Below are positions 1-64,000 of a stretch of DNA of 64,000 nt, one piece after another. Positions within the stretch are counted from its first letter, which is position 1, and each line of letters begins with the position of its first letter. This stretch comes from Acidobacteriota bacterium. Its GTDB lineage: Bacteria; Acidobacteriota; UBA6911; RPQK01; G965248645. The translations under genes and the position numbers were made by a program. The DNA lies in assembly GCA_965248645.1 (NCBI GenBank), contig OZ252113.1, forward strand, positions 1,782,590-1,846,589. Reading direction: 5' to 3'. A model generated the notes under the pieces. The model made no database searches. It was not told where the DNA came from and saw nothing but the letters and a program-made list of their open reading frames with translations.

Positions 1-1594
1 TTGGGATGGAGATGGCCGGGTCGACCTCGCGGTGGTGAGTGACTTCAAAAAAAAGAGCGGAGAATACTTTACCGATCCTCGAACCAGGGTTAGCCCAGAA
101 GACCAACGCCATCGCTACGAGAAGAATGGGAGATGGATTGGAGTGAGCGCTACTCCCGTTTTACGTTTGTACCGTAACACTAGCCACAACGGACAACTTG
201 TGTTTAGCGCTATGGGAAAGGTGGAGTTGGAACTGCCGGCCCATACCGTGTGGGTCTCTGTTGTAAATCCGCATGATCCCAAGGCCGGGTTACTGCTGCT
301 CACCTACTATGGCCGGCTCTACCATTTTCCACTCGTCGAATCAGGCGAGCAACCAAGGTGGGGCGCGATTGCTGAGCTATTCACGTTGCACAACGAGCCT
401 TTCAACCGGTCTACGAACTTTGACATCAGCATTGGGGTCGCTGACGTGCTTGAGCCGGGTCGATTCGATATCTTCGCGGGTGACCGTTCCCAGTCTCCCT
501 CATGGTGTCGTTACTATGGGAAGGGCGCGGCTGGACGCCCGATATACGGTTCACCAAAGAGAATCAAGCAGCGTAACCCACACGTCGGAAACAGCTTTTC
601 CAGCGTGCCCACGGTTGGCGACTGGTGGGATATAGGCATCCCTGATCTTTTGGTCGGAGGGGTCGAGGGTTACATCCTATGGTACAAGATTCTCTCTACC
701 GATCCTCTCCGATTCGCTTTACCGGAGCGAGTACGCTCCGGGACTACGGAAATTCGACGTCTGGCAAGGCCAAAACCTTCGGCTGGTCACCATTGGGGCG
801 GCTCACAAGGGCCTTACGATGGTGACATCGGGGGATATAGCAATCCAGTGCTGGCGGATTGGGACGGTGACGGGCTATTGGATCTGGTCGTCAGCGACAT
901 GGTGGGTCTTTACGACTGGTACCCAAACTGGGGCACCAAGGTGCAACCTGAACTGGGCCCGCCCCAGCGACTGCATCTGAATGAGGGAGAACCGCTCTTT
1001 GGTCCATGGCGTCAACAGCCCGGCATTGGCTACTTCACGGGAGGGGATTTACCTGACATCGTAATCCAAGATCGGGATCTTGACTTAGCGCTCTTCCGTC
1101 GAGCTGGAAAGAAGGACTTGTCGGCCTTGCGACCAGGGAAGAAACTACGCTACGAGGACGGGAAGACCATTAAGACTCACGGGGTCTACAATTCTAGGGG
1201 TGGCGATGGCCGGGGAAGGACCAAGATCAACGTGGTCGATTGGGACGGAGATGGGCTTCTGGATCTGTTGTTGGGAGTAGGACCACAGCCCCGCAGTCCC
1301 TATCGCGGCAGTTATGTCCTGTTCACTAAGAACGTGGCAACCAACAAGGATCCAGTCTTTCGGCGACCAACGATACTACTCTGGGATGATGACGGTCAGC
1401 CGTTAGAATTTTGGCGGCACGGCGTTCACATGGCTCCAGTTGACTGGGATGGTGATGGTAAGTACGAACTGGTGGCGGGTGCAGACCAAGGGCAGATATG
1501 GTACTGGAAACCGGAGAGCTACGGAAAGCCTTCCAGCGGTGACCCGGTGGCGCCGCTACGGCCTTTGACGGAAGAGGGGCTAGGTAGGGACTAG
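1..1594 (+). CDS. FG-GAP/VCBS-repeat beta-propeller protein, 5-prime partial (reading frame open from base 2 at the window edge)
   Basis: The translation carries repeated DWDGDG(L/K)LDLVV-type motifs at least 5 times, typical of FG-GAP/VCBS repeats. The frame at base 2 (WDGDGRVDLAVVSD) is continuous with ORF 32..1594. Confidence 0.6.
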   Translation, partial: WDGDGRVDLAVVSDFKKKSGEYFTDPRTRVSPEDQRHRYEKNGRWIGVSATPVLRLYRNTSHNGQLVFSAMGKVELELPAHTVWVSVVNPHDPKAGLLLLTYYGRLYHFPLVESGEQPRWGAIAELFTLHNEPFNRSTNFDISIGVADVLEPGRFDIFAGDRSQSPSWCRYYGKGAAGRPIYGSPKRIKQRNPHVGNSFSSVPTVGDWWDIGIPDLLVGGVEGYILWYKILSTDPLRFALPERVRSGTTEIRRLARPKPSAGHHWGGSQGPYDGDIGGYSNPVLADWDGDGLLDLVVSDMVGLYDWYPNWGTKVQPELGPPQRLHLNEGEPLFGPWRQQPGIGYFTGGDLPDIVIQDRDLDLALFRRAGKKDLSALRPGKKLRYEDGKTIKTHGVYNSRGGDGRGRTKINVVDWDGDGLLDLLLGVGPQPRSPYRGSYVLFTKNVATNKDPVFRRPTILLWDDDGQPLEFWRHGVHMAPVDWDGDGKYELVAGADQGQIWYWKPESYGKPSSGDPVAPLRPLTEEGLGRD

Positions 1595-1769
1595 CAGACT
1601 CGTCTTCGAGGCTGCATTTCTGAGGCCCTTAGCGGAATTTTCCATTCTCGTATTAAGGGGAATGTATTAAGGTTCCGTGTGATCAGATTAGCGACAGTGG
1701 GAATGGAGCATGATAACCTTTTGGCAGCAGGTTTCTGAAGTGAGAAAGAATCTGGGAGGAGACATTTCA

Positions 1770-2876
1770 ATGGTCAATCGCCGAAAAGTATTTTTTCCGG
1801 TTTTGTTTGGGATCAGCCTAAACATTGGGAATTGGGGTTGTAATCGTTCGAGTGAATCGGTGGAAAGGGCCCTACCAGTTGGTGAAGTTGTCCAGATTAA
1901 GGCACCTTTGGGGTTGCCTCCGGTTCCCATTCCAGTGGACAATCCGCCCACAGCGAAGACGATTTCCCTGGGCCGCCGTCTTTTCTATGATCCAATTTTG
2001 TCAGTGGATCATACCGTCGCCTGCGCTACATGCCATGATCCGGATTCCGGTTTTTCAGATGCAAGACCCGTTTCTGAGGGAGTCAAGGGTGAGAAGGGTG
2101 GGCGTAATGCGCCGACGGTTTTCAACGTTGCCTATTACAACACTCAGTTCTGGGACGGACGAGTGCCCAATCTGGAAAAGCAGGCGGAAGGACCGGTGCA
2201 AAATCCAATTGAAATGGGTCACGATCTGAAAGGGGTTGAGAAACGATTGGCAGCCGATCCCTCTTATCGGGCTGCCTTCGAGAAGGCATTCGGTCCGGGT
2301 ACTGTGACATATGGGAAGGTTGCCAAGGCCATTGCTTCATTCGAGCGGACGGTGATCAGCGGTAACTCGGCCTTTGATCGCTATTTCTATGGTGGTGATG
2401 AAAAAGCTCTGAGTGAAGTTGCCAGGCGTGGTATGGATATTTTTCGCGATTCGAATAAAGGCAATTGTACCGCCTGTCATCCGGTCGGCTTATTTACGGA
2501 TAACGCGTTTCATAACATCGGTATTGGAGTCGACGAGGAAGGTAAACTGGCGGACTTGGGCCGCTATGAAGTGACCAAAAGGGAGCGCGATCAGGGAGCC
2601 TTCAAGACTCCATCGCTGCGCAACATAGCGTTAACGGCACCCTACATGCACGACGGTAGCTTGAAAACGCTGGCAGATGTCGTTGATTTCTATGTGGGCG
2701 GAGGCAATTCCAACCCTCAGTTGGATCCTCAATTAAAGGAGTTGACTCCCATCTCAGAGATAGGGAAGGTTAATTGGGAGCGTACCGATCTGGTGGCTTT
2801 TCTGGAGTCCTTAACTGGTGAAGTCCCTTCCGAGGTAGGGCCACTAAAACCCTTAGAAGCGGAAGCCAGTCCATGA
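1770..2876 (+). CDS. di-haem cytochrome c peroxidase (CcpA/MauG family)
   Basis: There are two CxxCH haem motifs (CATCHDP and CTACHPV). The block GGRNAPTVFN..QFWDGR and the MHDGS motif are conserved in bacterial CCPs. I prefer the start at 1770 (MVNRRK, GGAGG 8 nt upstream) over 1710, because it gives a signal-peptide-like N-terminus. Confidence 0.85.
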   Translation: MVNRRKVFFPVLFGISLNIGNWGCNRSSESVERALPVGEVVQIKAPLGLPPVPIPVDNPPTAKTISLGRRLFYDPILSVDHTVACATCHDPDSGFSDARPVSEGVKGEKGGRNAPTVFNVAYYNTQFWDGRVPNLEKQAEGPVQNPIEMGHDLKGVEKRLAADPSYRAAFEKAFGPGTVTYGKVAKAIASFERTVISGNSAFDRYFYGGDEKALSEVARRGMDIFRDSNKGNCTACHPVGLFTDNAFHNIGIGVDEEGKLADLGRYEVTKRERDQGAFKTPSLRNIALTAPYMHDGSLKTLADVVDFYVGGGNSNPQLDPQLKELTPISEIGKVNWERTDLVAFLESLTGEVPSEVGPLKPLEAEASP

Positions 2877-3069
2877 CTCTGAGGTTGGGGAATAGCGGTT
2901 GGCTGGGGATTTTTCTCTGTGACCGGAACCGACCTTCGAGTTGTTGCTTTGGGCTGATTGGTCATCGTGCGGGTTCTAAAGAAGCCCTGCAGTGTCTGGC
3001 TGTCGAGAGTCTGGAGGCGAAAGAGGGGACCTATGGATACTGACCTGCCCCCACGAACGAGTCCACCCT

Positions 3070-3939
3070 CTAAGTTAGACTCGGAGCCATTTGAAGTGCC
3101 CTGCACGGGATAGAACTGAACTCCTGAGACCTAGGTAGTTTGGCCTCTGGCGCCGGCGGCCGATAGGCCAAGGCGCTGTGAGGCCGGACCTGATTGTAAT
3201 CCCTTCGCCAGCGTTCTACCAACACCTTGGCTTCCCCAAGCGTGTCGAAGATCTCCATGTTCAGCAGCTCATCCCGTAGTTTCCCGTTGAAACTCTCAAT
3301 GTACCCATTCTCCCAGGGGCTGCCCGGCTCGATGTACAAGGTCCTTACCCCAACAGCCTGCAGCCAGTCCCGGACCGCCTGTGCCGTAAACTCTGATCCG
3401 TTATCGGACCGGATAAACTCAGGCACTCCCCGATCAACGAATAACTCCGCCAACCGGTCCAACACGTCTTGGTGATTCATCTGCCGTTTCACATCAATGG
3501 CGAGGCACTCTCTGGTGTACTCATCCAGGATCTTCAATAGCCGAAAGTCTCGCCCATCATGGGTCCGTTCATGCACGAAATCATAGCTCCAGACGTGGTT
3601 TTTGCGAGCCGCTCGTAACCGAACACAGGAACCGTCATTAAGCCACAGTCTCCTTCGTTTCGGCTGTCTGGACGGGACTTTCAGCCCTTCTTGTCTCCAC
3701 AGCCTCTCCACCCGCTTAGGATTCACCTTCCACCCTTCCCCATGAAGTATCGCCGTGACCCGCCGGTAGCCATAACGCCCGTATTGCGTAGCCAACTCCA
3801 CCATCCGGGCCACCAATCGGGCCTCATCATCGGGAATTTGCCTTTCCCTTCGCTGGGTCGATCGAACCTGTCCCAGCACTTGGCAGGCCCGGCGTTCGGA
3901 GACTCGCTCTGCTCCTAATCGCTCTCGTACCCACATCAC
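3070..3939 (-). CDS. IS3 transposase OrfB (DDE integrase core); likely expressed as an OrfAB fusion by -1 frameshifting
   Basis: The rve-type integrase core is recognisable (..[51 protein letters not shown]), with the DDE residue context conserved. Confidence 0.85.
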
Positions 3940-3962
3940 CGCTCGTCTCCTGTTCGCCGGGC

Positions 3963-4241
3963 CTAGAAGTTTCCCGAGGACACTTCCTTCAGGATCTGCT
4001 TGTCCAAAGACAGATCCGCCACCAGCTTCTTCAACCGGGTATTCTCCTTCTCCAACACCTTCAACCTATTGGCCTGGTCCAACCGGAGCCCTCCATACTC
4101 TTTGCGCCACCGGTAGTAGGTCTGCTCGCTCACCCCCATCTGCTTCGACACCTGTCCCACCCTCTGTCCTTGGGCCAGACCCACCTCTGCCTCACGCAGC
4201 TTCATGATGATCTGTTCTGCCCTAAATCGCTTCCCTGCCAT
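3963..4241 (-). CDS. IS3 transposase OrfA (HTH domain)
   Basis: A 92-aa HTH/leucine-zipper-like product (..[32 protein letters not shown]). It lies upstream of and overlapping orfB in the -1 frame. Confidence 0.85.
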
Positions 4242-4577
4242 CCTTGCCTCCTTCCTAAACCGGAAATCCTAACATTCAAACTGGACTCGTTTTAGGGGGC
4301 AAGGGCAAAGACGTTTTAAATAGACCGGTGGCGGGAGGTATCCCAGATAAAACTACTGTCCCAAAAGCTTTTATTAGGTCTGGAGATGTGGATTCTCTCA
4401 ATGATGGTGGTTGCTTGGTTGATGATTGGAGCAGTGGCTGGCCAACCGGTACCCGACGACCGGGAATAAGTTATCTCCGCGCTACCAATATGGCGGAGCG
4501 AGTTTTAGCGGAGCATATCTCTGTGCGACTGGGATTCCTTCCCTAACTTCCAACGTTGTACCCTGATCTTCTATTTC

Positions 4578-5726
4578 TTGCCGAGCAGGAAATCTTTCAT
4601 GGTTCGAAGCCGTCGACGCCAAACTCTTCCGGGTGGCCGGTTGTCCGTTAACCTGGGTGCCGCTTTCGGACCAGCGATTCTGGTTTGGTTGGTCTTTTAC
4701 GGAGATGTTCTAGCCCAGTGCAACCAGATCCTATTTGCCTCCTCCGGCGATGGAATCAAGAACGATTACACACTTCTCTACCATGTCCTTTACGGGCGTT
4801 CAGCTCTCCTTTTCGAAGGGATGGGATATCCATACGGAGAGCACATTCTCTACACTGATAACCAACCGTTGTTGGCAATTACTCTGCAGTGGATTTCAAG
4901 GAATGTTATTGATCTGAGTCCGGTCTTGCTCGGTATAGTAAACGGCATTGTGCTTATCAGTGCCGTCTTGGCCGCCGCCGTTCTCTACGGGATTCTCCGT
5001 CACTATAGAAGGCCGATTTGGTATGCATGTTTGAGCGCAACGGGGATCGCCTTTCTTCCCCCCCCAGAGCCTTCTCGTTTTGGGCCATTACTCGCTTTCC
5101 TACTGCCCGGCAATTCCCCTCTGCTGGTTGCTGCTTCTGAAGTTCGGGCGGAGAAGATCCTGGATTATGGGAGGACTTCTGGCCTTGAACACCCTCTTTT
5201 GGACCGGATTTCATCCCTACTTCCTTCTCATACTTTCCTTTTTCTTGGTGGTGTTCTGGTGTTTTCAGCTGCTTCTTGGCAGTGGGGTTTCAAACGCAGT
5301 GATCTAGCACATTTTGCTTTTCAATTCGGTCTTCCGCTTTTGATGTTCGCCCTTTTCGTGGGTGTGACTGACCCTGATCTTGGTCAGCGGCCATCGCCCT
5401 TGGGCTATGGGCTCTATCGCGCGACACTACCTGGAATACTCCAGCCGTTTGTTTCTCCGCTGGGTCCAGGACTACTCGTTTGCCTCAATCAATTAGGAAC
5501 CTATGCGGAAGGGTTGTGCTGGGTGGGCGTGGGGGTTTCTGTGTTGTTGGTGCTGGGTTTGTCGACACGCCTCGTGGGTCGCCTTCGCCGACATGGCGTC
5601 AAGTACCTTGGGAGAGGTCTCAGGTTAAGCAACACGACTGTATTGTTGGTGGGAATAGCAGCTGTTGGTCTTTGCGATGGGTTATCCTCCTCGACTTGTC
5701 CCAGAATCGGTGCAGGACTGAGATAA
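4578..5726 (+). CDS. large polytopic membrane protein (possibly GT-C-like); reading frame uncertain around a poly-C tract
   Basis: The 382-aa ORF has many hydrophobic segments. The overlapping alternative-frame ORF 5080..5307 is also strongly transmembrane-like (WIMGGLLALNTLFWTGFHPYFLLILSFFLVVFWCF). A C8 homopolymer at 5058-5065 lies inside the gene. Confidence 0.4.
   Translation: MPSRKSFMVRSRRRQTLPGGRLSVNLGAAFGPAILVWLVFYGDVLAQCNQILFASSGDGIKNDYTLLYHVLYGRSALLFEGMGYPYGEHILYTDNQPLLAITLQWISRNVIDLSPVLLGIVNGIVLISAVLAAAVLYGILRHYRRPIWYACLSATGIAFLPPPEPSRFGPLLAFLLPGNSPLLVAASEVRAEKILDYGRTSGLEHPLLDRISSLLPSHTFLFLGGVLVFSAASWQWGFKRSDLAHFAFQFGLPLLMFALFVGVTDPDLGQRPSPLGYGLYRATLPGILQPFVSPLGPGLLVCLNQLGTYAEGLCWVGVGVSVLLVLGLSTRLVGRLRRHGVKYLGRGLRLSNTTVLLVGIAAVGLCDGLSSSTCPRIGAGLR
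5058..5065 (+). other. C8 homopolymeric tract inside the membrane-protein gene
   Basis: Read directly from the sequence. An alternative transmembrane-like frame begins about 15 bp downstream. Confidence 0.6.
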
Positions 5727-5731
5727 TTCCT

Positions 5732-6481
5732 GTGAAGCAGTTTCGCGCCGTAGGTCGGTTCACGTGGATCTTCTACTATTCGTTCACTGTATTCGCATTC
5801 CACTACGCCTACCTACTATATCGCGCACTCGCCATACGAGGGCATGTCCGCCGGGCCCATTTCTTGTTAGTCGTGCTCTTGACCCTCCAACTCACAGAAG
5901 GGTTTTTTCAAGCTCGTGAGGTCTCCAGGACTATTGCGGCTCAATCGGTTCCATGGGGCGCTGGCCGAGTGCAGAGGAGTGGTCCGCTCCCTGAGTGGAT
6001 CCAACTATTGGAGACCAAACCTTATCAGGCGATCCTTCCCTTGCCCTATTACCATGTAGGGTCAGTGGATTTTTCCTATGTGAGTTCGCCACGCTCCAAG
6101 GTATTTTCCATGCTCAGCTCTTTACAGACGGGGTTGTCCTTGATGGCCGTACAACTCAACCGGCTTCCGGACCACCGTAGGCAAGTCCAGATGTCTGTGG
6201 TGCGCCAGGACGATCGGCTTCCGGAATTAATGAAGGCCGTCGATGATCGGAACGTAATTCTGCTCCTCACGAGTCATGAACCCCTCAAACCGGAAGAGAA
6301 GGATCTGATCGAGCTCGGGAGGTATCTCAAAGGTGACGAGAACGTTGTCCTCTACGAACTTGACCCGGATACTTTGTTCGGCGCCCAGTCCTCCCGGCAG
6401 GGAAAAATCCGCCGCAGGATAACCAAGTCCTGTAGGGAAACACGGCCTGTGGCACTTCTACCCCGGAAGCTCATCCTCTGA
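5732..6481 (+). CDS. hypothetical protein; may be the C-terminal part of the preceding membrane protein (GTG start, or a frameshift fusion)
   Basis: In ORF 5480..6481 the N-terminal about 80 aa read like out-of-frame sequence. Plausible protein sequence begins after the stop of the upstream gene. An in-frame GTG sits at 5732, 6 nt after the upstream TAA. Confidence 0.3.
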   Translation: MKQFRAVGRFTWIFYYSFTVFAFHYAYLLYRALAIRGHVRRAHFLLVVLLTLQLTEGFFQAREVSRTIAAQSVPWGAGRVQRSGPLPEWIQLLETKPYQAILPLPYYHVGSVDFSYVSSPRSKVFSMLSSLQTGLSLMAVQLNRLPDHRRQVQMSVVRQDDRLPELMKAVDDRNVILLLTSHEPLKPEEKDLIELGRYLKGDENVVLYELDPDTLFGAQSSRQGKIRRRITKSCRETRPVALLPRKLIL

Positions 6482-6586
6482 TTTGCGGATTTCACCTTCC
6501 AAGTAGCCAGTTTGGACAGTCGCCACTGGGAGATTGCGAAGGTCGGATGGTATCGCCGTAAACTCTTTCTGCGGCTGATATGAGGG

Positions 6587-7499
6587 ATGTCGGTTATGAG
6601 GAATCCTTTAGAGCTTTTTCAAAAGCTCGTTCCTTACATGTCGTATTGGAAGTTGCTGTCTTTGACTGGCCCTGGAGAATCGCTTCTTAATCCAAAATTA
6701 AGTAAGATTTTTGATCTGGTTCGGAAGAATTCCGACTGTACTTTGCTGATGACGACGAACGGAGTTTTGATTAACGAGCGATTGGCCGAGTTGTTCGTCG
6801 ATTATCAGGTTGATGAAGTATCTATTTCTTTGGATAGTCTCACTAAGAAAATCTTCGAAGAGTTGCGAGTGAATGGTCGCTTCGAGAGGGTCATTCACGG
6901 CATCGATATGCTAAATGAAGAAAAGAAAAGACGAAATAGTGACCGGCTCCGGATCAATCTGACCCCAACATTTATGCGACGGAACATTTCTGAATTACCC
7001 AGCTTTATGCCTTTTGCTAGAAGGAAGATGATCAGCGAAGTGAAGGCCTCCCCGGCACAGATCTATCGTCGCAGCTGGGTTGATGAGTCCTTGCTCCACT
7101 GCCCCCGCTCTAACCCGTAAGATGGCGCTGAAGGCGGAGAAAAAAGCCGAGGAGTTGGGGGTCAAGTTCGTCAATAATCTCAAAATGATCTATGTGGATC
7201 AAGGTCCAAAACTTCTAGGTCTAATGAGACGAAAGGAGGTGTTCGATTTTCCCACAGATCCCTCCGCCTGCATGAAACCTTGGACCAGCATCTACATTGA
7301 ACCAGATGGTGAAGTGCGACCTTGTTGCTATCTGAGCCCTGTGTACGGAAATCTTTACCAGAACGACTTTTTAGATCTATGGAATGGAGAAGGAGCTCAG
7401 GAGCTAAGACGAGCCATGGTGGAGAAGGACCTTCCTCGTTCTTGCCGTGAATGTTACGAGTACAACTGTCATGACGCCTCGATCATGATTCAAGTCTAG
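6587..7499 (+). pseudogene. radical SAM / SPASM-domain enzyme, 5-prime truncated (no CxxxCxxC cluster) and frameshifted near 7080-7120
   Basis: LSLTGPGESLLNP matches the GGE-type SAM-binding motif of radical SAM proteins. The second ORF carries a SPASM-like cysteine pattern (CMKPW..IEPDGEVRPCCYL..GNL....LW.......C..C). An in-frame stop lies immediately upstream of the ATG, and no Fe-S cysteine triad is present upstream in any frame. Confidence 0.55.
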
Positions 7500-7719
7500 C
7501 CACGGATTTTCTTACACCTGGGGGTGGCAGGGAGAGGAAGCGGCAGCCTGATCAAGTATGTGACTGGGGCTGGACACTTGGTTTACTCTGTTGAGAAGGC
7601 GGGGGGAGTGTATGGAACTCAGAGCCCGGTGGTCGGTTCGAGAAGGCCGAATTCGACTAAGCGCGTTGTACAGACTCAGGATAAGCACCGGCATCGGTTG
7701 CTGTGGACTTGAGTGTCAG

Positions 7720-8691
7720 TCACGGGACATCTCCAGCACTGAGATCACGAGGGTTGAAATGGGACGTGTCGGCTAGCTTCTCAAAGAGAGCTTTTTCCTC
7801 TTGGGTTAAGCGAGGTGGGATCACAATACGGATTCTTACATACTGGTCGCCTCGCGCCCCATCCTTCCTCTTGAGACCCTGTCCGCGCAGTCTTAGTCGG
7901 CCACCACCCTGAGTTCCACTGGGTATGCTCATTTCGACTGGGCTATCCAGGGTCGGCACTCTTACCTTTGTTCCTAGCACTGCTTCCCAAGGTGCTAGGA
8001 GTAGTTCGATTTGGACATCATCCCCACCGATCACGGAAAAAATCGGATGATGGGCTATTCGAATACGGAGATAGAGATCTCCAGGTGTGCTGATTCCCGC
8101 GCCTACCTGTCCTTTTCCCGCAAGCCGGAGTACTGATCCATCCCGAGTACCCGGCGGAATCTTCACCGTGAGGCGAGATTGATCGAAAGATTGGAGCGCA
8201 ATGGAAGATCGAGCTCCTTGATGAGCTTGGTCGAGACTGAGTTCGATTTCTGCCTCGACATCCCTCCCGGGCGGAGAGAAGGCAGAGTAGGTCTTGGAGG
8301 CTGGTCGTGCACCGCCGGCCCCTCCAAATATAGCCCGAAAAAAATCGCTTGATTGGCCGGAATCTGTAAACAGGTTACCAAGATCACCACCTTGGGAAAA
8401 CTCTACCCTAAAATCCCGCCTAGGGTCTGGAGGAGTGAAAGCAGCACCGGCTCTCCAGTTGGGTCCCAGGCGGTCATACCGTTTTCTCTTGTCAGAGTCG
8501 GAAAGAACGGCGTAGGCTTCCTGGATATCTTTAAACTTTTCCTCAGCCACCTTGTCCCCGGGGTTGACATCGGGATGGTGTCTACGCACTAGGCGTCGAT
8601 AGATTTTCTTAATCTCGCCTAGACTTGCAGCTCGGCCCACTCCCAGAATTGCATAATAGTCCTGGTATTTGACTGCCATGAGGTATCTCAA
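7720..8691 (-). CDS. DnaJ-domain co-chaperone (CbpA-like: J domain plus DnaJ C-terminal domains, no zinc finger)
   Basis: A canonical J domain is present (DYYAILGVGRAAS..IKKIYRRLVRRHHPDVN..KFKDIQEAYAVLSD..KRKRYD, including HPD). The C-terminal part shows a beta-sandwich DnaJ_C-like repeat. Confidence 0.85.
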   Translation of the reverse strand: MRYLMAVKYQDYYAILGVGRAASLGEIKKIYRRLVRRHHPDVNPGDKVAEEKFKDIQEAYAVLSDSDKRKRYDRLGPNWRAGAAFTPPDPRRDFRVEFSQGGDLGNLFTDSGQSSDFFRAIFGGAGGARPASKTYSAFSPPGRDVEAEIELSLDQAHQGARSSIALQSFDQSRLTVKIPPGTRDGSVLRLAGKGQVGAGISTPGDLYLRIRIAHHPIFSVIGGDDVQIELLLAPWEAVLGTKVRVPTLDSPVEMSIPSGTQGGGRLRLRGQGLKRKDGARGDQYVRIRIVIPPRLTQEEKALFEKLADTSHFNPRDLSAGDVP

Positions 8692-9150
8692 TGAGAGATT
8701 TTATTCCGGGCCAATCATCCTATTCTATACACACACCTTCTTGGTGAACAAGCGAGGGTTAAGTGCAGCATTCCAGAGCTACAGTATGTATACCTACGTG
8801 TCAAGTTCCATCAGATGTTTGTATTTGGATTTCACTGATCCCTAAAAGGAGATTCGTGAACCGGGTCTAAGTGGGTTCTTCCATCGGAAAATCTAGCCAA
8901 CTTAACCAGCCAAGAAAAAGGTTCCCTCGATCATGTTAGCCGAAGAGCAAGCGATGGGCTCTGTTCGCGGCCAATTTTCGCAGGGGGTGTTTCAGCAGAC
9001 CGATGATCCAGTCGCCCAACCCCTTGTAGTGGAGGATTACCTACTTTTCGGTAGCCATCTGCTCAGATGATCCCCCAGCTCGAGGCCACAGATCCCGCAA
9101 AAAAAGGACACTATATGGAGTGAACAAATCTCTACTAAATTGATCGGAAC

Positions 9151-9918
9151 ATGTGGTATACTCAAAACGTGGAAAGGGCGGTGGTCATTAAAGGTCTCTC
9201 ATCGGTGAATCACCAGCTGGCCAAGGTTAAGGCGGTGGAGGTGGTGCGGTGGGGATTCGAGATGTTCGGTCAAGGATTAGTGATGAGCACGAGTTTCGGC
9301 ATCCATTCCAACGTACTGTTGCATTTGATTAGTCAAGAAATACCTCGGATTCCTGTGATTTGGATCGATACCGGTTACCTCCCGCGCGAGACTTACCAAT
9401 TTGCTGAGCAGTTGACTTGCCGGCTGGATCTCAACCTCAAGGTCTACCAATCTCCAATAACGCCAGCCAGAATGGAAGCCCGATTTGGTCGCCTCTGGGA
9501 AATGGATAGCAGTGAACGGATTGGCCGCTATGCGTACATGCGGAAAATAGAGCCAATACAACGCGCATTGCGAGAACTGAGGGCAAAGGCATGGGTAGCG
9601 GGGCTCCGTAGGGAGCAAACTGATAACCGGAAGACAGCCTCGATAGTTGCTAAGGAACCTAGAGTATACAAGATCCTGCCGATACTGAGCTGGACTACTC
9701 TGGATATGGAGCATTATGTGAAAAGATATAAGCTGCTTAGTCACCCACTGCAGGAGAAGGGCTATCGCACGGTCGGTGACTGGCATTCAAGCCGCCCGGT
9801 AGAACTACGTGACAAGGAGAGTCGGGATACTCGATTCAAGGGCAACAAGCAGGAGTGTGGGCTGCACTTGTCGCTGACACGTGAAGAGGAGAGAAGTCTT
9901 GGCTCAAGCTGCTTGTGA
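9151..9918 (+). CDS. cysH: phosphoadenosine phosphosulfate (PAPS/APS) reductase, CysH family
   Basis: The PAPS_reduct fold signature is present ([29 protein letters not shown]), with the C-terminal ECGLH motif. Confidence 0.8.
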
Positions 9919-9992
9919 ATCAGAAGGATAAGGCTTTCAAATCGTGCTCCAGAAACACCTGAAAGCCGGGGCTAATCACGGGAAGAAGCGGA

Positions 9993-12278
9993 TCATTTCC
10001 TCATTCTCCTGAGGACTGAATCTCCGTCACCGCCAGCAATTTCGGCAGCAGTGACTACCGCCAAATTGACAATCTCTGTTTCATCTGCTGATGGAGAGAT
10101 GATGTTAATGGCCATCTTCATGCCCAGGAGGATGGGGCCAAGCGCTTCAACGTTACCCAATTGCTGCACCAGCTTGTAGGTGATGTTTCCCGAGTTGAGG
10201 TTTGGAAAGATGAGAATGTTAGCAGGACCACCCAACCAAGGGAAAAGCTCCTCGGCCAAGGTGGGGCTGACGGCATAGTCGGCCTGGACTTCGCCTACAA
10301 TTTTCAGTTCCGGTCTTTGTTTGCGGGCCAGGTGTGCCGCTTGCTGCATTTTCCCGGCAGTGTTTCCGCGAGCATTTCCAAAGTTGGAGTAGGAAATCAG
10401 AGCTACTCGAGGTTCAATTCCTAAGCGTGCGACCACATCTGCACTCAGGATTGAGATCTCCGCCAATTCTTCAGCGGATGGATTGTAGTTGACAGTAGTG
10501 TCAGCGAAAAAGAAAACGCGCTCCCTGGCAATCATGATGTAGAGCCCATAGACGCGTGTTGCTCCCTTGGCCATGCCAATGGTCTGGAGGGCTGGCCGAA
10601 TTGCTTCGGGATAGGTACAGGTGGCTCCCGAAAGCATCCCGTCTGCTTCTCCTCGCCGTAAGAGCATAGCTCCGAAGTAGTTGTTGTTGGAGAGCATCTG
10701 ACGCGCGATCTTAGGTGTAACCCCTTTATATTTACGGAGTTGTGAGAATTCCTCTACTAGCTCGTCAAAGTGTTCATAGGTTTTCGGATCAATGACTTGG
10801 TACTCGCCGGGCTCGATGCCCAGTGCTTGAAAGTGTTTTTCAATCTTTACGCAGTCTCCCAGGAGAATAGGGCGGGCAAACCTTTGAGGAATGATTTTTG
10901 CACAAGCCCCGAGGATCACGTTGGAGGTACCCTCCGGAAAAAGAAGCCTGGTCTCTCGGCGCTGAGCGCGAGAGGTCAACGCCTGAATAATACTGCGGGA
11001 CTGAGAAAAGATCCGCTGTAGTCTGATCGGGTAGTCGTTAAGGTCAATAGATTTTCGTGCCACTCTAGTTTCCATTGCCGCCCTCGCGACTGCCGGAGCC
11101 ACCCAGTACAGGACCCTGGGATCAAAAGGTTTAGGAATAATATATTCGGGACCAAAGGAAAATTCCTGATCCCCGTAAGCTTGAGAAACGATGTACGGAA
11201 CCTCTTTTTTAGCCAAAGCAGCCAGCGCCCGCGAGGCGGCGATCTTCATGGCCTCATTGATTGTTCGGGCCTGAACGTCGAGGGTACCTCGGAAAATGAA
11301 GGGAAAACCCAGTACATTGTTCACCTGGTTGGGATAGTCGGACCGGCCCGTTGCCATTATGAGGTCCTTTTTTGCCGTTTTGGCTACCGCATAATCAATC
11401 TCAGGGTCGGGATTGGCCAGGGCAAATAAAATGGGCCTCTCATTCATGCTGGCTACCATCTCTTTGGTGAAAAGACCCTTTACCGAGAGGCCGAGTGCCA
11501 CATCAGCTCCCTCAAAGGCTTCTGTCAAGTTTCGCCGATCGGTTTTTCGGGCAAACTTTTTCTTCCATGGATTCATGCCCTCGGAGCGTCCTTTGTAGAT
11601 TACGCCCGTACTATCACACATTAGGATATTTTCCAGCTTGGCACCCAGGGTGACCATGAGGTCGGCACAAGCGATACCCGACGCTCCTGCCCCGCTGATC
11701 AGAATTCGGACGTCGCCTGGCTGCTTATCGACGAGTTCCAAGGCGTTGATAAAGGCAGCTCCCACGATAATCGCTGTACCGTGTTGGTCGTCATGAAAAA
11801 CGGGAATGCTGAGTTTTTCTTTAAGAGCTTGCTCGATGATGAAGCATTCGGGTGCCTTGATGTCTTCCAGGTTGATACCGCCAAACGTGGGCTCTAAGTA
11901 TTCGCAGGCTCGGATTACATCCTCCGCAGTTGGAGCGTTTAATTCAATGTCAAAAACATCAATGTCGGCAAAGCACTTGAAAAGTACTCCTTTCCCCTCC
12001 ATGACCGGCTTGCCTGCCAAGGGGCCTATATTGCCTAGGCCCAGGACTGCTGAGCCATTTGTGACCACAGCCACGAGGTTTCCCTTAGCAGTGTATTGGT
12101 AAGCGTTAATCGCGCTTGCATTAATTTCGCGGCAAGGTCCCGCTACTCCAGGAGAATAGGCGAGGGACAAGTCGTCGGCCGTCTGGCAGGGTTTTGTTGC
12201 CACGACCTCAATTTTTCCGCTTCGCCCCTCAGAGTGGTACTTTAGGGATTCGGTTTCCTTGGATATCTTTTGGTTCAT
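9993..12278 (-). CDS. maeB: NADP-dependent malic enzyme (malic enzyme domain fused to a phosphotransacetylase-like domain)
   Basis: The 761-aa product has an N-terminal malic enzyme segment (..[25 protein letters not shown]..) and a C-terminal PTA-like domain. Length and architecture match MaeB. Confidence 0.9.
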
Positions 12279-12975
12279 TATGAGATCCTCGGTACTTTGT
12301 TGTAAAACAATTTGTTGTTCGAATCAAAATATACGCTTTGACTCCTAGGCCCCAGACGGAAAATAGATTGGAGTGTCTATCTTTCCCTTGCCGATTCAAG
12401 GGTCGGGAGAACGTTTACTTGAATCAACTTCGCTGGAACAAACAAGTGATTTCATCGACGAGGAAACGCAGCTATTCTAGCACAGGATAATTCGTGTTTC
12501 GGGAAAAGTCAGAATGCGGTCCAGAGAAACGAACATATGATGTTTCATCAGAACCAGAAACTCCTTGATTGCTGCAACTAATCCTCCTGCAGTAACATGA
12601 TCTAAGGGATGCACGCCAGGGATTGTTTGAAGCGACCTTGGTCTGGGCTAATTTGCTGATTCCTGGTTTGGTGAGGAGCTCCTGACGTCGCCTGATTTCA
12701 GAATGGGACAGGCCCCCTTTTTTTAAGCTTTCCCTTGAGAACCAGGAGTAATGATTTCCGTCCCTTTGATGGTGATCTCCTTGGTGAGTCGCACAAGGTG
12801 GTTCGGTTTCATGTTGCGTTTTCCCGGAAGGAAATGGTTGTCCTCATGTACTCACTGCCTGGCCCACGATGACTGGTCTACCCATCGCCCTGGTGATCTC
12901 TCGATGACCGGCACAGAGGGTTAAGCGGTGTTCTCGGGACACGCGTCCAGCTTAAGCATGATCCCGCGAATCTCT

Positions 12976-13785
12976 TCACCAGGTGGTCCAGCCCCCATCG
13001 ATGACGAGATTCTGTCCGGTCATATAGCTTGAGGCATCGCTGGCGAGAAAAACAATTGCACCTTTCAGTTCGGCAGGTGCACCCATTCGGCCCATGGGAC
13101 ATTTCGTGGATAACCTTTCGACCAGCTCCGGAGCTATTCTGGTGGGAGGAAAGGCCCCGGGACTTAGGCAGTTAACCCGTATCTTGTCTCTGGCCCAATA
13201 GACAGCCAAGTGGCGGGTTAGATGAACGGTGCCACCCTTTAGGACATGGTAGGCGACTGGACTAGCAATCGACACTCCTGCATAGGCATCTGGGTAGGAG
13301 CCCACTACCCCATACATCGAACCCAATAGGACAACGCTCGCCGGTGCGTGACGCTTTACGGAAAGATCTCGAACGAGGCGAGCCAGTTCGAAGTAACCGG
13401 CGTTGTTGATCTGGTGTTGGGCAAATTCTTCAAAAGTGCAGTCAGTCAGATCTTTGCCGAGTACTTCCAGACCATTGTTGACTAGCACGTCCACTTGGCC
13501 CGCGGTTCGTAAGACCTCTTCGAAGCCCTGGTGAATCGATCCAGAGTTCATGTGGTTAAGCTCCACGCCATGATGCCGGGCCCCATTGACTTGTGGCAAG
13601 TTATCTGCGGCTTTCTGGGCCCGGACCCGTGCTCGGCTGGAGATTACCACCGAGGCCCCTGCCTCGGCTAAAGCCCGACACATGCTAGAGCCCAGCCAGC
13701 CGGTACCTCCCGTAACTAGCGTTACCTTTCCAGACAGGTCAAAGAGTTGCTGGACGGTGGGCTCAGACGCAGTTTCAGTATTCAT
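12976..13785 (-). CDS. short-chain dehydrogenase/reductase (SDR) family oxidoreductase
   Basis: A TGGTGWLG Rossmann motif lies near the N-terminus, and a YxxxK-type active-site region is present. The length (269 aa) is typical. Confidence 0.8.
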   Translation of the reverse strand: MNTETASEPTVQQLFDLSGKVTLVTGGTGWLGSSMCRALAEAGASVVISSRARVRAQKAADNLPQVNGARHHGVELNHMNSGSIHQGFEEVLRTAGQVDVLVNNGLEVLGKDLTDCTFEEFAQHQINNAGYFELARLVRDLSVKRHAPASVVLLGSMYGVVGSYPDAYAGVSIASPVAYHVLKGGTVHLTRHLAVYWARDKIRVNCLSPGAFPPTRIAPELVERLSTKCPMGRMGAPAELKGAIVFLASDASSYMTGQNLVIDGGWTTW

Positions 13786-14184
13786 GGCACCTCCGTCTTT
13801 TCACATCGGCTGGTGGATCGGTCTCAGCTCGACGAAAGCAGAAAGCTTTGGCCGGGCAGGTTAGAAAACCGATCAAGGATAGATCCTGCTATCAGCTTTA
13901 GTCTACCTCAGACTGTGCTAAAAAGGAAGGAGACGTAAGACAGCTAACACTTACGCTCTTTCCCAGTCTCATCTAGAGATGCTATAGTCGCTCGACCCCA
14001 GTGCAGTATTCTTGTATGGACGCGAAGCCCCCATTTGATGTGGTTATCGGGCGAGAGGTAATGGTGCTAATGCGCGAGGTTGTTCGATGGACCACCAGGG
14101 TAAAGAGGTGTTCCGAAACAGCCAGTGGGATCTGGGTTTTTAGTCGACGGTAAGGAAGACAAAACGGAGGAGGTTTTTGAAGCT

Positions 14185-15156
14185 ATGAAGATTCTTTTCA
14201 TTGGGATGCCCGACTCGAGGTATCCCTGGTACGAAGATTTTGTGGCATCGCTTGGATCGGCCCATTCAGTAGAAATCTACCAACCTGACAAGCCAGTCGT
14301 GGAGCAGTTCAAGGGGGTAAAGGTGGTGGTCGAACTGGGAGTCAAGACGGAACGGGAAATGATCGATATTGCGGTTGAGGAAGGTGTGAAGCTGTGGCAA
14401 GCTCTGAGCGTGGGTGTGAACCATATTGAGGTGGCCTACTTTTTGGCCAAGGGACTTCCCTTGGCCAACACACCGGGGCCATTTAGTGCTCCGGCCCTAG
14501 CCGAGCATGCGCTGTTCCTGATGCTCTGTTTGGCGAAGAAGCTGACCGCGAGTCTGAAGAACATTCGGTCCAACGTTGTGTTCCGGCCCATAACCGAGGA
14601 ATTGCAGGGGAAGACGTTAGGTATAGTGGGGCTTGGTGCCAGTGGACGGGCATTGGCAAAACGGGCGAATTCAATGGGGATGCGAATTGTGGCGATTGAT
14701 CTAGCGGACGTGCCTCAGGCGATGAGAGAAGAATTTCAGCTTAGCTTTTTCGGTGGTCCTTCCCAGCTGGACCTTGTCCTGGCCCAGGCCGATTACCTGT
14801 CGCTCCACATGCCCTTGACCCGAGAAACACAGCACATGATTGATGCACGGGCCTTTCAGCAGATGAAATCTACAGCTGCATTGATCAATGTGTCCCGGGG
14901 AGAGATTGTTGACGAGAAGGCCTTGACCGAGGCGCTTGAATCTGGCCAGATCTGGGGAGCGGGACTAGATGTGTTCGCTCAGGAGCCGTTGGATCCAGAG
15001 CATCCTCTCTTAAAAATGGACAACGTGATCGCAACTCCCCATGTGGCTGGGGGGACTAGGGAAACTTCCCAGCGGCGGGCGCAGGCGGCGGCTGAAAATG
15101 TGGATCGGATTGCGGAAGGGTTACCAGCCCTTTACCAAATCACTTCTGCAGAATAG
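14185..15156 (+). CDS. D-isomer-specific 2-hydroxyacid dehydrogenase family (NAD-binding)
   Basis: The NAD-binding motif GIVGLGASGRALAKRA is present, and catalytic H/E/R context lies in the C-terminal part. The start at 14185 (MKILFIG) has a GGAGGAGG Shine-Dalgarno sequence. The alternative start at 14125 is less likely. Confidence 0.8.
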   Translation: MKILFIGMPDSRYPWYEDFVASLGSAHSVEIYQPDKPVVEQFKGVKVVVELGVKTEREMIDIAVEEGVKLWQALSVGVNHIEVAYFLAKGLPLANTPGPFSAPALAEHALFLMLCLAKKLTASLKNIRSNVVFRPITEELQGKTLGIVGLGASGRALAKRANSMGMRIVAIDLADVPQAMREEFQLSFFGGPSQLDLVLAQADYLSLHMPLTRETQHMIDARAFQQMKSTAALINVSRGEIVDEKALTEALESGQIWGAGLDVFAQEPLDPEHPLLKMDNVIATPHVAGGTRETSQRRAQAAAENVDRIAEGLPALYQITSAE

Positions 15157-15187
15157 GCAAGACGCCCTCTTGCTTCTCAAGGAAGGG

Positions 15188-16342
15188 TTAGCGCAAGAAC
15201 TGTTTAGCGATGATCTCCCGCATGATCTCCGAAGTGCCGGAGGCAATGGTCCACAGGCGGTAATCTCGCGCGAAGCGTTCAACCGGAAACTCACGCATGT
15301 AGCCGTATCCTCCATGAATCTGCACTGCTTCGTAGGCAACACGATTGGCCATTTCAGTGGCAAAAAGCTTAGCCATCGAAACTTGTGTCAAGCACTTTTC
15401 TCCCTTCACAAAACGATCCGCTGCGTGATAAGTGAGGTGGCGTGCTGCCTCTACTTGGGTGGCCATGTCAGCAAAGCGATGACGAAGGGCCTGGAATGCG
15501 GTTAGTGGGTGGCCAAAAGCCTGACGCTGGCGAAGATGAAGCTGGGAGTCCTCAAGAGCTTGCTGTGCGGCGGATACACACAGTGTCGCGGCCATCAATC
15601 GTTCCCGCTGTAATCCGGAAACCAGCTGGTAGAAACATCGCCCTTCTTTACCCAGCAGGTTAGCCGTTGGTACCTCCACGTTATCGAACGCCAATTCGGA
15701 CGTATCGGAAGCCCACATGCCAGTTTTCTGGAGCTTTCTTCCAACGGAGAGTCCCGTGCTACTGCGTTCAACTAAAAATTGTGAAAGTCGTTGGTGACGA
15801 GGTCCGTCTTCGCGAGTGCGGGCAGCTACGAAGTACAGGTCCGCCTGGGAACCATTAGTGATGAAGGTCTTAGAACCTGTGATCACCCAGTTCTTGCCCT
15901 TCTTTCGGGCTCGAGTCGTGATGCCGGCCATGTCAGAACCTGCCTGTGGCTCAGTGATGGCAAGGGCACAGATTGTTTTGCCGCGGATAACGCCAGGCAA
16001 GTAGCGGGCCTTCTGCTCGTCACTGCCAAACTCGACCAACCATGGTGAGGACATGTCGGTGTGAACGATGATGCTAAAAGCCACCCCTCCCGATCGGCAG
16101 CGGGCCAGTTCCTCAGCTAGGACCATTGACATCCAGAAGTCAGCTCCCGCACCGCCGTATTGAGGGGGGAAACTGGCCCCCAGAAATCCCAATTCTCCCA
16201 TCCGGTGAAATAGCTGGCGGGGTGTTTCCCCGTTTTCTTCCCACTCTTCCACATGGGGTTCAATTTCCTCCCTCACAAAACGACGCAGGGATTGTCGGAA
16301 TAGCTCGTGCTCTTCGCTAAAATGTATCGACGAAAATGTCAA
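15188..16342 (-). CDS. acyl-CoA dehydrogenase
   Basis: ACAD N-terminal, middle and C-terminal domains are recognisable (..GASFPPQYGGAG..; ..ALAITEPQAGSD..; ..QIHGGYGY..). Confidence 0.85.
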   Translation of the reverse strand: MTFSSIHFSEEHELFRQSLRRFVREEIEPHVEEWEENGETPRQLFHRMGELGFLGASFPPQYGGAGADFWMSMVLAEELARCRSGGVAFSIIVHTDMSSPWLVEFGSDEQKARYLPGVIRGKTICALAITEPQAGSDMAGITTRARKKGKNWVITGSKTFITNGSQADLYFVAARTREDGPRHQRLSQFLVERSSTGLSVGRKLQKTGMWASDTSELAFDNVEVPTANLLGKEGRCFYQLVSGLQRERLMAATLCVSAAQQALEDSQLHLRQRQAFGHPLTAFQALRHRFADMATQVEAARHLTYHAADRFVKGEKCLTQVSMAKLFATEMANRVAYEAVQIHGGYGYMREFPVERFARDYRLWTIASGTSEIMREIIAKQFLR

Positions 16343-17128
16343 TTCGCAGCCCAGGCTAGCAATCGTAGGTTCCTTCTGTCAAGGAGAAGAGAAGGAGCCG
16401 TAAGAACAACGTATACAGTCTAACAGCGAGTCGTCAGTTGGGAAAATGTTTAGTAGTGGTGGATCGCGATGTATCCTCCAACTCGAAGTATCTTATCCAG
16501 AGAGATACCAGTGTCTTGTTCTCGACATATTCTATTTATAAGAGGATAGTTATATATGAATATCTAATACTATTTCTAATCAATATTTCTCGTGGTTCCC
16601 TAACGGGCAAACTGAGTTTAGTATTTTATTGTAGAAATAGGATGACCCTTGTGGCGAAGGGAACACGGCGAAGACGATACCATGCTACATCCTGAAGGAA
16701 GATAGGTTTGGCAATATGGGCTGGGAGGATCGAGATGGTGATTTCTTTCCAATGGAAACAGGCCGTTGCCTAAGGTTTTCGCCAATTGGAAAAATTGGTT
16801 TGTCCAACTGGAATACAGTCGCCAGGAGGTATGGACTCTTTGTCATCTCCTCGCAAAGGAAGAAGTTGACAAAGGATAATAGATCCACCAAGTGTAGTGT
16901 CAGCGTGTGGGTAATGGCCTGGGCGATAGGCGGGTATTCTCGGGTGGTCTAGATGGAGAGCAGGGCGCCGCCTTATAGTATGCAACGGCGCGAAGTGGTT
17001 AGCAGGGTTTGGGAAGGCAGAGGTTTCCGTATGGCCATCAATCTACCCCATCTCGCCTGTGTATTCTAAACTCAAGGCTGGTGCCGCAGTGGTTGAAGTG
17101 AGCCGATACCCGTGAAAAATATGTTTCT

Positions 17129-18649
17129 TCATGTAGGGATGACCGTTGCAATGGGTTTGGCTTTGAGCAATTTGAGTGCCAGGTGACCTAAGAGTGTTGC
17201 GAGCTTCCTCTTGGTGCTGCGAACAGCGCTATCCGCCGAGAGCCCATAGCGTCGATAACGGACGAGTAAGCCCCGGGAAACCACCAGGTAGGCCAGAAAC
17301 TTTCTCGGATCGCGAAAGAAATGGAAACGCCAGGATCTTTTCAGGATTGACACTAGGCTGTAAAAGTTTTTCCAAGCCTTCTCGACATACTCCAATAATT
17401 CCTCTTCCCTGAGGTAGGGATGGTCATAGAGTATCCGAGGGTGTTCTGGATCCAACCAGTAGTCGTAATCCGCCTTTTTCAGCTTCAAGCGTTTCTTACC
17501 TTTTCTCATCAGGTGAAAGTCGACGGTGCCGGGTAGAGGAGTCATGGGGATGAACTGCGCCATAGCGATTCCGCACTTGCGGGCAAACTGGATAGTGTAA
17601 TCAAGCGACTCTGAGGTATCGCTCTCTATGCCGAAGATAAAGGCTCCAAAAATATAGGGGAAACCCTGTTTTCGGATTGTCTCCAATCGTTGGACTAAGG
17701 CGTCTCCTGTAGAGTTAAAATACTTGTTGGTAGCTTTCAGTCCTTCCTCCGTGACCGTTTCAATCCCAATCAAGGCACCGGAGACATTGGCGTCTTTCAT
17801 GGCTTTCAAAAACTCGGCGTCATCCGCCACTTCCATGGTGATCTGCGTGAAGAAAAACATGTCTTTTGGGACTTCTGCGGCCAAGCGTCTGAGGAGCTCA
17901 AGGCGCTTCTCCTGACCCTGTTCCAGCAGGGATTTTGCTTCTGGCGAGCGTGCGGTAGCGATGTCCCGGCAAGTGTACGGATAGAAGTTATCGTCGGCGA
18001 ACATAATGAGCCGGAAACCAGACCTATATAAATACTGAACTTCCTGGAGAATACCGTCGTTGGTACGGACCCTGGGAATGCGACCGTCTTGCACCCACAC
18101 CGAGCAAAAGGAACACTGTTTGGGGCAACCGCGAACAGTTTGGATGGAAGCGACCAGATAGCGGTTTACATTCAATAGGTCCCAGCGAGCAGGGCTGAAG
18201 CTCTCTGGGTCTACCCGCCCACCTTTGTATTTTGAGCGTAGAGAGCCAGTAGAATAATCTGTCAGAAGTTGGGGCCAGACTTCTTCTCCGTCCCCAGTGA
18301 CTACGGCATCTCCTCGCTTCAGCGCTTCTTCCGGAAAGACAGAAGGGTGTGGACCTCCAAAAACTACCGTTGCACCGGACTCCTTCACCTTGTGGGCCAA
18401 CTTATATCCGTGAATCGCGTTAAACGTGTGGATACTGATGCCGACCAGATCACCAGATCTTACTTCCTCGAAGGGGAAAGTCTCAATGGTCTGATCAACG
18501 AGTCTCAACTCCTCTACGAATTCCTCCTTTGGTGTAACAGCCGCTAGGACTGGCAAAGATCTGGGCGTGATAAAGGAGAAGTCAATGCGCTCGGCAGGTG
18601 GAGCAGGATTGACCAGAAACACTTTGAACCGATGAAGGTCACTCGTCAT
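17129..18649 (-). CDS. B12-binding domain radical SAM protein (class B radical SAM)
   Basis: There is an N-terminal B12-binding-like domain. The radical SAM cysteine triad is VRGCPKQCSFCS. The length is 506 aa. Confidence 0.75.
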   Translation of the reverse strand: MTSDLHRFKVFLVNPAPPAERIDFSFITPRSLPVLAAVTPKEEFVEELRLVDQTIETFPFEEVRSGDLVGISIHTFNAIHGYKLAHKVKESGATVVFGGPHPSVFPEEALKRGDAVVTGDGEEVWPQLLTDYSTGSLRSKYKGGRVDPESFSPARWDLLNVNRYLVASIQTVRGCPKQCSFCSVWVQDGRIPRVRTNDGILQEVQYLYRSGFRLIMFADDNFYPYTCRDIATARSPEAKSLLEQGQEKRLELLRRLAAEVPKDMFFFTQITMEVADDAEFLKAMKDANVSGALIGIETVTEEGLKATNKYFNSTGDALVQRLETIRKQGFPYIFGAFIFGIESDTSESLDYTIQFARKCGIAMAQFIPMTPLPGTVDFHLMRKGKKRLKLKKADYDYWLDPEHPRILYDHPYLREEELLEYVEKAWKNFYSLVSILKRSWRFHFFRDPRKFLAYLVVSRGLLVRYRRYGLSADSAVRSTKRKLATLLGHLALKLLKAKPIATVIPT

Positions 18650-18720
18650 GAAAGATTTCCTCTATATCTCGTTGCCCACTCCCGAAGCGTAGTATGCATG
18701 TCTGGGATCCGATAGTCAAT

Positions 18721-20163
18721 CTAGGCGTGGCTATGCCCAACGCCAAAAAGCTTCTGGCCTGGCGTTTCACCAACCAGGGTAGAGGGGAACCATACTCCAC
18801 AATAACTTCCACATCTTCGACCCGGAGGGGGACTCACCAAACCTGTGGCCCTTCCATTCAGCACAAACTCCAGCAGGTTCTGGCCCCGACGGGGACGCAC
18901 CTTGCGCAAATGAAACTCCAGCCACTGACCATTATAGGGAGCGATAGGTGAGCCATAATCGCGCAGACAGGTCTCCTCGGCCAAGGACTTCCCATTGAGC
19001 AAGATCCTCAGCCGGTCGGCCGATACCAAATCGGTAATGTTGATTCGTAGCCGCACTTGGCGGATGCGCTCGGCAGTCCCTTCGATGTCGTCGGCGATGC
19101 GGAAAGCGATCTTGTGCGTGCTCCGGTCCGAGGCGGCGATCTCCAGCGGCAAGGAGGTCGGGTAGCCGACCAGTCCGGCGATCTTGAGGCTTCGCTTGAC
19201 CAAATAGTGTTTGTCGGCTTCCCGAACTAGATCCGGGTCGCCCAGCTCCGAGAGAATCCGGCGGGCAGTATCCCCCAGCGGCCACCGGAGAAACCAGCTG
19301 TACATACCATCGTCCCCTAGGGCCCAGTAGTTGGCCACTGCCGCGCGTATCATCTCCGGCGTTGCCCACTCTCGCGTGTGGAGTTCACGCTCCGCGCTGT
19401 GATGATAGGGCTGGATCATAGCGTAGACTGAGGTCTCGACCTGGTGAGCAGCCTCGATCAGCCCCAGTCGATGGGCATCTGGCTATCCACTAGCATGTAG
19501 CTGTAGACCAAAGGAACTACGTAGTCAATCAGGCCCTCACGCAGCCAGGTGCGCACGGTTTAGTCCCTTGGCTAGGTTGATGGCCTCGGTAGGATAGACC
19601 CGAGCCTCCACCTGGCCCGGTTTCCCTGGCCGGCTACGCACCATTTCCGAGACTTTCCTGATCCATTGGGTCATCACCGGTGTATAGGATTCGACGTCTT
19701 CCTCTCTGAAGTAAAATGGGCTACCGCCGGGGGCGGCGGCGAAGTCCAGCTCGACCCCTTCAGTTGCATACTTGCTGGCCAGCGCCTGGAGCACAGAAAA
19801 CTGATGGTCCCGTACCTCCGGATGAACGAAACCCCGCCCCCCCGACTTGAGCTGGTGGGCCGGGTCCATGCCAAGGTAGCCGCCCAGGCGCAAACTGGCG
19901 AAAAAATCCATGCCTTTGTCGTGTGCGCGGTCGATGAGGACTCGCAGCGGATCCATTCCTCGATCGATCAGGCTTTGCTGGTTGTGCCAGACGCGCCAAT
20001 AGGCTGCCTGGCGGAAAGCGGTTGAATCTCCTCCATATTTGAAGCGCTGGCCCACCTTTGAGGGATAAAAGAGACCGTCTGGACTTGCTACTCCGTAGGT
20101 AAAAGTGTGCACGGCGGTCCCCGCGGTTTCGTGTGCGGGACGCCAAGCGTCCTCGAGCTTCAT
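18721..20163 (-). pseudogene. GHL-like TIM-barrel hydrolase paralog, N-terminally truncated with at least two frameshifts (around 19420-19540)
   Basis: This is paralogous to 59861..61534 and 53381..54940: DRAHDKG vs DRAHEKG, GVELDF vs DGFELDL, AAVANYWALG vs AAACNYWAQG. The three coding pieces lie in three different frames, and the middle piece (TVRTWLREGLIDYVVPLVYSYMLVD) aligns to the paralog. The N-terminus lacks the signal peptide region. Confidence 0.6.
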
Positions 20164-21115
20164 CGGTGGCTCAAAACAAACAGATTTGTAGTTCCTCTCT
20201 GGACTCCTTTTGCTCGAGTTTCTTTAGTGGTGAGCCCTGCGGTGGCTACCGCAGGGGCTAGTTCCTGCATGAAGCTTCGCGTTGTAAAACTGATCACTGT
20301 CTCCGTGTGTGTGCTCCTAAGCGATTGGTAGTATTAGCAAAGCTCTCAGTTATAGAAGTGTCGGTTGCGGGCACCTCAGAACTGTTTTCTCGAGATACTG
20401 GGATCAGACCGGAGGAAGCCATTGCTGTTCATTTGGTGTTCCATTTGACAAATATGGTGATATTAGCTGTTGGGGCTTGCTGGACAAGGTCAAGGCGTGA
20501 GGAGGTAAGAGGTGTGCTGGGCACATTGTGGGTGATGTGCAATGTGAAGATTAGTCGGAATCTCCCTCTGCCTAGGGCTGGCGAGGGCAGGAGCTAATCT
20601 CTTTGTCGTTGCTGCTCCCCGCAACGCTGTGATATCGCGTTCATGCTCGCCTTATGACTTTAACGCGGTCGCACTCGGCAAAAACAGCATCGTATTTCCG
20701 AGATGGGACGCTTAGTTTTGAGTTCAGAGGATGTTTGCTCGTTTCCTTTGTAACGAGTGTTTGCTATCTTCAATCTGGGAGCCTGCTTCAGGTTTTCCTC
20801 CAACGGGCCAGCAGCCGTGCAACGAGGTCGATCGAAAGAGGGAGGAGCAGTGATAAAACTTGGCACTTTTCTTATGCCGATTCATCCGCCGAGGGCCCCA
20901 GATTCGGTGTTTCAATGAAAACATCTCAAAGGGGTTAGGGTACACACCCCTGTGTTCGAATATTATCCACTAAAACAGAGTTGTAGAGAACGGGAAGTCC
21001 TATTGTTAGGGTTCAAGGGAGGCCGTTGTGGTCTCGGTTGATTCTTGACAGACAGGGTGGGAGAGTGAACCTTCATTGAACCTACAGTCAACCCCAAATA
21101 GAGAGGAGACTTCCT

Positions 21116-22183
21116 ATGGATAAATCGCCTGAGTTTTTAATGGGTAAGCTACCTTCCGGGAGCAAAGGAACTTACCGGCTGCCGGTTAGAGTTGAGGAAA
21201 AGGTCGATCTAGCAAGCGCCGCCTATTTAGCTTCCACGGATGTGGTCTGCCAGGACAATATCCAGGATGAAATTGAAAAACGTTTTCAAGGACAGACCCT
21301 CTTTCTGCCAATACTGGCGGCACGGGGCACCCAAGAGGGCAAGACCTTGGTGGTCACGGCAGGAGTTCATGGAGATGAATACGAAGGGATGGAAGCCATC
21401 TATCGAATCTTCGAATCTCTGGATCCACGAGTGATGAAGGGGAGTTTCGTGGCGGTCCCTGTTGTGACTCTCCCAGCTTTCTGGCTGGGATCTCGGGTTA
21501 ACCCGCTGGACCAGAAGAACATGGCGCGGGTTTTCCCTGGTTCTCCGGAAGGGACATGTAGTCAGCGCGTGGCCCACATGTTGCTGCATCGGGTGCTTCG
21601 CGAGGGCGACCTTTATATCGATTGTCACAGCTCGGGACGTAACTATCAGATGATGACGCTTGTCGGATATTCCTCCATGGGAAAGCAGGCAAAGGTTGCT
21701 AAACAGGCGGCTGAAGTGTTTGGCGCTCCATTCATCTGGGAGCATGTCAGCGTCTCCCCGGGTCGAACCTTGTCTTCTACTCTGGCATTGGGAATCCCCT
21801 CTCTTTACACGGAGGCCCAAGGGGGAGGTCAGGCGCGGCGTGAGGATGTGGAGTGCTATACACGAGGCGTTGCCAACATATTGAAACTTTTGGAGATAGC
21901 GGAATTGCCTCAGGCGTCCGCTCCAGAGTTCCCCTCACGGTGTCTGTACGGGTCGGGAGATCTTGATCTTGCCCACCGATGTACCAAAGGGGGACTATTC
22001 TATGGCTCAGTTCCGGTGGGAACGAAAGTGGCTGCGGGAGATCGCATCGGTATCATTCGAGACCTTGAGGGAAGGGTGGCCGAGAAAATTGTGAGTCCAG
22101 AGGGCGGAGTAGTGATGCTGATTCGCTCCACTCCTCGGATCTTTCCGGGTGAAACGGTGATGGCCCTGACCGACACTCGCTGA
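21116..22183 (+). CDS. succinylglutamate desuccinylase / aspartoacylase (AstE/AspA) family zinc hydrolase
   Basis: The N-terminal metal-binding region is characteristic of the family (VTAGVHGDEYEG..). The length is 355 aa. Confidence 0.75.
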   Translation: MDKSPEFLMGKLPSGSKGTYRLPVRVEEKVDLASAAYLASTDVVCQDNIQDEIEKRFQGQTLFLPILAARGTQEGKTLVVTAGVHGDEYEGMEAIYRIFESLDPRVMKGSFVAVPVVTLPAFWLGSRVNPLDQKNMARVFPGSPEGTCSQRVAHMLLHRVLREGDLYIDCHSSGRNYQMMTLVGYSSMGKQAKVAKQAAEVFGAPFIWEHVSVSPGRTLSSTLALGIPSLYTEAQGGGQARREDVECYTRGVANILKLLEIAELPQASAPEFPSRCLYGSGDLDLAHRCTKGGLFYGSVPVGTKVAAGDRIGIIRDLEGRVAEKIVSPEGGVVMLIRSTPRIFPGETVMALTDTR

Positions 22184-22308
22184 GGGAAATAAAATAGTTC
22201 AGGGACCCTATTTGCACTGAATCGCTTGCTTGCGCTTCAGCTAGCCGACACATTGCTTTGACACTATAAAAGAGGAGTTTCGCTCCTGAATGAAGCAGCA
22301 CAGACTAG

Positions 22309-22959
22309 TTAATGAGTCGGTGCCCGAGCAGTAAGAGCTAACATTGTGACTTCTGCCTCGACGCGCCTATGGATATTGACGTTTGCGAATCCGGTCTTTG
22401 TCATCATGCTGGCGAGAAAGACTGCATCGGACAGTGGGTTATCACCATGCCCCCAGTGCTCTTTTCCCGCTTCTTCGTCTGTGACGAGAAGCCGTCCTGC
22501 TGGCTTTAAAATACGCAGGATCTCAACTAGAGCTGCCTCGGGATTTTCCCAGTGGTGCAGTGAGTTGATTGCTAACGCCACTGTCGCCGAAGCGTCCAGA
22601 AGGGGAAGGTGTTCCGCGACACCTTCGAGAAAATGGATTCGATCACGCTGGGGATGCGATGTGGAAAGCTCAATGGAAAATTGTATCATGGTAGTCGTAG
22701 GATCCACGCCAATGACACGACCGCTGGGTACTCTGGGTGCAGATTCACGGACGGCTGTGCCGCTCCCACATCCGATGTCTATGATTATGTCGTTAGGCTC
22801 GAGCTGAGCCAGTTCTACGGTCATGCGATTGGTGGGGTGGTCTCCCCAGTTCCTGACATACCATTCGGCGGTCTTTTCGTCCCAATCAACCCAATTATAC
22901 TCCTGCTTCGGGTAACGGTGGGATTGGTACTGGTCATCCTTTTTTCCAGTGTTGTTCAT
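22309..22959 (-). CDS. class I SAM-dependent methyltransferase
   Basis: The glycine-rich motif I is IIDIGCGSGTAV, followed by an acidic motif II. Confidence 0.75.
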   Translation of the reverse strand: MNNTGKKDDQYQSHRYPKQEYNWVDWDEKTAEWYVRNWGDHPTNRMTVELAQLEPNDIIIDIGCGSGTAVRESAPRVPSGRVIGVDPTTTMIQFSIELSTSHPQRDRIHFLEGVAEHLPLLDASATVALAINSLHHWENPEAALVEILRILKPAGRLLVTDEEAGKEHWGHGDNPLSDAVFLASMMTKTGFANVNIHRRVEAEVTMLALTARAPTH

Positions 22960-23834
22960 CTCGTGTGCTTGCCTTCACGAAGTGGATTATGCGAATTATT
23001 TCTGTCGGATTATATTTTATCCGTGACAAAATACCGAGAACTCCCGGGCGTGTAGAGGATGGGTGGTCAGCGATCCTTGCGGCAGACCAATTGTCACCGG
23101 CGTGCCGATGGTATACCAGTGGTTGTCATTCTCGACCAATTCTTCGAACTTTAGTTGTTTACCACTCAATTCCTCAATGATCTGCGATGCGGCAGGGATT
23201 GGCTTCTCCCTGTTACTATTGATCAATTCTAAAGACAAGTGATACTTTTAATGACGGCTGGTGCTTTTTGGCTTCGTCTTTTTGCGTAGCCGCAGCTTTT
23301 GTTTCTCCTAAGGGAGAAATGTTTTAAGAAAGCCTGTTTCACGTATGGGTCTTTGGACGAACTGATCCTGCCAAGGTGATCGGCAAAGCTCTTCTCAGGA
23401 GCTTGTGGCAACGGGAATTTCCCAAAACTGAACAAAGTATTAGCCTGAAGGGTAAGCGGCGTAAGCATGTGTGACCCGGGAATGGCGTAATTCCGCTGCT
23501 GGTTAGATGAAAAAAAGGTGCAGAATCTGGGATTTAACCCGAGGGCTTCTTATCCCTGCTGAATGAATTAAATGGGAAGAACTAGAATAGGCGGAGGCTC
23601 AAAGTGCATAGTTCACTCGTCAATCGAGAAGTGGTGTAGCTGGCCATGGGAGCCGTTCTGCCAGGGGTAGGGGAGCATGCTTTACTCCCAAGCCCTGAAT
23701 CTCGAGCAATCGTTGTTGCTATCCGGAGTGTACGATCTATTGGTCGGCGTGGGGATAAAGAAAGTAGTACGGGAGAATTTAGGGCTGAGATCGTCTCCTG
23801 AAGAGACTGGATGGGTCTGCGTGTCCTCTCCCGG

Positions 23835-24974
23835 TCATTGCCGCTGCCGGAATTTTTCTAGTGCTTTAAAATCGAGTACCACCCCATGGCCGGGACGATC
23901 AGGGGCAACTGCCTTACCGTCCTGCAATTGTAACTGGTTTTCCAAAAAACGCTCAAGGCCGAATCCATGCACTTCCAGGTAGGATGGGTTCGCGGTTCCT
24001 GCTAGCAAGTGTACATGGATGTCGTGAATTCCATGAGACGTGACTGGCAATCCCCTGGCATTGGCGAGCTGAGCCACGTGGAGCCAGGGAGTGATACCAC
24101 CAAGTGTGGCGGCATCCGGTTCTGGAAAGTGGACTTTTCCCCACTTCATGAGAGTCTCGAACTCATAGACACTATGAAGGTTCTCACCGCTTGCAATCGG
24201 AATTCCCCCTTCCCGGACAATCCGTGCATGACCTTGGATATCCTCGGGAATAGTGGGCTCTTCCAGCCAGTACAGATCAAACTTAGCCAGTGCGCGGGCT
24301 GCCTGGACCGCCTCGTCGACCTCCCAACGCATGTTCGCATCCACCATGAGTGGCACATCGGGACCAAGGAAATCACGCATTGCACCTACTCGCTCAATGT
24401 CTTCCGATAGACACCTTCTTCCGACCTTCATCTTGATTGCATGAAACCCCTTGGAGAGAAAAGTGCGTGTTTGGGAAAAGAGAGCTTCGATCGGAAGGTC
24501 GAGATCGATGCCTCCAGCGTAGGCCTGTACCTCGCGAGTGTTTCCACCGATTAACCGCCAGAGCGGTTGGCCTTCATGCTTACCCAGTAAGTCCCACAAC
24601 GCGATGTCGATAGCAGCCATGGCGAACGTGGTTATGCCGCCTCGACCTACGAAATGTAGGGCCACCACATCTTTTCCCAGAGCTTGTTGACGGCGGTGGG
24701 GTCTGCGCCCAGCAGCAGCGGTTCCAGGTCGGATGCGATCACTCTCCGAATGGCGCTAGCGCCAATGTTATGGACGGTGTAGGTGTAGCCTAGACCTTCC
24801 TGTCCAGCGGTATCGATGACCCGTACCACAATTAAACCGAAGACCGAGATTTCTCCATGGGTAGAGTCCGAAAGTGGGTTATCCAGTTGGTATGCGAAAA
24901 TGATCCGCGTGAAGTTCTGCGATCTCCAAGGTGGTCTCCTCTCCTGGTTCTTGACTGGAGTGAAAGGCGCACAT
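23835..24974 (-). pseudogene. mandelate racemase / muconate lactonizing enzyme family (enolase superfamily) gene with two frameshifts (near 24870 and 24655)
   Basis: Three consecutive frames on the minus strand each carry a consecutive part of an MR/MLE protein. They are MCAFHSSQEPGEETTLEIAELHADHFRIPTG, then ..GEISVFGLIVVRVIDTAGQEGLGYTY.., then the barrel domain ..AMAAIDIALWDLLGK... The reconstructed length is about 380 aa. Confidence 0.65.
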
Positions 24975-25678
24975 ACAGTTCACGAAGCGTGGCTATTCGT
25001 TGATGTTGCAAGTGCGGACTTTTGAAGCAAGAGGTTCACCACACTCTTTATGAAATTCTCAGCCGCTAGCATTGCTGAGGAAACTGTAGCCCGTGTAGTT
25101 GAGCCCATTTTTTCAAGACAATAAGCACAGCCACCAACCCCTCGATGACCCACCATTGTCACCATTATCGGTCGGCGGTCCAGGTTGAGAGCCTACTATA
25201 CAGTTCGTGACGGTTTTTTGCAGGGCTGTAGAGCAGGGAAAGGGCAGCCAAAGAGCCTTTACTTCATCGAAATACTTCTCAGCAGTATCAGGTGTGCCGG
25301 GATTTACCATTAACAACTGGCGCAGGATGGGAAAGTATTTTCAATCCTCCCTGTGCGGGTTCGCGTGCGGCTATGGCTCGAGATTCATGACCCTCCTTAG
25401 CTGAGCCTCATGAGGGTACATCCGCTAGAGCACGACTTTGTATTCTCCGTTGAAATCGGTTTGGACTTCGAGGGTTGCAAGCATTACCACATGGAGGATC
25501 TTATTGTGGTGACTGACACTGGGGCTCACCCGCTGATCGATCTTCCGAATGACTACCTTAGGGTTAGGGATTGAAATGGGAGAAAGTTGCTCAGTGGTCA
25601 CAGCCACAGTTAGCGTTACCACATCGAAAGCGCTGGAACAACCACACCCAAGGTGATCGGTAGAACCTGATTCATGTG

Positions 25679-26806
25679 TTAGCGTAAGGGGTGAATTACG
25701 CGGACGCGGTTAGCCTCGCTGTCTCCGACGAAGACCCGGCCGTCAGAATCGACGAACACCCCATGAGGTCTTGCCATTTTGCAGGCCAACGGATCACCAA
25801 CGGGTCCGTCTCCTCTCTCACCTGTACCTGCAATGAGCTCAAGAGTTTTTTTCCTCAGGTCAATCATACGAATACTGTGACTTTCGGTATCGGCCAGATA
25901 AACATTTCCGTTTGGGGCGATACTGAGCCCCTTTGGCCCTGACAAGGTGGCTTGTCGGGCAGGACCCCCATTACCTGTAAACCCTTTTTCTCCAGTTCCC
26001 GCGATGTGATAAATCGTTCCCAACTGCAGATCAAGTTTATAGACAGCGTTTCCTTCGCGTAGGGCCAACCACATATTTCCTTCCTGGTCGAAATCGATGG
26101 CGCGCGGCCCATTTAATGGTGTGCCCTGGATCTTGGCGCCATCCGGAGTTAGAGCTTGCTCTCCTGTACCAGCAAAAGTTGTGATAACTCCAGTATTCAT
26201 GTCGACTCTGCGAATACGATGGTTGCCTATGTCACAAATGTAGAGGTCTCCTCTAGGGTGGAATTGCATGCTGTGGGGTTCGTTGAGGGCTGCTTTCACA
26301 GCAGGTCCACCATCCCCTGAGAAACCCTTTTTTCCTGTCCCCGCTACAGTCGAAATGGTTTGGTTCTTAAGATCCAGGCGGCGCACGACATGATTGAGTC
26401 TCTCGACCCAAAACATGTTTCCCTTTTTGTCAAATCGTATTTCGTAGGGTTCGTTGAGTCTAGCCTCGGTAGGTGTGTCCCCATCAGCCGAATAGCCGGG
26501 TATTCCAGAACCGACAACAGTAGATATCGTGCCGGCGGCAGACACTTTGCGAATAACGTGGTTCATGGTGTCGCAAATGTAAAGAGCGCCATCCGGGCTG
26601 CGAACAACTCCGAAAGGATTATCCAAAAGGGCACACGTGGCTGGGCCTCCATCGCCTGAATAACCAGCACGACCCACTCCGGAAAATGTGTCAATCTGTG
26701 CTCGGACTGGCAAAGTAGATTGCTCTATTCCTGGGACACCAATCAGGAAGAAGAAGGCCGAAGTCAGAATCAAGAGATGGCTACGCGCCAATTGGATGAT
26801 CCTCAT
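25679..26806 (-). CDS. NHL-repeat (six-bladed beta-propeller) secreted protein
   Basis: An N-terminal signal peptide is present, and repeated NHL-type units recur about 6 times (..DGxLYIxDxxNHRIRRVD..). Confidence 0.8.
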   Translation of the reverse strand: MRIIQLARSHLLILTSAFFFLIGVPGIEQSTLPVRAQIDTFSGVGRAGYSGDGGPATCALLDNPFGVVRSPDGALYICDTMNHVIRKVSAAGTISTVVGSGIPGYSADGDTPTEARLNEPYEIRFDKKGNMFWVERLNHVVRRLDLKNQTISTVAGTGKKGFSGDGGPAVKAALNEPHSMQFHPRGDLYICDIGNHRIRRVDMNTGVITTFAGTGEQALTPDGAKIQGTPLNGPRAIDFDQEGNMWLALREGNAVYKLDLQLGTIYHIAGTGEKGFTGNGGPARQATLSGPKGLSIAPNGNVYLADTESHSIRMIDLRKKTLELIAGTGERGDGPVGDPLACKMARPHGVFVDSDGRVFVGDSEANRVRVIHPLR

Positions 26807-27097
26807 TTCTCCCGACTACTAAACGCATACTTTTGCCAGATAGATACTCAGTTTCATCGTGATTTGGTGACCGAGGTGCATGGACTGAAAGACTACGTAG
26901 AGGAGTTTATTGCTTTCCCTGACATCCATGATATCGAAAGCTAATGTATAATTGCCCTCGCCGATTATTCCTGTCCTTTGGATTCCCTAATAGACCTCAT
27001 GGCCTGACGCCGGTCTGTGATTGGCAAAACTGCAACACATCATGATGGATAGTAGCTGACTTGTTAGCTACCTTGCCCTCATGAGCTGTTTTACGTG

Positions 27098-27889
27098 CTA
27101 TATCTTTCCGTCGTGCAGCAGTTCACATGTAAGTTGGCGGCGGTAGTTATCGGCAATGACATGATTCTTCTTGACGTGTGCCGCGTAATATACAGATCCC
27201 AGTGCACGGCGGTTACGGTTACTTGTATTACCATCCGCACGATGGATCGTCAGGCCATGGTGAACTAAGATGTCACCCGGCGCAGCGCAGATAGCCACCT
27301 CGTGGGCTTGATCCTGAGGCCCATAATCAACAAGTCCCTGTGAAAAGCCCAGTGTATTCGTGCGGGTGTGGTCGCGCAAGCCGCACTTGTGTGAGCCGAC
27401 GATGTAGCGCACACAACCGTTTTGCTCGTCTACAGGGTCCAGTGCGAGCCACATATTGACCATTTCGATGGGCTGGATCTTGTCGTAAAATCCGTCCTGA
27501 TGTGCGGGGGTGGGCTTACCAACCCTCGGGGGTTTGTTGAACCACTGGAGATCACGGGGAACGACAGGACAACCCAAGAGGTGGGCAGCCAATTGGCTCA
27601 TGCGCTGATGACGGTGAAACCGGTAGAAATAGTTATCGCTCTGGTCAATGCGTGGCAACTGCTTCAGGGTTGAAGGATCGCCCTTGATTTCATAGAACGC
27701 CTTCGAGGGTGGAAGTGTCGGTACCACATTGGCAACGTAACGTTCTATCTCACATATAATCTCGTCAACTTCCTCACGTCTGAGAAAGGCACGGATAGCC
27801 GCGAAGCCGTCTCTTGTGAACTGCAACATAGCTCGGCGCAACTGCTCCGATCCCATCATAATGTTTCCCTCGGGTTTGTTCGTGGGCAT
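27098..27889 (-). CDS. phytanoyl-CoA dioxygenase (PhyH) family Fe(II)/2-oxoglutarate dioxygenase
   Basis: The HxD...H facial-triad context is present (HQDGFYD ... HHGLTIHRADGN), and the length is typical of the family. Confidence 0.75.
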   Translation of the reverse strand: MPTNKPEGNIMMGSEQLRRAMLQFTRDGFAAIRAFLRREEVDEIICEIERYVANVVPTLPPSKAFYEIKGDPSTLKQLPRIDQSDNYFYRFHRHQRMSQLAAHLLGCPVVPRDLQWFNKPPRVGKPTPAHQDGFYDKIQPIEMVNMWLALDPVDEQNGCVRYIVGSHKCGLRDHTRTNTLGFSQGLVDYGPQDQAHEVAICAAPGDILVHHGLTIHRADGNTSNRNRRALGSVYYAAHVKKNHVIADNYRRQLTCELLHDGKI

Positions 27890-28525
27890 GAAGCGATTTC
27901 GCTGCCTTCAGTGGCCAGCACTGGCGGCATTTTGAAGTCGTAGACAGATCATATACGAATGTTCCAGGCTCGTGTAAGGGCGAATGTGCGCGGCACACGT
28001 GTCTACTCTGGATATTCTCGTAGTGACCGGTGGAGATCCGGCTCGCCGCTTCCCGAAACTGGGGGCAACGAGAGCTATCCGACATTTAGTTTTGTAAGGC
28101 CCCGAGGCATTCTACGTTTTCCTGCCAGGAGACGCCGATCTTTTAGCAGTCAAAAATATTCTGCTTTATACTGACATCGTTCTTCCACAGATAGGCTCAG
28201 TCCAGAATAGTTTTCTACGTTGAACCTTTATGATGGTCACGGGATTATAGGGTCTTTCCCGGCCGCCGGGATAGGTGAATCTAAAATGCACACCTTCCCC
28301 TGCGGCTGTACATGAAATCACGTGCAGGACTACACCCCCCAGTCCAAGGCTACAATCCTGCAGATAGTTCCACGGGTTCGGATCAGACTTCCAAAGGGTA
28401 GGGATCTCCGAGCTAGACTCTTCAATCTCCAGGACGTATTATCTGCAAGAGTAACACAGGTACTGGACTCATCTGAGACCACGTAACTAATAGTTCACGA
28501 GTGAATCCAAGAAGCCGGGGGAGTA

Positions 28526-30985
28526 ATGCCAGACAGATTACAACGGGCCTTCAACAGCACATACGAGGGGCTGTATCTGTCTCATATCGCTTTTCCGTTG
28601 GGAGGTATTGGCGCCGGTATGATCTGTCTAGAGGGTTCTGGTACCCTATCCCAGTTTTCTTTACGTAACGCACCAAACGTGTTTCACGAGCCCATGGTTT
28701 TTGGTGCATTGAAACTGCAGGGAGGTGGGCAAGCTGCCCGAGTGCTTGAAGGACCAGTGGCCGAGTGGAAGATATTTGGCTTGCAGGGTGCCGGAAACGG
28801 GGGAGGGAACCACATTCACGGATTCCCCCGTTTTGATGTGGCGACTTTTAATTCCCGGTTTCCGTTTGCCACGGTCGATCTGGTAGATGCCGCTATTCCG
28901 CTGAGGTGCAACCTGACCGGCTGGAGTCCGTTCATTCCCGGCATGGCAGATGACTCGAGTCTTCCCTTCGCAGTGTTGGAGTATGGCTTTCAGAACCCGA
29001 CGCAAGAAACCGTGGAGGCCGTTTTCTCATTCCACACTGCCAACTGTATGGCCACTTCAGTCGCAGGTGCTTCGGTCTCTGTTATTGATAGCGGGTTTGT
29101 CCTTCGTCAAGCCGGTTCGGACGAAAACCCCACAGATGAAGGTGCTTTGGCAGTGATCTGCCTTGATGCTGACGCGAGCATCGACTGCTCTTGGTTCCGC
29201 GGTGGTTGGTTTGACACCCGCACAATAGTATGGCGGCATATCGAAGCAGGTGATGTCGTTAACAATCCGCCCCTAACTGACGGAGACCCAAGTCCTGGTG
29301 GCAGTGTGTATGTTCCCTTTTCTTTGACGTCATGCGAGTCGAAGCACGTCACGATTCTGATGACTTGGCATGTGCCGAAAACCGAATTGAGAACAGGGCA
29401 AGAACTGGATGGCCAGGTTAATGATGGTAAATGGGTTGAGCAAGGAGACACGCACGTTCCCTGGTACACTGGAAGATTTGCATGCGTTGAGGAGTTAGTC
29501 GAGTATGGACAGAGGAACCTTTCACGGCTCCGGAACGAGAGCAGCCGCTTCCGGGACTGTTTCTACGACACCACCTTGCCACCCGTAGTCGTGGAGGCGG
29601 TTGCCGCCAACCTGAGTATTCTCAAGTCGCCCACGATTCTCCGACAGGCTGGCGGACAGCTATGGTGCTGGGAGGGTAGCAGCGATACGGCAGGTTGCTG
29701 TGCAGGCTCCTGTACGCACGTCTGGAACTACGCCCAGGCACTATCGCACCTTTTCCCGGATCTAGAACGAAGCCTTCGGCATAGCGAGTTTTACGAGAGC
29801 CAAAATGAGGAAGGACATCAAGTTTTCCGGACGGCGCTGCCGATCCGACAGCAACGGCACATCAGCCACGCTGCCGCTGATGGTCAGCTCGGCGGCATCA
29901 TGAAGGTCTACCGAGAATGGAAAATCAGTGGAGATATCGACTGGCTTCGCAAGTTTTGGGCTCGGGTGCGTAAGAGTCTGGACTATTGCATTGAAACATG
30001 GGATCCGTCGGAACTCGGGTTGCTTGTTGAGCCGCATCATAACACTTACGACATCGAATTCTGGGGTCCAGATGCTATGTGTACAAGCTTCTACCTGGGT
30101 GCGTTGCGAGCCGCGACCATAATGGGTAAGTCACTCGGCGATAATGTGAGCCGATATGGTAAGCTCTACGCGCGCGGCCGGCTGTGCATGGAGGAGAAGC
30201 TCTACAATGGTGAATACTTCATACAGGACATTCAGTGGAGGGACTTACTGACTGGTGATCCGACGGAGGCGAAAGCCTTGGTCTGTATCAGGTGGAGCCC
30301 CGAAGCTGTTGAGTTGGCTAGAAGAGAAGGTCCCAAGTATCAGTACGGCACGGGATGTCTATCCGACGGAGTACTGGGTGCGTGGATCGCGGCTGTCTGC
30401 GGCATCGGCGAGATTCTGGACACTGAAAAAATTCGGAATCACCTACTTGCCGTGTATCGGCATAACCTGAAGCATGACCTTCGGAACCATTCTAATCCAC
30501 AACGGCCGGGATACGCGGTAGGGAAGGAAGGTGGCCTGCTTCTCTGTACATGGCCCAGGGGAGGTGAGTTGTGTCTGCCGTTTGTGTACAGCAATGAGGT
30601 CTGGACAGGTATCGAGTATCAGGTGGCTTCTCATCTGATGTTGATGGGCTGCGTCAAAGAGGGGCTAGATATTGTCCGCGTCGCTCGTTCGCGCTACGAC
30701 GGTCGCGTGCGCAATCCCTTTAATGAATATGAATGTGGACACTGGTATGCTCGAGCACTTTCTTCGTACGGTTTGTTGCAGGGTCTCACAGGAATCCGAT
30801 ATGACGCGGTCGAAAAGACGCTGTATGTCGAACCCCGCATTCAAGGGGACTTCCGCTCATTCTTTTGTATAGCAACAGGATATGGAACGGCAGGAGTTAG
30901 AGATGGGCAGCCATACTTCGAAGTGCAATACGGAACCAGCCAGATTTCCCGAACGGTCTACACGCCATACAGGCCGAAGGGATGA
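28526..30985 (+). CDS. GH116-like glycoside hydrolase (GBA2-type beta-glucosidase/glucosylceramidase family)
   Basis: The N-terminal PLGGIGAG motif matches the GBA2 N-terminal domain, and the protein has the roughly 800-aa size of bacterial GH116 enzymes. The assignment is from remembered family features, not a search. Confidence 0.6.
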   Translation: MPDRLQRAFNSTYEGLYLSHIAFPLGGIGAGMICLEGSGTLSQFSLRNAPNVFHEPMVFGALKLQGGGQAARVLEGPVAEWKIFGLQGAGNGGGNHIHGFPRFDVATFNSRFPFATVDLVDAAIPLRCNLTGWSPFIPGMADDSSLPFAVLEYGFQNPTQETVEAVFSFHTANCMATSVAGASVSVIDSGFVLRQAGSDENPTDEGALAVICLDADASIDCSWFRGGWFDTRTIVWRHIEAGDVVNNPPLTDGDPSPGGSVYVPFSLTSCESKHVTILMTWHVPKTELRTGQELDGQVNDGKWVEQGDTHVPWYTGRFACVEELVEYGQRNLSRLRNESSRFRDCFYDTTLPPVVVEAVAANLSILKSPTILRQAGGQLWCWEGSSDTAGCCAGSCTHVWNYAQALSHLFPDLERSLRHSEFYESQNEEGHQVFRTALPIRQQRHISHAAADGQLGGIMKVYREWKISGDIDWLRKFWARVRKSLDYCIETWDPSELGLLVEPHHNTYDIEFWGPDAMCTSFYLGALRAATIMGKSLGDNVSRYGKLYARGRLCMEEKLYNGEYFIQDIQWRDLLTGDPTEAKALVCIRWSPEAVELARREGPKYQYGTGCLSDGVLGAWIAAVCGIGEILDTEKIRNHLLAVYRHNLKHDLRNHSNPQRPGYAVGKEGGLLLCTWPRGGELCLPFVYSNEVWTGIEYQVASHLMLMGCVKEGLDIVRVARSRYDGRVRNPFNEYECGHWYARALSSYGLLQGLTGIRYDAVEKTLYVEPRIQGDFRSFFCIATGYGTAGVRDGQPYFEVQYGTSQISRTVYTPYRPKG

Positions 30986-31796
30986 TGGGCGACGAAGACT
31001 CCCCAGAGGACGAGGAAAAACCGCACTTCTAGCTTCCCTTTAGTAGACAACTCACTGTTTCCAAGTGGGCTCATCTAGGGTGGGTCGACCTGGAATTAAG
31101 CGAGGATCAGCACCTACAGTTTTCATGTGTTCTAGCACACACGGGGCTCGATCGTTCACAAGAAGACGCGTAGCGTGAAGCTGGACCCGGATCTATTTGG
31201 GGCACGCGCCACTGGACATGACTGTGAAAACCTACTTGCATATAGATGAGGGGCAGAGAAGGTAAGCTGCTGAAGCGGCAGCCCGATGCCATCACGACTG
31301 TTTACCCACTCAGAGCTAATTGAAACGGGTCACATTCAGTAGTTGCCTTTGTACGTTATAGGGGAAGAGAAGGGTCAGATGGTGTACCCGAGAGGATTCG
31401 AATCCGTGACCTTTGGTTTCGTAGATTAAATTGATGTTACCTTGTTTTCTCTTTTCATCCCTTCACGTCCCTGTTGTTGTCTTAAAATTCATGTTGTTCA
31501 GCCCGTATTGGTAACCATTTGTGACCGATTTGTGTTTCCTTGGGTGATTTTCAGCTGAAAGGGCGTGAACGGCGACATCAAGCCGTCGCAGCCCAAGAGC
31601 AGCATGTCAGATGGGCGGGAAAGCTGGCGATAAGAAATGCTCTTGACAGCTACGAGCCTGCTCCTCCGTGCTCACATTCTGATTGATAATTAGACAAGCT
31701 GCCACGAAAACCATTTACAGCACAAGGGCTGTCAGATGAACTCTTAGCACTCCCACCTTTGTTTAAGTAACCCGTCTCCGGGAGATCTTAGGATGT

Positions 31797-32903
31797 TTAG
31801 AGGGAAAAACGCTTACGCAATCTATGAGCGGCAGTACACATCCGCCTTAGCTTTACGAATGCCTCATCAATGGTCGGTGGCTCCTCTGCGTCCGGAGCGA
31901 AACCGCAATCGGGGTTGAGGGATATACGGTCTGGATTTATAAGGGCCGCCCCCGCTGCCCCGATTGCTTCGATCTCTTCGACCGTTTGGAGGTGCTCAGA
32001 CCGAATGTCAATTACTCCCATTCCTACACCAAGGTGATCTGGAAGTAACTTCAAATCCGTGATCTCGCCCGTGTTCCTGTAGGCAAACTCAAGATTGATA
32101 CGGTCGATATGTAACGCAGCTAAGCGGGGTAATATCTGCTTGTAGTTTCCATCTACATCGCTTTGGCGTTTATAGACACTATGGCAACAGTGTAAATGAG
32201 TCTCGGCATCTAATCCCTCGACTATTGCGTTGATGGTATCGACGGCGATTGGGAGCTGCTCATCGATGTTCCACTCCTGCAGAAGGCGCTCATCACAGGT
32301 GTCGCCCCGCATGACTCGTTCGTCACAGAAGTAGGTTAAGGCCGGATCGTCCACTTGGATGATATCAATCCCGACTTCTACGAGATTTTTCCCCTCCCGA
32401 AGTAGAACTTCGGCGAGATGATCTATGAAATGCCGGCGTGAGGGATAGGCATCACGGCTGTAGTCTTCATGCCAGTAACGGGTAGCGATTAGAAAAGGGC
32501 TTGGAAGGGTGAATTTTGTAACCCGATCCGTGTTCTCAACAAGAAACTGGGCGTCTTCCCCAAAAACTGGTTCACTCGTTTGAATGCGTCGAACGACTAC
32601 ATTGGTCAAGTTATCCTCCCCTCGATACCTGAACTTGCGAACCTTTTCAAACCCTCCAATGCGATGCAAAAACTCACCAATATAGTGAACACGCCTCCAC
32701 TCGCCGTCGCTTACGACATCCAAGCCCGCCTGTTCCTGAAGACGAATAGCGAAGAGAACCATGTCATCCATAGCACAGCGGAAGCGGTCTCGCGACATCT
32801 CCCTCTTTGGCGCCAGGAGGTCCAACAGCACCTTTGGACGCGGCAGTGAGCCTATGACATGTGTATAAAAAAGTGGGAGATGCTTGGTGTTTTCCGTGAT
32901 CAT
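31797..32903 (-). CDS. cobalamin-independent methionine synthase-like protein (MetE C-terminal-domain-only family, Meth_synt_2)
   Basis: The 368-aa single-domain MetE-like protein carries the motifs VIGSLPRP..VVSDGEWRR.., with a histidine/cysteine zinc-site context in the C-terminal half. Confidence 0.8.
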   Translation of the reverse strand: MITENTKHLPLFYTHVIGSLPRPKVLLDLLAPKREMSRDRFRCAMDDMVLFAIRLQEQAGLDVVSDGEWRRVHYIGEFLHRIGGFEKVRKFRYRGEDNLTNVVVRRIQTSEPVFGEDAQFLVENTDRVTKFTLPSPFLIATRYWHEDYSRDAYPSRRHFIDHLAEVLLREGKNLVEVGIDIIQVDDPALTYFCDERVMRGDTCDERLLQEWNIDEQLPIAVDTINAIVEGLDAETHLHCCHSVYKRQSDVDGNYKQILPRLAALHIDRINLEFAYRNTGEITDLKLLPDHLGVGMGVIDIRSEHLQTVEEIEAIGAAGAALINPDRISLNPDCGFAPDAEEPPTIDEAFVKLRRMCTAAHRLRKRFSL

Positions 32904-32989
32904 AACTCGATGCCAAATCCTTATCTAACTTGACGGAACTGTCAAGTTAATCTCTCCTGAGAATTGTCGCTACCTGTATATCGCGCTGC

Positions 32990-33120
32990 CTCGCTCTTGT
33001 TAGTGAAGGCTTGCGTGCGGAAGAGGCATTGGTTAACTGCTTTGAGATGGTCACATCAAGGTTGGAACAGATCCAGTACTGGACCACGGAAAGATTGGTC
33101 AAGATGGCAGGAATATGTTG
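32990..33120. repeat. diverged interspersed repeat, copy A (shares the core AACTGCTTTGAGATGGTCAC and upstream GGCTTG..GAGG block with the copy at 41190-41420)
   Basis: Direct comparison of the sequence with the other copies. Confidence 0.4.
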
Positions 33121-33265
33121 GCTGAATATTCCGTGCTTGTAGTACGAATCCATTTCGAATAGATTTTTTGTGCAGCAATTAAGACGCTAGGTACCAGGAT
33201 TGGCATGAGGCACCCGGTAGCACTGAGTTCCAGTAGAGGATTGAGAGGCACGCTCCGATTCGGTA

Positions 33266-35959
33266 TTGAAGGGTACCCTCACTAACAATGGCCACTTACG
33301 AGCTTCCAGACTCCAGGTTATCACCATCGGAAAAAAGATGAGCTATCCTTCATTTCGTTGTAGTGCTCTGGGTATGTTGGGACTAATCCTCACCTCCAAT
33401 GTGGCAGCTACCACTACTGAAGATGCCATTGTGCAAACAGCCCAGGGGGTTTTGAAGAAGCACTGCCTGAGTTGCCATGGTGCCATGGGTCAGTCCGACC
33501 TAGATTTGCGCAGTCGGGAAAGTACACTGAGGGGTGGTAAGCGTGGTCCGGCAATGGTACCTAGCAAGCCCGAAGAAAGCCTCCTTTTTTTAGCCGCTTC
33601 CCATAGAGGAGAGTTGAAGATGCCGCTGGGGAGTGCTATGACCATCCCGGAAGAGGAACTAGCGGTTCTGAAAGATTGGATAGAACAGGGAGCCCCCTGG
33701 ACCGAAGAGTCTTCGGTCGTGCTCAATGGAACCCCATGGTGGTCGTTTGAAAAACTCCGGCGGCCACCGATTCCAACACTGGACGATGGCGCTGATTTCT
33801 ACAATCCAATTGACGCATTCGTGGTGGCCAAGCTAGAAGAAAAAGGTCTGAGGGCAGCTCCTCGAGCGGGAAAGCGAACGCTAATTCGGAGAGCCTATTT
33901 CGATCTTTTGGGTCTGCCGCCCACCCCCGAACAAGTTGAGCGATTCCTCAAGGACACCTCTCCAGACGCCTATACGAATCTCATCGAGCGGCTTCTCGCC
34001 TCTCCCCGCTATGGGGAACGCTGGGGCCGACACTGGTTGGACGTGGTCCGGTACGCCGATAGTGCTGGGTTCGAAGGGGACATCTATTATCCAAATGCCT
34101 GGCGCTACCGTGACTACGTGATCAAGTCCTTCAACGAAGATAAGCCTTACGATCGGTTTGTTCAGGAGCAAATCGCTGGGGATGAGCTCTGGCCGAATAA
34201 TCTGGAACTGGAAGGGTTCTACGATATGTCTCCGGAAAAGCTTGAGCACCTGGAAGCCAGAGTAGGAACCGGTCTCTATACATTCGGCCCTGAAATTCAG
34301 GAGTCCCATCTCGATGGAACCCGATTACGGTATGAGCGGCAAACGGATTGGGTAAACATTACGGGAGCTGCTTTTTTGGGTCTCACTCTTGAATGTTCCC
34401 GTTGTCACGATCACAAATTCGATCCCATTCCCCAGAGGGATTACTTCCGACTTCAGGCTATCTTTGCCGCCAGCTCACCGGTGACAATTGCAGTGGTGTC
34501 ATCCATGTCGGTGGGTCATCGGGATGAATACTACCACCGGATGCTGGCCCTGGACGAGGTGCGGGATGCCTACCTCGCTTTTGAAAAAATGGTCAAGGAC
34601 CGGGTGATCGATTCCAAAAAGAAGGACTACCGGTCTGAGGTAGTTCGTTCCTACGAAGTTCCGGCGGAAAAGCGCACCATCGAGGAGGCCGAACTAGCAG
34701 AACCCTTGGTCAAACTCTACCAAGGAATCAACATTGAAAAGTTTCTTGCTGAAGAAGAAGTCGAGCGTCAGAAGGAACTGAGCCGCCAACTGGTGAAGAT
34801 AGTAACGAGTGTTCGGGGTGAGGATCCGTCTCATAACGTTCACTTTGACGGGTTTTATGATGTGCCCTCGGCCACGGTTCTGGGCCATATTGAACCGGAA
34901 TTGATTTCCGACGTCTTCGTGCTCGACCGGGGGGAGTTGGAGAGGAGAAGAGAGAGGGTTAGCGCAGGTTTTCCAGTCGCGTTGCGCGACGAGACCACAC
35001 CGGATGACTTACCAGTGGATGCGATGGGACCTCGATACCGAAGGCAGTTGGCCCTATGGCTGACTCGGCCACACCATCCACTGACAGCTCGAGTCATTGT
35101 CAACCGAATTTGGCAAGGGCACTTCGGACGGGGGATCGTAGGAACCACCAATGATTTTGGACGTCAGGGGCAGCCCCCCACCCATGTGGGGTTAATCGAC
35201 TGGCTCGCCTCTGAATTTGTCAACTCCGGCTGGAGCATCAAATCTCTACACCACTTGATCATGCACTCGGAGGCTTATCGGCGGTCCAGCCGATTTACGA
35301 GTCCAAAACACAGGTATGTGGATCCGGATAACCGTTATCTTTGGCGAATGAACCGGCGGCGATTGGAAGGAGAGACGATTTGGGATTCGATCCACTTTGT
35401 GGCGGGAACTCTTAACCTGCGCATGGGTGGACGCCCTTCAATTCCTCCCCTCTCGGAGACTGAACTGGCTCCCTTGCGTATCAAGGCCTGGTGGGTCACT
35501 CCAGCTGATCCGGCGGAAGGAAGGAGGCGGGGTGTCTACATCATGGTGAGACGTAACTTCACCTTTCCCATGTTCGATAAGTTTGACATCCCCAATCCGT
35601 CGGTGAGTTGTCCTCGGCGAGAGGTTACCACGGTAGCACCCCAGGCTCTGTGGGGGCTCAACAGCACGGTTACTTTCCAGCAGGCGAAGCAATTAGCTAC
35701 TCGTCTAGTCGGTCAAGAGGGAGATAATCCCTCGCGATGGATCGAATCGGCTTGGCGCTTGGCTCTGGCTCGTCCCCCCTCCGCCAAAGAGAAGCAAGAG
35801 GCGCGAACTTTGCTGGCTACCCTGGCCTCAAAAAACCGAGATAACGTTATTGAGCCTTTGCCAGATACAATGCTTCGGCTTGAGCCTGGACGCGCTGCTG
35901 CACTGATCCAGCTCTGCTTAACTATCTTTAATCTTAACGAGTTCATGTATGTTGACTAG
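33266..35959 (+). CDS. PSD1-type protein (PSCyt haem-binding domain + DUF1549 + DUF1553)
   Basis: An N-terminal CLSCHG motif is present. The architecture is conserved in Planctomycetota/Verrucomicrobiota, with the C-terminal block LCLTIFNLNEFMYVD. The real start is probably at MSYPSF (33335), which has a signal peptide. Confidence 0.85.
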   Translation: MKGTLTNNGHLRASRLQVITIGKKMSYPSFRCSALGMLGLILTSNVAATTTEDAIVQTAQGVLKKHCLSCHGAMGQSDLDLRSRESTLRGGKRGPAMVPSKPEESLLFLAASHRGELKMPLGSAMTIPEEELAVLKDWIEQGAPWTEESSVVLNGTPWWSFEKLRRPPIPTLDDGADFYNPIDAFVVAKLEEKGLRAAPRAGKRTLIRRAYFDLLGLPPTPEQVERFLKDTSPDAYTNLIERLLASPRYGERWGRHWLDVVRYADSAGFEGDIYYPNAWRYRDYVIKSFNEDKPYDRFVQEQIAGDELWPNNLELEGFYDMSPEKLEHLEARVGTGLYTFGPEIQESHLDGTRLRYERQTDWVNITGAAFLGLTLECSRCHDHKFDPIPQRDYFRLQAIFAASSPVTIAVVSSMSVGHRDEYYHRMLALDEVRDAYLAFEKMVKDRVIDSKKKDYRSEVVRSYEVPAEKRTIEEAELAEPLVKLYQGINIEKFLAEEEVERQKELSRQLVKIVTSVRGEDPSHNVHFDGFYDVPSATVLGHIEPELISDVFVLDRGELERRRERVSAGFPVALRDETTPDDLPVDAMGPRYRRQLALWLTRPHHPLTARVIVNRIWQGHFGRGIVGTTNDFGRQGQPPTHVGLIDWLASEFVNSGWSIKSLHHLIMHSEAYRRSSRFTSPKHRYVDPDNRYLWRMNRRRLEGETIWDSIHFVAGTLNLRMGGRPSIPPLSETELAPLRIKAWWVTPADPAEGRRRGVYIMVRRNFTFPMFDKFDIPNPSVSCPRREVTTVAPQALWGLNSTVTFQQAKQLATRLVGQEGDNPSRWIESAWRLALARPPSAKEKQEARTLLATLASKNRDNVIEPLPDTMLRLEPGRAAALIQLCLTIFNLNEFMYVD

Positions 35960-36016
35960 AAAGAGTTCTCGACACCAAGGAACGCTCGACGTCAGTAGCG
36001 TTTCGTTTCTGGCGCC

Positions 36017-37498
36017 GTGTATAATTCCCCTGGGAGAAATCCTATGAACCAATATTCCTGCCATCTTCAGGCTACGGTCCGCTCGCGACGTCAGTTTCTG
36101 GCCCAGTCCGGGCTGGGTTTTGGTTCCTTAGCACTCGGTTATTTGTTGAATCGAGACGCGATAGCTACGACTAAGAAGATCTCTATGAGAGTCAATCCAT
36201 TGGCTCTCAAGGGACCCCATTTTCCTGCCTCGGCTAACAGTGTTATCTTCGTCTTTTTGCAGGGCGGCCCTAGCCAAGTCGACACCTTTGATCCTAAACC
36301 AGAACTCAATCGGCTCGATGGTCAACCCCTTCCGCCCAGTTTTCTGAAAGGAGGCTTGCCATTGGCGCAGGTGAAGGCCGAAGAGTGCAAACTGATGGGG
36401 ACCCGGCGTAGATTCAGTCGGTGGGGGGAGTCAGGGTTGGAGATAGCCGATATTTTCGAAAATCTAGCGCAGTTCGCAGATGATCTAGCCATTATTCGCT
36501 CTTGCTATCACGAGTCTTTCATTCACGGCCCCGCTATCAACCTGGTTCACACTGGATCAACCTTACTCGGGAATCCCAGCATGGGATCCTGGGTCCTTTA
36601 CGGGTTGGGAAGTGAGACCGATAGTCTGCCCTCGTATGTTGTCATGGCAGACGATTACATGCGCAACGGAAAATCAGTAGTGGGGTCTGGTTTTCTGCCC
36701 GCAGTCTACCAGGGAACCGTTTTTTCCACCCGGGGAGCCCCCCTAGAAAATCTCTCACCCCTTGCACAGGTCGGAGTCGAACGTCAGCGCATCATGCTGG
36801 ATCAGCTGCAGGCGTGGAATCAACGGCATCTCGACGAGCGTCGTGATGATTCCAATCTTGCAGCGCGGATTAGCAGTTACGAGCTCGCGTTTCGGATGCA
36901 AGCGGAAGGTCCCGAACTGATCGATCTGAGCGCAGAACCAGAGCCCGTTCGGAGAATGTACGGCATGGATGTAGAACCGACCGCTAACTTTGGTCGAATA
37001 TGCCTGTTGGCTCGGCGCATGGTGGAGCGTGGAGTGCGTTTTGTTCATCTCTACAACAGCGATTGGGACGGCCACGGTGAATGCGACAAGAACCACAGGG
37101 AAAACGCTTTGAAGACCGATCTACCCTTAGCCGGCCTCTTGGGTGACCTGAAACAACGTGGCTTGTTGGAAACTACTCTGGTCGTTTGTACTGGGGAGTT
37201 CGGGCGCACACCCATTATGCAAGGAAAGGAAGGAAGAGATCACAACCCCTATGGATTCACTACTTGGATGGCAGGAGGGGGCATTAAAGGAGGCCAGGCC
37301 ATCGGCTCTACTGACGAGATTGGATTCCGAGCGGTGGAAGACAAAGTGCACGTGCACGATCTCCACGCCACCATGCTGGAACTTCTCGGACTGGATGACA
37401 AGAAGCTTCACTTCCTGGTGTCCGGCCTTGAGAAAAGACTTACCGGGGTCGGGGACGAGGGTAGTAAAGGAATCGCCAAACGGCTGGTGGCCGGTTAG
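36017..37498 (+). CDS. DUF1501 (sulfatase-like) protein with twin-arginine signal, canonical partner of PSD1
   Basis: A TAT-like N-terminus (SRRQFLAQSGLGFGSLALG) is followed by a DUF1501 core. The gene lies immediately downstream of the PSD1 gene. Confidence 0.85.
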   Translation: MYNSPGRNPMNQYSCHLQATVRSRRQFLAQSGLGFGSLALGYLLNRDAIATTKKISMRVNPLALKGPHFPASANSVIFVFLQGGPSQVDTFDPKPELNRLDGQPLPPSFLKGGLPLAQVKAEECKLMGTRRRFSRWGESGLEIADIFENLAQFADDLAIIRSCYHESFIHGPAINLVHTGSTLLGNPSMGSWVLYGLGSETDSLPSYVVMADDYMRNGKSVVGSGFLPAVYQGTVFSTRGAPLENLSPLAQVGVERQRIMLDQLQAWNQRHLDERRDDSNLAARISSYELAFRMQAEGPELIDLSAEPEPVRRMYGMDVEPTANFGRICLLARRMVERGVRFVHLYNSDWDGHGECDKNHRENALKTDLPLAGLLGDLKQRGLLETTLVVCTGEFGRTPIMQGKEGRDHNPYGFTTWMAGGGIKGGQAIGSTDEIGFRAVEDKVHVHDLHATMLELLGLDDKKLHFLVSGLEKRLTGVGDEGSKGIAKRLVAG

Positions 37499-37729
37499 TA
37501 CTACCTGGACAGCGCTAGATCGTGCCGGGAGAATATTTTCTTTGTGATCGACCTAGGTGTCAGCCAGCATGTAAGCGAGGGGTTAACCGAAACAGGGTCG
37601 CATCACTTGCATGCTGGCTAATTGTGGCCCAGAGTTTTCCCTTGAAAAGATGAGTTCCAGGGTAGTAGGGGGGGGTTCCGGGCACGAGGCTTAGCTCTTG
37701 AGAAGACTCTCTCCTCGGTAAATCAGACC

Positions 37730-38215
37730 ATGACCTTCCTGTTCTTTGCGTTAGTGTTGGCCCAGTCCAACCTGAGTGTCTCTCCTTCTTACCAAGGAAA
37801 GATATACCTTCCTGTGAACCTTTGGACTGTGAAGGGGACTCTCTTGGAGAAAGGCTCCTATTTAGTGAAGATTAAGAAACATGAAAGCGGGAACCATGTT
37901 CTGGTATTCTTCTCCGGCGGCCAGAGCCGGGCCCAAGTGGTGGAAAGTGCTGGAGAGAACTTGGATTTCGAGAGCGCCGAGATTCCCTTGGTCGGAACCC
38001 ATTATCTCGTTTCTACCGCTGAGCCCATTGCACCGGCTGAAGAGAGGCGGCGCAGCAAAACCGGAATGCCCAGATATCAGGAAGAGAGTCGCGATTGGAA
38101 AGCTGCCCTACGAGTCTACCAAGCGCAGCTGGAAGGGGACGTTTTCTTTATTTATTTCGAGCGCCAGGAACACGGCAAATGGAAGAAGACCTATTTCAGA
38201 CTCCTTTCCCGATAG
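37730..38215 (+). CDS. hypothetical secreted protein (third gene of the PSD1-DUF1501 cluster)
   Basis: The N-terminus is signal-peptide-like (MTFLFFALVLAQSNLSV). I recognised no family. Confidence 0.45.
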   Translation: MTFLFFALVLAQSNLSVSPSYQGKIYLPVNLWTVKGTLLEKGSYLVKIKKHESGNHVLVFFSGGQSRAQVVESAGENLDFESAEIPLVGTHYLVSTAEPIAPAEERRRSKTGMPRYQEESRDWKAALRVYQAQLEGDVFFIYFERQEHGKWKKTYFRLLSR

Positions 38216-38559
38216 GTTCCTCCCGACGCTCCAAACTCTTAATAAGGGATCCATAAGCTGCACGGAAAATTTTAGTTTGCATCCTGGGACACTGGATCAC
38301 GTTGGTATTTCGATCGGTATGCGGGAAGTGTTTTCACATGCTAAATCACGGGATACTGCACCATGGAAAAATGTGCTACCTCACGCGCTGTACGGCCTGA
38401 TGGTCTATGATGAGATACTATCGCACCATTGTCCGATCATTCTTGAAGTCAAAGATCAGGATACGGGGCGTGCCACTGCTAGAGCTCTACTGAAAATATA
38501 ATCAGTAGCCTTTTGAAACAGAGGCGCTGTCTGGGTTAGGGCTGGAGCCTCACCAGCGC

Positions 38560-38900
38560 TTTTAAGAGAACGTTTAGTCGCATCCTTGTCTCTTGGCGTT
38601 GGTGCGCAGACTACCGATGACTTTGTCGTGTTGATCCAGCACTCGCCAAGGCTAAGGGAATTAGCTGTGAATTTTGCTAAACAAGTGGTCCAGGTGCCGA
38701 AGTTTGTCGAGCCGACCCTGCCTCCGTTAGAGAACAGGCCTGTACGGTTGTCTAAAATTTGAAGATTAGCAGCGATCAGGTTCGTACGAGACGGTGATCC
38801 CATGCTCAGTAAGCAAGTGCTCACCGTCTCGAAAACTCAGTGCAAAGCGATAGTAAAGACAGACTGGGTTAGCGATGAGTTGCGACGGAGAACGACGACC
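38560..38900. repeat. diverged interspersed repeat, copy C (about 75% identity to 41190-41420 over the core; contains a perfect 11-bp hairpin stem CGAGACGGTGA/TCACCGTCTCG)
   Basis: Hand alignment gives AGGTTCGTACGAGACGGTGATCCCA..CAGTAAGCAAGTGCTCA..GTAAAGACAGACTG versus AGGTTCGTATGAGATGGTGATTCCA..CAGCAAGCAAGTCATCA..GTAAAGGCAGATG. Minus-strand ORFs begin MSTCLLSMGSPSRTNL and MMTCLLNLESPSHTNL. Confidence 0.45.
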
Positions 38901-38971
38901 TGAATGCTCTATGAAGACTTAGAGAAGTCACCGCAACCGTTTGAACCTACTTGCTATTTCTATCTGAACGA

Positions 38972-39282
38972 CTAAGCTTTCAGGCGTGCTCCGATCGATC
39001 TGATAATCACTGCAAGAGCGGCAGCATTGATCAGAGTAGAAACTCCGGCAAGAATATTGGTGATGTGTCCCCCAACAGCTGGTATATTGCTTAAAGCACC
39101 ATATACAGAGGACAAGACGAGAGCTCCAAGTAGCACACTGACCTTATCAGAGTCATCGGTGGGATAACCTAAGACTAAGCCGAGAATCGCTAGCACGAGG
39201 CCAGCATAGGGAATTGAAACCCCAACTCCAACGACCAGGCCAGAAGCAGACCCAAAATGAGAACAATTTTGGGGAAATTCAT
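38972..39282 (-). CDS. small hydrophobic membrane protein; frame ambiguous
   Basis: An AAGGAG Shine-Dalgarno sequence lies 6 nt upstream of an ATG at 39282 (MNFPKIVLILGLLL..). That frame hits a stop after 30 codons, while the long ORF 38972..39358 is in a neighbouring frame. This implies a frameshift or a short peptide. Confidence 0.3.
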
Positions 39283-39538
39283 TGTGAACTCCTTGTTTAA
39301 TCAACCGTTGACAAGCAACAAGGAAACGATTGTGACTGATAGCCATAAGGAATTGCAACTCTAAGCATGCAACTTTTTTGGAATCATGCTAAGAGGCCTG
39401 GAGATAAGGACCCTTGTCTCAGCGCTGGCAGCCAGCACTGAAGAAGTCTTCAGTGCAAATGGATCCGAGGGTTTGCTCTGCGAAAAGGTGGTAGAAAAGC
39501 GCGTAATCCAACGTTAGGGTCTGCAGAGATTACAATCA

Positions 39539-40566
39539 ATGGGGTATCCACTGGACTCAGGTAACCACAACATCTTGTGGTTGGGCTCACGGGGCCTCGG
39601 CGTCCCAGTCGGCGACGATCGATCGATACGGCGTTGGGTCCACGGCGACTGCCTGCTGCACAAGGCGGTAGAAGAGTTTTCCCCGGCTGCGTGAGTTGCG
39701 CCGGTTGAAGCGGAACACAAACTCGTCGAGGTAGTAGTCCAGATGCTCGTGGCTAACCGCGCCTTGGTGCGTGCCCAGCAGCCAGCGCTTGAGCAACGAG
39801 ATCGCTTGGTGCACCCTCGGCAATAATTCCGAGGCCTGCTTGCGGCGGCCCGACAGAAAGACGGTGCGATGCTGGTAGCCCTTCTTCTCCAGCGGCTCGT
39901 AGCCCAGCCAGCCGTCGGTGTGCACCAAGCTTCCCGGCTCGACCGACTCCTCCACGAAGGGCATCAAACTGGCCGCCGATGCGTTCCGCAAGCGCTGCAT
40001 GCGGATCCGTCCTAGCCCGCGGCCTCTCCCTTCCGCGGCTATTTAAATCAATGCTTTACGCTCGTTCTGCCGGCCGCTAACACCCTCTTACTCAGCGCCC
40101 CAATAGGTCTCATCGACCTCGACTACGCCCGCCAATCGCTCCCGCCCCGGACGCACCATCGCTCGCCGCAGCTTGTGCATCCAGGTCCACGCAGTTTGAT
40201 ATCTGCCCAACCCGAGAACGCGCTGCAGACCCAGCGCGCTGACCCCGTTCTTTTGCGAAGTGACGTGCCAGATCGCCCGGAACCACAGCCGCAGCGGCTT
40301 ACGTGTGTCTTGGAAGATCGTGCCCGAGGTCACCGACGTCTGCCGCCCGCAGCGAGCGCATTCGAACCACACTTTGCGCACCGGCCAAGCCCGCTCATGC
40401 CCGCATCCCGGACAGCGGAAACCCTCCGGCCAGCGCAACGCGGACAGATAGTCGCGACAGGCCTCTTCGCTGGCGAAGCGTACCTCGAACTTGAGCAGGT
40501 CGCGTGGATAATCCTCCACGAAGGCACATACTACATCTTGGGGTCACCTGAGTCAAGTGGATACCA
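39539..40566 (-). mobile_element. IS1595-family insertion sequence, copy 1 (about 1.03 kb), flanked by an ATTACAATCA direct repeat
   Basis: Imperfect terminal inverted repeats are GGTATCCACTGGACTCAGGTAACC and GGTATCCACTTGACTCAGGTGACC. The element is near-identical to a second copy at 52353-53390. TTACAATCA occurs immediately outside both ends (8 bp is typical for the IS1595 family). Boundaries are uncertain by about 10 bp, because TACAA.CAATGG also precedes copy 2. Confidence 0.75.
39587..40519 (-). pseudogene. IS1595-family (ISXO2-like) transposase interrupted by in-frame stop codons
   Basis: The N-terminal zinc-ribbon part is CPGCGHERAW..FECARCG, and the C-terminal DDE part is ..SLVHTDGWLGY... 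The two ORFs are in the same frame and separated by two TAA codons. The linker looks shortened relative to what I recall of ISXO2-type transposases. Confidence 0.7.
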
Positions 40567-40769
40567 AATTACAATCATTCGTAACAAGGAGGCCAAGGGA
40601 AACCAACCTCCGGAATCAATATGAGGGATGTCGGTTAATACGAGGTTGGCTGGGTAGTAGGGAAAACGCCCTTATATGTCGTGCGGAACAACAATTGAGG
40701 CCAGTATGGCATTCTGTCCTAAATGTGGAGTATCTGAGCCCGCCGTGGCATGTGGAAAGGGTCCTTAAA

Positions 40770-41120
40770 GTGATTTGTCCTCAATGTAAGGCTGAATATA
40801 GGTCAGGGTTTACTGAATGCTCGGATTGTTAGGTGCCGTTGGTGGCAGAATTGCCAATGGAAGGGGAGTCACCAAGAGATCTAGAGCTACAGCAGAAGCG
40901 GCTCGGGCAAGGCCTGAATCTTGTCAGAGTCTTCGAAACGGAGAATCCTACAATCATTATGGTGGCGAAATCCCTATTGGAGGATGCTGGTATCGAATAC
41001 TTCTCATCAGGTGAACAGCTTCCATTTGGATTTAACCCTTTATCTGGATCTCTCGTGATCGGGGTTCGGCACGAGGAAGCGGAGGAAGCCAGAGAATTGC
41101 TGAAGAATCTGTCATGTTAA
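40770..41120 (+). pseudogene. zinc-ribbon + DUF2007-like small protein with an in-frame TAG at 40830-40832
   Basis: In one frame the sequence reads ..VICPQCKAEYRSGFTECSDC-TAG-VPLVAELP..VRVFETENPTIIMVAKSLLEDAGIEYF... The zinc-ribbon CPxC..CxxC-G-VPLV consensus expects Gly where the TAG sits. A GGAAAGGG Shine-Dalgarno sequence precedes the GTG at 40770. An additional upstream zinc knuckle (MAFCPKCGV) lies in another frame. Confidence 0.45.
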
Positions 41121-41189
41121 TCTCAGCGGAGCAGGTGTGCCCACGCGCGTGTGCCTGCCTGGTTGCTTTCTTCAGTGCGCGGACGTTGT

Positions 41190-41420
41190 CTCTCTCTGAT
41201 GGGCACAGGCTTGGTCCCGGAGGAGTCTCGCTGCTGAACTGCTTTGAGATGATCACGACCAACTCGGGATAGATTCTGCCGGAGAGCACGGGCGTACGCT
41301 GATCGAAACTGTTAGAACCAGTGCCGAATAGGTTCGTATGAGATGGTGATTCCAGGTTCAGCAAGCAAGTCATCAACGTGTCAAAAACCAGGGTGAACCC
41401 ATGGTAAAGGCAGATGTATG
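41190..41420. repeat. diverged interspersed repeat, copy B
   Basis: See copies A and C. Confidence 0.45.
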
Positions 41421-41535
41421 AGGGATAATCTAAGGCGGAAATAGATGACCTTGCATAGAGTGACTCCGTATACCAATTGTTGCTGTATCCCGCTTAACTT
41501 GACAGTACGACTGTAAGGTTTTAAAGGAACTTGTC

Positions 41536-42762
41536 TCATCGGTACCAATTGTAATGGAGACCCAGGGAGCGGTCCGCGAGGGGTAGTTTGATGCGGGCAC
41601 CGCCTTGAGCTGAGGATTGCTTGAGCGCGATCTCCACTTCAAGAGCTACCGCCACCCGGCGTCCGGAGTTCTTGGGTTCGTCCATTTCCCCCGCCACACA
41701 CTTCATGAGGTCATCCAACGAATAGACTGCTCCATAGGGTGGGACGAACTGCGGATCCGGCCAGGGCTTCTGGACGCGTTCTTTGCTCCCAGAAGGCGTA
41801 GTAACATCCTGCCAAAGTTGCCAGCGGCGCTGCTCATGAGTAAAGCTGATCTCCCCGTTGTCGCCGCTGATCCGTACTCCGGGGGCTCCTCGGCGGAAAT
41901 GAACCACCAATCCATTTTTCGTCACCATCATTCCTTGACCGACGAACTCGTTGCTACCTCTCTCGCGCCGAGGTTTGTCTCCCGTGCCACTGACCCAAGT
42001 CGGCGGGCTGTCTAGAAAATAAGACCAGTTCTGATGTTGTGCCCCCGGTCCCCAGGCCTCAATAGAAAGCACTTGTCCAATGGCCCCGCTAGTCACTAAT
42101 TCCTTGGCCTTCGCAAAAGAGGGATGAGTGGTGGTGATAGCTCCACAGCATAGGGGAATTCCTCGAGAGGCGCAGCTTTTCACCATCTGGTCGGCCTCCT
42201 CTAGCGTAAAGGCCATTGGTTTTTCCGTGAAAATGGCCTTAGCCCCTATTTCAGCCGCCTTGACAGTTAGAAAAGCACGCCCTTTAGTGTTTGTACAAAC
42301 AGCCACAATATCCAGCTGCTCCTTTTGCAGCATCTCGATAGCATCTGTGTAGAGAGCCTTCAGACCGTAGCGTTCACCGAAAACCTTTAAGCGCTTTTCG
42401 TTGCGGTCAGCACCAGCCACGAGGTCCACTTCAGGGCGCCCCCACAAAGCTTCGGCGTAGGAAGTAGGCAAGCCTTCGTTGCCCGGATGATCGTGATAGT
42501 AAAACTTTCGGTTAATATTCAACCGATCAGGATTAGGGCGATGGGGGTCTTCAACGCCGTAGGCGGGGTTCCAGTAAGAGCCTGGGCGGTCGTCTGCCCC
42601 CCTTTTAGCGAGATCGTACAGAAGACCCATCCAGCCCAGCCCAATGACGCCGGCCCGATATCTCAATTTGGAATCCAGGTTGGGCACGGCTATGCCCGGC
42701 ATAGACAAGCCCAAGGCAGCCCCACCTCCGAAAGTTGTCTTAATGAATTGCCGGCGAATCAT
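41536..42762 (-). CDS. Gfo/Idh/MocA-family oxidoreductase with twin-arginine signal peptide
   Basis: The TAT-like N-terminus MIRRQFIKTTFGGGAALGLS is followed by a Rossmann fold (GVIGLGWMG) and a GFO_IDH_MocA C-terminal domain. Confidence 0.8.
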   Translation of the reverse strand: MIRRQFIKTTFGGGAALGLSMPGIAVPNLDSKLRYRAGVIGLGWMGLLYDLAKRGADDRPGSYWNPAYGVEDPHRPNPDRLNINRKFYYHDHPGNEGLPTSYAEALWGRPEVDLVAGADRNEKRLKVFGERYGLKALYTDAIEMLQKEQLDIVAVCTNTKGRAFLTVKAAEIGAKAIFTEKPMAFTLEEADQMVKSCASRGIPLCCGAITTTHPSFAKAKELVTSGAIGQVLSIEAWGPGAQHQNWSYFLDSPPTWVSGTGDKPRRERGSNEFVGQGMMVTKNGLVVHFRRGAPGVRISGDNGEISFTHEQRRWQLWQDVTTPSGSKERVQKPWPDPQFVPPYGAVYSLDDLMKCVAGEMDEPKNSGRRVAVALEVEIALKQSSAQGGARIKLPLADRSLGLHYNWYR

Positions 42763-43449
42763 AATCTACCTCGCTCTGTTTGATGGTCTGCCTTCATCTG
42801 CCAGGCTCGAGAAGAGATCGTAACTCATCGCAGTTCTCGGGCAGGCTAAAACAATGCCCCTTATAGGCAATGTAGTTGAGGTCGACGAGCTCCGCTTCGC
42901 TCAGCAGGTCAATATAGCTGATAATCGTCATGTAAAGTTCGGATCTGATTTCCTGTGACCTCCTGTGATGAATGAACGAAATCTATCATCCCTACTGACC
43001 TTGTGTCCAAGATTTTCTTGTGATCTTTTAGGTGAAAAAGCCTCTGAATCGCTGGATTATCTAGGCGCTTTTCCGAAAACTGATCGGCAGAGCGACTCTC
43101 TGAGGGAACTGGGTAAGAAACACTTGTTTTTGGGCTGTTACAGTCCTGTCTTCTAACTGTCGCAGAATCAGCTATTTCGGCAAGGCCATTCAGGAGGGTT
43201 TTGGACAAACTATAATAAGACCGTCTGTATCGTTCCCTAACCGAAGCGTCGATATTGCTATACACTCTGAGTGCACGTTCAAGAAGATTCAGATCAATCG
43301 CGCCATTTCTTGGCCTGATTTTGTTGCTAAAGGTGCTTGCCAGCAGGCCCCCAGGATAGCTTGATGTACTCCTTGTTAGAAATAGAAAGATGAGGTACTT
43401 TGGGGTATAATAAAAAAATCTTCGAACCTTCAATAGGGGAAGCATAGTC

Positions 43450-46329
43450 ATGAAAGGACGCTTCGCTTTTTTCTTCAGCTTGGGTGTGCTTGCCACAGGG
43501 CTTTCAGGGAAAACATCAGCAGAAAACACGAGTTCTTCATTACCCACATTCGAAAAAGAGATTCTGCCCATCTTCGAGAAGAGCTGTCTGGCCTGTCACA
43601 GTGCCCAGAGTCCTCAGAGCGGCCTGGTTCTGGAGACGGTAGAGTCTCTCTTCCAAGGGGGAACAGTCAGTGGACCGGCAGTAATCGCTGGAGAGAGCAG
43701 CCGGAGTCCGCTGCTGCTCTATCTGAAGGGAGAGAAAGAGCCCAGAATGCCGCTGGACGCTCCTCTGCCGGAAGCGGAGATCACCCTGATTGCCCGCTGG
43801 ATAGACCAGCTCAAACCGGCTGGTCAGAAGGAAGTTGAGACCCAACTGGCTGGTGGAATAACCTCTGATCAAGACTTTGAAGAGTCAATCCGGCCCATCC
43901 TAGAGAAAAATTGCTTTTCTTGCCACAACGCCGAGACTCACCGCAGCGGTTTGGTACTCGAGACGGTCGAGTCGCTGCTTAAGGGAGGCGGTGCCGATGG
44001 TCCAGCTATTGTGGCGGGGAAAAGTAGGGAGAGTCCCCTGATTCTTCATCTGCGGGGAGACAAAGCCCCGCGCATGCCGCTGGAAGGCGTTCCTTTGGCC
44101 GAGGAGAAAATCACCCGGATTGCCAGCTGGATCGACGGTCTGGAGGTCTCGACCATAGCCCAGGTCAAGCCGAAACTGGACTGGCCCTGGATCAAACTCG
44201 AGCGTCCGGATGTTCCGCAGGTCCAACACCAGGAATGGGTAACGAATCCCATCGACGCTTTTATTTTAGCCAAGCTGGAAACCAAGAGCCTAGAGCCGGC
44301 ACCAGCGGTCTCCAAACGGGCTTTGCTGCGCCGCATCTCCTTCGATCTGACGGGTCTACCGCCTACACCGGAGGAGATGCAGCGATTCCTGCAGGATTCC
44401 TCGCCGGATGCTTATGAGCGGCAGATCGACCGGCTACTGGCCAGCCCTCACTACGGAGAACGCTGGGCACGGCACTGGTTAGATTTAGTGCGTTATGCCG
44501 ACACTAAGGGAGGATATTACGATCCGATCTACCCTCATATCTGGCGCTACCGGGACTACGTCATCCGGGCCTTCAATCAGGGTCGACCCTACGACCGCTT
44601 CATCCGGGAACAAATCGCAGGGGACAGCTTCCGCCCCTATGGCGCGGAAGGGAGAATTGCCTTGGGCTTCATGCGCGTGGGAGCACAAACTGAATCGGGA
44701 GGTCGCCGGGAGATCTTGGATGACCTGGTGGGCACCACCGGATCGGTGTTCCTGGGGATGACTGTGGCCTGTGCCCGCTGTCACGATCACAAGTTTGATC
44801 CCATTCCCCAGCGAGACTACTACCGGATGGAGGCCTTCTTTACCCCGATGAGCATTACGGGGCCGACCGCCCTACCCTTCACCGAATACGAGCTGCCCCA
44901 TCAAGAGCCAGAGAAATGGGAGAAAAAGGCCGAAGCCTGGCAAGCACTCTATTCAAAGTATTATGCGAGAGCAAAAGCGATTGTAGCTCAGTTCAAGGAA
45001 CGGGTGAGAAGAGAACGCTCCTTCCTATCCCCTGAGGACCTTAAGGACCGGGTGGTCTACGGAGACGTTTACGCCTCCTACCGAGTCAGCGCTTTCGAAT
45101 TACGCGAAGCCATGCAGAAGGGCCTGCTGTTTAGTAAGGCGGAACGGGATCTGTACAATCTCGCCCGCCGTTGTGTCTCCCAGGGTAGCCCCATGCATCC
45201 CGATCTATATGAGCCCAAGGCCTACTCGGCTTCCGACCCAGGAGGCAAGGATCTTCCCTCCACTCCTGACACCTACGTCCTGAAGGTGGGAAATCCAAAG
45301 GCTAGAGGAGAGGCTGTGGGACCAGGTTTTTTGAGTTCTGCGATCGGGAATTCCGACCCGGTCGACCTGACGGGAGGCGGTAGCCACCGCAAGTTGCTGG
45401 CCGAGTGGATCTCCAGTCCCGAGAATCCTCTAACGGCTCGGGTGATGGTCAACCGGATCTGGCAGCATCATTTTGGCGAAGGGTTGGTGCGCACGCCCAG
45501 CGACTTTGGCCAGAACGGTTCGGGAACCCTGCATCGGGAATTGATCGACTGGCTAGCCTCGGAGTTCATCGAGCAGGGGTGGAACATCCAGGCCATGCAC
45601 CGGCTCATACTCGGCTCCAGTCTCTATCGCCAATCGATGTACCACCCTCGGGACCAGGAGTTTGAAACGATCGACAGTGCCAATCGCTATCTTTGGAAGA
45701 TGGGGCCGATTCGTCTCGAGGCGGAGAGCATTCGCGACAGTATCCTAGCGGTTAGCGGAGAGCTGAATCGGGATATGGGTGGCCCTGCGGTTTTTCCCGT
45801 CATCGATGATGAACTACAGAAGCGAGCGCTCACTATCTGGGAAGCCTCTCCCCAGCAGGAAAGGAACCGTAGAAGCATTTACATGATGCAGAAGCGAGCC
45901 ACCCCGACCCCTTGGATGGCGGTCTTTGATGGCCCTAATCTGAACCAGAGCTGCGAGGTACGCGGGGTCACCACGGTGACGCCGCAGGTCTTTGCCTTGT
46001 TCAACAGTGAGTTCGTCCACCGGCAGAGCCGCCAGATGGCCGCTCGCATCCGTCGCCAAGTGGGAGCGGATCCTGAAAGACAGATCGAGCGGGCCTTTGA
46101 ACTGGCCCTTCAGCGTTTGCCCACCCAGGGAGAAAAAGAGGAGTTTCGAGCGCGGTTGGGAACCTCTGCAGCGGTGCCCCGACCAGACATGGCCTTCTTG
46201 GGCAAGCCGGAAGGTGCACCTATGCCCATCTCCCTAACGATAGCAGGAGACCAACCCGGGAGTCCGGGATCGCTGGCTGATCTATGCCTGGTTTTGTTTA
46301 ACGTCAACGAATTCATTTTCCTAGAATAG
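43450..46329 (+). CDS. PSD1-type protein number 2 (two PSCyt CxxCH-like domains + DUF1549 + DUF1553) without an adjacent DUF1501 partner
   Basis: The motifs CLACHS and CFSCHN occur in duplicated N-terminal modules. The C-terminal conserved block is LCLVLFNVNEFIFLE. The length is 959 aa. Confidence 0.85.
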   Translation: MKGRFAFFFSLGVLATGLSGKTSAENTSSSLPTFEKEILPIFEKSCLACHSAQSPQSGLVLETVESLFQGGTVSGPAVIAGESSRSPLLLYLKGEKEPRMPLDAPLPEAEITLIARWIDQLKPAGQKEVETQLAGGITSDQDFEESIRPILEKNCFSCHNAETHRSGLVLETVESLLKGGGADGPAIVAGKSRESPLILHLRGDKAPRMPLEGVPLAEEKITRIASWIDGLEVSTIAQVKPKLDWPWIKLERPDVPQVQHQEWVTNPIDAFILAKLETKSLEPAPAVSKRALLRRISFDLTGLPPTPEEMQRFLQDSSPDAYERQIDRLLASPHYGERWARHWLDLVRYADTKGGYYDPIYPHIWRYRDYVIRAFNQGRPYDRFIREQIAGDSFRPYGAEGRIALGFMRVGAQTESGGRREILDDLVGTTGSVFLGMTVACARCHDHKFDPIPQRDYYRMEAFFTPMSITGPTALPFTEYELPHQEPEKWEKKAEAWQALYSKYYARAKAIVAQFKERVRRERSFLSPEDLKDRVVYGDVYASYRVSAFELREAMQKGLLFSKAERDLYNLARRCVSQGSPMHPDLYEPKAYSASDPGGKDLPSTPDTYVLKVGNPKARGEAVGPGFLSSAIGNSDPVDLTGGGSHRKLLAEWISSPENPLTARVMVNRIWQHHFGEGLVRTPSDFGQNGSGTLHRELIDWLASEFIEQGWNIQAMHRLILGSSLYRQSMYHPRDQEFETIDSANRYLWKMGPIRLEAESIRDSILAVSGELNRDMGGPAVFPVIDDELQKRALTIWEASPQQERNRRSIYMMQKRATPTPWMAVFDGPNLNQSCEVRGVTTVTPQVFALFNSEFVHRQSRQMAARIRRQVGADPERQIERAFELALQRLPTQGEKEEFRARLGTSAAVPRPDMAFLGKPEGAPMPISLTIAGDQPGSPGSLADLCLVLFNVNEFIFLE

Positions 46330-46485
46330 GACAGTTTACTCAAGGAGACAGCCTCATGAGAAAGAACCCCTTTGATGTCATGCTGATAAGTTCGACCAGA
46401 CTTCCCCGTTTCAGAGTGACGGCGTGGAGCGACCTCAAGCATTGGTGTTCCGTAGTATGGATATAATAATACATACTACGAACAT

Positions 46486-46743
46486 TTGTATTTGTTTTAC
46501 TGTGCTCAGCTAATGCGCTTTCTCAAGAATTATTACTTTTTGGTGGGGAAGGTCGTGATGAATTTCTCGGTTGCCTCAATTGACCAACATATAGTTCAGA
46601 TTCTATCTGCAATAAACAGGGAACTTATGGAAACAAGTACAATATTAAAAGTATTTTTAGCGGATACGGAATTTACGGAATCGACGATAATAAGAAAAGT
46701 CCATGGAATCAATACTCTTCTGACAAGGAAGTTCCCGTGTTAA
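46486..46743 (+). CDS. hypothetical small protein in an AT-rich island (first of two overlapping ORFs)
   Basis: The ORF has about 33% GC against a background of about 56%. It ends with TAATG, overlapping the start of the next ORF. Confidence 0.3.
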   Translation: MYLFYCAQLMRFLKNYYFLVGKVVMNFSVASIDQHIVQILSAINRELMETSTILKVFLADTEFTESTIIRKVHGINTLLTRKFPC

Positions 46744-46892
46744 TGGATAGAGAAGGAAAGTTTTACGGATACTTTACAATAAACGATTATAGAAAGGACT
46801 CAATTAGTTTTTCCAGGAAGCTTAAAGAGATTTATAAACATTCAGCTGGAGACCTTGAATTGGTGAGAGAAGCACTTTGCAGTTCTTTTTAA
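46743..46892 (+). CDS. hypothetical 49-aa protein overlapping the previous ORF by ATG/TAA (TAATG)
   Basis: My translation is MDREGKFYGYFTINDYRKDSISFSRKLKEIYKHSAGDLELVREALCSSF. It is AT-rich and too short for the ORF track. Confidence 0.25.
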   Translation: MDREGKFYGYFTINDYRKDSISFSRKLKEIYKHSAGDLELVREALCSSF

Positions 46893-47417
46893 AAAACCCT
46901 TTCTACAGCATAGCCTACTTTACTATAGCAATAACCCACCATAGTTAAAAGTCTTGAGGCTCGGGCAATTTGTGGTAGTCTCAAGTGCAGTGTCTAGGGT
47001 ATTGGCTCGGACAATGTGCCTAAGGATAAGATGCTCTGGAAGTTCTGTAATTCTGTAATATGAAAAGAGCATCAAGCAACAAGACTTCATCAGTGAACAC
47101 GTCACAATAGAGGAAAGATCGGCGCGGGGGAGAGAGCGCGTCTGGAGAACCACGGCTTCCTCAGCCATGACAGGCACAGAATGTCCTTAAGCTAGAGTAG
47201 CAGCACGCGCAGCTGGTCGAAGGTCCTACACTTTCTGCAATGAGCCCAGAAGGGAGATCTGTTATGACTAAGTGTTGCACGGGCGAAAGGAAGATCCTTC
47301 CTAGGGGATAGGTGAGGTGAGCTTCACTTTGCCTGTATTTCTACCCAGTGCTAGTATTAATAATAATTGTAAAGCATGCTAAACGGCAGTACCTGATGTT
47401 AGCTGGAAGGTTCGCTA

Positions 47418-48596
47418 ATGAAGGACACCATCTGCGAGCTGCTCGCCTTTTATCTTACTCTGGTGATCTTTTGGTTTAGCGGTTGTTCACAAACTGCAGA
47501 GCTCGAGCAGAAGCAATCTAGTTACGAAGAAATACTTACGCGTGCCGAGCAAGGCGATGCCGAGGCCCAATGCAACCTGGGGAACATGTATCGCGATGGC
47601 AAAGGGGTTTCTCAAGACGATCAAGAAGCAGTCAAGTGGCACCGCAAGGCGAGCGGGGAAGGCTATGCCAAAGCTCAAAATAACCTGGGGAACATGTATC
47701 GCGATGGCAAAGGGGTTTCTCAGGACGACCAAGAAGCAGTCAAGTGGTACCGAAAGGCAGCTGAGCAAGGCTATGCCAAAGCTCAAAATAACCTGGGGAA
47801 CATGTACCGGGAGGGCTACGGTGTTCCTCAAGATGGCCAAGAGGCAGTCAACTGGTACCGCTATGCTGCCGAACAAGGTTATGTCGACGCCCAATATAAT
47901 CTGGGGCTTATGTACTACTACGAACGAGAGGGAGTCAGCCAGGACTACCAAAAAGCACTCAAGTGGTATCGAAAGGCCGTCGAGCAGGGAGATGCCGCCG
48001 CGGAATATGCTCTGGGGGTCATGTATGCCGAGGGCCAAGGCGTTGCTCAGGACTACCAAGAAGTAGCTAAGTGGTATCGCAAGGCCGCGAATCGAGGTCA
48101 TGCAACTGCCCAATATAATCTGGGGGTCATGTATGCCGAGGGCCAAGGCGTTGCCCAGGACTACCAAGAGGCCGTTAAGTGGTACCATTACGCTGCCGAG
48201 CAAGGCGATGCCAAGGCCCAATATGCTCTAGGGGTCATGTACGCCAAGAAGGCAGCTGAGCAAGGCGATGCTAAGGCCCAAAATAACCTGGGGAACATGT
48301 ACCTCGATGGTCACGGCATCCCTCAGGATGGTCAAGAAGCAGTGAAGTGGTACCGCAAGGCCGCCGAGCAAGGTGATCCCGATGCCCAGAGGCATCTGGG
48401 GGTCATGTATGCCATGGGCCAAGGTGTCCCACAGGACGACATACAGGCTCACATGTGGTGCAACCTAGCAGCTACCAACTTAACTGGAGAGGCAAGAGAA
48501 AAGGCCGTTGCATTACGAGACTTTCGAGCTGAACAGATGACTCGGGATCAGATCGTTGAGGCTGAGCGGCTAGCCCGGGAGTGGAAACCAAAATAA
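47418..48596 (+). CDS. Sel1-like repeat (SLR/TPR-like) protein, about 9 tandem 36-aa repeats
   Basis: The unit AQNNLGNMYRDGKGVSQDDQEAVKWYRKAAEQGYAK recurs. The N-terminus is hydrophobic. Confidence 0.8.
   Translation: MKDTICELLAFYLTLVIFWFSGCSQTAELEQKQSSYEEILTRAEQGDAEAQCNLGNMYRDGKGVSQDDQEAVKWHRKASGEGYAKAQNNLGNMYRDGKGVSQDDQEAVKWYRKAAEQGYAKAQNNLGNMYREGYGVPQDGQEAVNWYRYAAEQGYVDAQYNLGLMYYYEREGVSQDYQKALKWYRKAVEQGDAAAEYALGVMYAEGQGVAQDYQEVAKWYRKAANRGHATAQYNLGVMYAEGQGVAQDYQEAVKWYHYAAEQGDAKAQYALGVMYAKKAAEQGDAKAQNNLGNMYLDGHGIPQDGQEAVKWYRKAAEQGDPDAQRHLGVMYAMGQGVPQDDIQAHMWCNLAATNLTGEAREKAVALRDFRAEQMTRDQIVEAERLAREWKPK
47574..48480 (+). repeat. tandem 108-bp coding repeats (Sel1 units); the first two units (47574-47789) are nearly identical at the DNA level
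   Basis: Direct inspection shows a period of 108 bp, starting with AACCTGGGGAACATGTA. Confidence 0.7.
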
Positions 48597-48810
48597 TGGA
48601 TACCAGGCCCCATTAAATATCGATACCTACAGTTGTGGGATTAGTGTTAGGAAACGCCAGAACGAGCCGGACCGAGCTGGTGGTGCAACTCCCGTACAGA
48701 GCCAATCCAATAGATTAGAGAGTGCAGGATAAGAGGACTAAGCAGAAATAACTCTTCGATCGAAGCTTCGCAAAGTCCAGCGAGCCTAAGATGTTTCCTG
48801 GATCATAAGC

Positions 48811-49272
48811 TCATGGAACTTGTGCCGCGTCTGTTCCCGGGTCGAAGCCGGGTTCGAGCGCGTCGCGGAGACGCTTTACGATGTCCTCTCCACCTTGAGA
48901 TCGGTCACCTTGAGATCGGTCACCTTGAGATCGGTCGAATCCCGACATGAGGTCACGGAACTTTTCACGCGCCTCTTCCTGGGTCATTTCGCCGGCTTCA
49001 ACCGCCTGGCGGAGACGCTCTCTGAAGGCTCTAACGAAAGCCAGTTCGTTCGTCTTGGCAACGTGCTTCTCGAGGGCGATCATCATGGTTCTGGCTTGCC
49101 CCAGAGTAAGCTCACCTGCCTCGACGCCTGCACTGAGTCGCATGCGAACTGCCATGTAGTCGGGGTCTTGAGCATCGGCCAGACCCGGAGGCAGAAGAGT
49201 CATGGCGCATAGCAGAGTGGATATAGCTAGCCACCGCGAGGTGTTGGGGATGGGTTTCGTTGATACGATCAT
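48811..49272 (-). CDS. hypothetical secreted protein with DRSQG x3 tandem motif
   Basis: A signal peptide is present (..LLCAMTLLPPGLADA). A 15-bp tandem repeat TCGGTCACCTTGAGA lies at about 48886-48940. Confidence 0.5.
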   Translation of the reverse strand: MIVSTKPIPNTSRWLAISTLLCAMTLLPPGLADAQDPDYMAVRMRLSAGVEAGELTLGQARTMMIALEKHVAKTNELAFVRAFRERLRQAVEAGEMTQEEAREKFRDLMSGFDRSQGDRSQGDRSQGGEDIVKRLRDALEPGFDPGTDAAQVP

Positions 49273-49735
49273 ACTGAACCCCCGTTCAAAAAAGTCCTTA
49301 CCGGATCCAGCTCCCTATCACGTTAGGTAGATGCCAGCGGATCAAACCTCTCCAGCAGACACATTGCAATTGTAAGTGAACCTATGGAGCATAGTCAAAT
49401 CAGAAGGATGGTGTTTAGGATCCACTGATGTCGCTCGACTATCAGATTCTGCGGAAAATCAGGCTTCGGAATCCATGAGGCACGAACGACTGAGTAGTGC
49501 GTGAATTCACATGCCGCAATCAGGGAAAATTGAAGAAACAGTTTTCCCTTGGACGAACTTTCGAGGGCGATTAGCCGGGGAGTGATGGGTAAAAAGCTGG
49601 AATTCAATATCTTCCCGCTCCAGTTTCATAAGGATTTTCCCCAACGCCAAGAGATTCAAAACTAAATAATTCGTCTCAGGACAGGAGCTAGGATCAATAT
49701 GTTATCCATCGGTTCGGCTCTCCACAGGCGGCCAC

Positions 49736-50554
49736 TCATGTCGAGTGTGGCAGTCCCTCATTGAGTCCAACGAGAAGAGGTTTTCTTTTAGGAGGGGCGT
49801 TTTCCACGAGTCTCTGTGGCCACTCGGGGATCAGACCGACTGGTTTGGCCCACCCAGGACGATAGGAGTAGAAGAGGGCTCGGCGGATCTGATCAGTGAA
49901 GTTCAGGCCGCCCGCATGCACAGTGGAACAGTGAAACAGCACTGCTGTGCCTGCCTTTGCCAGGACGATCTTTGCTTTTTCCTCTAAATACTCGAAATTG
50001 CTGCCAGGGATCAGATGACACTGTCTGTGGCTACGGGGAACGACCCACAGTGGACCGTTTTCAAAAGTTAGATCGCAAAGATAGAAGCCAACGTTTACCC
50101 AGGAAGCAGAAGTATTCCTGAAGTCATCTTCGTATTCAGCGCCCCCGTAATCCATGTGAAGCATCTGGCGAGGTTTTTCCGCGATCTCTTTCCTTGGTTT
50201 GGGATAATAAACACCTTTGAAAAACCTGATGTCGTCACCATAGCAGAGACGAATCATTTGCAGAACTTTTGGATTTTCGATGAGTTTCGCTACGGATGGA
50301 GTCACCCAGGAGTGAGAGCTTTTTTCTAGGATAGTCCTTGTTTCCTTTGGCCCAAGCTCAATATCTCGGTCGAGAGTGGTGCGATCGAACTCGCGATTTA
50401 GCTTCACCAGGACCTCTTCATCGATAGCTCCGGGTACGATCAAAAAGCCATTGATCTCAAAGTAGACTCGTCGTTCCGTAAGGGGCATCGACAAGAACTT
50501 GTCTTTGATCACTCGTGCTTCCAGCTCTTCTTTCAAATGGCCGATATTTCTCAT
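49736..50554 (-). CDS. phytanoyl-CoA dioxygenase (PhyH) family protein
   Basis: The HxD..H context (HMDYGG ... HCSTVHAGGLN) matches the family, and the protein resembles the other two PhyH-like genes in the window. Confidence 0.75.
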   Translation of the reverse strand: MRNIGHLKEELEARVIKDKFLSMPLTERRVYFEINGFLIVPGAIDEEVLVKLNREFDRTTLDRDIELGPKETRTILEKSSHSWVTPSVAKLIENPKVLQMIRLCYGDDIRFFKGVYYPKPRKEIAEKPRQMLHMDYGGAEYEDDFRNTSASWVNVGFYLCDLTFENGPLWVVPRSHRQCHLIPGSNFEYLEEKAKIVLAKAGTAVLFHCSTVHAGGLNFTDQIRRALFYSYRPGWAKPVGLIPEWPQRLVENAPPKRKPLLVGLNEGLPHST

Positions 50555-51168
50555 ATTAACTTTGAATATGGGTTACTCTGAGTCTCTCTATGAGGACCGA
50601 TCAAAATCTATCAGTCCTCCAAACCTTGTGTCAACGATTCTCTCGTCATTTTCCCGCTGCAAACAGCCGCTGATTTTAAATCTGTTGAATGCGCTTACTA
50701 TCGTCACGGATCTTTCACCGTATCGGCTCACCAAGCGGTTTTGGTTGAACATGAACTCGTTTCTTCCCTCTTTGTTCATCGAAGAATGCTTCGGGATCGG
50801 GTTCTCGATTGGGTTGATCCCGTGGCGCCTGCAGTTTTTATGCAGCCGACCGGCCATGCCACTCTGGGCTTGAATGCCGGTCCGCCGGTGGCGCGTATTC
50901 GCATCCGGAGTCTACACATCTATCGGTCCGGCGAAATCCGGGCTTCCGGCCACCACATAGCCGCGGCTCGATTATCGTAGTGTGGAATTGTAAAGCGCTT
51001 CAGGAACACTTCAAAGAAAAGGTGCCTCTTTGTAGGATATACTGGAAAATGAAGTGGTATTGTCTGACTTCTGGGTAGTCCTAGTGGCTAGCTGTCAGCA
51101 TTGCTTTGAGCCCCAGGGGTTCTTAAGAATCAGAGCACAGGTACACATCCCTTTGATTCAGACGACTA

Positions 51169-52388
51169 ATGAAGCGCACAGCGGACGTGGTCATTGTTGG
51201 TGGAGGGGTCACCGGGCTGAGTACGGCCTGGAATCTGAAGGAGAACGGGGTTGACCGCGTTGTTGTGCTCGAGCGGCACCGGATCGGTTCCGGCCAGTCG
51301 GGTCGTGCGGCTGGCATTGTCCGTACACTTGTACCTCACCCCTTGGTAGCGTCTTGGCAGTATCAGTCACAACAATTCTTCAATACGTTCGTGGAACGGA
51401 CTGGACTTTCGATCGAGGTCAATCAGGTTGGCTACGTTCTCATCGCAGGTTGTGCCGAGGCAAAAGGGCTGGGGCAAGCGGTTGAAGTGAGCCGGCAGCT
51501 GGGCACCAATTGTGATCACATTAGCGTGGATGAAGCTGGCCAAGTACAACCGGGTATCCAGCAGGGCGCCGAGCTGGCATATGCGTTTGAACCAGGGGCG
51601 ATTTATGTAGACCCGATGCCAGCCACTCATGCCATAGCGCTGGCAGCACGGCGGGCTGGCGTAGAGATTCGGGAGGGGTGTGGCGTACAAAAGTGCTGCT
51701 GGACAGATCCCAGGTCGCAGGTGTTTCCACTCGTGAAGGCCCTTGGTTTGCACCCGCGGTAATGATTGCAACTGCCGCCTGGAGCCGAAGCCAACTGCAG
51801 CAGGTGGGACTCAAGTTACCTGTCTATCCGCATCGAGCAGAGATGGCCTTTTTCCATGTTCCGCTGGAGAAAGAGTTGCGTCTGATCCGTATTCTCTCTG
51901 ACACAAGATCACAACTTTACTTGCGTCCGGAGGGGCGACTGCAGATGTTTGTCGGTTGGCGGGAAGGAGACCTGGTCCGGCAGCCGGAAGACTGTGTGCC
52001 CGAAAATCCGGACGATTATCGGGAGACCGTCCATTTTGATCGGCTCGTTCAGATGCATAATCGACTATCCCAGACATTGCCTTTCATGGCGCGAGGATTC
52101 GCCAATCGCAGCTATGCGTGTGTGTACGACTACACCCCGGACGGGCAGCCGATCCTTGATGCCGCAGGGTCTACAGGGTTGTATTCCGCAATTGGTTTCA
52201 GCGGTGGAGGTTTCTCTACCGCTCCCTGCGTCGGTAGGACCATGGCAAAATTTATCGCGAGTGGGAAAAAACCACAAGAGATCGAGTGGCTGCGACTCAG
52301 TCGCTTCGCTGAGGGAGACCTAATTCACTGGAACAACCTGGGCCTTCTTCAAAATACAACCAATGGGGTATCCACTGGACTCAGGTAA
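51169..52388 (+). pseudogene. FAD-dependent oxidoreductase (DAO family, glycine/sarcosine oxidase-like) with a frameshift near 51700-51760; the 3-prime end abuts IS1595 copy 2
   Basis: The N-terminal FAD motif is VVIVGGGVTGLSTAW. Two overlapping ORFs in different frames together cover about 394 aa. The C-terminal codons run into the IS terminal repeat. Confidence 0.7.
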
Positions 52389-53390
52389 CCACAACATCTT
52401 GTGGTTGGGCTCACGGGGCCTCGGCGTCCCAGTCGGCGACGATCGATCGATACGGCGTTGGGTCCACGGCGACTGCCTGCTGCACAAGGCGGTAGAAGAG
52501 TTTTCCCCGGCTGCGTGAGTTGCGCCGGTTGAAGCGGAACACAAACTCGTCGAGGTAGTAGTCCAGATGCTCGTGGCTAACCGCGCCTTGGTGCGTGCCC
52601 AGCAGCCAGCGCTTGAGCAACGAGATCGCTTGGTGCACCCTCGGCAATAATTCCGAGGCCTGCTTGCGGCGGCCCGACAGAAAGACGATGCGATGCTGGT
52701 AGCCCTTCTTCTCCAGCGGCTCGTAGCCCAGCCAGCCGTCGGTGTGCACCAAGCTTCCCGGCTCGACCGACTCCTCCACGAAGGGCATCAAACTGGTCGC
52801 CGATGCGTTCCGCAAGCGCTGCATGCGGATCCGTCCTAGCCCGCGGCCTCTCTCTTCCGCGGATACTTAAATCAATTCTTTACGCTCGGTCTGCCGGCCG
52901 CTCACACCCTCTTCCTCAGCGCCCCAATAGGTCTCATCGACCTCGACTACGCCCGCCAATCGCTCCCGCCCCGGACGCACCATCGCTCGCCGCAGCTTGT
53001 GCATCCAGGTCCACGCAGTTCGATAGCTGCCCAACCCGAGAACGCGCTGCAGACCCAGCGCGCTGACCCCGTTCTTTTGCGAAGTGACGTGCCAGATCGC
53101 CCGGAACCACAGCCGCAGCGGCTTACGTGTGTCTTGGAAGATCGTGCCCGAGGTCACCGACGTCTGCCGCCCGCAGCGAGCGCATTCGAACCACACTTTG
53201 CGCATCGGCCAAGCCCACTCATACCCGCATCCCGGACAGCGGAAACCCTCCGGCCAGCGCAACGCGGACAGATAGTCGCGACAGGCCTCTTCGCTGGCGA
53301 AGCGTACCTAGAACTCGAGCAGGTCGCGTGGATAATCCTCCACGAAGGCACATACTACATCTTGGGGTCACCTGAGTCAAGTGGATACCA
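52353..53390 (-). mobile_element. IS1595-family insertion sequence, copy 2; no flanking direct repeat detectable
   Basis: The copy is about 99% identical to copy 1, with about a 10-bp indel. The left flank is AAAATACAACCA and the right flank is GTTATCCGATCA. Confidence 0.75.
52411..53262 (-). pseudogene. IS1595-family transposase, copy 2 (shared in-frame TAA plus an extra nonsense change removing the N-terminus)
   Basis: The ORFs 52867..53262 and 52411..52824 are the same as in copy 1. Copy 2 reads GAA where copy 1 has its first TAA, but carries CTA/TAG at about 53308. Confidence 0.7.
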
Positions 53391-54940
53391 GTTATCCGAT
53401 CATTTACAATTGGGACGGTGCACCCCACGGCTATTCCCAGTACCCGCAGTCCCTCGATCAGTTTCTTGAAAAGACTTTTGCTCCCATTAAAAACACTCAG
53501 GTAAAAGCCTTGTTCTGGTGCATCGGTGAGCATGAAGCAACCTGGAACTCCAAAGACTTACCCATGGCTGGGGATAGTGAGAATCGAATCTACGCTTCCC
53601 TACGTTCCATGACTCACAATGAGAATATCCGCTCCCTGCTGGAACGAGGAGAAAATCCTTACCAGGCCATGGTTCAACGAGGGCATGAGCTGGGGATCGA
53701 TGTGTATGTGTCCATCCGAATGAATGACAATCACTTGCATGGGATCCAATTGGAAGATATGGCCAAGACCGAGATGTGGGGTCTGACCGAACTTCGCAAG
53801 CAGCACCCCGAATGGTGCCTCGGTGCCGAGAACACTCCCAAGTGGTTTGCTGCTTCTTGGAACATGGCTATTCCGGAAGTACGCCAGCACCGATTCCAGT
53901 ACATTCGGGAAGCAGTGGCCGCAGCTGACTGGGACGGTGTTGAACTGGACTGGCAACGCCATGGGTTTCATTTACCCGCCGATCACGCCTATCGATTGCG
54001 TTACACCCTGACGGATCTGCAGCGGGCCATTCGCCACGAGACTCAGGCGATTGCCGACAAACGAGAGAAGCCGTTTTGGGTGGCAGTGCGCGTGAGTACG
54101 ACCCAGGAGTCTTGTCGGAGAATCGGCTACGATCTGGAAACCTGGATTCAGGAGGGGCTGTGCGACATCCTGACGGCCGGGGGAGGCTCAGGCACCGACG
54201 CTGGTATCGAGGTAGAAGGCTTTCGACAAATGGTTGACGGAACCCCCATCCGCTTCCATACCGGTTTCGACAGTCGCTTCGCAGGCCCCTACCAAGGACT
54301 GGAAGAGGAAAAAGCATCGCTCCACTCCTGGTTTCGTGGATTGGCCGCAGGCTACTGGGAGCGCGGGGCCCACGGTATGTACGTTTTCAACTGGCATGCC
54401 AACGAGCGGACCCGGCGAGACCTACTAACCTCTATCGGTGCCGTCGAGACATTGAAGAGAACGAACAAGCTGTACTCTGCGCTTTACCGTTTTGACCGGG
54501 CCAAGGAGGGCCCCTGGGTAGGCTCCGACTTGAATGATCGAATCCACGCAGAAACCCCGGTTTCCCTCTATCGGACACTTACCGATGAAGGACCAAAATT
54601 TCACGTCCCGACCTATGACGAAGTCGTCGAAGAGGCGAGGGCAGGACAGTTGAAGAAAGTCGAACTGCGGATTGAGCTGAAACAATTTTCGCCGACCGAT
54701 CGAGTGCGAGTACAACTGGACGGAAAAGAGTTGACCAGTCCCCAGGTACGGAATGTCTCTGCGGAAAATCCGGATGACCCTTCGGATGTGAGCGAAAGCA
54801 GTTGGCTGGTCTGGTCACTTCGACCGGAGGAGGCCGACCGAGGAATGCACGAAGTAAAAGTCCAATTAATCAAGCGCAACCCAAGGATCAAACCGCCCCT
54901 AGTAATAGAGCATGTGGAAATCCAGGTGCATTATGCTTAA
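53381..54940 (+). CDS. GHL-like TIM-barrel hydrolase paralog, 5-prime end replaced by the IS1595 terminus (signal peptide region missing)
   Basis: The protein aligns to 59861..61534 from about residue 38 of that paralog (PIICFYHDGRHP.. vs YPIIYNWDGAPHG..). The annotated ATG lies inside the IS terminal repeat. The motifs are QRGHELG and WDGVELDW. Confidence 0.6.
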   Translation: MDTSYPIIYNWDGAPHGYSQYPQSLDQFLEKTFAPIKNTQVKALFWCIGEHEATWNSKDLPMAGDSENRIYASLRSMTHNENIRSLLERGENPYQAMVQRGHELGIDVYVSIRMNDNHLHGIQLEDMAKTEMWGLTELRKQHPEWCLGAENTPKWFAASWNMAIPEVRQHRFQYIREAVAAADWDGVELDWQRHGFHLPADHAYRLRYTLTDLQRAIRHETQAIADKREKPFWVAVRVSTTQESCRRIGYDLETWIQEGLCDILTAGGGSGTDAGIEVEGFRQMVDGTPIRFHTGFDSRFAGPYQGLEEEKASLHSWFRGLAAGYWERGAHGMYVFNWHANERTRRDLLTSIGAVETLKRTNKLYSALYRFDRAKEGPWVGSDLNDRIHAETPVSLYRTLTDEGPKFHVPTYDEVVEEARAGQLKKVELRIELKQFSPTDRVRVQLDGKELTSPQVRNVSAENPDDPSDVSESSWLVWSLRPEEADRGMHEVKVQLIKRNPRIKPPLVIEHVEIQVHYA

Positions 54941-55094
54941 TTTGCTCAAATGGAATATGTGGGCTACTACGAATTGATCATACATCAGGGAACCTCACAG
55001 TAACTTAGCTGCAAGGTCGTATGAGAAATATTCAAATTAGACATAGCATTGGCCTTGGTAGAGCAGTGGCTCTGCTTCAAGGAGGTTCGGAGGC

Positions 55095-55895
55095 ATGCCT
55101 ATTTACTTCAAGAAAAGCGACTGGGTTGCTGTACGGCGTTGTTCGGAAAAGGATGGCGTGGCGATCGTTCCTCTAGGCTCGTCGGAGCAACATGGGCCAC
55201 ATCTGCCCTGTGGGGTCGACTCGATCCAGATTGACGAGGTCATGGTACGCATGGGTGCTAGGCTGGACCCAGCGCTCCCGGTCTGTATTTGCCCCACTGT
55301 GGACTACAGTGTTGTCCAGTGGGCTTCACCTTTGGCATCCGCGGGTGTCGCTCCCACGACCATGGAACAAAGTCTGGTGGATATCTGTCATGCCCTCACG
55401 GACCTGGGCTTCTGGAAGATCGTGCTAGTGCATGGGCACGGTGGGCTTCCCACGGGACGCTCGGCGCTGTGGCAGGCGGTTCACGAAAAGCGCCCTGCCC
55501 TGTACGTTGACTTCATGCCTTTTGAGCGCTGCGAGGCTCAGATCGCTAAGATTATCGGCGGGCCCAGTGGTCACGGAGGAGCAGCAGAAACCAGCATGAT
55601 GCTGGCCATCCGTCCCGATCTAGTAGACATTAGTGAAGCCCGTTCGGCCCCCCTTAATCTGTGGGGGGATAACTTTCCATTTCCGTCCCTTGAACGGGTC
55701 GGAAGCTACGCTATCCCGCCCGTCGAGGCCGTAGCTGACGGGTTTTATGGGAGCGAGGTGAAACTCGCTAGTGCTGACAAAGGACATAAGATTCTGGAGG
55801 TCGTAGCCGAGTCGGTCGCAGAGATAGTGCACGAGTTGTCAAGTACTTCCACCCCTGCCGAGTACAAGCATATCTGGCGGAAACCTTTTCCTTAG
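55095..55895 (+). CDS. creatininase (creatinine amidohydrolase) family protein
   Basis: The motif ..VPLGSSEQHGPHLPCGVDSI..LVHGHGG.. matches the creatininase metal-site pattern. Confidence 0.8.
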   Translation: MPIYFKKSDWVAVRRCSEKDGVAIVPLGSSEQHGPHLPCGVDSIQIDEVMVRMGARLDPALPVCICPTVDYSVVQWASPLASAGVAPTTMEQSLVDICHALTDLGFWKIVLVHGHGGLPTGRSALWQAVHEKRPALYVDFMPFERCEAQIAKIIGGPSGHGGAAETSMMLAIRPDLVDISEARSAPLNLWGDNFPFPSLERVGSYAIPPVEAVADGFYGSEVKLASADKGHKILEVVAESVAEIVHELSSTSTPAEYKHIWRKPFP

Positions 55896-56317
55896 AGAGA
55901 CTAATTAGTACTAGTTTACGACAACAATCCGATTTGTGATCAGTTTGAGATGGTGGATCGCTAGGTCTATCTGCGAACGGGAAAGATGTATCGTGGCGCC
56001 CGGTCCGTAGGCCAGGCGATGCGTGAGTTTGTGTAGGTCCAGTGCTTCTTTAGAGAAGTGTTTTGACCGTCTCCAGTAGCTCCGCAACCTGCGGTCTTGT
56101 CTAGATTGCCTCGGCTTTGCTAGCATCAGACGTATGTGACGCAGGGAAAACGCTCCTCTCGCTAATGCTCCAACCCCAATTACTCGTCTCAGAGAGTGTC
56201 TGGCAAACGCAACAGCGATCAACAACACTTATCTGAAGAAAAACCAGAATGGTATCTTAAATCGGATGTTAGCTGAGGAAATCCGATGTCTCTAGACCCA
56301 TTGATAGGAGATTTAAG

Positions 56318-57193
56318 TCACTCTGTCGCCAGGTTGGCGTTCTCGGAGGCAAGTTCCAGGAGGCAGTTTTCACCCAGTGGCTCGATCGGTGTAAAGTCAC
56401 GATGGGCGATCCATTCCGGTCGCTTAAACTGTCGGATGTGGTTGTCCACGTGACAAAGGCTCAGATACACGATCACGCGGTCCCACGGACTGATGTTGGG
56501 CGCTGATGCGTGCACCATGTTCGAGTGAAACAATAGGACAGCTCCCGGTTTTCCCTTGGGCGCGACTATGCCGCCCTGGTTCGCCAGACGGCTTACCGAT
56601 TCCTTATTGAGTGTCCAAAGCGGATAAGACGTCGTTAGTGTATCGTGGCCCGCCTCGATCACACCCTGCTTGTGGCTGCGTGGGATAAGGTAGAGGGGAC
56701 CGTTGAATTCAGTCACCTCGTCCAGAAACAGCGCGATGTTCATCGCTAGCGGTTTCGGCATCTGATCGTCGCGCGCCCAGGTACCGTAGTCCTGGTGCCA
56801 CTGCCAGACATCACCGCTGAAGGCGGCCTTCCCGTTGATCTTGTACTGGTGTATATATACCGACCCGTTGAGGATTTGCATGATGGGTTTGATTAGGTGC
56901 GGATGGCGCCCCAGGCGGCCGAACGCCTTGTTATAGGTATGTGCAGCGAAGGCCGTGCGAACTGCTTCCCCGTCGTTTTCACGCCAGACCTCGTCACGAT
57001 GCATAGCGAAAATCTTCGGTAATTGGCCCTTGAGGACTTGGATCTCGTCCTGGCCGAACAGATCCGGTAGAAACAGCCAGCCTTCGGTGTCAAACTGCTC
57101 CAGCTGTGCCTTTCTCAGTTTCATGAAACGGTACTTATTTGTTGCCACCCTCTGATTATAAGGGAGCGGCGCTACAATTGTGACTGATCTCAC
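56318..57193 (-). CDS. phytanoyl-CoA dioxygenase (PhyH) family protein
   Basis: The motif is WHQDYGTW .. HSNMVHASAPN. Confidence 0.75.
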   Translation of the reverse strand: MRSVTIVAPLPYNQRVATNKYRFMKLRKAQLEQFDTEGWLFLPDLFGQDEIQVLKGQLPKIFAMHRDEVWRENDGEAVRTAFAAHTYNKAFGRLGRHPHLIKPIMQILNGSVYIHQYKINGKAAFSGDVWQWHQDYGTWARDDQMPKPLAMNIALFLDEVTEFNGPLYLIPRSHKQGVIEAGHDTLTTSYPLWTLNKESVSRLANQGGIVAPKGKPGAVLLFHSNMVHASAPNISPWDRVIVYLSLCHVDNHIRQFKRPEWIAHRDFTPIEPLGENCLLELASENANLATE

Positions 57194-57708
57194 CCAACTG
57201 TTCGCTCCCCATTAGGATACTGCGTTCGCGCTACTTCCAACTCTCCCCTGTGGACGTTTCCTGGTCGCAGTGTGCAACTTCGTAATCTGCGAACTTGTTG
57301 AAACAAAAAGGGGATGGTAGTAACTGTATCCGAAATAGCCGTTATACACAGCGGTTTCTTGGACAAACGGAGCGAAGGCCTTAATGCGAATACTCGATGA
57401 TCATTGGTGTACGCATACTTAACTGGGCCTCGATCTCTTCGCTAAGCCTCGGCAACCCTTTTCTGGGAGATCGATGAAGGCGCCAACAGCGTGGTTGACT
57501 TTGGACGGGAGGATTCGGACAAAGACGAATTCCTAAAGATTCCTGGTTGGAGCCGTACCGTGTCGAATCCAGCGAATCTCACTGATCATGTACTCACACT
57601 CTCCGGCCTTAACTCCAGCACCAGTTACCAGTACCAAGTGGCTTCAACCGATTCGCAGGGAAATGGCCACTCTACCCGTGGGAAGTGTCGTCCCCTAGCT
57701 ACCAGATA

Positions 57709-59036
57709 ATGAAGAAGGCAATTTTTGTCAATCCAAGTTGGGATCGATACGTTAGCCGGCGTGGCACACGGTATAACCGTCATTGGCCTCCTCTAGACCT
57801 CTTAAACTGTGCCGCGATACTGGAGGAGCATGGCTTTCGATGCGTGGTTTATAACCAGCGGATCGAGGACCAATGTGAGGTCCAGGTGGAGGACGAGGAC
57901 ATTGTGTTCGTCACCTCCTCTACACTGGATCGCTGGCAATGTCCGAACCTGGACCTGGAACTATTTGCGCATCGCATCACGCCCTTTCCGGAGGATCGCA
58001 CATATGTTCTTGGAGCACATGGGACCATGGATCCGACTTATGTAGCTAAAACACTTGGTAAGGCTGGGTTAATCCGTGAAGAGCCTGAAATGGCTGTGCT
58101 TCAGATCGCCCTGGGAGAGGATAAACAGGCCATCTCCGGCTTAACCTATCTCGACAAAGGTCAAGTGGTTTCCAATCCTGTTAAGACTCCCCTGCCTCTG
58201 GACCAGTTGGCCGCTCCCGCCTACCATCAAATCGATATCAGCCGCTACGGTTATGAACTTCTTGGAAGTGACTTCGCACTGTTGGAGACTTCGCGGGGCT
58301 GTCCTCATTCATGTAGCTATTGTTACCTGCAGGTATGTCCAAATACCGCTTGAAGTCTCCGCAGCGTGTCGTTGAAGAGGTTCGCACACTGCTCTCGACC
58401 ACACCCACGTGCAATATCTATTTCATCGACCTTGAATTCGCCATTCATCATCGTCACTGTGAAGCAGTGCTGGATGCTCTGCTAGCTTCGGGGTTGAAAT
58501 CCCACTGGTGCTGCCAAACTCGGGCTGACTCGGTGAATTTGGACCTACTACGAAAAATGAAGCGAGCTGGCTGCCGGCTTGTGCACTATGGTGTTGAGAC
58601 TGGCTCGGAGCGGGTTCTGGGGATGGTGAACAAGTATCTTGAGCTGGAGCAAATTCATCGAGCAATTCACCTCACCCGAAAGGCTGGCTTGAACTCGGCC
58701 TGCTTTTTCATGCTGGGCTTTCTGACGGAAACTGAGGCGGAAATCCGCCAGACTATACGCTTTTCCATAGAATTGAATCCCACGTACGCTTCTTTTCATT
58801 TGGCTACACCCTATCCGGGCACCAGTATGTACCGCAACTTTCAAGAGCAACGCGACAGTCAATTCATTCAGGAAACGTACCAACAGGCCCTACCTTTGCC
58901 TAAGTTGAAGGCGCTTCAGCGCAAAGTATATTTAGAATATTACTTACGACCTGCCTATCTCCTTTCGCGCTTTTGGACCAGTCCCTGGGAAAGCTGGCAA
59001 CAAGTTCGTCTGTTTCTGAATTTTGTTCTTAACTAG
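57709..59036 (+). pseudogene. B12-binding-domain radical SAM protein with a frameshift near 58320-58350
   Basis: The radical SAM triad SRGCPHSCSYCY is present. The downstream frame continues with ..KYRLKSPQRVVEEV.. and an Fe-S/radical SAM C-terminal region (..GVETGSERVL..). The N-terminal domain is of Rossmann/B12-binding type. Confidence 0.6.
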
Positions 59037-59860
59037 TGATCCGTAGGACAAGGACTTGACCTGCTCCAACTCGGCTAGAGTGCCTAGCTTGACCATGCAG
59101 TCCAACCTCAGCCAAGTGCAACCACAAGTCAAATAGGGTTTTGACTAAAACTGGGTTCCTCCCGCGAATTTGGATAATCTCTGTCTGTAGTTCAAAGATG
59201 TAAACGACTTTTTTTAGGCCCCGACTTTTTCTCTTTTCAAGTTAAGACAGGCCACTCGGGCTGATCGATTATTTTCCAAGGAAGTGCACGTAATTCCGAA
59301 GCTCTTCAAGCGACAGCACAGTGGTTCCATCTTTGAAAGGCTGCCCGGTCTCTAGCGACCACTGGGCATAAGTTCGAGCCTTGTTGGCAATGTTGAACAG
59401 GTCCCATCGCCCTGTTCTGGTTTCGGGTCGTGCTTGTTTGGAATCTAGGTATACCGGCGCAGTTGGGTTGCGAGTGTGGTGCAGTCACCGCCTGGTGTTC
59501 GTTGTGAGTTTGCAATATAGTCGCTATCTTGCGAATCGAGTCGTCCAGCAGCTGACACTCTGCAAGATCAAGGATATGAGTTTCCGCAACCGAGGTATCA
59601 GCTAAGTCTTTGTCATCTTTCAAATCCCGAACATGGGCCTAGAAGGCAATGCTGTAGACACCTCGAAGGTCGCTAGTTTGGCAATCAGGTTAGGGAAACT
59701 GATGGAAGTGATGTTCATAGACTGAAAGCGCTACTTTTACATATAAAGATACACTTCGTTGGGCTGGCACCCGCCATTGGGGGCACACTAGAGCTACTGC
59801 AGGCTCACCGGTGCTGCGAATCATAGATGTCTCGCTGGGCCCGGGGGTGAGACATCTGGG

Positions 59861-61534
59861 CTAAGTGACACGATGCTCATAGGGACCGAGGTCAGGGTCC
59901 TGGCCCCGATGAAAGTTTTTGCCCAACAGGTACTGAATGTCGAGTTCGACGTCGCGCAAGATGAGCTGAGGGGTGAGAGCAGGATCCCGATACGTAACTG
60001 TTACCAGTAGCCTATTTTGTCCCCTCTTTGGCCAGTGACTCGGATTCAGCTTCCAAACGAACCAATAACCAAAGACGCGGTAGCGCGGAGCACTCATCTT
60101 GTACATACGATTGATTTTTCGTAGCTGTGATTCGGGCAACCGCTTGCCGTTGAGCCGAAATTCTAAGCGGTCAATCTCGGTATGGTTGACTAGTCGTGCC
60201 CGCAGTAGGACTTCGTGGACACGACCCTTTTTGTGCCAGCGTAGAAGATCGTCGGTGATCGTCCACTCAACTCGCACCGGCTGATTGACATGTAAGTCCT
60301 GGGGCAGTTGCATACCGAGTCGGCGCTCCTTGTATTCAATTCCTATTGTTGGCAGGAAGTAGTGTTTGTCTTTGGTTGCCATCAGGTCAGGGTAGGGAAT
60401 TTCTCGGACCTGTTCGTAGAAGGCTCCCTGGTAGGGCCACATGCCGAACCACTGGTCCAAAAGCAGCCCGTCCACCCCTTGTGCCCAGTAGTTACAAGCG
60501 GCTGCACGAGTTGACTGGATGGTGCTATCCGCCAGGCGATCGGAATCGATCAGATGCTTGCAGTCAGCGAGGACGCGACATTTAGATCCCTTGGCAGCCT
60601 GCACCAGGGGACGGAGGTCGAGTGTCTGGTCGATGATCTGAGTACGCGTCGGACTTTGCCCGATGAAGAGATCGACAATGCCCCGACGGATCCAATCGCG
60701 CACATCCAAGCCACGGGAAAAACAGGTCGCCAAGCTCGCTGGGATACGAACGGCCAACTCGCGGTCGCTATCGCTTTGCTTTACGGCCTGGTAGATCTGC
60801 TCGATGAACGCGGTCATGATCTTCCGACCCTCTTCGACTTCGTCTGGGAGAAAGTAATAGGGCATGTAGTCAAGATCCAGTTCGAATCCATCCACCGGAT
60901 ACTTATGGAGCGTCTCTTCGATGATCGTGAAGCGCTCTTGACGAACCTCGTCGTGCTTAAAATCCAGGCCGTACAAACCAGGAAAGTTCGGATCCACACC
61001 ACCACCGGCACCGATCTCAAGATGGGTATTGTTGAAACGAAAGAGAGAGCCTCGCACGTCTGTTTCGCGGTTTCCTCTTCCCAGATTCATGAAGAGGGTC
61101 GGATAGACGAGTAAACCTTTTTCATGTGCCCGATCGCAAATGATTCGTAGAGGATCGTGGCCTTCCTTGATCAGGTGTATAGCATTCTGGTAGGCGCGGC
61201 GATAGATTAGCGATGACCACTTTTTAACCCAATGACCCCATAGTTCACCCACTTTAGTGTCGTGCAGCAGAGTACGGCCGTCTTCGAGGCCAAACATGAT
61301 CGCCTCGATGGGAGTACCCACCAATTCATCAACAGCCGCTTCGTATTCTTCCTTCTGCATCGGGGGCTCGTACACGTAGACCAGTGGGTGCCGTCCGTCG
61401 TGATAAAAGCAGATGATGGGCTTCTTCTTGGTCCTTCGCAACGACGTCTCCGTTTCAGCCTTTGCTTCGGTCGATAGAACACGGCTTCCCAAGCCCGTTG
61501 CCAGTGCTGCCCTAATAAAGTTTCGTCTTTTCAT
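59861..61534 (-). CDS. GHL-like TIM-barrel hydrolase family protein, full length with twin-arginine signal peptide
   Basis: The TAT signal is MKRRNFIRAALATGLG. The motifs DRAHEKG and VDGFELDLDYMPYYF resemble the DG[VIF]x[LF]D motif of GHL10/DUF187-type or GH-A-like barrels. This is recalled, not searched. Confidence 0.7.
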   Translation of the reverse strand: MKRRNFIRAALATGLGSRVLSTEAKAETETSLRRTKKKPIICFYHDGRHPLVYVYEPPMQKEEYEAAVDELVGTPIEAIMFGLEDGRTLLHDTKVGELWGHWVKKWSSLIYRRAYQNAIHLIKEGHDPLRIICDRAHEKGLLVYPTLFMNLGRGNRETDVRGSLFRFNNTHLEIGAGGGVDPNFPGLYGLDFKHDEVRQERFTIIEETLHKYPVDGFELDLDYMPYYFLPDEVEEGRKIMTAFIEQIYQAVKQSDSDRELAVRIPASLATCFSRGLDVRDWIRRGIVDLFIGQSPTRTQIIDQTLDLRPLVQAAKGSKCRVLADCKHLIDSDRLADSTIQSTRAAACNYWAQGVDGLLLDQWFGMWPYQGAFYEQVREIPYPDLMATKDKHYFLPTIGIEYKERRLGMQLPQDLHVNQPVRVEWTITDDLLRWHKKGRVHEVLLRARLVNHTEIDRLEFRLNGKRLPESQLRKINRMYKMSAPRYRVFGYWFVWKLNPSHWPKRGQNRLLVTVTYRDPALTPQLILRDVELDIQYLLGKNFHRGQDPDLGPYEHRVT

Positions 61535-62279
61535 GATTCACCTCCTTCAATGGGTGTGAGCTTCCTGTCAGATTTTCCTATCCGCCCTTAAGGTATGGTT
61601 AAGGTATGATCCAGATGATTCAAATGAGGCGTAATCCAGAAGTTTGGCCGTCACGGTATGGTAGCAAATTGTCCCGGGCGAGTCTGGATCACGGTAGCAG
61701 AGATGTCTCCATTGCTACGCTCTCTGAGCAGACCTTTAAACAGGTCCAGATCAATCGAGTTGTCCCAATCAAACTCGTCCTGGCAACTCAGCACTACTAC
61801 CCACTCCGGCTGAACCTATTTCCCCTCCCGAGAAAACGATCACACCTGCAGATCTGGTCTGAGACATAGCACCCTGAGTCCAGAAGTTGGCTTTCTCGAC
61901 TCTGCTCAAGGCTCAAGACACGAGCATAGATGCCCACGTGGGGCACCTTGGGTTGGGAGAAGTTGTTAGGTTTTAGCATCATCCTTCAGGTCTGCTTTCC
62001 ACCGGATTAATGTTACCTAAATCCTAAGCTACTAAGTCGGGATGTGTCAAGGATAAGTATCTGATATAAAATAGGTTTGTTAATGATCAGGCTCAACATG
62101 GAATCACCAGAAAGTCGCTGAATCGTTGTGTCACGGACCGGGTTGAAATCCCCTCGTAAAGGGGCGTCTTCTGAAAAAGTGTTGGCGGAAAGCTGAAAGA
62201 AAGCAGTTGGAGGTGACCTTGCCCCCTAAAACGAGTCCAGTTCGAATGTTAGGATTTCCGGTTTAGGAAGGAGGCAAGG

Positions 62280-62558
62280 ATGGCAGGGAAGCGGTTTAGG
62301 GCAGAACAGATCATCATGAAGCTGCGTGAGGCAGAGGTGGGCCTGGCCCAAGGACAGAGGGCGGGACAGGTGTCGAAGCAGATGGGGGTGAGCGAGCAGA
62401 CCTACTACCGGTGGCGCAAAGAGTATGGAGGGCTCCGGTTGGACCAGGCCAATAGGTTGAAGGTGTTGGAGAAGGAGAATACCCGGTTGAAGAAGCTGGT
62501 GGCGGATCTGTCTTTGGACAAGCAGATCCTGAAGGAAGTGTCCTCGGGAAACTTCTAG
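62280..62558 (+). CDS. IS3 transposase OrfA
   Basis: The ORF is identical to 3963..4241 except for one substitution (V/A). Confidence 0.85.
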
Positions 62559-62581
62559 GCCCGGCGAACAGGAGACGAGCG

Positions 62582-63451
62582 GTGATGTGGGTACGAGAGC
62601 GATTAGGAGCAGAGCGAGTCTCCGAACGTCGGGCCTGCCAAGTGCTGGGACAGGTTCGATCGACCCAGCGAAGGGAAAGGCAAATTCCCGATGATGAGGC
62701 CCGATTGGTGGCCCGGATGGTGGAGTTGGCTACGCAATACGGGCGTTATGGCTACCGGCGGGTCACGGCGATACTTCATGGGGAAGGGTGGAAGGTGAAT
62801 CCTAAGCGGGTGGAGAGGCTGTGGAGACAAGAAGGGCTGAAAGTCCCGTCCAGACAGCCGAAACGAAGGAGACTGTGGCTTAATGACGGTTCCTGTGTTC
62901 GGTTACGAGCGGCTCGCAAAAACCACGTCTGGAGCTATGATTTCGTGCATGAACGGACCCATGATGGGCGAGCCTTTCGGCTATTGACGATCCTGGATGA
63001 GTACACCAGAGAGTGCCTCGCCATTGATGTGAAACGGCAGATGAATCACCAAGACGTGTTGGACCGGTTGGCGGAGTTATTCGTTGATCGGGGAGTGCCT
63101 GAGTTTATCCGGTCCGATAACGGATCAGAGTTTACGGCACAGGCGGTCCGGGACTGGCTGCAGGCTGTTGGGGTAAGGACCTTGTACATCGAGCCGGGCA
63201 GCCCCTGGGAGAATGGGTACATTGAGAGTTTCAACGGGAAACTACGGGATGAGCTGCTGAACATGGAGATCTTCGACACGCTTGGGGAAGCCAAGGTGTT
63301 GGTAGAACGCTGGCGAAGGGATTACAATCAGATCCGGCCTCACAGCGCCTTGGCCTATCGGCCGCCGGCACCAGAGGCCAAACTACCTAGGTCTCAGGAG
63401 TTCAGTTCTATCCCGTGCAGGGCACTTCAAATGGCTCCGAGTCTAACTTAG
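62582..63451 (+). CDS. IS3 transposase OrfB (GTG start in the track; -1 frame relative to OrfA)
   Basis: The ORF is near-identical to 3070..3939, with three amino-acid differences. Confidence 0.85.
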
Positions 63452-63480
63452 AGGGTGGACTCGTTCGTGGGGGCAGGTCA

Positions 63481-64000
63481 AGATCTCCCAGAAACCCTCG
63501 CCAATGCACCTCCGCTTCACTGATCCTGGCGCTCAGACCCAACACCTCCCGCGTCCCGAAACGATTGACTCCTATGGCTTTCAGGATGGCCACGTCCTGC
63601 ACCCTGCCGCCTCTTCGAACCTTCTCGTAGTGGGCATCCAGATACACGATCGGATACTCTCCCAGCTCCCGGCTTCGAAACTCTTCCAGCTCTTCGTCCA
63701 GCATCCCGGCCACTCTCGAGACCTGGGTGGCAGAGATCTCCAACCCACACAGCTGCTCCGTGATCTCGGTGACTTTCCTCGTCGAGACGCCCATCACATA
63801 CATCTCGGCAATGGCCAGCTTCAGGGCCTTCTCCGAACGGCAACCCCTCTCCAGCGACTTGGGATAAAACCTCAACCCACGCACCTGTGGAATCTCCAAG
63901 TGCAGCTCTCCCACTCGAGTCTGAATCCGCTTGCCTTTGAATCCGTTTCGATAGCCTCGCCGACTGGCTGTTCTCTCGTACGCTTCCGCTCCCAGAAACT
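63481..64000 (-). pseudogene. IS256-family (Mutator-like) transposase, N-terminal portion, interrupted by the IS3 insertion; continues beyond the window edge
   Basis: The sequence ..LHLEIPQVRGLRFYPKS..IAEMYVMGVSTRKVTEITEQLCGLEISATQVSRV..EYPIVYLDAHYEKVRRGGRVQDVAILKAIGVN..EVLGL.. matches the conserved N-terminal half of IS256 transposases. The reading frame runs straight into IS3 sequence at 63480. Confidence 0.7.

Follow-up and report, generated by a model that had tools for sequence, protein, structure and literature searches.

Insertion sequences of the IS3 family are 1.2-1.5 kb long, leave target duplications (TSDs) of 3-5 bp, and move by copy-out-paste-in transposition via a circular intermediate. 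They also take part in IS-driven genome erosion of bacteria rich in ISs and pseudogenes; in Burkholderia mallei, for example, IS3-family copies of IS407A stand at synteny breaks and deletions without TSDs. Among 68 events involving IS150, another IS3-family element, in the E. coli long-term evolution experiment, 14 consisted of an IS together with an adjacent deletion of between 14 bp and 48.9 kb (Ngan et al., 2024; PMC11708052). None of these 14 adjacent-deletion events carried a TSD, whereas all simple insertions did, and capture at DNA breaks has been proposed as a route of IS integration (Ngan et al., 2024; PMC11708052).

Here we analyze a 64-kb stretch of DNA from an Acidobacteriota MAG (the window, 64,000 nucleotides), in which two IS3-family copies, A and B, bracket about 58 kb. 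At each copy, DNA that a sister genome possesses is missing. The interval between them is resident chromosome, which did not arrive as a unit and is not inverted at either end. We consider it likely, with a probability of roughly 0.8, that the arrangement arose by two independent IS3 insertions, with either an adjacent deletion or IS-IS recombination following each of them.

Results

A repeat search of the window returned one inverted repeat pair, with arms of 1272 nt at 3036-4307 and 62214-63485 that are 99% complementary. Base-by-base comparison set the ends of both IS3 copies where their flanks diverge, at TG...CA termini, and the two copies differ by 10 internal mismatches over 1,267 sites. 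The near-identical inverted pair described in the earlier note is therefore confirmed, but the inner ends given there (4301 and 62220) fall 6 bp short of the true ones (4307 and 62214). The inner flanks reported as agg and cct are the last bases of IRL, inside the IS; the real ones are AAG (4308-4310) and AGG (62211-62213). The terminal inverted repeats are imperfect and about 25 bp long (TGACCTTGCCCCCTAAAACGAGTCC ... GGACTCGTTCGTGGGGGCAGGTCA, as defined by flank divergence across 7 copies), and within the window the 24-25-nt end motifs are confined to copies A and B, with 0 expected from shuffles. The IRL of copy A carries a mutation at its third base, reading TGC rather than TGA.

Both copies carry intact orfA (92 aa, HTH_Tnp_1) and orfB (289 aa, rve/rve_3) by Pfam; OrfB also matches HTH_21, and scores 245.6 bits against the NCBIfam model NF033516 transpos_IS3, for which the cutoff is 160. 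The frameshift region is identical in A and B, and a simulated -1 slip yields a predicted OrfAB of 390 aa with no internal stop. Judged by its sequence, the element is a member of the IS3 family: the transposase model, the two-ORF frameshift layout, the TG...CA ends and the length all fit. Because a TSD arises by simple insertion, a missing TSD does not exclude membership in the family. The same IS is present in at least 8 related MAGs. Separately, a solo-end derivative of the element, 49-50 bp long, is scattered across metagenomes.

Table 1. Features of the window discussed in the text, in window coordinates.
Feature	Position	Strand	Remarks
Left (IRR-side) flank of copy A, TAC	3038..3040		Sister homology ends here; sister continues CGTCTTC... 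(block X)
IS3-family copy A	3041..4307	-	1,267 bp; IRR end 3041, IRL end 4307
Copy A orfB	3070-3939	-	
Copy A orfA	3963-4241	-	
Copy A slippery heptamer G_GGA_AAC	3969-3975	-	
Right (IRL-side) flank of copy A, AAGACG	4308..4313		Sister homology resumes; probable deletion end point
Resident chromosomal interval between the IS3 copies	4308..62213		57.9 kb
Decayed IS1595-family copy	39531..40566	-	In-frame stops in the transposase frame
Second decayed IS1595-family copy	52355..53390	-	98.4% identical to the first, direct orientation
Inner (IRL-side) flank of copy B, AGG	62211..62213		Sister homology ends exactly; sister continues TATGAAAAG... (block Y)
IS3-family copy B	62214..63480	+	1,267 bp
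Copy B IRL	62214-62239	+	
Copy B orfA	62280-62558	+	
Copy B heptamer G_GGA_AAC	62546-62552	+	X_XXY_YYZ type, correct phase, just before the orfA stop
Copy B orfB	62582-63451	+	-1 frame relative to orfA
Copy B IRR	63455-63480	+	
IS256-family transposase gene remnant	63481..64000	-	Codons ~44-216; runs off the window end

The sister genome is 99.0-99.6% identical to the window and has no IS3 at either site. At copy A, window 1-3040 corresponds to L011 8230-11271 of the sister at 99.3% identity. The alignment picks up again at window 4303 (L011 15636), with its opening 5 bp lying in the IS end, so that genuine homology starts again at window 4308 (L011 15641) and continues to window 6597 (L011 17933). 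Between these two matches the sister has 4,369 bp (L011 11272-15640), here called block X, which are absent from the window and are replaced by copy A. Block X encodes decayed metabolic genes (TauD-like, isochorismatase) and no mobile-element genes, and no convincing terminal repeats were found for it.

At copy B, L015 9322-19776 of the sister corresponds to window 62214-51740 at 99.0% identity, and homology stops at the first base of IRL. Beyond this point, at least 9.3 kb of sister sequence is missing from the window (block Y), of which at least 8.8 kb has no counterpart among the proteins of the source genome. On its other side, the IRR of copy B cuts an IS256-family transposase gene at codon 216, and the window stops 520 bp past copy B, within this remnant. 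An intact copy from another Acidobacteriota MAG (L009) matches the remnant at 99.2% identity, and a tblastn search with this intact reference found the C-terminal half of the transposase nowhere in the 64-kb window. In a third strain (L016) the arrangement is different again 575 bp inside copy B, which indicates that several haplotypes coexist in these samples.

Protein clusters, used as a proxy for DNA, bear on where blocks X and Y are now. All 5 proteins of block X and all 10 of block Y are known solely from the sister contig, being singletons in a 15-billion-protein collection, and none of the 15 has a mate at 90% identity or more on the 3.76-Mb source contig, whereas each of the 7 control proteins taken from shared regions does have one there. 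As far as protein clusters can stand for the underlying DNA, this fits a source genome that lacks X and Y, rather than one in which they have been translocated.

The flanks read TAC-A-AAG and AGG-B-AGA, the outer ones (TAC and AGA) being as stated in the earlier note. Its observation that target duplications are missing also holds: no pairing of the flanks of A and B gives one. Looking more widely, we found no direct repeat of 2-6 bp at A, B or 5 further independent complete copies (7 in total), and no 3-4-bp TSD at the 8 plasmid-borne relatives of the element that were examined.

The interval between the copies was compared with the sister at both ends. L011 (reversed) and L015 (forward) lie on one 1.98-Mb sister contig, which places both ends in the same orientation. 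The ends are collinear with the sister in position and orientation over 5.3 kb at the left end and 12.6 kb at the right (about 18 of the 58 kb, the comparison covering the interval on either side of window 9.6-49.6 kb). Internal content varies between strains: the interval measures 51.5 kb in the sister and is 6.4 kb longer in the window, and GH116 is absent from the sister. The second of the two decayed IS1595-family copies occupies the same site in the sister and in the third strain.

Pfam bore out the genes previously listed for the interval, namely pairs of PSCyt/PSD1 and DUF1501 genes, three PhyH paralogues, GHL10/GHL15-like and radical SAM genes, IS1595 fragments and split genes. Pseudogenes and genes of metabolic or housekeeping type are also present, the latter including a maeB-type malic enzyme, a PAPS reductase, a DnaJ-type chaperone and an acyl-CoA dehydrogenase. 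ORFs cover at most 75% of the window, and many genes are split. GC content is 0.524 in the interval and 0.535 in the left flank, and GC skew stays positive from the flank through each of the eleven 5-kb bins into which the interval was divided. A search for tRNAs and Rfam families gave no match, and the ORFs that were scanned with Pfam included neither an integrase nor any conjugation gene. We considered a genomic island and rejected it, as there is no compositional break, tRNA or integrase, and both ends are present in the sister. The term "accessory segment", used for the interval before, does not suit a set of ordinary chromosomal genes that are in place at both ends in a genome lacking the IS3 copies. 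The outcome that the earlier note named as refuting its reading, a related genome without IS3 at either end and with the DNA between in unchanged order, is what the sister shows over the parts compared.

Discussion

In the history that we propose, copy A would have inserted at ...GGATAC^CGTCTT..., downstream of a cytochrome c peroxidase gene, and would then have lost the 4,369 bp adjoining its IRL. Copy B would have inserted into the transposase gene of the IS256-family element to its right, and would then have lost the DNA on its IRL side back to 62213, including the 3' half of the IS256 element and at least 8.8 kb of chromosome. For both copies, the flank on the IRR side would preserve the original insertion site, and that on the IRL side would be where a deletion ended. 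Neither copy would then be expected to have a target duplication, since the comparison with the sister indicates that one flank of each has been lost. With five outgroup copies used to set the direction of change, at least 5 changes are private to A and at least 3 to B, which means that neither is a fresh copy of the other; the divergence between them (10/1,267) is about that between the strains. The earlier suggestion of independent insertions followed by rearrangement thus comes close to the data. The rearrangement appears to be local loss at each copy and no exchange between A and B: 4.37 kb is missing at A, and at least 8.8 kb and half an IS256 element at B.

These losses could have arisen in at least two ways. 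First, the transposase could have mediated adjacent deletion. At each site a single IS replaces sister DNA, with one flank conserved to the base and no TSD, as adjacent deletion predicts, and we slightly favour this mechanism over homologous recombination between directly oriented IS3 copies, though with a little less than even confidence. Second, RecA-type recombination could have occurred between directly oriented IS3 pairs edging X and Y, leaving one hybrid copy at each site. This is a frequent cause of TSD-less copies (PMC11708052), and the outcome would be the same, a single IS with no TSD whose flanks are the outer halves of two insertion sites; the occurrence of the IS in at least 8 related MAGs suggests an active or recently active element. 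However, four insertions and two recombinations would be needed, against two insertions and two deletions, and the second copy at B would need to sit within the IS256 element in the correct orientation. No hybrid signature is visible, and the data do not tell the two mechanisms apart; on balance, we regard recombination as unlikely, though a serious candidate. The event at B could also be part of a larger rearrangement, for example recombination with a distant IS3 copy.

The lack of TSDs may in part be a property of this IS3 lineage, rather than a scar of deletion. The lineage might insert without a TSD, or nearly always with a flanking deletion, because no TSD is seen at any of the 7 independent complete copies (from six or more genomes) or at the 8 plasmid relatives, because both copies that can be compared with an empty site show a loss of at least 4 kb, and because solo-end derivatives occur in metagenomes. 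We think this reading improbable. If true, it would point to an atypical integration route, such as capture at DNA breaks, and the lineage could be a dedicated driver of genome erosion among these uncultured Acidobacteriota.

Could the deletions themselves be illusory? The source is a MAG, repeats are classic points of mis-joining, and the third strain differs again 575 bp inside copy B, so that a contig mis-joined through IS3, or a mixture of strains, might have produced one or both junctions. However, related assemblies look long-read from their names and coverage tags, and such reads would cover a 1.27-kb IS from end to end; both junctions coincide exactly with IS termini; and the X and Y proteins are missing from the whole protein set of the source, as real deletions predict. 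An artefact is accordingly very improbable. Equally, the polarity of the events, deletion rather than insertion, rests on one sister genome and no outgroup; the X and Y proteins of the sister are singletons, as they might be had both blocks been inserted in the sister. Two independent insertions would then have to coincide to the base with both IS3 copies, and the decayed metabolic genes of X, together with its lack of mobile-element genes and of convincing terminal repeats, do not resemble an insertion; we give this reading hardly any weight.

The two readings raised by the inverted geometry itself fare worse. Recombination between A and B could have flipped the 58 kb and scrambled the TSDs, as inverted repeats this long (1.27 kb) and this similar (99.2% identity) would suffice as substrates and no TSDs are present, yet swapping the flanks gives no duplications either (TAC/CCT, CTT/AGA), both inner ends point the same way relative to the left flank as they do in the sister lacking the IS, and the GC skew keeps its sign from the flank through every bin. 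Such an inversion is thus scarcely credible, with both interval ends collinear with the IS3-free sister; the pair could still serve as a substrate for an inversion in the future, but nothing indicates a past one. That the IS3 pair and the 58 kb moved, or can move, as one composite transposon is suggested by two intact, near-identical inverted copies around the interval, like Tn5 or Tn10, but is the least credible reading of all, given that the synteny check finds the cargo, which consists of ordinary chromosomal genes, in its chromosomal position and orientation in a sister with neither IS, that the left flank there joins X and X joins the interval, which therefore never left its place, that no duplication surrounds the unit (TAC / AGA), and that A and B have separate private mutations.

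Two losses, one at each IS3 copy, are therefore our preferred account, and for the annotation of the window it removes a false lead: the 58 kb are ordinary, if decaying, chromosome, and not a mobile unit or island. Comparison with a sister strain explains the missing target duplications better than an exchange between the two visible copies. The locus provides a natural, base-resolved example of IS3-family copies that coincide with deletions, one of 4.4 kb and one of at least 8.8 kb, in a lineage of uncultured Acidobacteriota that also has many split genes and decayed IS elements. Adjacent loss at IS3 copies is already known behavior of the family.

Set against known systems, the locus shares with composite transposons of the Tn5/Tn10 type an inverted pair of intact IS copies around a block of genes, but differs from them in having no duplication around the unit, a cargo in situ and syntenic in an IS-free sister, and arms with separate histories. 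The nearest annotated relatives of the element are entries named 'IS3 family transposase' on plasmids of Paracoccus, Phaeobacter, Sulfitobacter and Rhizobium, with OrfB identity of 64-71%. Like these, it has imperfect TG...CA inverted repeats with a G/C-rich TGACCTGCCCCC-type end, although its host here is an Acidobacteriota. It follows the IS3 family in its length of ~1.27 kb, its orfA (HTH) and orfB (DDE, rve) in the -1 frame and its slippery heptamer, but departs from the family norm in showing no 3-5-bp target duplication at 7 independent complete copies. As in the IS407A-driven erosion of Burkholderia mallei, TSD-less IS3-family copies stand at deletions and many genes are split, a likeness that rests here on the 64-kb window and ~63 kb of relatives. 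In comparison with the IS150 events, the order of events here comes from one sister genome rather than from observation over time, and the deletion at copy B also removed half of another IS. Nevertheless, each site resembles those events in having a single IS where a relative has extra DNA, one conserved flank, no TSD and a deletion size within the IS150 range.

Copies A and B are intact IS3-family insertion sequences

A repeat scan found one long inverted pair in the window, with arms of 1272 nt (3036-4307 and 62214-63485) that are 99% complementary. Base-by-base alignment of the arms delimits an element of 1,267 bp per copy, with 10 differences between copy A (minus strand) and copy B (plus strand). 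The shared sequence runs out at 3041 and 63480 on the outer sides and at 4307 and 62214 on the inner sides, with TG...CA at these ends. The near-identical inverted IS3 pair described in an earlier note on this DNA is thus real; its inner ends had been placed at 4301 and 62220, which is 6 bp short, so that the agg and cct read there as flanks belong to the left inverted repeat (IRL), forming its final bases. The termini of the element are TGACCTTGCCCCCTAAAACGAGTCC and GGACTCGTTCGTGGGGGCAGGTCA, and end motifs of 24-25 nt occur within the window only at the two copies, with 0 expected in shuffles.

Both copies encode orfA and orfB (see table), and OrfB scores 245.6 bits against the NCBIfam model transpos_IS3 (cutoff 160). 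The heptamer G_GGA_AAC lies in the correct phase six bases ahead of the orfA stop, orfB is in the -1 frame, and a simulated -1 slip gives a predicted 390-aa OrfAB with no internal stop. The closest annotated relatives, at 64-71% identity, are genes labelled 'IS3 family transposase' on alphaproteobacterial plasmids. Judged from their sequence, copies A and B are an ordinary, structurally intact IS3-family insertion sequence, an unnamed new member of a very well-known kind whose behaviour is already documented for the IS3 family.

Features of the window and its alignments to the sister genome (L011, copy-A locus; L015, copy-B locus)
Feature	Window position	Size or identity	Detail
orfA, both copies		92 aa	HTH_Tnp_1
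orfB, both copies		289 aa	rve, rve_3, HTH_21
Heptamer, copy A	3969-3975		G_GGA_AAC
Heptamer, copy B	62546-62552		G_GGA_AAC
Alignment to L011 8230-11271	1-3040	99.3%
Alignment to L011 15636-17933	4303-6597	99.4%
Alignment to L011 18144-21107	6598-9561	99.6%
Alignment to L015 9322-19776	62214-51740	99.0%
Radical SAM/SPASM gene	6587-7499		two overlapping ORFs; single 286-aa ORF in sister
GHL10-like gene	18721-20163		probable pseudogene, two pieces
Enolase-superfamily gene	23835-24668		probable pseudogene, lacks most of N-terminal domain
GH116 glycoside hydrolase	28526-30985		intact
IS1595-family copy	39531-40566		decayed, in-frame stops
Sel1-repeat protein gene	47418-48596		six tandem 108-bp units, 63-100% identity
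DAO oxidoreductase	51169-52388		probable pseudogene, split; split in sister too
IS1595-family copy	52355-53390		decayed, in-frame stops; site common to sister and third strain
Radical SAM gene	57685-59036		probable pseudogene, split; split in sister too

Five outgroup copies served to polarise the ten differences between the copies. On this basis A carries at least 5 private changes, one of them at the third base of its left repeat, and B at least 3. The A/B divergence (0.79%) is about that between strains (0.4-1.0%), although the sister, the 99%-identical genome used for comparison, has neither insertion. Most likely, then, A and B descend from separate donor copies, and neither from the other.

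An exact 34-mer of the IS right end occurs at 10 loci in 8 long-read Acidobacteriota/Bryobacterales MAGs. Five of these loci hold complete copies, 96-98% identical to those of the window, and none comes from the source genome. The same copy, with identical 15-bp flanks on both sides, is present in L006 (6020-7288) and L010 (2121-3387), from separate GTDB species representatives; it could be an old, orthologous insertion, or the IS could have entered a different repeat that both MAGs share. The IS right end is also carried by a solo element of 49-50 bp, TGGTCCCAGGTCTAACTTAGAAGGTGGACTCGTTCGTGGGGGCAGGTCA, in many unrelated metagenome contexts (loci L017, L021, L024, L028, L031, L036, L039, L040, L043, L052, L054-L056, L058 and L061), in six of which it directly follows another ...GGGGCAGGTCA end. 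The solo element has no target-site duplication (TSD) and does not occur in the window; a miniature derivative and a by-product of transposition are both possible origins.

Both copies stand where a close relative carries additional DNA

A single 1.98-Mb sister contig (ENA ERZ25067264, ctg836451_25x_l) carries both L011 and L015. It encodes a 99%-identical homologue of the cytochrome c peroxidase left of copy A and, in L015, a counterpart of the GHL10-like gene left of copy B. At the copy-A site, the first 5 bp of the second L011 alignment overlap the IS end, so true homology restarts at window 4308 (L011 15641). The sister has no IS here and carries 4,369 bp, block X, between ...GGATAC and AAGACG..., with TauD-like, isochorismatase and fragmentary ORFs. 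Block X starts with CGTCTTC and ends at GAAGACG, a 6-7-bp inverted repeat (L011 11272-11278 and 15640-15646) that falls exactly on the two deletion end points (window 3040/3041 and 4307/4308). With 79 inverted pairs of similar quality in 4.7 kb, this repeat is probably due to chance. The mutated third base of the copy A IRL creates GGGC, which is common to the sister at the junction.

At copy B, the match to L015 stops at the first IS base, and the sister runs on for 9.3 kb not found in the window (block Y: a luciferase-like fragment, a split glutamate dehydrogenase and others). Directly right of copy B, the IS3 end truncates a minus-strand IS256-family transposase gene, which runs off the window. 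An intact IS256-family element in another Acidobacteriota MAG (L009 2460-3659, one of the 10 loci with the IS3 right end) is 99.2% identical to window 63481-64000; compared with it, the window transposase gene, of 399 codons when complete, breaks off at codon 216. Using the intact protein in tblastn, we found no trace of the missing half near copy A or anywhere in the window. Simple insertion thus does not account for copy B, whose lost flank does not lie beside copy A; a simple exchange of flanks between A and B is also ruled out. The MAG with the intact element (CBDBGQ010000056.1) is otherwise unrelated to the window over the 8 kb seen, and the high identity of the two IS256 sequences therefore suggests recent horizontal spread among these lineages. 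The sister and relative loci examined, 63 kb in all, contain neither IS3 nor IS256 sequence.

The fate of blocks X and Y in the source genome was followed with a protein-cluster proxy, in which sister proteins were checked for a mate at >=90% identity on the 3,761,457-bp source contig, at the level of protein rather than DNA. The protein set is tied to the window by P0361 and P0362, which are identical to window proteins. A mate was found for 7/7 control proteins from shared regions, for 0/5 proteins of block X, and for 0/10 of block Y (0.3-8.8 kb beyond the junction). Among the called proteins of the source genome there is thus no counterpart of block X, nor of Y over at least 8.8 kb.

A third, 99%-identical strain (L016, a 36.9-kb contig) leaves both window and sister at window 61639, marking the right border as a rearrangement hot spot. 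Its positions 1-9896 hold an IS1595 copy with sequences 77-88% similar to window 61565-62206 on either side, indicating that the DNA just inside copy B has decayed and been repeatedly rearranged.

The interval is in place and is not inverted at its ends

Pfam scans of 50 ORFs bore out the gene list of the earlier note for the 57.9-kb interval (4308-62213): PSCyt/PSD1 and DUF1501 pairs, three PhyH, GHL10/GHL15-like and radical SAM proteins, together with IS1595 fragments and several split genes. Ordinary chromosomal genes also lie within it, encoding a DnaJ-type chaperone, PAPS reductase, a malic enzyme-PTA fusion, short-chain, 2-hydroxyacid and acyl-CoA dehydrogenases, and a MetE-like protein. 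Among the scanned ORFs there was no integrase or conjugation gene, and the window gave no tRNA and no Rfam match. GC content is 0.524 in the interval versus 0.535 in the left flank, and GC skew is positive in the left flank and in all eleven 5-kb interval bins.

The record coordinates of L011 and L015 place both interval ends in the same orientation in sister and window. The interval thus keeps its place, and neither end is inverted. It spans 51.5 kb in the sister, and the additional 6.4 kb of the window lie within 9.6-49.6 kb. The best match to the GH116 glycoside hydrolase in a 5.8-billion-protein collection that includes the sister has only 75% identity, so this gene is missing or broken there, and part of the interior is strain-specific. 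An apparently diverged patch at 49.6-51.6 kb (93.7% to the sister) proved to be blocks of 98.8-99.3% separated by small indels. Only some 1 in 17 window proteins has an identical counterpart in the sister, and ORFs of at least 92 aa cover at most 75% of the window. The two IS1595-family copies are 98.4% identical, in direct orientation and 12.8 kb apart, and form a potential deletion substrate. Just upstream of the radical SAM/SPASM gene, 210 bp of the sister (L011 17934-18143) are missing from the window at 6597/6598.

The earlier note had raised independent insertions followed by rearrangement as a possibility, for a segment that it called accessory and whose inverted IS pair it described as composite-transposon-like and a substrate for large inversions. 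The first reading stands; an accessory, composite or inverted unit does not, as the fetched parts of the sister show the same gene order with no IS3 at either end. A composite transposon fails on three counts: there is no duplication around the unit, its cargo lies in situ in the sister, and its arms have separate histories. Inversion of the interval fails because both ends are collinear with the sister, swapping flanks restores nothing, and GC skew is unchanged. A genomic island is not supported either, with no compositional or tRNA signature and no integrase among the scanned ORFs.

Proposed insertion followed by adjacent loss

Two separate IS3 copies each stand exactly where a close relative has extra DNA. 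In our proposed sequence of events, copy A would first have entered GGATAC^CGTCTT, after which 4.37 kb were lost from its IRL side. For copy B, insertion into the IS256 element to the right would have been followed by a loss, again on the IRL side, that reached back to 62213 and took at least 8.8 kb together with the 3' half of IS256. Alternatively, the polarity may be the mirror image, or pairs of direct IS3 copies may have recombined.

In IS orientation, copy A is preceded by cgtctt and followed by gtatcc, and copy B by ttggagg and agatct; partner flanks, if other IS3 copies carry them, would be CGTCTTC (the start of block X), TATGAAAAG and the IS256 3' half ending AGA. As the earlier note had it for the outer flanks, there are no target duplications: no 2-6-bp direct repeat joins any pairing of these flanks (same copy, inversion-swapped, outer-outer or inner-inner). 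A 3-4-bp TSD was likewise seen at 0/7 independent complete copies of this IS, A and B included, and at none of 10 genome loci, 45 metagenome loci and 8 plasmid relatives, the plasmid contexts being mosaic and that sample not clean. There is thus a small chance that this IS3 lineage inserts atypically, bearing in mind the mosaic plasmid sample. A related 1,217-bp IS3-family element, in six copies on Paracoccus, Leisingera and Ruegeria plasmids (L064-L069), also lacks 3-4-bp duplications; three of the six show a 2-bp end match, and at least one lies between unrelated sequences, so this sample is not clean.

Blocks X and Y could instead be insertions in the sister, or the junctions could be assembly artefacts, but both are unlikely given that each break point falls on an IS terminus to the exact base. 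Intramolecular replicative inversion expects inverted TSD copies at one copy's inner and the other's outer flank; the observed pairs, AAG/AGA and TAC/AGG, do not fit this pattern, and the interval is not inverted.

Insertion with adjacent loss, as proposed for copies A and B, matches the documented behaviour of IS150, an IS3-family element. Of 68 IS150 events in the E. coli long-term evolution experiment, 14 combined the IS with an adjacent deletion, of 14 bp to 48.9 kb; these events had no TSD, which was present in every simple insertion (PMC11708052).

Follow-up and report, generated by a model that had tools for sequence, protein, structure and literature searches.

Evidence for strain-level pseudogenisation beside mobile elements in a Planctomycetota-like bacterium

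Are the interrupted genes crowded into this 64-kb stretch of DNA (hereafter the window) true lesions or products of indel-prone sequencing? The preliminary description had listed eight loci that need frameshifts or in-frame stops to yield a normal protein, had found the neighbouring housekeeping genes intact and had preferred genuine decay of accessory genes. We read the window, which is rich in accessory genes, together with about 60 kb of a sister strain (ERZ25067264, contig ctg836451_25x_l, 1.98 Mb, 25x) that derives from a separate sample and an independent assembly. All eight loci proved to be disrupted, with lesions placed to within a few bases by homologues or Pfam coordinates (Table 1), and the named housekeeping genes have full-length Pfam matches. 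We conclude that non-essential genes of a Planctomycetota-like bacterium are very probably being inactivated by ordinary mutation. The preference for decay was borne out by lesions shared with an independent assembly and by the presence of nonsense substitutions and of deletions from 8 to 210 bp, and the case that strain-level pseudogenisation is genuine is well supported.

Table 1 Disrupted genes and mobile elements of the window, with the position and kind of each lesion
Feature	Position	Strand	Lesion or other mark
IS3-family copy A, apparently intact	3036..4307	-	orfA/orfB joined by GGGAAAC -1 slippery site
Polytopic membrane protein pseudogene	4599..6481	+	Two +1 shifts, near 5655-5662 and near 5718-5720
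rSAM/SPASM remnant	6587..7499	+	210-bp deletion, junction 6597/6598; +1 (extra C) in C-run 7102-7106
GHL10-like pseudogene	18721..20163	-	+1 (19548-19567); -1 in G-run (19453-19472); T->CC (18827-18829)
MR/MLE enolase-superfamily pseudogene	23835..24929	-	+1 at about 24876-24896; A of CAC codon lost at 24660/1
Small membrane protein	38972..39282	-	-1 shift at about 39228-39246
IS1595-family copy A	39531..40566	-	TAA 40043-40045 (shared with copy B); TAA 40088-40090 (private)
Zinc-ribbon/DUF2007 gene	40752..41120	+	In-frame TAG 40830-40832
DUF1501 remnant (8 codons, MRKNPFDV)	46356..46379	+	Partner of PSCyt/PSD1 gene at 43450-46329
DAO-type FAD oxidoreductase	51169..52388	+	-1 in A-run 51689-51692 (CAAAAG, 51688-51693)
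IS1595-family copy B	52355..53390	-	TAA 52867-52869 (shared with copy A); TAG 53309-53311 (private)
B12-binding radical SAM gene	57709..59036	+	One net -1 shift between 58328 and 58343
IS3-family copy B	62214..63485	+	99% identical to copy A, inverted orientation
IS256/Mutator-type transposase fragment	63408..63914	-	Pfam positions 74-218 of 379; adjoins end of IS3 copy B

Homologues define the damage gene by gene. In the membrane gene, described earlier simply as shifted, tblastn with the 574-aa protein P0362 passes through frames 3, 1 and 2 in turn, which indicates two +1 shifts; the repaired protein (626 aa) aligns to P0362 residues 16-568, homologues span 557-780 aa and the relative's copy bears the precomputed label DUF6311. 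The rSAM/SPASM gene is interrupted as proposed and has additionally lost its start codon and CX3CX2C motif with a 210-bp deletion, its Pfam Radical_SAM match beginning only at model position 52. The B12-binding radical SAM gene requires a single shift, directly 3′ of its CX3CX2C motif, after which the 442-aa product aligns end to end with homologues of 440-443 aa. Disruption of the GHL10-like gene also holds, with three lesions instead of the two first counted, and both shifts proposed for the MR/MLE enolase were recovered; an intact orthologue of the latter (P0122, 364 aa) is 79% identical. In the FAD oxidoreductase, the Pfam DAO match is split between frames (positions 1-175 in one, 179-352 in the other) and homologues, which span 390-406 aa, locate the shift. 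Three metagenome homologues of the small membrane protein, 57-63% identical, start with MNFGKIALILGL or MDIGRIAFLVGL; these N-termini match the window's other frame (frame 0), MNFPKIVLILGLLLA, with an ATG at 39282 following an AAGGAG ribosome-binding site. The existence of full-length orthologues elsewhere (for the DAO, MR/MLE, B12-binding radical SAM, membrane and small membrane proteins) implies an ancestral function. The zinc-ribbon/DUF2007 gene has the in-frame TAG ascribed to it, repeated in a 3x and the 25x contig. Both IS1595 copies, 98.4% identical and gap-free, are affected as well, by in-frame stops and not by frameshifts: the transposase lies in a single frame broken by substitution-derived stop codons. 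The relative's orthologue of copy B is free of those stops but has a 19-bp deletion.

Comparison with relatives, the check proposed at the outset, was then decisive. The sister strain is 99.0-99.6% identical to the window and its alignment covers seven of the eight flagged loci, of which five carry the identical lesion, two carry other lesions in the same gene and none is intact. Zero indels separate the two membrane genes, so both of their shifts are shared; also identical are two GHL10-like shifts (the +1 and -1, common to L001, L006 and L008), the first MR/MLE shift, the zinc-ribbon TAG and the B12-binding radical SAM shift, in a gene where the relative has a further +T at 57950. The relative's rSAM/SPASM gene retains the 210 bp and bears an in-frame nonsense TAA at codon 34 in two contigs (L001 and L002), and its DAO gene has deletions of 12, 8, 1 and 146 bp, the last of which took the site of the window's -1 shift with it. 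The remaining locus encodes the small membrane protein and falls within an 8.5-kb segment (31766-40242) that is missing from the sister strain; the window is the only assembly that covers its shift. Genes broken in the relative and intact in the window are AstE (21821), GH116 (29911, 30501 and 30965), creatininase (55707) and PhyH (57002). The window's private frameshifts (7102, 18829 and 24661, the second being the GHL10-like T->CC) all lie in genes that either share another lesion with the relative or are inactivated there; across the third site, the relative's 331-aa MR/MLE product reads WWHLHF. All remaining differences of 1-2 bp are intergenic or in frame. Since seven of the eight genes are broken in the sister strain too, by identical or by other lesions, sequencing error is very probably not the cause.

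The inactivating mutations comprise 1-bp indels (partly by slippage in short runs, partly not), nonsense substitutions, rearrangement associated with IS elements and deletions that range from 8 to 333 bp. Dead genes very probably go on gathering lesions, which explains why several have two or three; older lesions are common to close strains and younger ones differ, each strain having lost some genes that the other keeps. The cause is probably that purifying selection acts only weakly on accessory functions of this sort. Of the 36 non-IS genes in the window, 8 are disrupted (P = 3e-4 against a pseudogene baseline of 5% and P = 0.02 against 10%, values assumed as typical of free-living bacteria). 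Lesions are also clustered, with 12 in 7 genes as against about 10 by random placement (P = 0.018), and four genes hold two or three each.

The phenomenon is of a known kind: ordinary but active pseudogene formation beside mobile elements. Pseudogene build-up with IS proliferation, under relaxed selection or recent niche restriction, marks Mycobacterium leprae, Sodalis glossinidius, Shigella and Yersinia pestis. As in those bacteria, frameshifts, nonsense mutations and small deletions strike non-essential genes, dead genes have been hit repeatedly, near-identical IS copies lie at rearrangement breakpoints and pseudogene sets vary among close strains, here among co-occurring strains 99.0-99.9% identical. 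Unlike them, the present case is one 64-kb sample of a Planctomycetota-like genome, and its source contig is 3.76 Mb, so that genome reduction, if it has begun, has not gone beyond an early stage.

Five IS elements or fragments from three families lie within the 64 kb. The two IS3 copies, with zero indels between them, flank a 58-kb block at both ends of which synteny with the relative breaks: homology stops at 4303, the edge of copy A, and at 62214, where copy B begins, and the corresponding sites in the relative are without IS3. Near-identical copies and strain-specific insertion sites make recent IS3 activity in these strains well supported, and the element is probably still active. From its position, the IS256-type transposase appears to have been interrupted by the insertion of IS3; this fragment and the shortened DUF1501 gene are additions to the preliminary description. 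Just outside the block, the relative's luciferase-like, glutamate dehydrogenase and TauD genes are each called in two pieces (gene calls only). The idea of IS expansion under relaxed selection, raised in the preliminary description, is only partly shown, by the two 99%-identical IS3 copies at synteny breakpoints and a pN/pS of 0.43 in intact genes.

The decay could be real and yet local, confined to a dispensable, IS-bounded accessory region of a genome that elsewhere is under normal selection and has neither a reductive trend nor IS expansion; we regard this as possible, if somewhat doubtful. Accessory functions make up the broken set (rSAM enzymes, glycosidase-like proteins and oxidoreductases), core-like genes are intact, the block sits between inverted IS3 copies at which synteny ends, and the 8.5-kb segment varies in presence between strains. 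However, pN/pS reaches 0.43 even in genes intact in both strains, a value inflated by very short divergence, IS elements of three families occur inside 64 kb, and the two-piece calls lie beyond the block. Dead genes have a pN/pS of 0.64-0.65 (P = 0.32 with all genes, on small counts); dropping PSCyt-959 brings the intact genes to about 0.28, for which Fisher's test gives P = 0.03, again on small counts. Genome-wide relaxed selection is unproven. That this is a Planctomycetota lineage at an early point of reductive genome evolution, possibly in association with a host, with IS3 actively reshuffling its chromosome, seems to us rather unlikely; if true, these strains would record gene death as a natural, strain-resolved time series. 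To our knowledge, such decay has rarely been described in Planctomycetota.

It is very improbable that indel-prone long-read sequencing or assembly made most of the frameshifts and that the genes are truly intact. Homopolymer indels that split ORFs are reportedly artefacts of long-read assembly, a point attributed to Watson and Warr (2019). The window resembles such cases in that adjacent same-strand half-ORFs span one Pfam domain and some breaks fall in runs of 4-5 bases (C5 at 7102, G4 near 19465, A4 at 51689 and C5 at 18829), and the related contigs are named in long-read-assembler style. The homopolymer context that the preliminary description proposed to check applies to 4 of about 11 single-base shifts, which lie in runs of at least 4 bases (P = 0.003 against 5.9% of bases), an excess predicted by slippage mutation and long-read error alike. 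The others occupy non-repetitive contexts, among them GCAGCTG and CCAACTGG, where +1 insertions occur, and position 24661, where a single A between C's is lost. The 3x contig, from the same population as the 25x contig and otherwise 99.9% identical to it, has three private 1-bp homopolymer deletions, so such errors are possible in this data type at low depth; a 2x contig, by contrast, shows 0 indels against the 25x contig over 10.4 kb.

Against such artefacts, five loci have the identical lesion in an independent assembly at 25x and two further genes are dead there by other lesions, with no gene broken in the window intact in the relative. Besides 1-bp indels, the window and the relative contain deletions of 8, 12, 19, 146 and 210 bp and nonsense substitutions (three in the IS1595 copies, the zinc-ribbon TAG and the TAA in the relative's rSAM/SPASM gene); homopolymer miscalling can produce neither nonsense substitutions nor deletions of such length (8-210 bp). 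The damage is restricted to few genes: elsewhere in the window, about 35 kb of coding sequence is free of frameshifts, and this includes genes 2.3-2.9 kb long. At most four candidates for error are specific to the window (7102, 18829, 24661 and about 39235), and only the one at about 39235 alters the status of a gene.

Programmed recoding, whether by ribosomal frameshifting, pyrrolysine insertion at TAG or readthrough, would leave the genes expressed, and although the zinc-ribbon/DUF2007 TAG is kept in both strains with an undamaged ORF downstream, +1/-1 pairs restore the original frame in the GHL10-like and MR/MLE genes and a canonical -1 heptamer does serve IS3, this is hardly credible, because stop codons occupy the out-of-frame segments between paired shifts, lesions vary among strains more than 99% identical, slippery motifs are absent from the shift sites, TAG closes 8 of 25 intact window genes and is therefore an ordinary stop here, a search for tRNA genes and Rfam elements across the 64-kb window found none, and each orthologue from another lineage forms one ORF.

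The heptamer that does qualify, GGGAAAC, lies at the end of orfA in the IS3 copies. Each has a 92-aa orfA, an orfB of 289 aa that is read in the -1 frame and TG...CA-type terminal repeats, as expected of the IS3 family; the two-ORF layout reflects normal programmed -1 frameshifting and is no sign of damage. This likeness applies to the IS3 copies only and accounts for none of the eight flagged loci. One further truncation concerns the DUF1501 gene, which is cut short in both the window and the 25x contig and runs on as a 489-aa gene in the 3x haplotype L009.

All eight loci that the preliminary description had flagged as frameshifted or interrupted proved to be disrupted, as judged from Pfam spans, homologue reading frames and an in-frame stop. 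An exact look-up with MaeB identified a sister strain on a 1,976,958-bp contig labelled 25x (ctg836451_25x_l, ENA assembly ERZ25067264), which we take from its name to be the output of a long-read metagenome assembler. Low-coverage contigs of the sister strain's population are present in ERZ25072076; a literature search for the ENA assembly accessions found no citing paper, and exact-protein look-ups with seven window proteins in a protein collection returned no match. The window proteins lie on a different contig (3,761,457 bp), so the two assemblies are independent. The 25x sequence was recovered stepwise along its contig and matches the window at 4303–31765 and 40243–62214, with 99.0–99.6% identity outside a few divergent patches. 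Comparison of the two strains revealed that the lesions of the membrane protein, zinc-ribbon/DUF2007 and B12-rSAM genes, two of the three in the GHL-like gene and the first shift of the MR/MLE enolase are common to both, and none of the window's broken genes has an intact copy in the relative.

The membrane protein needs two +1 shifts, within 5655–5720, for a full frame, with residues 16–265, 337–355 and 355–568 of a 574-aa homologue mapping to frames 3, 1 and 2. Both shifts are shared, and the sole indel between the strains within the gene is an in-frame GGG. Pfam did not recognize this protein even after repair, and its family assignment is based on full-length homologues. At 5049–5056, within this dead gene, an in-frame 3-bp length polymorphism is seen as G8 in the window and G11 in the sister strain. 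The GHL-like gene carries a 35-codon stretch (VRTWLREGLIDYVVPLVY...) out of frame with the rest, flanked by a +1 and a −1 shift within 19453–19567, and a third lesion near its 3′ end; the two frame-compensating shifts are shared and T to CC at 18827–18829 is private to the window. A 1-kb patch covering the GHL N terminus and the region upstream (19500–20500) holds 57 SNPs relative to the sister strain (5.7%, where the background is about 0.4%), a density that suggests import by recombination and not decay in place. The N terminus of the MR/MLE enolase falls into three reading-frame segments, across whose two junctions homologues read ...HFRVPLD... and ...KMWWHLHFVGRGG...; the first shift (24876–24896) is shared and the second (24660/1) is window-private, the relative reading WWHLHF there. 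The gene is intact in another relative, on a 724-kb contig (contig_11). In the B12-rSAM gene, the frame changes directly after CPHSCSYC, and the repaired 442-aa product matches homologues of 440–443 aa end to end; the shift site (58328–58343) is identical in the relative, which carries an extra +T at 57950. The zinc-ribbon/DUF2007 gene is interrupted by an in-frame TAG at 40830, which the relative has too.

At two other loci, DAO and rSAM/SPASM, the two strains carry different lesions. The halves of the DAO oxidoreductase correspond to Pfam DAO positions 1–175 and 179–352, and homologue alignment places the frame switch between 51687 and 51693, at CAAAAG. The relative has 12-, 8-, 1- and 146-bp deletions in this gene, the window's A-run site falling within the longest. 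Our first protein searches yielded no near-identical DAO or B12-rSAM among the matches listed, because the relative's fragments are short, low-ranking cluster representatives; cluster look-ups found these fragments, and the idea that the two genes are strain-specific was dropped. In the rSAM/SPASM gene the first 51 positions of the Pfam model are missing; the gene has a 210-bp deletion at 6597/6598 and an extra C at 7102–7106. The relative retains these 210 bp, which encode the start codon and CNVRCGFC, but its codon 34 is a TAA, a stop present in two contigs. The start of the small membrane protein (MNFPKIVLILGLLLA, preceded by AAGGAG) is out of frame with the remainder, as judged from three metagenome homologues (shift within 39228–39246), and the gene sits in an 8.5-kb segment (31766–40242) missing from the relative. 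A +G at 41454 in the window splits a 168-aa ORF that matches no family, looks non-coding and lies antisense to DUF2007, with which it overlaps; this indel was therefore treated as intergenic.

Indel-prone sequencing, which the preliminary description had offered as the alternative to genuine decay, could be rejected at all but one of the eight loci; at these seven, the independent assembly shows shared or other lesions. Four of about 11 single-base shifts do lie in runs of at least four bases (P = 0.003), but homopolymer context is not decisive because slippage mutation and sequencing error both predict it. Contigs assembled from such data at low depth can contain homopolymer errors: three 1-bp homopolymer deletions are private to a 3x contig when it is compared with the 25x contig, whereas a 2x contig has none in 10.4 kb. 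Against error, lesions recur at 25x in an independent sample, include nonsense substitutions and multi-base deletions, and cluster, 12 of them falling in just 7 of the 36 genes (P = 0.018). Coding sequence elsewhere in the window, about 35 kb of it, is free of frameshifts. Furthermore, each of the three frameshifts private to the window hits a gene that already has a lesion common to both strains or is dead in the relative, and the remaining 1–2-bp differences between the strains all lie between genes or keep the frame. Window-specific error could account for at most four lesions (7102, 18829, 24661 and ~39235), and only that at ~39235 would then alter the status of a gene. Sharing at 25x, lesion type and clustering thus support genuine decay of accessory genes, as originally preferred. 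TAG recoding was rejected, as TAG ends 8 of 25 intact genes (TGA 11, TAA 6), all three stops terminating intact genes in line with the standard genetic code, and neither tRNA genes nor Rfam elements were found in the window. The split ORFs should be labelled as pseudogenes; they call neither for 'repair' nor for discarding the assembly as low quality.

Decay has also proceeded in the sister strain, in which four genes intact in the window are broken (table). One of these, the AstE/AspA-like gene, differs between the strains by 10 non-synonymous changes and 1 synonymous change. The GH116 breaks of the 3x contig are confirmed at 25x; its private indels at 19729, 21756 and 22874 are missing from the 25x contig, may be low-coverage errors and were not counted as additional pseudogenes. 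A DUF1501 gene reduced to 8 codons in both the window and the 25x contig runs on as a 489-aa gene in the 3x haplotype (L009, ERZ25072076 ctg228197_3x_l). This haplotype has a 333-bp deletion within a PhyH gene (window 27530–27862) and a 91-bp deletion (window 43269–43359), which, with the intact DUF1501, indicates at least three co-existing haplotypes. Such co-existing strains allow inactivation to be ordered in time, shared lesions being older and private ones younger. Just outside the shared block, three genes of the 25x contig are each called in two pieces, which hints at decay reaching past the window.

Coordinates of mobile elements in the window and of disrupted genes in the sister strain (window positions unless a related-contig handle, L001 or L010, is given)
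Feature	Coordinates	Details
IS3-family copies	3036–4307 and 62214–63485	inverted; 1272 nt each, 99% identical
IS1595-family copies	39531–40566 (A) and 52355–53390 (B)	
IS256/Mutator-type transposase fragment	63408–63914	Pfam positions 74–218 of 379; adjoins end of IS3 copy B
AstE/AspA-like	21821	−1 in 25x contig; same lesion in 3x contig
GH116	29911, 30501, 30965	indels in 25x contig; gene called as 531 + 132 + 158 aa
Creatininase	55707	+A in 25x contig
PhyH dioxygenase	57002	−1 in 25x contig
TauD, luciferase-like monooxygenase, glutamate dehydrogenase	L001 19378–20342; L010 17419–18515, 19028–20371	split calls in 25x contig

Genes intact in both strains have a between-strain pN/pS of 0.43; the value is 0.64 where both copies are dead and 0.65 where only the relative's copy is. 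High values at so short a divergence are in themselves no evidence of relaxed selection. The contrast is in the expected direction though weak (Fisher P = 0.03 without the 959-aa PSCyt/PSD1 gene, P = 0.32 with it). That gene (43450–46379 region) keeps its frame and has lost its DUF1501 partner; relative to the sister strain it shows 19 non-synonymous and 4 synonymous changes and an in-frame replaced patch at 45173–45187, and from this pattern it may be functionally dead despite its open frame.

Both IS1595 transposases had been described as affected, and both are indeed dead in the window; each, however, occupies a single frame broken by stops derived from substitutions, one TAA common to the two and one stop private to each. 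The relative's copy orthologous to B lacks the window's stops but carries a 19-bp deletion. The codon of the common TAA encodes Ala in that copy, and 8 of the 17 differences between A and B fall within 62 bp around it (40029–40090, 52853–52914), which could reflect a local hotspot or a gene-conversion patch. The split ORF of the IS3 element represents normal programmed frameshifting, as orfA has at its end a GGGAAAC heptamer, a −1 slippery site that connects it with orfB. The two IS3 copies, 58 kb apart, differ by 12 substitutions and no indels. Homology to the relative stops exactly at the inner edge of each, so both are synteny breakpoints, which implies that the strain carrying the window has undergone a rearrangement associated with IS3. 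The flanks give no support to a simple inversion between the copies, as the relative's outer flanks do not match those of the window. The IS256-type fragment at copy B is likely to mark an IS-into-IS insertion.

The window (GC about 52%) holds two PSCyt1/PSCyt2/PSD1 genes and one DUF1501 gene, a combination that we take to be associated with Planctomycetota, together with genes for MaeB, CysH, a DnaJ-like protein, an acyl-CoA dehydrogenase, radical-SAM enzymes, glycosidase-like proteins, PhyH dioxygenases and a Sel1-repeat protein. Gene decay itself is familiar; the novelty lies in seeing it strain by strain in a Planctomycetota-like genome. Should the whole genome follow this pattern, weak purifying selection in a planctomycete would be indicated, for instance through a small population or restricted niche; if not, the region is accessory DNA in ordinary decay.

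The 8.5-kb segment holds the MetE-like gene, a PSCyt-897/DUF1501 pair, unknown ORFs, the small membrane protein and most of IS1595 copy A, and the relative has about 1.9 kb of IS1595-like pieces at its position (L008, a related contig, 13241–15187). A GTDB genome scan with the MetE-like protein found only 60–71% relatives; as the sister strain lacks this gene, the scan is uninformative on the presence of the species in GTDB. The Sel1-repeat gene (47418–48596) consists of 108-nt repeat units in a stretch of lower GC (0.477). Many indels separate the two strains in this region, where identity is only about 96%, which suggests variation in repeat number or sequence.

Follow-up and report, generated by a model that had tools for sequence, protein, structure and literature searches.

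Probable relics of an IS6-family insertion sequence in a 64-kb stretch of an Acidobacteriota genome

IS6-family elements and the segments compared with them

According to PMC7986276, insertion sequences of the IS6 family range from ~700 to 890 bp in length, and their signature is a pair of short (15-20 bp) terminal inverted repeats (TIRs) tipped with GG and bearing a cTGT motif. The closest clade to the segments described here is IS6 (IS6/IS26) with GGCATTGTCAAGTT ends, examples of which are the "IS6 family transposase" element on the Sphingobium sp. YBL2 plasmid NZ_CP010959.1 and the metagenomic 230-aa PF13610 proteins P0026 and P0079. The annotated Sphingobium element is bounded by a perfect 16-bp TIR, GGCATTGTCAAGTTGC, while the intact relatives L001 and L004 end in GCATTGTCAAGTTAA and TGTCAAGTTAA, respectively. 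IS6 ends of this type read GGnnCTGTCAAGTT.

Three segments near 33.0, 38.7, and 41.3 kb (R1, R2, and R3) of the window, that is, of the whole 64,000-nt stretch analysed, very probably derive from a single lineage of IS6-family insertion sequence, of which they are non-functional remnants, all on the minus strand. When intact, the element would have been ~800 bp long, with one ~230-aa DDE transposase gene between 16-bp TIRs of the form GG..CTGTCAAGTTAA. An earlier note on this DNA had offered several explanations for the segments, and the first of them, decayed copies of a small mobile element, is borne out, the element being an IS6-family insertion sequence represented by transposase pseudogene fragments and TIRs.

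The remnants resemble the IS6 clade in their N-terminal helix-turn-helix (HTH; WLYHRF.LSFRDVE.LLAERGI.VSYE) and C-terminal ...RVGRHHLKAV... tail, in a TIR core with GG tip and CTGT, in the spacing from end to gene, and in an inferred length of ~795 bp. Unlike members of this clade, none of the three is intact, the damage including stops, frameshifts and truncations as well as loss of the entire DDE core by deletion; a recognisable 8-bp target duplication, which would be expected of IS6 elements, is likewise lacking. Measured across the remnants, their amino-acid identity with the nearest database proteins is only ~43-58%, and they share the lineage-specific motifs SYEP and RDHLKAV, neither of which is in the family consensus built here.

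Transposase fragments and the DNA they share

Pairs of segments were compared by local alignment and scored against 300 dinucleotide shuffles. Positions 38729-38863 and 41283-41414 align over 139 columns at 72% identity (78% ungapped), with a score of 76 against a shuffle mean of 19 (z=27) and ~135 nt in common, and positions 33007-33054 and 41207-41256 align over 52 columns at 77% identity (87% ungapped; z=9; ~50 nt in common). The 33.0-kb and 38.7-kb segments show no similarity in the same comparison (z=-0.3). The earlier note had described a repeat family at three loci and had proposed shuffled controls as its touchstone: two of the three pairs do align, both far above the shuffles, but the third gives nothing. 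Because the 33.0-kb and 38.7-kb segments lack similarity, there is no three-way repeat; the segments form a chain, in which the 41.3-kb one overlaps each of the others in a different part. All copies lie on one strand, as had been claimed, and the four motifs quoted at that time are non-random, each occurring exactly twice and at the places given: AACTGCTTTGAGATG(G/A)TCAC at 33035 and 41237, AGGTTCGTA(C/T)GAGA(C/T)GGTGAT(C/T)CCA at 38778 and 41330, CAG(T/C)AAGCAAGT at 38807 and 41359, and GTAAAG(A/G)CAGA at 38853 and 41404. The limits then assigned to the segments were too short, since the 41.3-kb unit spans 41105-41509 and the 33.0-kb unit starts at 32935. The apparent repeat family probably represents those parts of the transposase gene that survive where the remnants overlap.

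On the minus strand, all three segments contain fragments of IS6-family DDE transposase pseudogenes (PF13610/NF033587, ~230 aa), which were scored with a profile HMM built from 53 full-length PF13610 relatives. The coding relic of R2 (38586..38906, minus strand) corresponds to the N-terminal half, comprising the HTH and the first part of the DDE domain (aa 5-111), and contains four in-frame stops; its match to the profile has an i-E of 4.9e-24 (tblastn E ~1e-19). In a database of 5.8 billion proteins, R2 matched P0001 (PF13610) with E=3.7e-14 and 45% identity, a protein whose family comprises at least 7950 PF13610 proteins with a typical length of 230 aa. The frameshift-aware alignment of R2 runs on collinearly to profile position 158, which suggests a possible continuation at 38426..38585 (minus strand; aa ~109-158 after a frameshift), although the stretch beyond aa 111 is not significant when scored alone against shuffles (z=1.5). 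As regards terminal repeats, the left end of R2 is unrecognisable.

R3 is a 405-bp element (41105-41509, minus strand) with both terminal repeats. Its N-terminal part (41258..41466, minus strand) covers aa 2 to ~66 with stops and three frameshifts (HMM i-E=8.4e-12; tblastn E ~3e-10) and is fused directly to a C-terminal part (41178..41284, minus strand; aa ~197-229, one frameshift), so that the whole catalytic core is gone. In the frameshift-aware alignment, the junction to aa 197 reads ARALR followed by QNLSRVGRDHLKAV. The C-terminal part scores 70 in profile alignment against a shuffle mean of 29.5 (z=9.7) and is recovered by tblastn in two pieces, aa 197-213 and 213-229. The NCBIfam model NF033587 (transpos_IS6) matched the conceptual translations of R2 (E=7e-4) and R3 (E=0.022), while a Pfam scan of the stop-masked translations of R1-R3 gave no hit.

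R1 (32935-33139, minus strand) is comprised of a C-terminal tail and the right TIR. The coding relic, with limits taken from tblastn (32987..33139, minus strand), corresponds to aa 176-226, contains one in-frame stop, and aligns most firmly at aa 191-226. It was matched in tblastn by 43 of the 53 full-length relatives (best E=5e-4) and reached z=3.7 in frameshift-aware profile alignment; against the HMM, R1 by itself is weak (i-E 0.16), and nothing upstream of aa 176 matches the profile (z=-0.9). The DNA similarity to the C-terminal part of R3 has z=9, and the RDHLKAV motif is common to both. R1 is assigned on the combined strength of its tblastn matches, its likeness to R3, and the terminal repeat beside it.

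The presence of an IS6-type transposase with an N-terminal HTH is to be read as homology only: R1, R2, and R3 all lack an intact ORF with a complete DDE catalytic triad, and they are relics, not active family members. No intact master copy lies within the 64-kb window. Weak tblastn hits at 52237, 24522-24663, 18060-18359, and 2112-2267 were taken as chance, none of them being in the HMM report at E<=100; the hit at 52237 overlaps, out of frame, an ORF that appears intact. The differences between R2 and R3 fall evenly on the three codon positions (15/17/16), and neutral decay is therefore indicated; multiple stops and frameshifts are further signs of decay in the remnants. The copies may have come in by transposition of the replicative kind, with cointegrate formation, that is typical of the IS6 family, after which they would have lost function and drifted neutrally, presumably with no function at present.

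Two other explanations had been put forward in the earlier note. A duplicated gene 5-prime region describes the segments only narrowly, in that the transposase N-terminus is common to R2 and R3, but R1 is the C-terminus. The other, a family of structured RNAs, is hardly credible, and the same holds for a cis-regulatory family or for small conserved proteins (MSTCLLS..., NCFEM). The perfect 11-bp inverted repeat CGAGACGGTGA / TCACCGTCTCG exists and is unconserved, as had been reported, but it sits inside R2 (38787-38797 / 38821-38831) and not in the copy named for it, and it is made up of codons for RDGE and ITVS. (The labels B and C in that note are out of coordinate order.) The stability of the hairpin in R2 (folding z=-3.1 and -4.0) speaks for an RNA; however, R3 has z ~0, an alignment of intact relatives shows only partial complementarity at the site, and Rfam gave no match at E<=1 in 32500-42000. 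A conserved hairpin was accordingly rejected, being stable in R2 and absent in R3.

For a regulatory role, it can be said that R1 does lie between the divergent Meth_synt_2 and PSD1 genes, in their promoter region, as previously noted, and that an outward-facing TTGACA is found inside the terminal repeat. The distances from genes are nevertheless inconsistent, with R1 upstream of two genes and R2 and R3 downstream of minus-strand genes. A hybrid promoter formed from this TTGACA toward the Meth_synt_2 gene was considered and is not used in the promoter scan. As for small proteins, the similar N-termini of minus-strand ORFs (MSTCLLS.../MMTCLLN...) are out of the transposase frame and have no Pfam hit. 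The plus-strand NCFEM(V/I)T reads exist, although in the 33.0-kb and 41.2-kb segments and not in the pair named earlier, and they are on the wrong strand with respect to the transposase, again with no Pfam hit. Since the likeness of these alternative-frame ORFs ends where the DNA similarity ends, it counts against the small-protein reading, and the ORF and peptide likenesses are by-products of shared DNA. Taken together, the RNA, regulatory, and small-protein explanations are already largely refuted.

Terminal repeats and the internal deletion of R3

Each core at the ends of R1 and R3 is in the position and orientation expected of IRR or IRL. The R1 IRR (32935..32950, minus strand) reads GGAACTGTCAAGTTAA, with a GG tip and an exact 12-bp core CTGTCAAGTTAA at 32939-32950 (+), and is the same end sequence as in the intact relatives L001, L004, and L010; this repeat lies 37 nt past the last transposase residue of R1. 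Back-to-back against it is an inverted TIR-like sequence, CTAACTTGACGG (32925..32936, +), a 12-mer found as a minus-strand match with 2 mismatches, 2 nt from the exact copy and 22 nt ahead of 32903, where the Meth_synt_2 gene starts. The chance of such closeness is ~0.001, by a rough estimate from the shuffle count.

In R3, both cores, CTGTCA(A/T)GTTAA, are present in inverted orientation with mutated tips. The R3 IRR (41105..41120, minus strand) reads GAATCTGTCATGTTAA, and its core has one mismatch at 41109-41120 (+); the neighbouring DUF2007 ORF (40833-41120) uses the TAA of this repeat to terminate. The R3 IRL (41494..41509) reads CGTACTGTCAAGTTAA on the minus strand, with an exact core at 41494-41505 (-), and can be aligned to L001 and L004 at their IRL and 5' leader. 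It is located 25 nt before the start codon, a spacing identical in L004. Adding the ~130 missing codons to 405 bp gives an inferred original length of ~795 bp, which would fit the family size, though no full-length copy is present. The whole catalytic core has been lost in a ~390-bp internal deletion, leaving a 405-bp MITE-like shell. No 8-bp target duplication is recognisable around R3, as the flanks TTGCTGAA and ACTGTAAG agree at 2 of 8 positions. This absence is uninformative against a family origin, because it could reflect decay or a cointegrate/conservative history.

In size and structure, R3 is like a MITE: it has both TIR cores and a few hundred bp, with no functional ORF, and of the transposase there remain two fragments, fused together and ridden with stops. 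ISfinder has entries for two IS6-family MITEs (227 and 336 bp; PMC7986276), and the metagenome contig L006 contains an unrelated MITE of 382 bp whose IS6-type TIR is perfect, which shows that such elements exist. That R3 belongs to an active, trans-mobilised MITE family derived from this insertion sequence, beyond a one-off deletion, is nonetheless very unlikely. Unlike the known IS6-family MITEs, it keeps transposase coding remnants on either side of one deletion, and unlike a propagated MITE, it has mutated tips (GA.. and CG.. for GG), a mismatch in the IRR core, no target duplication, and no multiple copies found. No second copy of its junction occurs in the 64-kb window, and the both-ends pattern CTGTCANGTTAA-N{358,388}-TTAACTTGACAG gave no match in genome_contigs and only the unrelated AT-rich L006 MITE in metagenome_contigs. 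The interior of R3, moreover, decays neutrally, as does R2. R3 has the appearance of one dead deletion derivative and not of a MITE that has spread.

Bracketed genes and regional context

The three remnants are directly oriented and bracket gene segments, as do the flanking copies of IS6 pseudo-compound transposons and IS26 translocatable units. R1 and R2 bracket the PSD1-DUF1501 pair, while R2 and R3 bracket a membrane-protein gene, an IS1595 element, and the DUF2007 gene. Unlike pseudo-compound transposons, the flanking copies here are fragments that keep only outer portions, with no matching target duplications, and any mobility of the bracketed segments is putative.

It is possible, though unlikely, that a single IS6 copy was split into R1 and R2, or that each is the outer half of one of two direct copies in a pseudo-compound transposon. 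In both cases they would bracket a 5.3-kb passenger (33140-38425) with a 161-aa ORF, a PSD1/PSCyt gene, and a DUF1501 gene. Read on the minus strand, R1 (aa 176-226 and IRR) follows downstream of R2 (aa 5-111, or possibly as far as 158), and the two are in the same orientation, collinear, and complementary without overlap, which would agree with the typical flanking of passenger DNA by IS6 elements as direct repeats (PMC7986276). Same orientation and collinearity, however, have a prior chance of ~1 in 4, and the tail of R2 past aa 111 and the DNA upstream of R1 have the non-significant scores given above. No target duplication is common to the pair, the left end of R2 is unrecognisable, and R1 and R2 share no sequence by which a common origin could be judged. 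A protein search with Meth_synt_2 found three loci of 60-71% identity, with the labels Planctomycetota, Latescibacterota, and Opitutaceae. Synteny at these loci is limited to that gene, they carry no IS6 remnant, and no relative with an empty site was found among them.

PSD1/PSCyt-DUF1501 gene pairs are highly paralogous in Planctomycetota. It is rather improbable that R1 and R2 are the outer ends of one IS6-bounded unit with a PSD1/PSCyt-DUF1501 passenger; if this were true, IS6-type elements would have helped to move and multiply such pairs. Separately, it is likewise improbable that R3 is one copy of a mobilisable 405-bp MITE derived from IS6. Only if the bracketing of a passenger by R1 and R2 were confirmed would the remnants inform the spread of the paralogous PSD1-DUF1501 pairs.

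As IS6-family relics, the three segments are nothing unusual for a large bacterial genome, and beyond annotation the finding matters little. In annotation, the three stretches are to be entered as IS6-family pseudogene fragments, not as an enigmatic repeat or RNA family, and the overlapping alternative-frame minus-strand ORFs of 114-122 aa (38456-38824 and 41032-41376) should not be called genes. The remnants may also serve as approximate markers of old rearrangement points beside the PSD1-DUF1501 pair, and they add to the picture of heavy IS traffic, past and present, in the region. Two IS1595 copies and two IS3 copies are also located in this region.

Transposase identity of the three segments

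The three segments at about 33.0, 38.7 and 41.3 kb (R1, R2 and R3, respectively) are ordinary decayed IS6-family remnants, comprising a truncated C-terminal end (R1), a truncated N-terminal half (R2), and an internally deleted, MITE-like shell (R3). Their lineage is uncatalogued within this well-known family, and no indication of a present function was seen. Minus-strand translation yields reads such as LYYRFALSFRDGEHLLTEHGITVSYEP, which we took to be the N-terminus of an IS6-type transposase, and this lead was then put to the test. Stop-masked translations obtained no Pfam score, while the NCBIfam model NF033587 (IS6 family transposase) matched the 38.7-kb copy (E=7e-4) and the 41.3-kb copy (E=0.022). 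Among 5.8 billion proteins, the 38.7-kb translation matched one PF13610 protein, P0001 (E=3.7e-14, 45% identity), whose relatives include at least 7950 PF13610 proteins, typically of 230 aa.

The window was searched with 53 full-length relatives (225-235 aa) by tblastn and, in six-frame translation, by a profile HMM. On the minus strand, R2 (38906->38586) covers aa 5-111 (tblastn E ~1e-19, HMM i-E 4.9e-24), the N-part of R3 (41466->41258) covers aa 2 to ~66 (tblastn E ~3e-10, HMM i-E 8.4e-12) and is directly followed by a C-part (41284->41178, aa 197-229), and R1 (33139->32987) covers aa 176-226. R1 was matched by 43 of the 53 tblastn queries (best E=5e-4) and is weak by HMM alone (i-E 0.16). 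A purpose-written frameshift-aware profile alignment with shuffle controls confirmed R1 (z=3.7) as well as the C-part of R3 (z=9.7), and it places the R3 junction at ...AYARALR|QNLSRVGRDHLKAV..., so that the entire catalytic core (aa ~67-196) is missing. R1 and R3 have RDHLKAV in common (family consensus RHHLKAV), and R2 and R3 have SYEP (family consensus SYEA); all three are therefore assigned to one IS lineage.

Each of the shared motifs quoted in the earlier note is indeed present exactly twice in the window, the NCFEM-type motif at 33035 and 41237 and the remaining three at 38778/41330, 38807/41359, and 38853/41404. Pairwise local alignments were scored against 300 dinucleotide shuffles. 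Similarity was found between 38729-38863 and 41283-41414 (139 columns, 72% identity, z=27) and between 33007-33054 and 41207-41256 (52 columns, 77% identity, z=9), and is therefore real, but it is absent between the 33.0-kb and 38.7-kb segments (z=-0.3). Thus, the proposed three-locus repeat family is rather a chain linked via the 41.3-kb segment. The labels of the second and third copies also did not follow their positions along the window; the 11-bp perfect inverted repeat maps to 38787-38831.

Element ends and size

Flanking DNA of intact relatives was retrieved to define the element ends. The terminal inverted repeats (TIRs) are GCATTGTCAAGTTAA at one such locus (L001) and TGTCAAGTTAA / TTAACTTGACA, spaced 766 nt apart, at another (L004). 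Annotated plasmid IS6 family transposases are ~60% identical to P0079, a database PF13610 protein, and the TIR of one such element, carried by a Sphingobium plasmid, is a perfect 16-bp repeat, GGCATTGTCAAGTTGC. The TIR core CTGTCAAGTTAA has three sites in the window: exact on the plus strand at 32939-32950, 37 nt past the end of R1; exact on the minus strand at 41494-41505, 25 nt ahead of the R3 start codon, a distance also seen in L004; and with one mismatch on the plus strand at 41109-41120, ~58 nt past the R3 C-terminus. The left repeat and leader of R3 are alignable with those of L001 and L004, and the R1 end reads GGAACTGTCAAGTTAA. IS6 elements are 700-890 bp long, with a GG tip, a cTGT motif, and 8-bp target repeats (PMC7986276). 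R3 measures 405 bp with tip bases counted (41105-41509), and restoring its ~130 missing codons gives ~795 bp, inside the family range. Both of its tips are mutated; neither an 8-bp duplication flanking R3 nor a clear left end of R2 is recognisable.

Two IS6 MITEs are known (PMC7986276). A both-ends pattern sized for R3 had zero matches in genome_contigs, and its sole match in metagenome_contigs was an unrelated, AT-rich element on contig Ga0080004_1184533 (L006, 5278-5659). It is 382 bp long, lacks ORFs, and has IS6-type terminal repeats of 24 bp that match perfectly, GGCTCTGTCAAGTTAAGTAATACC; it is a clean IS6-family MITE from an organism unrelated to that of the window. Neither HMM nor TIR searches found more remnants in the 64-kb window, and a few weak tblastn matches elsewhere in it were inspected and discarded.

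At 32925-32950, IS6-end-like sequences stand back to back as a palindrome, CTAACTTGACGG-AA-CTGTCAAGTTAA, 22 nt upstream of the Meth_synt_2 start codon (32903); its left arm, with two mismatches, is directed at that gene. The palindrome may represent a second element's solo end, or an insertion targeted to a site beside an older end.

Decay and alternative readings

Where R2 and R3 align in frame, differences number 15/17/16 at codon positions 1/2/3, which is a neutral pattern, as divergence as working genes would give a third-position excess. R2 has four in-frame stops, R1 has one, and R3 has stops and four frameshifts. Profile matches, ends, stops, and frameshifts thus bear out decayed mobile-element copies, one of the options raised earlier. 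Another, a structured RNA, was not supported: at E<=1, Rfam gave no match in 32500-42000. Folding shows a stable hairpin in R2 (z=-3.1 and -4.0) that is missing from R3, and intact relatives have it only in part; since its arms are formed by RD(V->G)E and ITVS codons, it is regarded as accidental. No Pfam match was obtained for the minus-strand ORFs (38456-38824 and 41032-41376) or for the NCFEM ORFs of the plus strand, all of which are out of the transposase frame. A consistent distance of the copies from genes was not found; R1 has the divergent Meth_synt_2 and PSCyt/PSD1 genes on either side, and R2 and R3 each lie just downstream of a minus-strand gene. No synteny, and hence no empty site, was found at loci with Meth_synt_2 relatives.

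On the minus strand, R2 (the N-terminal part) lies upstream of R1 (the C-terminal part and right repeat), the two being collinear and complementary, and the 5.3 kb between them holds the PSD1 gene, a DUF1501 gene, and a 161-aa ORF. The IS6 family includes pseudo-compound transposons, whose IS copies are direct repeats (PMC7986276). This order fits a single IS split by insertion, or the outer halves of the paired copies in such a transposon, but we consider such an origin unlikely: a putative extension of R2 to aa 158 is not significant alone (z=1.5), and no profile match was found upstream of R1. The collinearity is possibly a coincidence.

Other elements and genes in the window

A 1036-bp IS1595-family element (Zn_ribbon_IS1595 and DDE_Tnp_IS1595 domains, minus strand; split into two ORFs, 40519-40088 and 40000-39587) occurs in two copies, 39531-40566, located between R2 and R3, and 52355-53390; being 98.4% identical, the pair is therefore much younger than the IS6 remnants. 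A 1267-bp inverted repeat (3041-4307 and 62214-63480, 99.2% identity) encloses ~58 kb, including R1-R3, and its 289-aa ORF (3070-3939, minus strand) reads by eye as a putative IS3-family OrfB. A coding region with a zinc ribbon (CPQC...CSDC) and DUF2007 (40557-41120) is broken by an in-frame TAG at 40830-40832 and ends with a TAA (41118-41120) within the R3 terminal repeat, so its original 3′ end may have been replaced when the IS inserted.

ORF 33266-35959 encodes a PSCyt1/PSCyt2/PSD1 protein and is followed by the DUF1501 gene, a gene content typical of Planctomycetota. It has three diverged DNA blocks (68-80% identity) in common with ORF 43450-46329, a putative PSD1 paralogue by this DNA similarity. 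Finally, a 211-nt repeat in six diverged copies (47538-48459; 63-82% identity, spacing mostly 108 nt) within ORF 47418-48596 suggests a repeat-domain protein.

Follow-up and report, generated by a model that had tools for sequence, protein, structure and literature searches.

Fossil IS1595-family copies in an Acidobacteriota genome, one of them probably joined to a GHL-like gene duplicate by a route other than transposition

The window analysed here, 64,000 nucleotides of an Acidobacteriota genome (contig OZ252113.1), contains two IS1595-family copies in direct orientation, 12.8 kb apart (39539-40569 and 52363-53390) and 98.4% identical. One copy is flanked by a direct repeat of the kind left by transposition. 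The other has none and abuts a GHL-like gene that has lost its 5' end. The question raised by the locus is how the second copy reached this state, and whether its own transposase was responsible.

The direct repeat extends, at an offset of 12,824, from 39531 (39539 without the left flank) to 40566 and from 52355 (or 52363) to 53390, with 16 internal mismatches. A 24-nt inverted repeat, GGTATCCACT(G/T)GACTCAGGT(A/G)ACC, occurred exactly four times in the window against an expectation of zero. The element was 1,031 bp long, and its two 24-nt inverted repeats showed 2 mismatches. The repaired transposase translation from the window matched DDE_Tnp_IS1595 (PF12762, 7e-30) and, at residues 21-64, Zn_ribbon_IS1595 (PF12760, 1.3e-12), and an intact relative, 99% identical, matched the IS1595 family transposase model NF033547 with 213 bits (cutoff 75). 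In the passages of PMC8101967 on this family, which cite Siguier 2009, 8-bp duplications are usual, the transposase combines a zinc finger with a DDE domain, and an N-terminal zinc ribbon is found in all IS1595 groups except IS1016. The window element resembles the family in its length of ~1 kb (family members span about 0.7-1.2 kb), its single transposase with zinc ribbon and DDE_Tnp_IS1595 domain, its terminal inverted repeats and its 8-bp duplication; however, neither window copy is functional: both carry stops, and one has a clipped end.

The ends were defined from ~100 related copies, which read ATGGGG...CCCCAT with a duplication of 8 bp and gave the consensus (A)AT(G/T)GGGTATCC...GGATACCCCAT(T). 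Variation in the terminal 1-3 nt, which are ATG in some copies and ATT in others, at times with one more A or T, leaves the exact ends ambiguous by 1 nt. A direct repeat of at least 8 bp was present in 83 of 101 related copies. The same IS was found intact in metagenome-assembled genomes of Bryobacterales (Acidobacteriota), where it has been amplified to more than 50 copies, at 98-99% nucleotide identity; its single transposase frame, of ~314 codons, is open there and interrupted by stops in both window copies. The element probably belongs to the ISSod11 group. This group is marked by a catalytic DDHK, an ER4R7 motif and termini that read nnnGcnTATC. The IS end reads ATGGGGTATC and the protein reads ...PRVHQAISLLKRW...DEFVFRFNRR, which would be consistent with the group. 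The C-terminal ...RVH...E-x3-R-x2-R stretch of the transposase presumably corresponds to the same DDHK+ER4R7 signature.

The features of copy 1 were as follows.

39531-39538, no strand: left target-site duplication of copy 1, TACAATCA, the same 8-mer as at 40570-40577
39539-40569, minus strand: IS1595-family element copy 1, full length (1,031 bp), ends ATGGGG...CCAAAT, 24-nt terminal inverted repeats
39587-40519, minus strand: copy 1 transposase pseudogene, GTG start, in-frame TAA at 40088-40090 and 40043-40045
40570-40577, no strand: right target-site duplication of copy 1, TACAATCA, a perfect match to the left 8-mer

The initial annotation had described copy 1 as a simple transposition with a 10-bp repeat, and the event was borne out by the perfect 8-bp duplication on either side. 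The longer repeat, ATTACAATCA, is indeed present at both flanks, but only 8 bp of it, TACAATCA, are duplicated target; the other two bases are the palindromic AT with which the IS itself ends. The insertion site, with the right duplication (40570-40577) and its flank, was also found in two other assemblies (L079 and L080). Judged from these flanks, copy 1 represents a simple insertion that has stayed undisturbed. The transposase gene is a pseudogene in both copies, a point absent from the initial annotation.

Copy 2 and its left neighbour comprised the following features.

51169-52388, plus strand: FAD-dependent oxidoreductase (DAO family) pseudogene, frameshift near 51688-51693, 3' end from IS copy 2
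52355-52362, no strand: 8 bp adjoining copy 2 on its left, TACAACCA, presumably the half of the original target duplication that survives
52363-53390, minus strand: IS1595-family element copy 2, left end intact (ATGGGG), right end without the last 3 nt
52411-53343, minus strand: copy 2 transposase pseudogene, TAG at 53308-53310 and TAA at 52867-52869, the TAA common to copy 1

As claimed earlier, the flanks of copy 2 are unrelated: none of the registers tried gave a direct repeat of 7-10 bp around it. Its left end was likewise correctly placed over the last codons of the FAD oxidoreductase. The ORF at 51678-52388 has a DAO domain, and its last 8 codons and stop (NGVSTGLR*, 52363-52388) are encoded within copy 2. 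The identical IS-derived tail is present in two gene calls from the database (P0121 and P0245). DAO homologues end 6-12 residues past a W-x-N motif, which is the position of the IS. No IS-free DAO 3' end was found, and for this reason the right-hand duplication of copy 2 is one that we infer. The frameshift near 51688-51693 had not been described before. The DAO orthologue of the second strain lacks 146 nt instead, equal to window positions 51594-51739.

The right neighbour of copy 2 was resolved into two overlapping features.

53381-54940, plus strand: 5'-truncated GHL-like ORF, 519 codons, whose GTG start and first 3 codons the IS inverted repeat supplies
53388-54963, plus strand: partial copy (1.57 kb) of the intact GHL at an ectopic site, beginning at codon 40 and ending 23 nt beyond the stop

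Full-length homologues (P0001 and P0242) are 555 aa long and start with M(S/N)LSRRAFLRAG..., which contains a twin-arginine motif. The window GHL aligned with them from residue 40-41 onward. Replacement of the 5' end, including the Tat signal, by the IS was thus upheld, but 39 codons are missing and not ~37. No start codon or signal peptide for the truncated GHL was found outside the IS, and no 8-bp repeat was found around copy 2, so that the two observations named in the initial annotation as evidence against its reading were not made. One 90%-identity cluster contained both 519-aa and 555-aa members, both reported on a 3,761,457-bp contig. Its member P0241 is the window ORF, and P0242 is identical to the window ORF over the shared part; the intact GHL of the window's own genome is known as protein only, and we infer its placement on the same contig. 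The second strain carries GHL in both forms, full-length (L001, 26x coverage) and truncated (L078, 25x), recovered from one sample. The gene order Gfo-GHL-FAD_binding_6 recurs in a Fuerstiella metagenome-assembled genome, and the GHL fragment in the window includes the first 31 nt of FAD_binding_6, the gene that overlaps the GHL stop at the original locus. By this gene order, the intact GHL locus, a conserved Gfo-GHL-FAD_binding_6 operon, is ancestral, and the window GHL is an ectopic duplicate rather than a sole copy damaged in place. GHL function is not lost, because an intact Tat-exported copy is present elsewhere in the genome.

The two GHL copies of the second strain showed no differences in 1,573 nt, while 5 differences were found between the strains. 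An S/R polymorphism at the junction codon follows the strain and not the locus. At position 53390 (equivalent to 40566), this strain has A in both IS copies and in both GHL copies, whereas the other strain has C at all four places. Since the GHL copies are identical within each strain, the comparison indicates that gene conversion maintains the identity of the fragment with its intact paralogue. The IS copies have exchanged sequence in this way too: five derived sites, including the TAA stop, are present in window copies 1 and 2 and absent from the orthologous copy 2 of the second strain, and one of the five is also absent from its copy 1. A further repeat in the window showed the same pattern.

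43517-46378, plus strand: repeat that recurs at a second locus, covering PSD1 gene 2 from just past the signal peptide to ~50 nt past the stop

The first 1,261 nt of this repeat are 100% identical at the two loci of the second strain and differ from the window at 5 sites. The repeat is context only and no part of the IS. Concerted evolution of dispersed paralogues by gene conversion is known from duplicated tuf genes and from the rRNA operons of enterobacteria. The GHL and PSD1 pairs are alike in being identical within a genome and different between strains; for GHL, however, one partner is a headless and probably unexpressed fragment. The GHL ORF would therefore be preserved by conversion from the functional copy and not necessarily by selection.

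The right junction of copy 2 bears directly on the question of mechanism. The last 3 nt of the IS terminus are AAT in copy 1 and (C/A)AT in ~80 relatives, and they are replaced by the GHL sequence GTT in copy 2 of both strains. The junction reads GGATACC-A-GTTATCC in the window and GGATACC-C-GTTATCC in the second strain; the equivalent sequences are GGATACCAAAT in copy 1 and ...CGCCCCGTTATCC at the full-length GHL locus. The clipped end is on the side of the transposase 5' end, and copy 2 joins GHL at a CC(C) microhomology, with 53388-53390 common to GHL. The missing duplication and truncated neighbour had been taken as the signature of an adjacent deletion or of recombination between IS copies. 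In that form the interpretation was not supported: the tip has lost 3 nt and is joined at microhomology, and the IS-GHL junction does not look like the work of the transposase, because either process would keep the terminus intact.

Adjacent deletions are classical for IS1. With IS-adjacent deletions of the IS1, IS903, IS26 and Tn5 type, the locus shares an IS without duplication adjoining a truncated gene; those deletions leave the exact terminus, whereas here 3 terminal nt are missing, the join is at microhomology and the truncated gene is a redundant duplicate. A transposase-mediated deletion, by intramolecular transposition into a resident GHL with AAT changed to GTT later by conversion or mutation, is nevertheless a coherent account of the absent duplication and the truncated gene. 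IS1595 is considered related to IS1, going by the title of Siguier 2009 (cited in PMC8101967). The junction has the length of an intact IS end plus GHL from ATCC on, and a junction of AAT followed by ATCC could have had 2 of the last 3 nt overwritten by gene conversion; the IS end and GHL match there at 5 of 7 positions. Conversion tracts do reach the junction, as seen from the strain-specific A/C at 53390 in both GHL copies, and an IS1595-family element at the same locus in the sister strain shows an adjacent loss of 8.5 kb with intact ends and no duplication. However, the account needs an extra step in which two of three terminal bases became exactly those of GHL, identically in two strains, while microhomology-mediated joining predicts the CC(C) overlap directly. 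It also leaves unaccounted the abrupt right edge of the GHL fragment (54963), where no IS is present. We consider such a deletion unlikely.

Homologous recombination between two direct IS copies, one in the DAO 3' end and one at GHL codon 40, with deletion of the DNA between them, would produce the mismatched flanks of copy 2. Copies 1 and 2 do recombine according to the conversion signal, and ~18% of related copies in other genomes lack a duplication. A recombinant would keep both termini, however, so that the 3 missing nt would need a secondary overwrite; no reciprocal or parental form was seen, and, apart from a 325-nt tract that is the same as in copy 1, the variant sites along copy 2 gave no clear mosaic of two parents. 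This origin is very improbable.

The explanation that we favour, as probably correct, is that both copies are fossils and that copy 2 arose by insertion followed by joining to a GHL duplicate without the transposase. Copies 1 and 2 would be remnants of one IS1595-family IS with a transposase of ~310 aa, both inserted before the sampled strains split. Copy 2 would have begun as a simple insertion in the last codons of the DAO-family gene, with TACAACCA as the surviving half of its duplication. A later illegitimate recombination at the 2-3-nt CC(C) microhomology, not made by the transposase, would then have cost the IS its last 3 nt and its right-hand duplication and fused it to GHL codon 40. 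It could have proceeded by deletion of host DNA between the IS and a pre-existing duplicate, or by capture of the 1.57-kb fragment at a break at the IS end. Afterwards the GHL fragment and the IS pair would each have been homogenised by gene conversion. One observation appears to count against this history, which leaves it unaccounted: TACAACCA equals the copy 1 duplication at 7 of 8 positions, and a flank match of at least 7/8 between unrelated copies was found empirically in ~0.1% of pairs.

The capture route can also be stated in a stricter form, in which an IS-end break, left for instance by abortive transposase cleavage, lost 3 nt to resection and was repaired by copying 1.57 kb from the intact GHL locus, with the copy then joined to the flank already there. 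No host gene would then have been deleted, and the fragment would be a templated insertion between DAO and a creatininase gene. This agrees with two abrupt boundaries, IS-free or clipped, and with a fragment that includes the first codons of the gene next to GHL at the intact locus. Immediately to its right, C TACTACGA ATTGA agrees at 6 of 8 positions with TACAACCA, the duplication expected to have been lost, and this sequence would bring DAO to a stop in frame two codons later, giving a tail of normal length. That match is statistically weak (~2% by chance with offsets), and two mismatches are many for a divergence of ~1-2%. Moreover, the DAO-creatininase synteny was not found in a relative with a DAO 66% identical, and the PSD1 duplicate has similar boundaries with no IS nearby, which hints at a general duplication or conversion process. 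We regard the strict form as improbable. A broader suggestion is that the clipped IS end may mark a break that captured the mature-protein part (1.57 kb) of a distant gene, that the headless copy links IS-IS with gene-gene recombination, the base at 53390 appearing to have passed through both, and that a very recent inter-phylum transfer of the IS is implied; the host has 53% GC and the IS 62%, and the host synteny is of Fuerstiella type, planctomycete-like in look. This suggestion is tentative and, on balance, doubtful.

Between the copies lies a block that had been called deletable.

40578-52354, no strand: intervening block, 11.8 kb, bracketed by the two direct IS copies

It contains Gfo/Idh/MocA, PSCyt/PSD1 gene 2, an AT-rich stretch, a Sel1-repeat gene, PhyH and the DAO pseudogene. 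The copies are indeed direct repeats that recombine, but the few assemblies that could be compared showed no loss of the 12.8-kb block. The region from 43274 to 62214 is collinear with the second strain (L078) at 95-99% identity, and in L079 collinearity continues leftwards as far as 40244. Should the block be lost in future, this would happen by homologous recombination of the ordinary kind, between the two 1-kb repeats in direct orientation. A composite transposon of the two copies was considered and rejected: copy 1 has its own complete duplication on both sides, and no matching 8-mer was found at the clipped right end of copy 2, the outer one.

The junctions of copy 2 are identical in the second strain and copy 1 occupies the same site in two other assemblies, so the arrangement is old and fixed. 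Neither copy is able to move by itself, because of the stops in both transposase genes and the clipped end of copy 2. The locus is a product of ordinary genome wear and not of a new mechanism. For annotation, pseudogene or relic is the appropriate status of both transposase genes, of the DAO gene and of the GHL ORF of 519 codons. With its 1-kb IS copies in direct orientation, its repeats of 1.6 and 2.9 kb that recur at a second locus and its losses specific to single strains, the region is a hotspot of rearrangement, so that long-read assemblies can differ or be wrongly joined here. An IS without a duplication beside a truncated gene is, on its own, no proof of a deletion made by the transposase; the tip of the element and the paralogues of the truncated gene should be checked.

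Two direct copies of an IS1595-family element were identified in the window, offset by 12,824 nt (39531/39539-40566 versus 52355/52363-53390) and differing at 16 internal positions (~98.4% identity). The copies and their flanks, one with a direct repeat and one without, were described accurately in the initial annotation. Both copies end in the 24-nt inverted repeat GGTATCCACT(G/T)GACTCAGGT(A/G)ACC, which occurs exactly four times in the window versus zero expected. The minus-strand frame of the element gives a protein of ~310 aa with Zn_ribbon_IS1595 (1.3e-12) and DDE_Tnp_IS1595 (7e-30) domains, and an intact relative of this transposase scored 213 bits against NCBIfam NF033547 (IS1595 family transposase; cutoff 75). 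Neither window copy retains a working transposase gene: the frame of copy 1 is interrupted by TAA at 40088-90 and 40043-45, that of copy 2 by TAG at 53308-10 and, at 52867-69, by the TAA that the two copies share.

Features of the two elements and the repeats near them
39539-40569, copy 1, ends ATGGGG...CCAAAT
39531-38 and 40570-77, target duplication of copy 1, TACAATCA
43517-46378, PSD1 repeat, 2.86 kb, dispersed repeat shared with a second locus; contigs L001, L078, L080
51169-52388, pseudogene of the FAD oxidoreductase (DAO)
52363-53390, copy 2, direct repeat of copy 1
53388-54963, repeat of the GHL-like gene (GHL), 1.57 kb, shared with a second locus; contigs L001, L078, L080

A scan with the repaired transposase, taking one genome per species, gathered 76 loci. 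The frame is open in more than 50 copies from the Bryobacterales MAG CBDDCH01, at 99% amino acid and ~98% nucleotide identity to the window element; four further Bryobacterales genomes carry copies at 81-91% identity. Direct repeats of at least 8 bp were found at 83 of 101 end pairs of related copies. The commonest solution over these pairs was an 8-bp duplication with ends (A)AT(G/T)GGGTATCC...GGATACCCCAT(T), in agreement with PMC8101967 (citing Siguier 2009), where the IS1595 family is described as making duplications of 8 bp and as having a transposase with zinc-finger and DDE parts. On one Bryobacterales contig (L019, 1004-3072), two elements lie head to tail about 8 bp apart (...CCCCATAT ACCGTGAA ATGGGG...), forming a tandem dimer.

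Copy 1 is a simple insertion. The 10-bp repeat ATTACAATCA first reported around it is present; its two bases beyond the real 8-bp duplication are the element's terminal AT, which is self-complementary. A composite transposon reading of the pair was rejected because copy 1 carries its own duplication. In two other assemblies (L079 and L080 12193-14465), copy 1 occupies this site too and shows the same duplication, but it is cut to its first 326 nt, so that the repeat is shorter there. The remaining 326 nt adjoin another IS1595-family element, unrelated and 1.95 kb long, which has inverted repeat GGGGATTATAAATAATAC, intact ends and no target duplication. Both assemblies lack 8.5 kb corresponding to window 31766-40243 (a 368-aa ORF, PSD1 gene 1, DUF1501 and the rest of copy 1), and this loss in the sister strains looks like a real IS-adjacent deletion.

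The left terminus of copy 2 is intact: ATGGGG at 52363 follows TACAACCA, which is in-frame sequence from the 3' end of the DAO-family gene. The element supplies the final eight codons and the stop of ORF 51678-52388, and the resulting NGVSTGLR tail is also present in the public-assembly gene calls P0121 and P0245. Since DAO homologues terminate 6-12 residues past a conserved W-x-N motif, a few native codons were lost at most. The window gene carries a frameshift near 51688-51693 and its orthologue in strain 2 a different lesion, a 146-nt deletion, which suggests that selection on DAO was relaxed before the strains split. No IS-free DAO 3' end was found in JGI metagenomes with an exact 22-mer of that end. 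In a relative with a 66% identical DAO, the gene is followed by PhyH and other transposases, and downstream synteny was uninformative.

The octamer TACAACCA (52355-52362) matches the copy 1 duplication TACAATCA (39531-39538) at 7/8 positions, and agreement of at least 7/8 was seen in ~0.1% of pairs when flanks of unrelated copies were compared. The match could stem from target preference, from coincidence or from a tandem arrangement since lost. Extending the comparison to CAAAA TACAACCA versus CAAAT TACAATCA (copy 1 right end and duplication) gave 11/13 matches, which was judged too weak to claim the remains of a tandem dimer or circle junction on the left side of copy 2, despite the true IS-8 bp-IS tandem in L019.

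Right-end junctions of the two copies and the corresponding GHL sequence
Copy 1: ...GGATACCAAAT, then duplication
Copy 2, window: ...GGATACC-A-GTTATCCG
Copy 2, second strain: ...GGATACC-C-GTTATCCG
Full-length GHL gene, second strain: ...CGCCC-C-GTTATCCG

Comparison of the four junctions showed that the final 3 nt of the element are absent from copy 2. The join falls within a 2-3-nt CC(C) overlap, with GHL sequence from codon 40 on; the tip is thus clipped at a microhomology. No 7-10 bp direct repeat was found around copy 2 when every 3-8 nt register at each end was tried, and no start codon or signal peptide for the GHL ORF lies outside the element, so neither finding that would have refuted the initial annotation was made. 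The TACAA in the right flank was rejected as a duplication; it is GHL coding sequence and is present at the intact locus too. An exchange of flanks with the IS copy that lies 2.6 kb upstream from intact GHL on L001 was also rejected, as the flank 8-mers do not pair. Promoter-like hexamers TTGACT-17-TAGTAT at the IS end (window 53352-53410) point into the transposase gene, and hybrid hexamers TGGATA-17-TACAAT span the IS-GHL junction; both are consensus matches only. An outward promoter for truncated GHL was discarded, having just a 9/12 consensus match and a predicted transcription start downstream of the GTG.

The best homologue of window GHL is P0001, a 99% identical protein of 555 aa whose N-terminus, MSLSRRAFLRAG..., carries a twin-arginine motif. 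Its locus in strain 2, L001, matches the window in three places only: the IS (96%), the GHL stretch 53388-54963 (99.7%) and the PSD1 gene from 43517 onwards (99.6%). Two forms occur in the GHL cluster: P0241 has 519 aa and equals the window ORF, P0242 has 555 aa, and the contig reported for each is 3,761,457 bp long; the full-length GHL of the window genome is known as a protein only. In strain 2 (sample ERZ25067264), the 555-aa form is on L001 (26x) and the 519-aa form on L078 (25x). Window 43274-62214 has a collinear counterpart in L078 at 95-99% identity, and the DAO-IS and IS-GHL junctions are the same in both. The copy 2 junctions are therefore fixed in two strains, and the arrangement is older than their split, a point on which the initial interpretation needs correcting.

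A Fuerstiella MAG with a 64% identical GHL has the order Gfo-GHL-FAD_binding_6, which matches L001 and marks it as the ancestral context. The window fragment stops 23 nt beyond the GHL stop codon and holds the first 31 nt of FAD_binding_6, because that gene overlaps the GHL stop at the original locus. Together with the ancestral L001 context, this shows that window GHL derives from the original locus. The truncated GHL, initially read as a truncated neighbour of the IS, is a redundant partial duplicate of a gene that also exists in a full-length 555-aa form. A 557-aa GHL10-like paralogue (59861-61534, minus strand; 22% identical to truncated GHL) corresponds, in size and family, to the gene after FAD_binding_6 in Fuerstiella. 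A single ancestral gene cluster may therefore have been split into the window locus and the intact-GHL locus.

Over the 1,573-nt GHL repeat, the two strain 2 copies are identical to each other, and there are 5 sites at which the window departs from them. At the protein level, truncated GHL in the window equals its own genome's full-length copy, including the junction codon (S in the window strain, R in the other). The first 1,261 nt of the PSD1 repeat follow the same pattern, identical within a genome and different between strains, which indicates concerted evolution of both repeats through gene conversion. Both begin just past the signal-peptide coding part and end 23-50 nt past the stop, taking in the first codons of the other locus's next gene. 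Five derived IS sites, among them the TAA stop, are common to window copies 1 and 2 and absent in the orthologous copy 2 of strain 2; one of them, IS position 4 (40566 and 53390), is ancestral in strain 2's copy 1 as well. The 3' 325 nt of the window copies are identical. These shared derived sites are sequence signals of conversion, and the common TAA stop therefore shows exchange between copies and is no evidence that a dead element transposed. On a 3x contig from another sample (L080, 1-6470), Gfo-PSD1 gene 2 is joined to DUF1501-SSF-YggT-BNR_2 instead of the AT-rich stretch (window ~46378), breaking 22 nt into a DUF1501 start. Either recombination between the identical PSD1 repeats or an error of assembly would explain this join.

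Copy 2 would first have been flanked by a TACAACCA duplication, and a non-transposase joining event would then have removed its tip and the right-hand duplication. Deletion of host DNA beside the IS and capture of the GHL fragment at a break are both possible; to the right of the fragment, only 6/8 positions agree with the duplication expected to have been lost, which is not significant. The initial annotation had proposed an IS-mediated adjacent deletion or recombination between IS copies. The missing duplication and truncated neighbour it cited were confirmed, but a transposase-made deletion or an IS-by-IS crossover should leave an exact terminus, and a clipped one was found. Either would fit only if 2 of the final 3 IS bases had afterwards been overwritten by conversion from intact GHL, an extra step that is possible because conversion demonstrably reaches 53390. 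The clipping at microhomology indicates that the mechanism at copy 2 was probably not transposase-mediated.

The proposal that the 12.8-kb block between the copies is deletable is sound in principle, given 1-kb direct repeats of 98.4% identity that demonstrably recombine; no deletion variant was seen among the few assemblies available. The element has 62% GC versus 52.7% for the window. Compared with loci L002-L077, it shares 98-99% nucleotide identity with the intact element present in more than 50 copies in the Bryobacterales genome, where its flanks have 59% GC. No other window DNA matched those flanks. The gene order of the window's GHL operon, like the best named homologues, suggests a host among Fuerstiella-like planctomycetes; if the host does belong there, the IS was probably transferred between phyla recently. 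The two elements are an ordinary fossil pair in a region prone to rearrangement, and their arrangement is old and has become fixed.

Follow-up and report, generated by a model that had tools for sequence, protein, structure and literature searches.

Paired genes encoding PSCyt/PSD1 proteins and DUF1501 proteins are known in Planctomycetota, Verrucomicrobiota and Acidobacteriota (Kamneva et al. 2012, PMC3542564). The window, by which we mean the whole 64-kb stretch of DNA that was analysed, encodes two PSD1 proteins. The first gene (33266-35959) is followed by a DUF1501 gene (36017-37498) and is typical of such pairs. The second has the typical PSCyt1/PSCyt2/PSD1 architecture, but stands without the partner that is present in 73% of its relatives, including the nearest. 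It is followed by an AT-rich patch, and our main conclusion is that this patch is very probably a pseudogene, the remains of one gene acquired by horizontal transfer.

The closest described counterparts of this gene are secreted 'hypothetical proteins' of ~140 aa, such as P0001 (GCA_013034485.1) and P0002 (GCA_020725025.1), which show full-length homology to it (58% identity for P0001). Members of this family share with the window copy a signal peptide, the layout LLLFGG…FLGCLNC…SICN…SPWN…FYGYFTIN…C and the overall length, whereas the window copy differs from them in having no start codon, a TGA for the second Cys and changes at three other conserved columns. As a genomic object it resembles the small islets and orphan genes that bacterial genomes gain by horizontal transfer and that then decay to pseudogenes, in that the compositional deviation is confined to one gene, the gene is absent from the nearest syntenic relative, and it carries inactivating point mutations while the rest of the frame is intact. 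It differs from a classical genomic island in having no integrase, tRNA or flanking repeats and in comprising a unit of only ~0.5 kb. The features of the locus are collected in Table 1.

Table 1. Features in and around the AT-rich patch (positions within the 64-kb window).
Feature	Position	Strand	Evidence and remarks
Second PSD1 protein (PSCyt1 x2, PSCyt2, PSD1), 959 aa	43450-46329	+	Intact; no DUF1501 partner
Spacer after the second PSD1 gene	46330-46469	+	36-codon ORF at 46356-46466, preceded by AAGGAG; GC 47.1%
Very probable pseudogene of ~139 codons, from a gene for a small secreted protein	46470-46892	+	One frame, 97 homologs, alignment; GC 35.0%, GC3 0.29
ATA in the place of the start codon (signal peptide ILRTFVFVLLCSANA/LSQE)	46473-46475	+	Frame reading; 70 family loci
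85-aa ORF, out-of-frame artefact, TTG start	46486-46743	+	No Pfam match; wholly inside the conserved frame
In-frame TGA at the invariant second Cys of GCLNC (CxxC)	46581-46583	+	Alignments; metagenomic loci
49-aa ORF, C-terminal third of the pseudogene (residues 91-139)	46743-46892	+	Begins at an internal Met (Val in the family)
Non-coding spacer (525 bp) upstream of the Sel1 gene	46893-47417	.	No recognisable element; GC 46.7%
Sel1-repeat protein, 392 aa, 8 repeats, N-terminal hydrophobic segment ending FSGC	47418-48596	+	PF08238, E 3.7e-89
FAD-dependent oxidoreductase (DAO, PF01266), split by a frameshift	51169-51762 and 51678-52388	+	Pfam profile positions 1-175 and 179-352

The second PSD1 gene and its missing partner

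The closest relatives of the second PSD1 protein are encoded by Acidobacteriota MAGs, with 53-58% identity in one locus (L002) and 43% in another (L003). The former is syntenic with the window on the left side, where a GFO/IDH/MocA gene (72-75% amino acid identity) in divergent orientation is followed by the PSD1 gene (58%). In L002 a DUF1501 gene comes directly after the PSD1 gene, overlapping its stop codon, and no copy of the pseudogene family is found, so that a relative carrying the pair without the island, which the earlier note had proposed to look for, does exist. A DUF1501 gene is immediately downstream of PSD1 in 51 of 70 relatives (73%), L002 and L003 among them, when it is counted within 700 bp on the same strand and only relatives with enough downstream sequence are considered.

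Since the gene is adjacent in so many relatives, including the nearest, a DUF1501 partner probably once followed the second PSD1 gene and was lost in this lineage. The patch thus sits where the partner would be expected, as had been proposed, and none is present after the second PSD1 gene. The further suggestion, that the acquisition displaced the partner, fares less well: loss of the partner is plausible in view of the relatives, but no remnant of it was recovered. A tblastn search with the window's own DUF1501 protein gave only matches with E>0.8 outside 36017-37498, and the 36-codon ORF in the spacer after PSD1, considered as a relic, scored at best 15.1 bits against 63 DUF1501 N-termini, which equals the mean for shuffled sequences (15.1). 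Foreign DNA accounts for only ~0.5 kb here, and the genes on its far side, such as the Sel1 gene, are native in composition, so that displacement by an island is no more than plausible, and the loss of DUF1501 and the gain of the new gene may be separate events.

Several observations concern the wider neighborhood of this gene. The 519-aa protein encoded at 53381-54940 (+) is a distant relative (23% identity, E 4e-19) of the product of the gene after DUF1501 in L002; we considered it as a point at which synteny with L002 resumes, but it belongs to the same family probably as a paralogue and was not used as evidence. Together with two PhyH dioxygenase genes (49736-50554 and 56318-57193, both on the minus strand) and a creatininase gene (55095-55895, +), it may form a catabolic cluster. 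Between the divergent GFO/IDH/MocA gene and the second PSD1 gene lies a spacer of 687 bp (42763-43449, 45% GC), much longer than that of L002, and a 220-aa ORF with no Pfam match (42909-43571, minus strand) overlaps the PSD1 start.

The low-GC segment and its reading frame

The window has a GC content of 52.7% (64 kb; sd 4.0), lower than the ~56% given for the genome in the earlier note. The interval 46330-47417 (1,088 bp), previously described as an island of about 1.1 kb at 30-35% GC, measures 42.2% as a whole and ranks fifth lowest among 3,146 windows of the same length, so that the extent and depth assigned to it were wrong. Its low-GC core is real: the 460-bp stretch from 46461 has the lowest GC in the 64-kb window (34.6%, ~4.5 sd under the mean), and the strongly AT-rich part covers only ~46450-46960 (35% GC) and matches one gene, 46470-46892. 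The spacers on either side are ordinary in comparison with the intergenic mean of 49.3% (sd 3.7) observed here. The compositional anomaly is real, but narrower than first stated. Further low-GC patches of the window are found near 6500 and near 16000, and the 'intergenic' stretch 52389-53380, with 62.7% GC, probably conceals a gene under the 180-aa threshold of the ORF listing.

The third forward frame is open over 46470-46892 except for one TGA, spans both of the small ORFs listed there and contains no frameshifts. Its translation reads YILRTFVFVLLCSANALSQELLLFGGEGRDEFLGCLN-stop-PTYSSDSICNKQG…PVLMDREGKFYGYFTIN…LVREALCSSF-stop. With this translation as query, the internal stop being replaced by Cys, a protein search returned 97 homologs of 122-202 aa, with E-values down to 8e-44, 58% identity over 99% of the query and coverage up to 100%.

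The N-terminus of the frame is a typical signal peptide sequence, and a Met at 46473 would give M-LRT-FVFVLLCSANA/LSQE. The codon found in this place is ATA, and from the upstream TAA (46467) to the beginning of the mature protein the frame contains no ATG, GTG or TTG. Among family loci with a resolvable 5' end, 63 of 70 start with ATG and the other 7 with GTG or TTG, with a signal peptide following each; the window copy alone has no canonical start, against 70 of 70 family loci that have one. The internal TGA falls on a column that is invariably Cys in two alignments, one with 31 homologs and one with 82, and the corresponding codon in 80 metagenomic loci is TGC or TGT in 78 cases, AGT in 2 and TGA in none. 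Three of the four conserved cysteines are kept in the window copy, the second Cys of the CxxC motif being the one replaced by the stop. At the 32 columns that are at least 85% conserved, the window copy departs from the consensus four times (H to R, C to stop, N to S and V to M), whereas intact members depart at 1.17 +/- 1.19 of these columns and only 5 of 82 members reach four.

Since the start codon and the CxxC Cys are both missing, we filed the copy as a pseudogene of the family rather than as a functional member. That the frame is otherwise intact, while two separate point changes each inactivate it, indicates that the inactivation was recent. The ancestral gene would have encoded a protein of ~139 aa, with a cleavable signal peptide (…FVFVLLCSANA/LSQE) and an extracytoplasmic domain of ~120 aa containing four conserved cysteines. 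After its arrival, one substitution would have changed the initiator ATG to ATA (46473-46475) and another the second Cys codon of the invariant GCLNC to TGA (46581-46583). Without a start and with the TGA, no protein with a signal peptide could be made, and the gene would now do nothing, the 85-aa and 49-aa ORFs being by-products of the internal stop. The object is then an ordinary one, a recently dead horizontally acquired gene.

The parent family and the probable acquisition of the gene

Judged by its sequence, the parent of the pseudogene is an uncharacterised secreted family, which we designate by its motifs as the 'LLLFGG-GCLNC-SPWN-FYGYFT' family. A profile built from 82 members retrieves 3,658 cluster representatives at E<=1e-3, 2,497 of them at E<=1e-10, so that the family, clustered at 50% identity, has 3,658 representatives or more. 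It is matched by no Pfam, NCBIfam, PHROG or PADLOC model and by no PDB sequence. The AF2 model is of high confidence (pLDDT 91.7), and no solved structure is detectably related to the fold that it predicts. In long members the domain is located C-terminal to PKD, Big_9, cadherin-like, NHL, DUF4214 or DUF5648 modules, or it follows a lipoprotein signal; fusion to extracellular modules indicates that the family domain is itself extracellular, and its cysteines probably form structural disulfides.

The composition of the window copy deviates from that of its host in several respects. Its GC3 is 0.291, compared with 0.578 +/- 0.048 in 34 other ORFs (z = -6.0), and its codon-usage score is ~4.9 sd below the host mean, whereas the Sel1 gene (GC3 0.57) and other neighbors are native-like in composition. 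These values, together with the absence of the gene from the syntenic L002, support the recent horizontal acquisition suggested in the earlier note; the deviation in GC and codon usage that the note had asked to be quantified is confirmed, although for one gene only (35.0% GC against 52.7% for the window). Part of the AT-richness reflects a protein rich in N, K, S, Y and F, which counts against this reading. We infer the direction and timing of the transfer as follows: the gene would have entered from a donor of lower GC, and there would have been too little time since for it to drift towards the composition of its host.

Elsewhere, the GC content of family genes tracks that of the host, from 27.7 to 58.7%, but is sometimes far under that of the flanks (for example, 38% against 66.6% in L120), which suggests repeated transfer within the family. 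The contexts of homologs are variable and of a mobile kind: a phage-type integrase and HipBA adjoin one member, a primase-like AAA_25 gene with DUF3800 close by is the neighbor of another, and DUF3800 and DUF2971 genes are found beside a further one. DUF3800 closely follows the family gene in two of the four homolog contexts examined (L162, 5559-6380; L163, 5888-6655) and may be a recurrent neighbor. DNA similarity between the window and family loci is confined to coding sequence (46490-46828) and does not exceed 76% identity. No family member occurs in any of 80 PSD1 loci, the syntenic site of L002 included, these relatives being distant ones (at most 58% amino acid identity). At the edges of the AT-rich segment there are no direct or inverted repeats of 7 nt or more; the 64 kb contain no tRNA or tmRNA that could serve as an integration site, and no integrase is encoded beside the gene. 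The nearest transposase, an IS3-type orfB (HTH_21, rve, rve_3) at 62582-63451 (+), is ~15 kb away.

Alternative readings of the locus

In the earlier note the 85-aa and 49-aa ORFs were taken for a translationally coupled two-gene module of the toxin-antitoxin kind. Both ORFs do exist in a mechanical listing, where they are joined by a TAATG at 46741-46745, and the locus of the closest homolog has a HipBA pair nearby, though as separate genes. The likeness to type II toxin-antitoxin operons is limited to this superficial four-base stop/start overlap of two small ORFs, which here are not independent genes: one conserved frame with 97 full-length homologs spans both. The TAA (46741-46743) is out of this frame, and the ATG (46743-46745) encodes an internal Met of the conserved motif PVL[V/M]DR, so that the overlap is coincidental. 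The 85-aa ORF requires a TTG start and is read in a different frame from the strongly conserved coding one that covers it; its own frame gives weak echoes in only 5 of 85 family loci (E 2e-5 to 5e-3), as compared with 85 of 85 for the true frame. The 49-aa ORF, which is counted from the ATG and would have 51 aa from the GTG at 46737, is a piece of a single protein. When the peptides were compared with known families, neither the 85-aa ORF nor the joined frame had a Pfam match at E<=1, and the joined frame had none in PADLOC at the same threshold, toxin-antitoxin families included. A toxin-antitoxin or defence reading is refuted by the single-frame homology, and we give it practically no chance. 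A native AT-rich regulatory or intergenic region belonging to the Sel1 gene is also highly improbable. In its favor, the 525 bp upstream of the Sel1 gene are non-coding and have a GC content typical of local spacers, and most simply they are the upstream spacer of that gene, which is the Sel1-repeat protein reported earlier to follow the patch. The AT-rich core, however, is coding sequence with homologs at E = 8e-44; promoter and terminator matches in the spacer are at the level of shuffled sequences, Rfam gives nothing at gathering score across the window and nothing at E<=1 in 46250-47500, and the spacer has no repeats elsewhere in the window. Nothing similar to the AT-rich segment is present in L002.

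The in-frame TGA allows two further explanations of the frame. According to one, it encodes selenocysteine, and the gene would be a CxxU variant of the family's CxxC and a new selenoprotein. A TGA on a CxxC cysteine is a classic mark of a Sec/Cys pair. An in-frame TGA that aligns exactly with a conserved CxxC Cys, and many Cys-containing homologs, are features shared with bacterial CxxU/UxxC selenoproteins (thioredoxin-fold and related), and a TGA aligned with Cys in homologs is the homology criterion in selenoprotein discovery (PMC12013277). The window gene differs from those selenoproteins in having no SECIS hairpin above background, no homologs with TGA, no usable start codon and an extracellular structural context. 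All 97 homologs are called through the position, the 82 aligned ones have Cys there, and TGA is absent from the 80 metagenomic loci, which were collected with two search patterns, one of them independent of the Cys. The RNA downstream of the TGA forms a hairpin with a folding energy of -6.4 kcal/mol (z = 0.03; 89 of 200 dinucleotide shuffles fold as well), its apical loop, CAAUAAA, contains no G, and no Rfam match was obtained locally at E<=1. The bSECISearch model requires a G in the apical loop. As bacterial SECIS elements are heterogeneous (PMC12013277), this result is evidence and not proof. TGA ends 13 of the 31 long ORFs of the window and is therefore an ordinary stop here, not a recoded codon; the 64 kb contain no tRNA, and no selA, selB, selC or selD is found among the annotated genes. 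Given the extracellular domain and the PKD/Ig fusions of long relatives, it is more likely that the cysteines form structural disulfides than that they make up a redox centre. Selenocysteine at this codon is thus very unlikely, and the same faint chance is all that we allow a CLNU (CxxU) protein read from a non-canonical AUA start. The other explanation, that the organism carries an intact gene and that ATA and TGA both arose through errors in assembly or base calling, is unlikely but has a chance that is not negligible. Both lesions are single-base substitutions, the frame has no frameshifts and is undamaged beyond them and the three conserved-column changes, and the nearby DAO gene is frameshifted beside an A4 run, which could mean an error-prone assembly. 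The switch of frame in DAO, near 51682-51695 and beside an 'acaaaag' run ~4.3 kb downstream of the pseudogene, fits either gene decay, which would make it a second pseudogene, or an assembly indel. Against errors, two independent substitutions less than 110 bp apart, each in a critical codon, are improbable for a consensus assembly, and the three further changes (H to R, N to S, V to M), which place the copy in the top 6% of divergence from the consensus, fit relaxed constraint. We infer that the lesions are real mutations, and keep the reading of the copy as a dead gene.

Some features near the Sel1 gene and beyond were noted in passing. A sequence resembling the P4 region of RNase P, GAGGAAAG…ACAGAA near 47110-47185, was seen by eye, but no model supports it and its length is far from sufficient. 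A conserved link between the Sel1 gene and the family was also considered; a Sel1 fragment was found immediately upstream of a member in 1 of 85 loci (L146, 2-355 and 932-1336), probably by chance. The ORF at 48811-49272 (minus strand) encodes a protein of 153 aa with a signal peptide, which matches no family and in which the peptide GDRSQ is repeated three times, and the 16-nt motif CACCTTGAGATCGGTC occurs within it three times at 15-nt spacing (48891-48936). Two overlapping ORFs (57685-58353 and 58320-59036, +), the second of which matches Radical_SAM from profile position 24, may be a split gene.

What had appeared to be a coupled module is a broken single gene, which leaves no new toxin-antitoxin-like system to follow up at this locus; the case illustrates that plausible overlapping mini-ORFs can result when AT-rich DNA acquires an in-frame stop. 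If the TGA did encode selenocysteine, it would define the first selenoprotein in a family of extracellular domains that is large and unannotated and has a confidently predicted fold without a solved relative. The locus also documents the probable loss of DUF1501 from a PSCyt/PSD1-DUF1501 pair in an Acidobacteriota-like genome, which bears on whether PSD1 proteins can work alone. The family from which the pseudogene derives is large and secreted or surface-associated, has a confident fold and no Pfam or NCBIfam entry, and merits curation as a new domain family.
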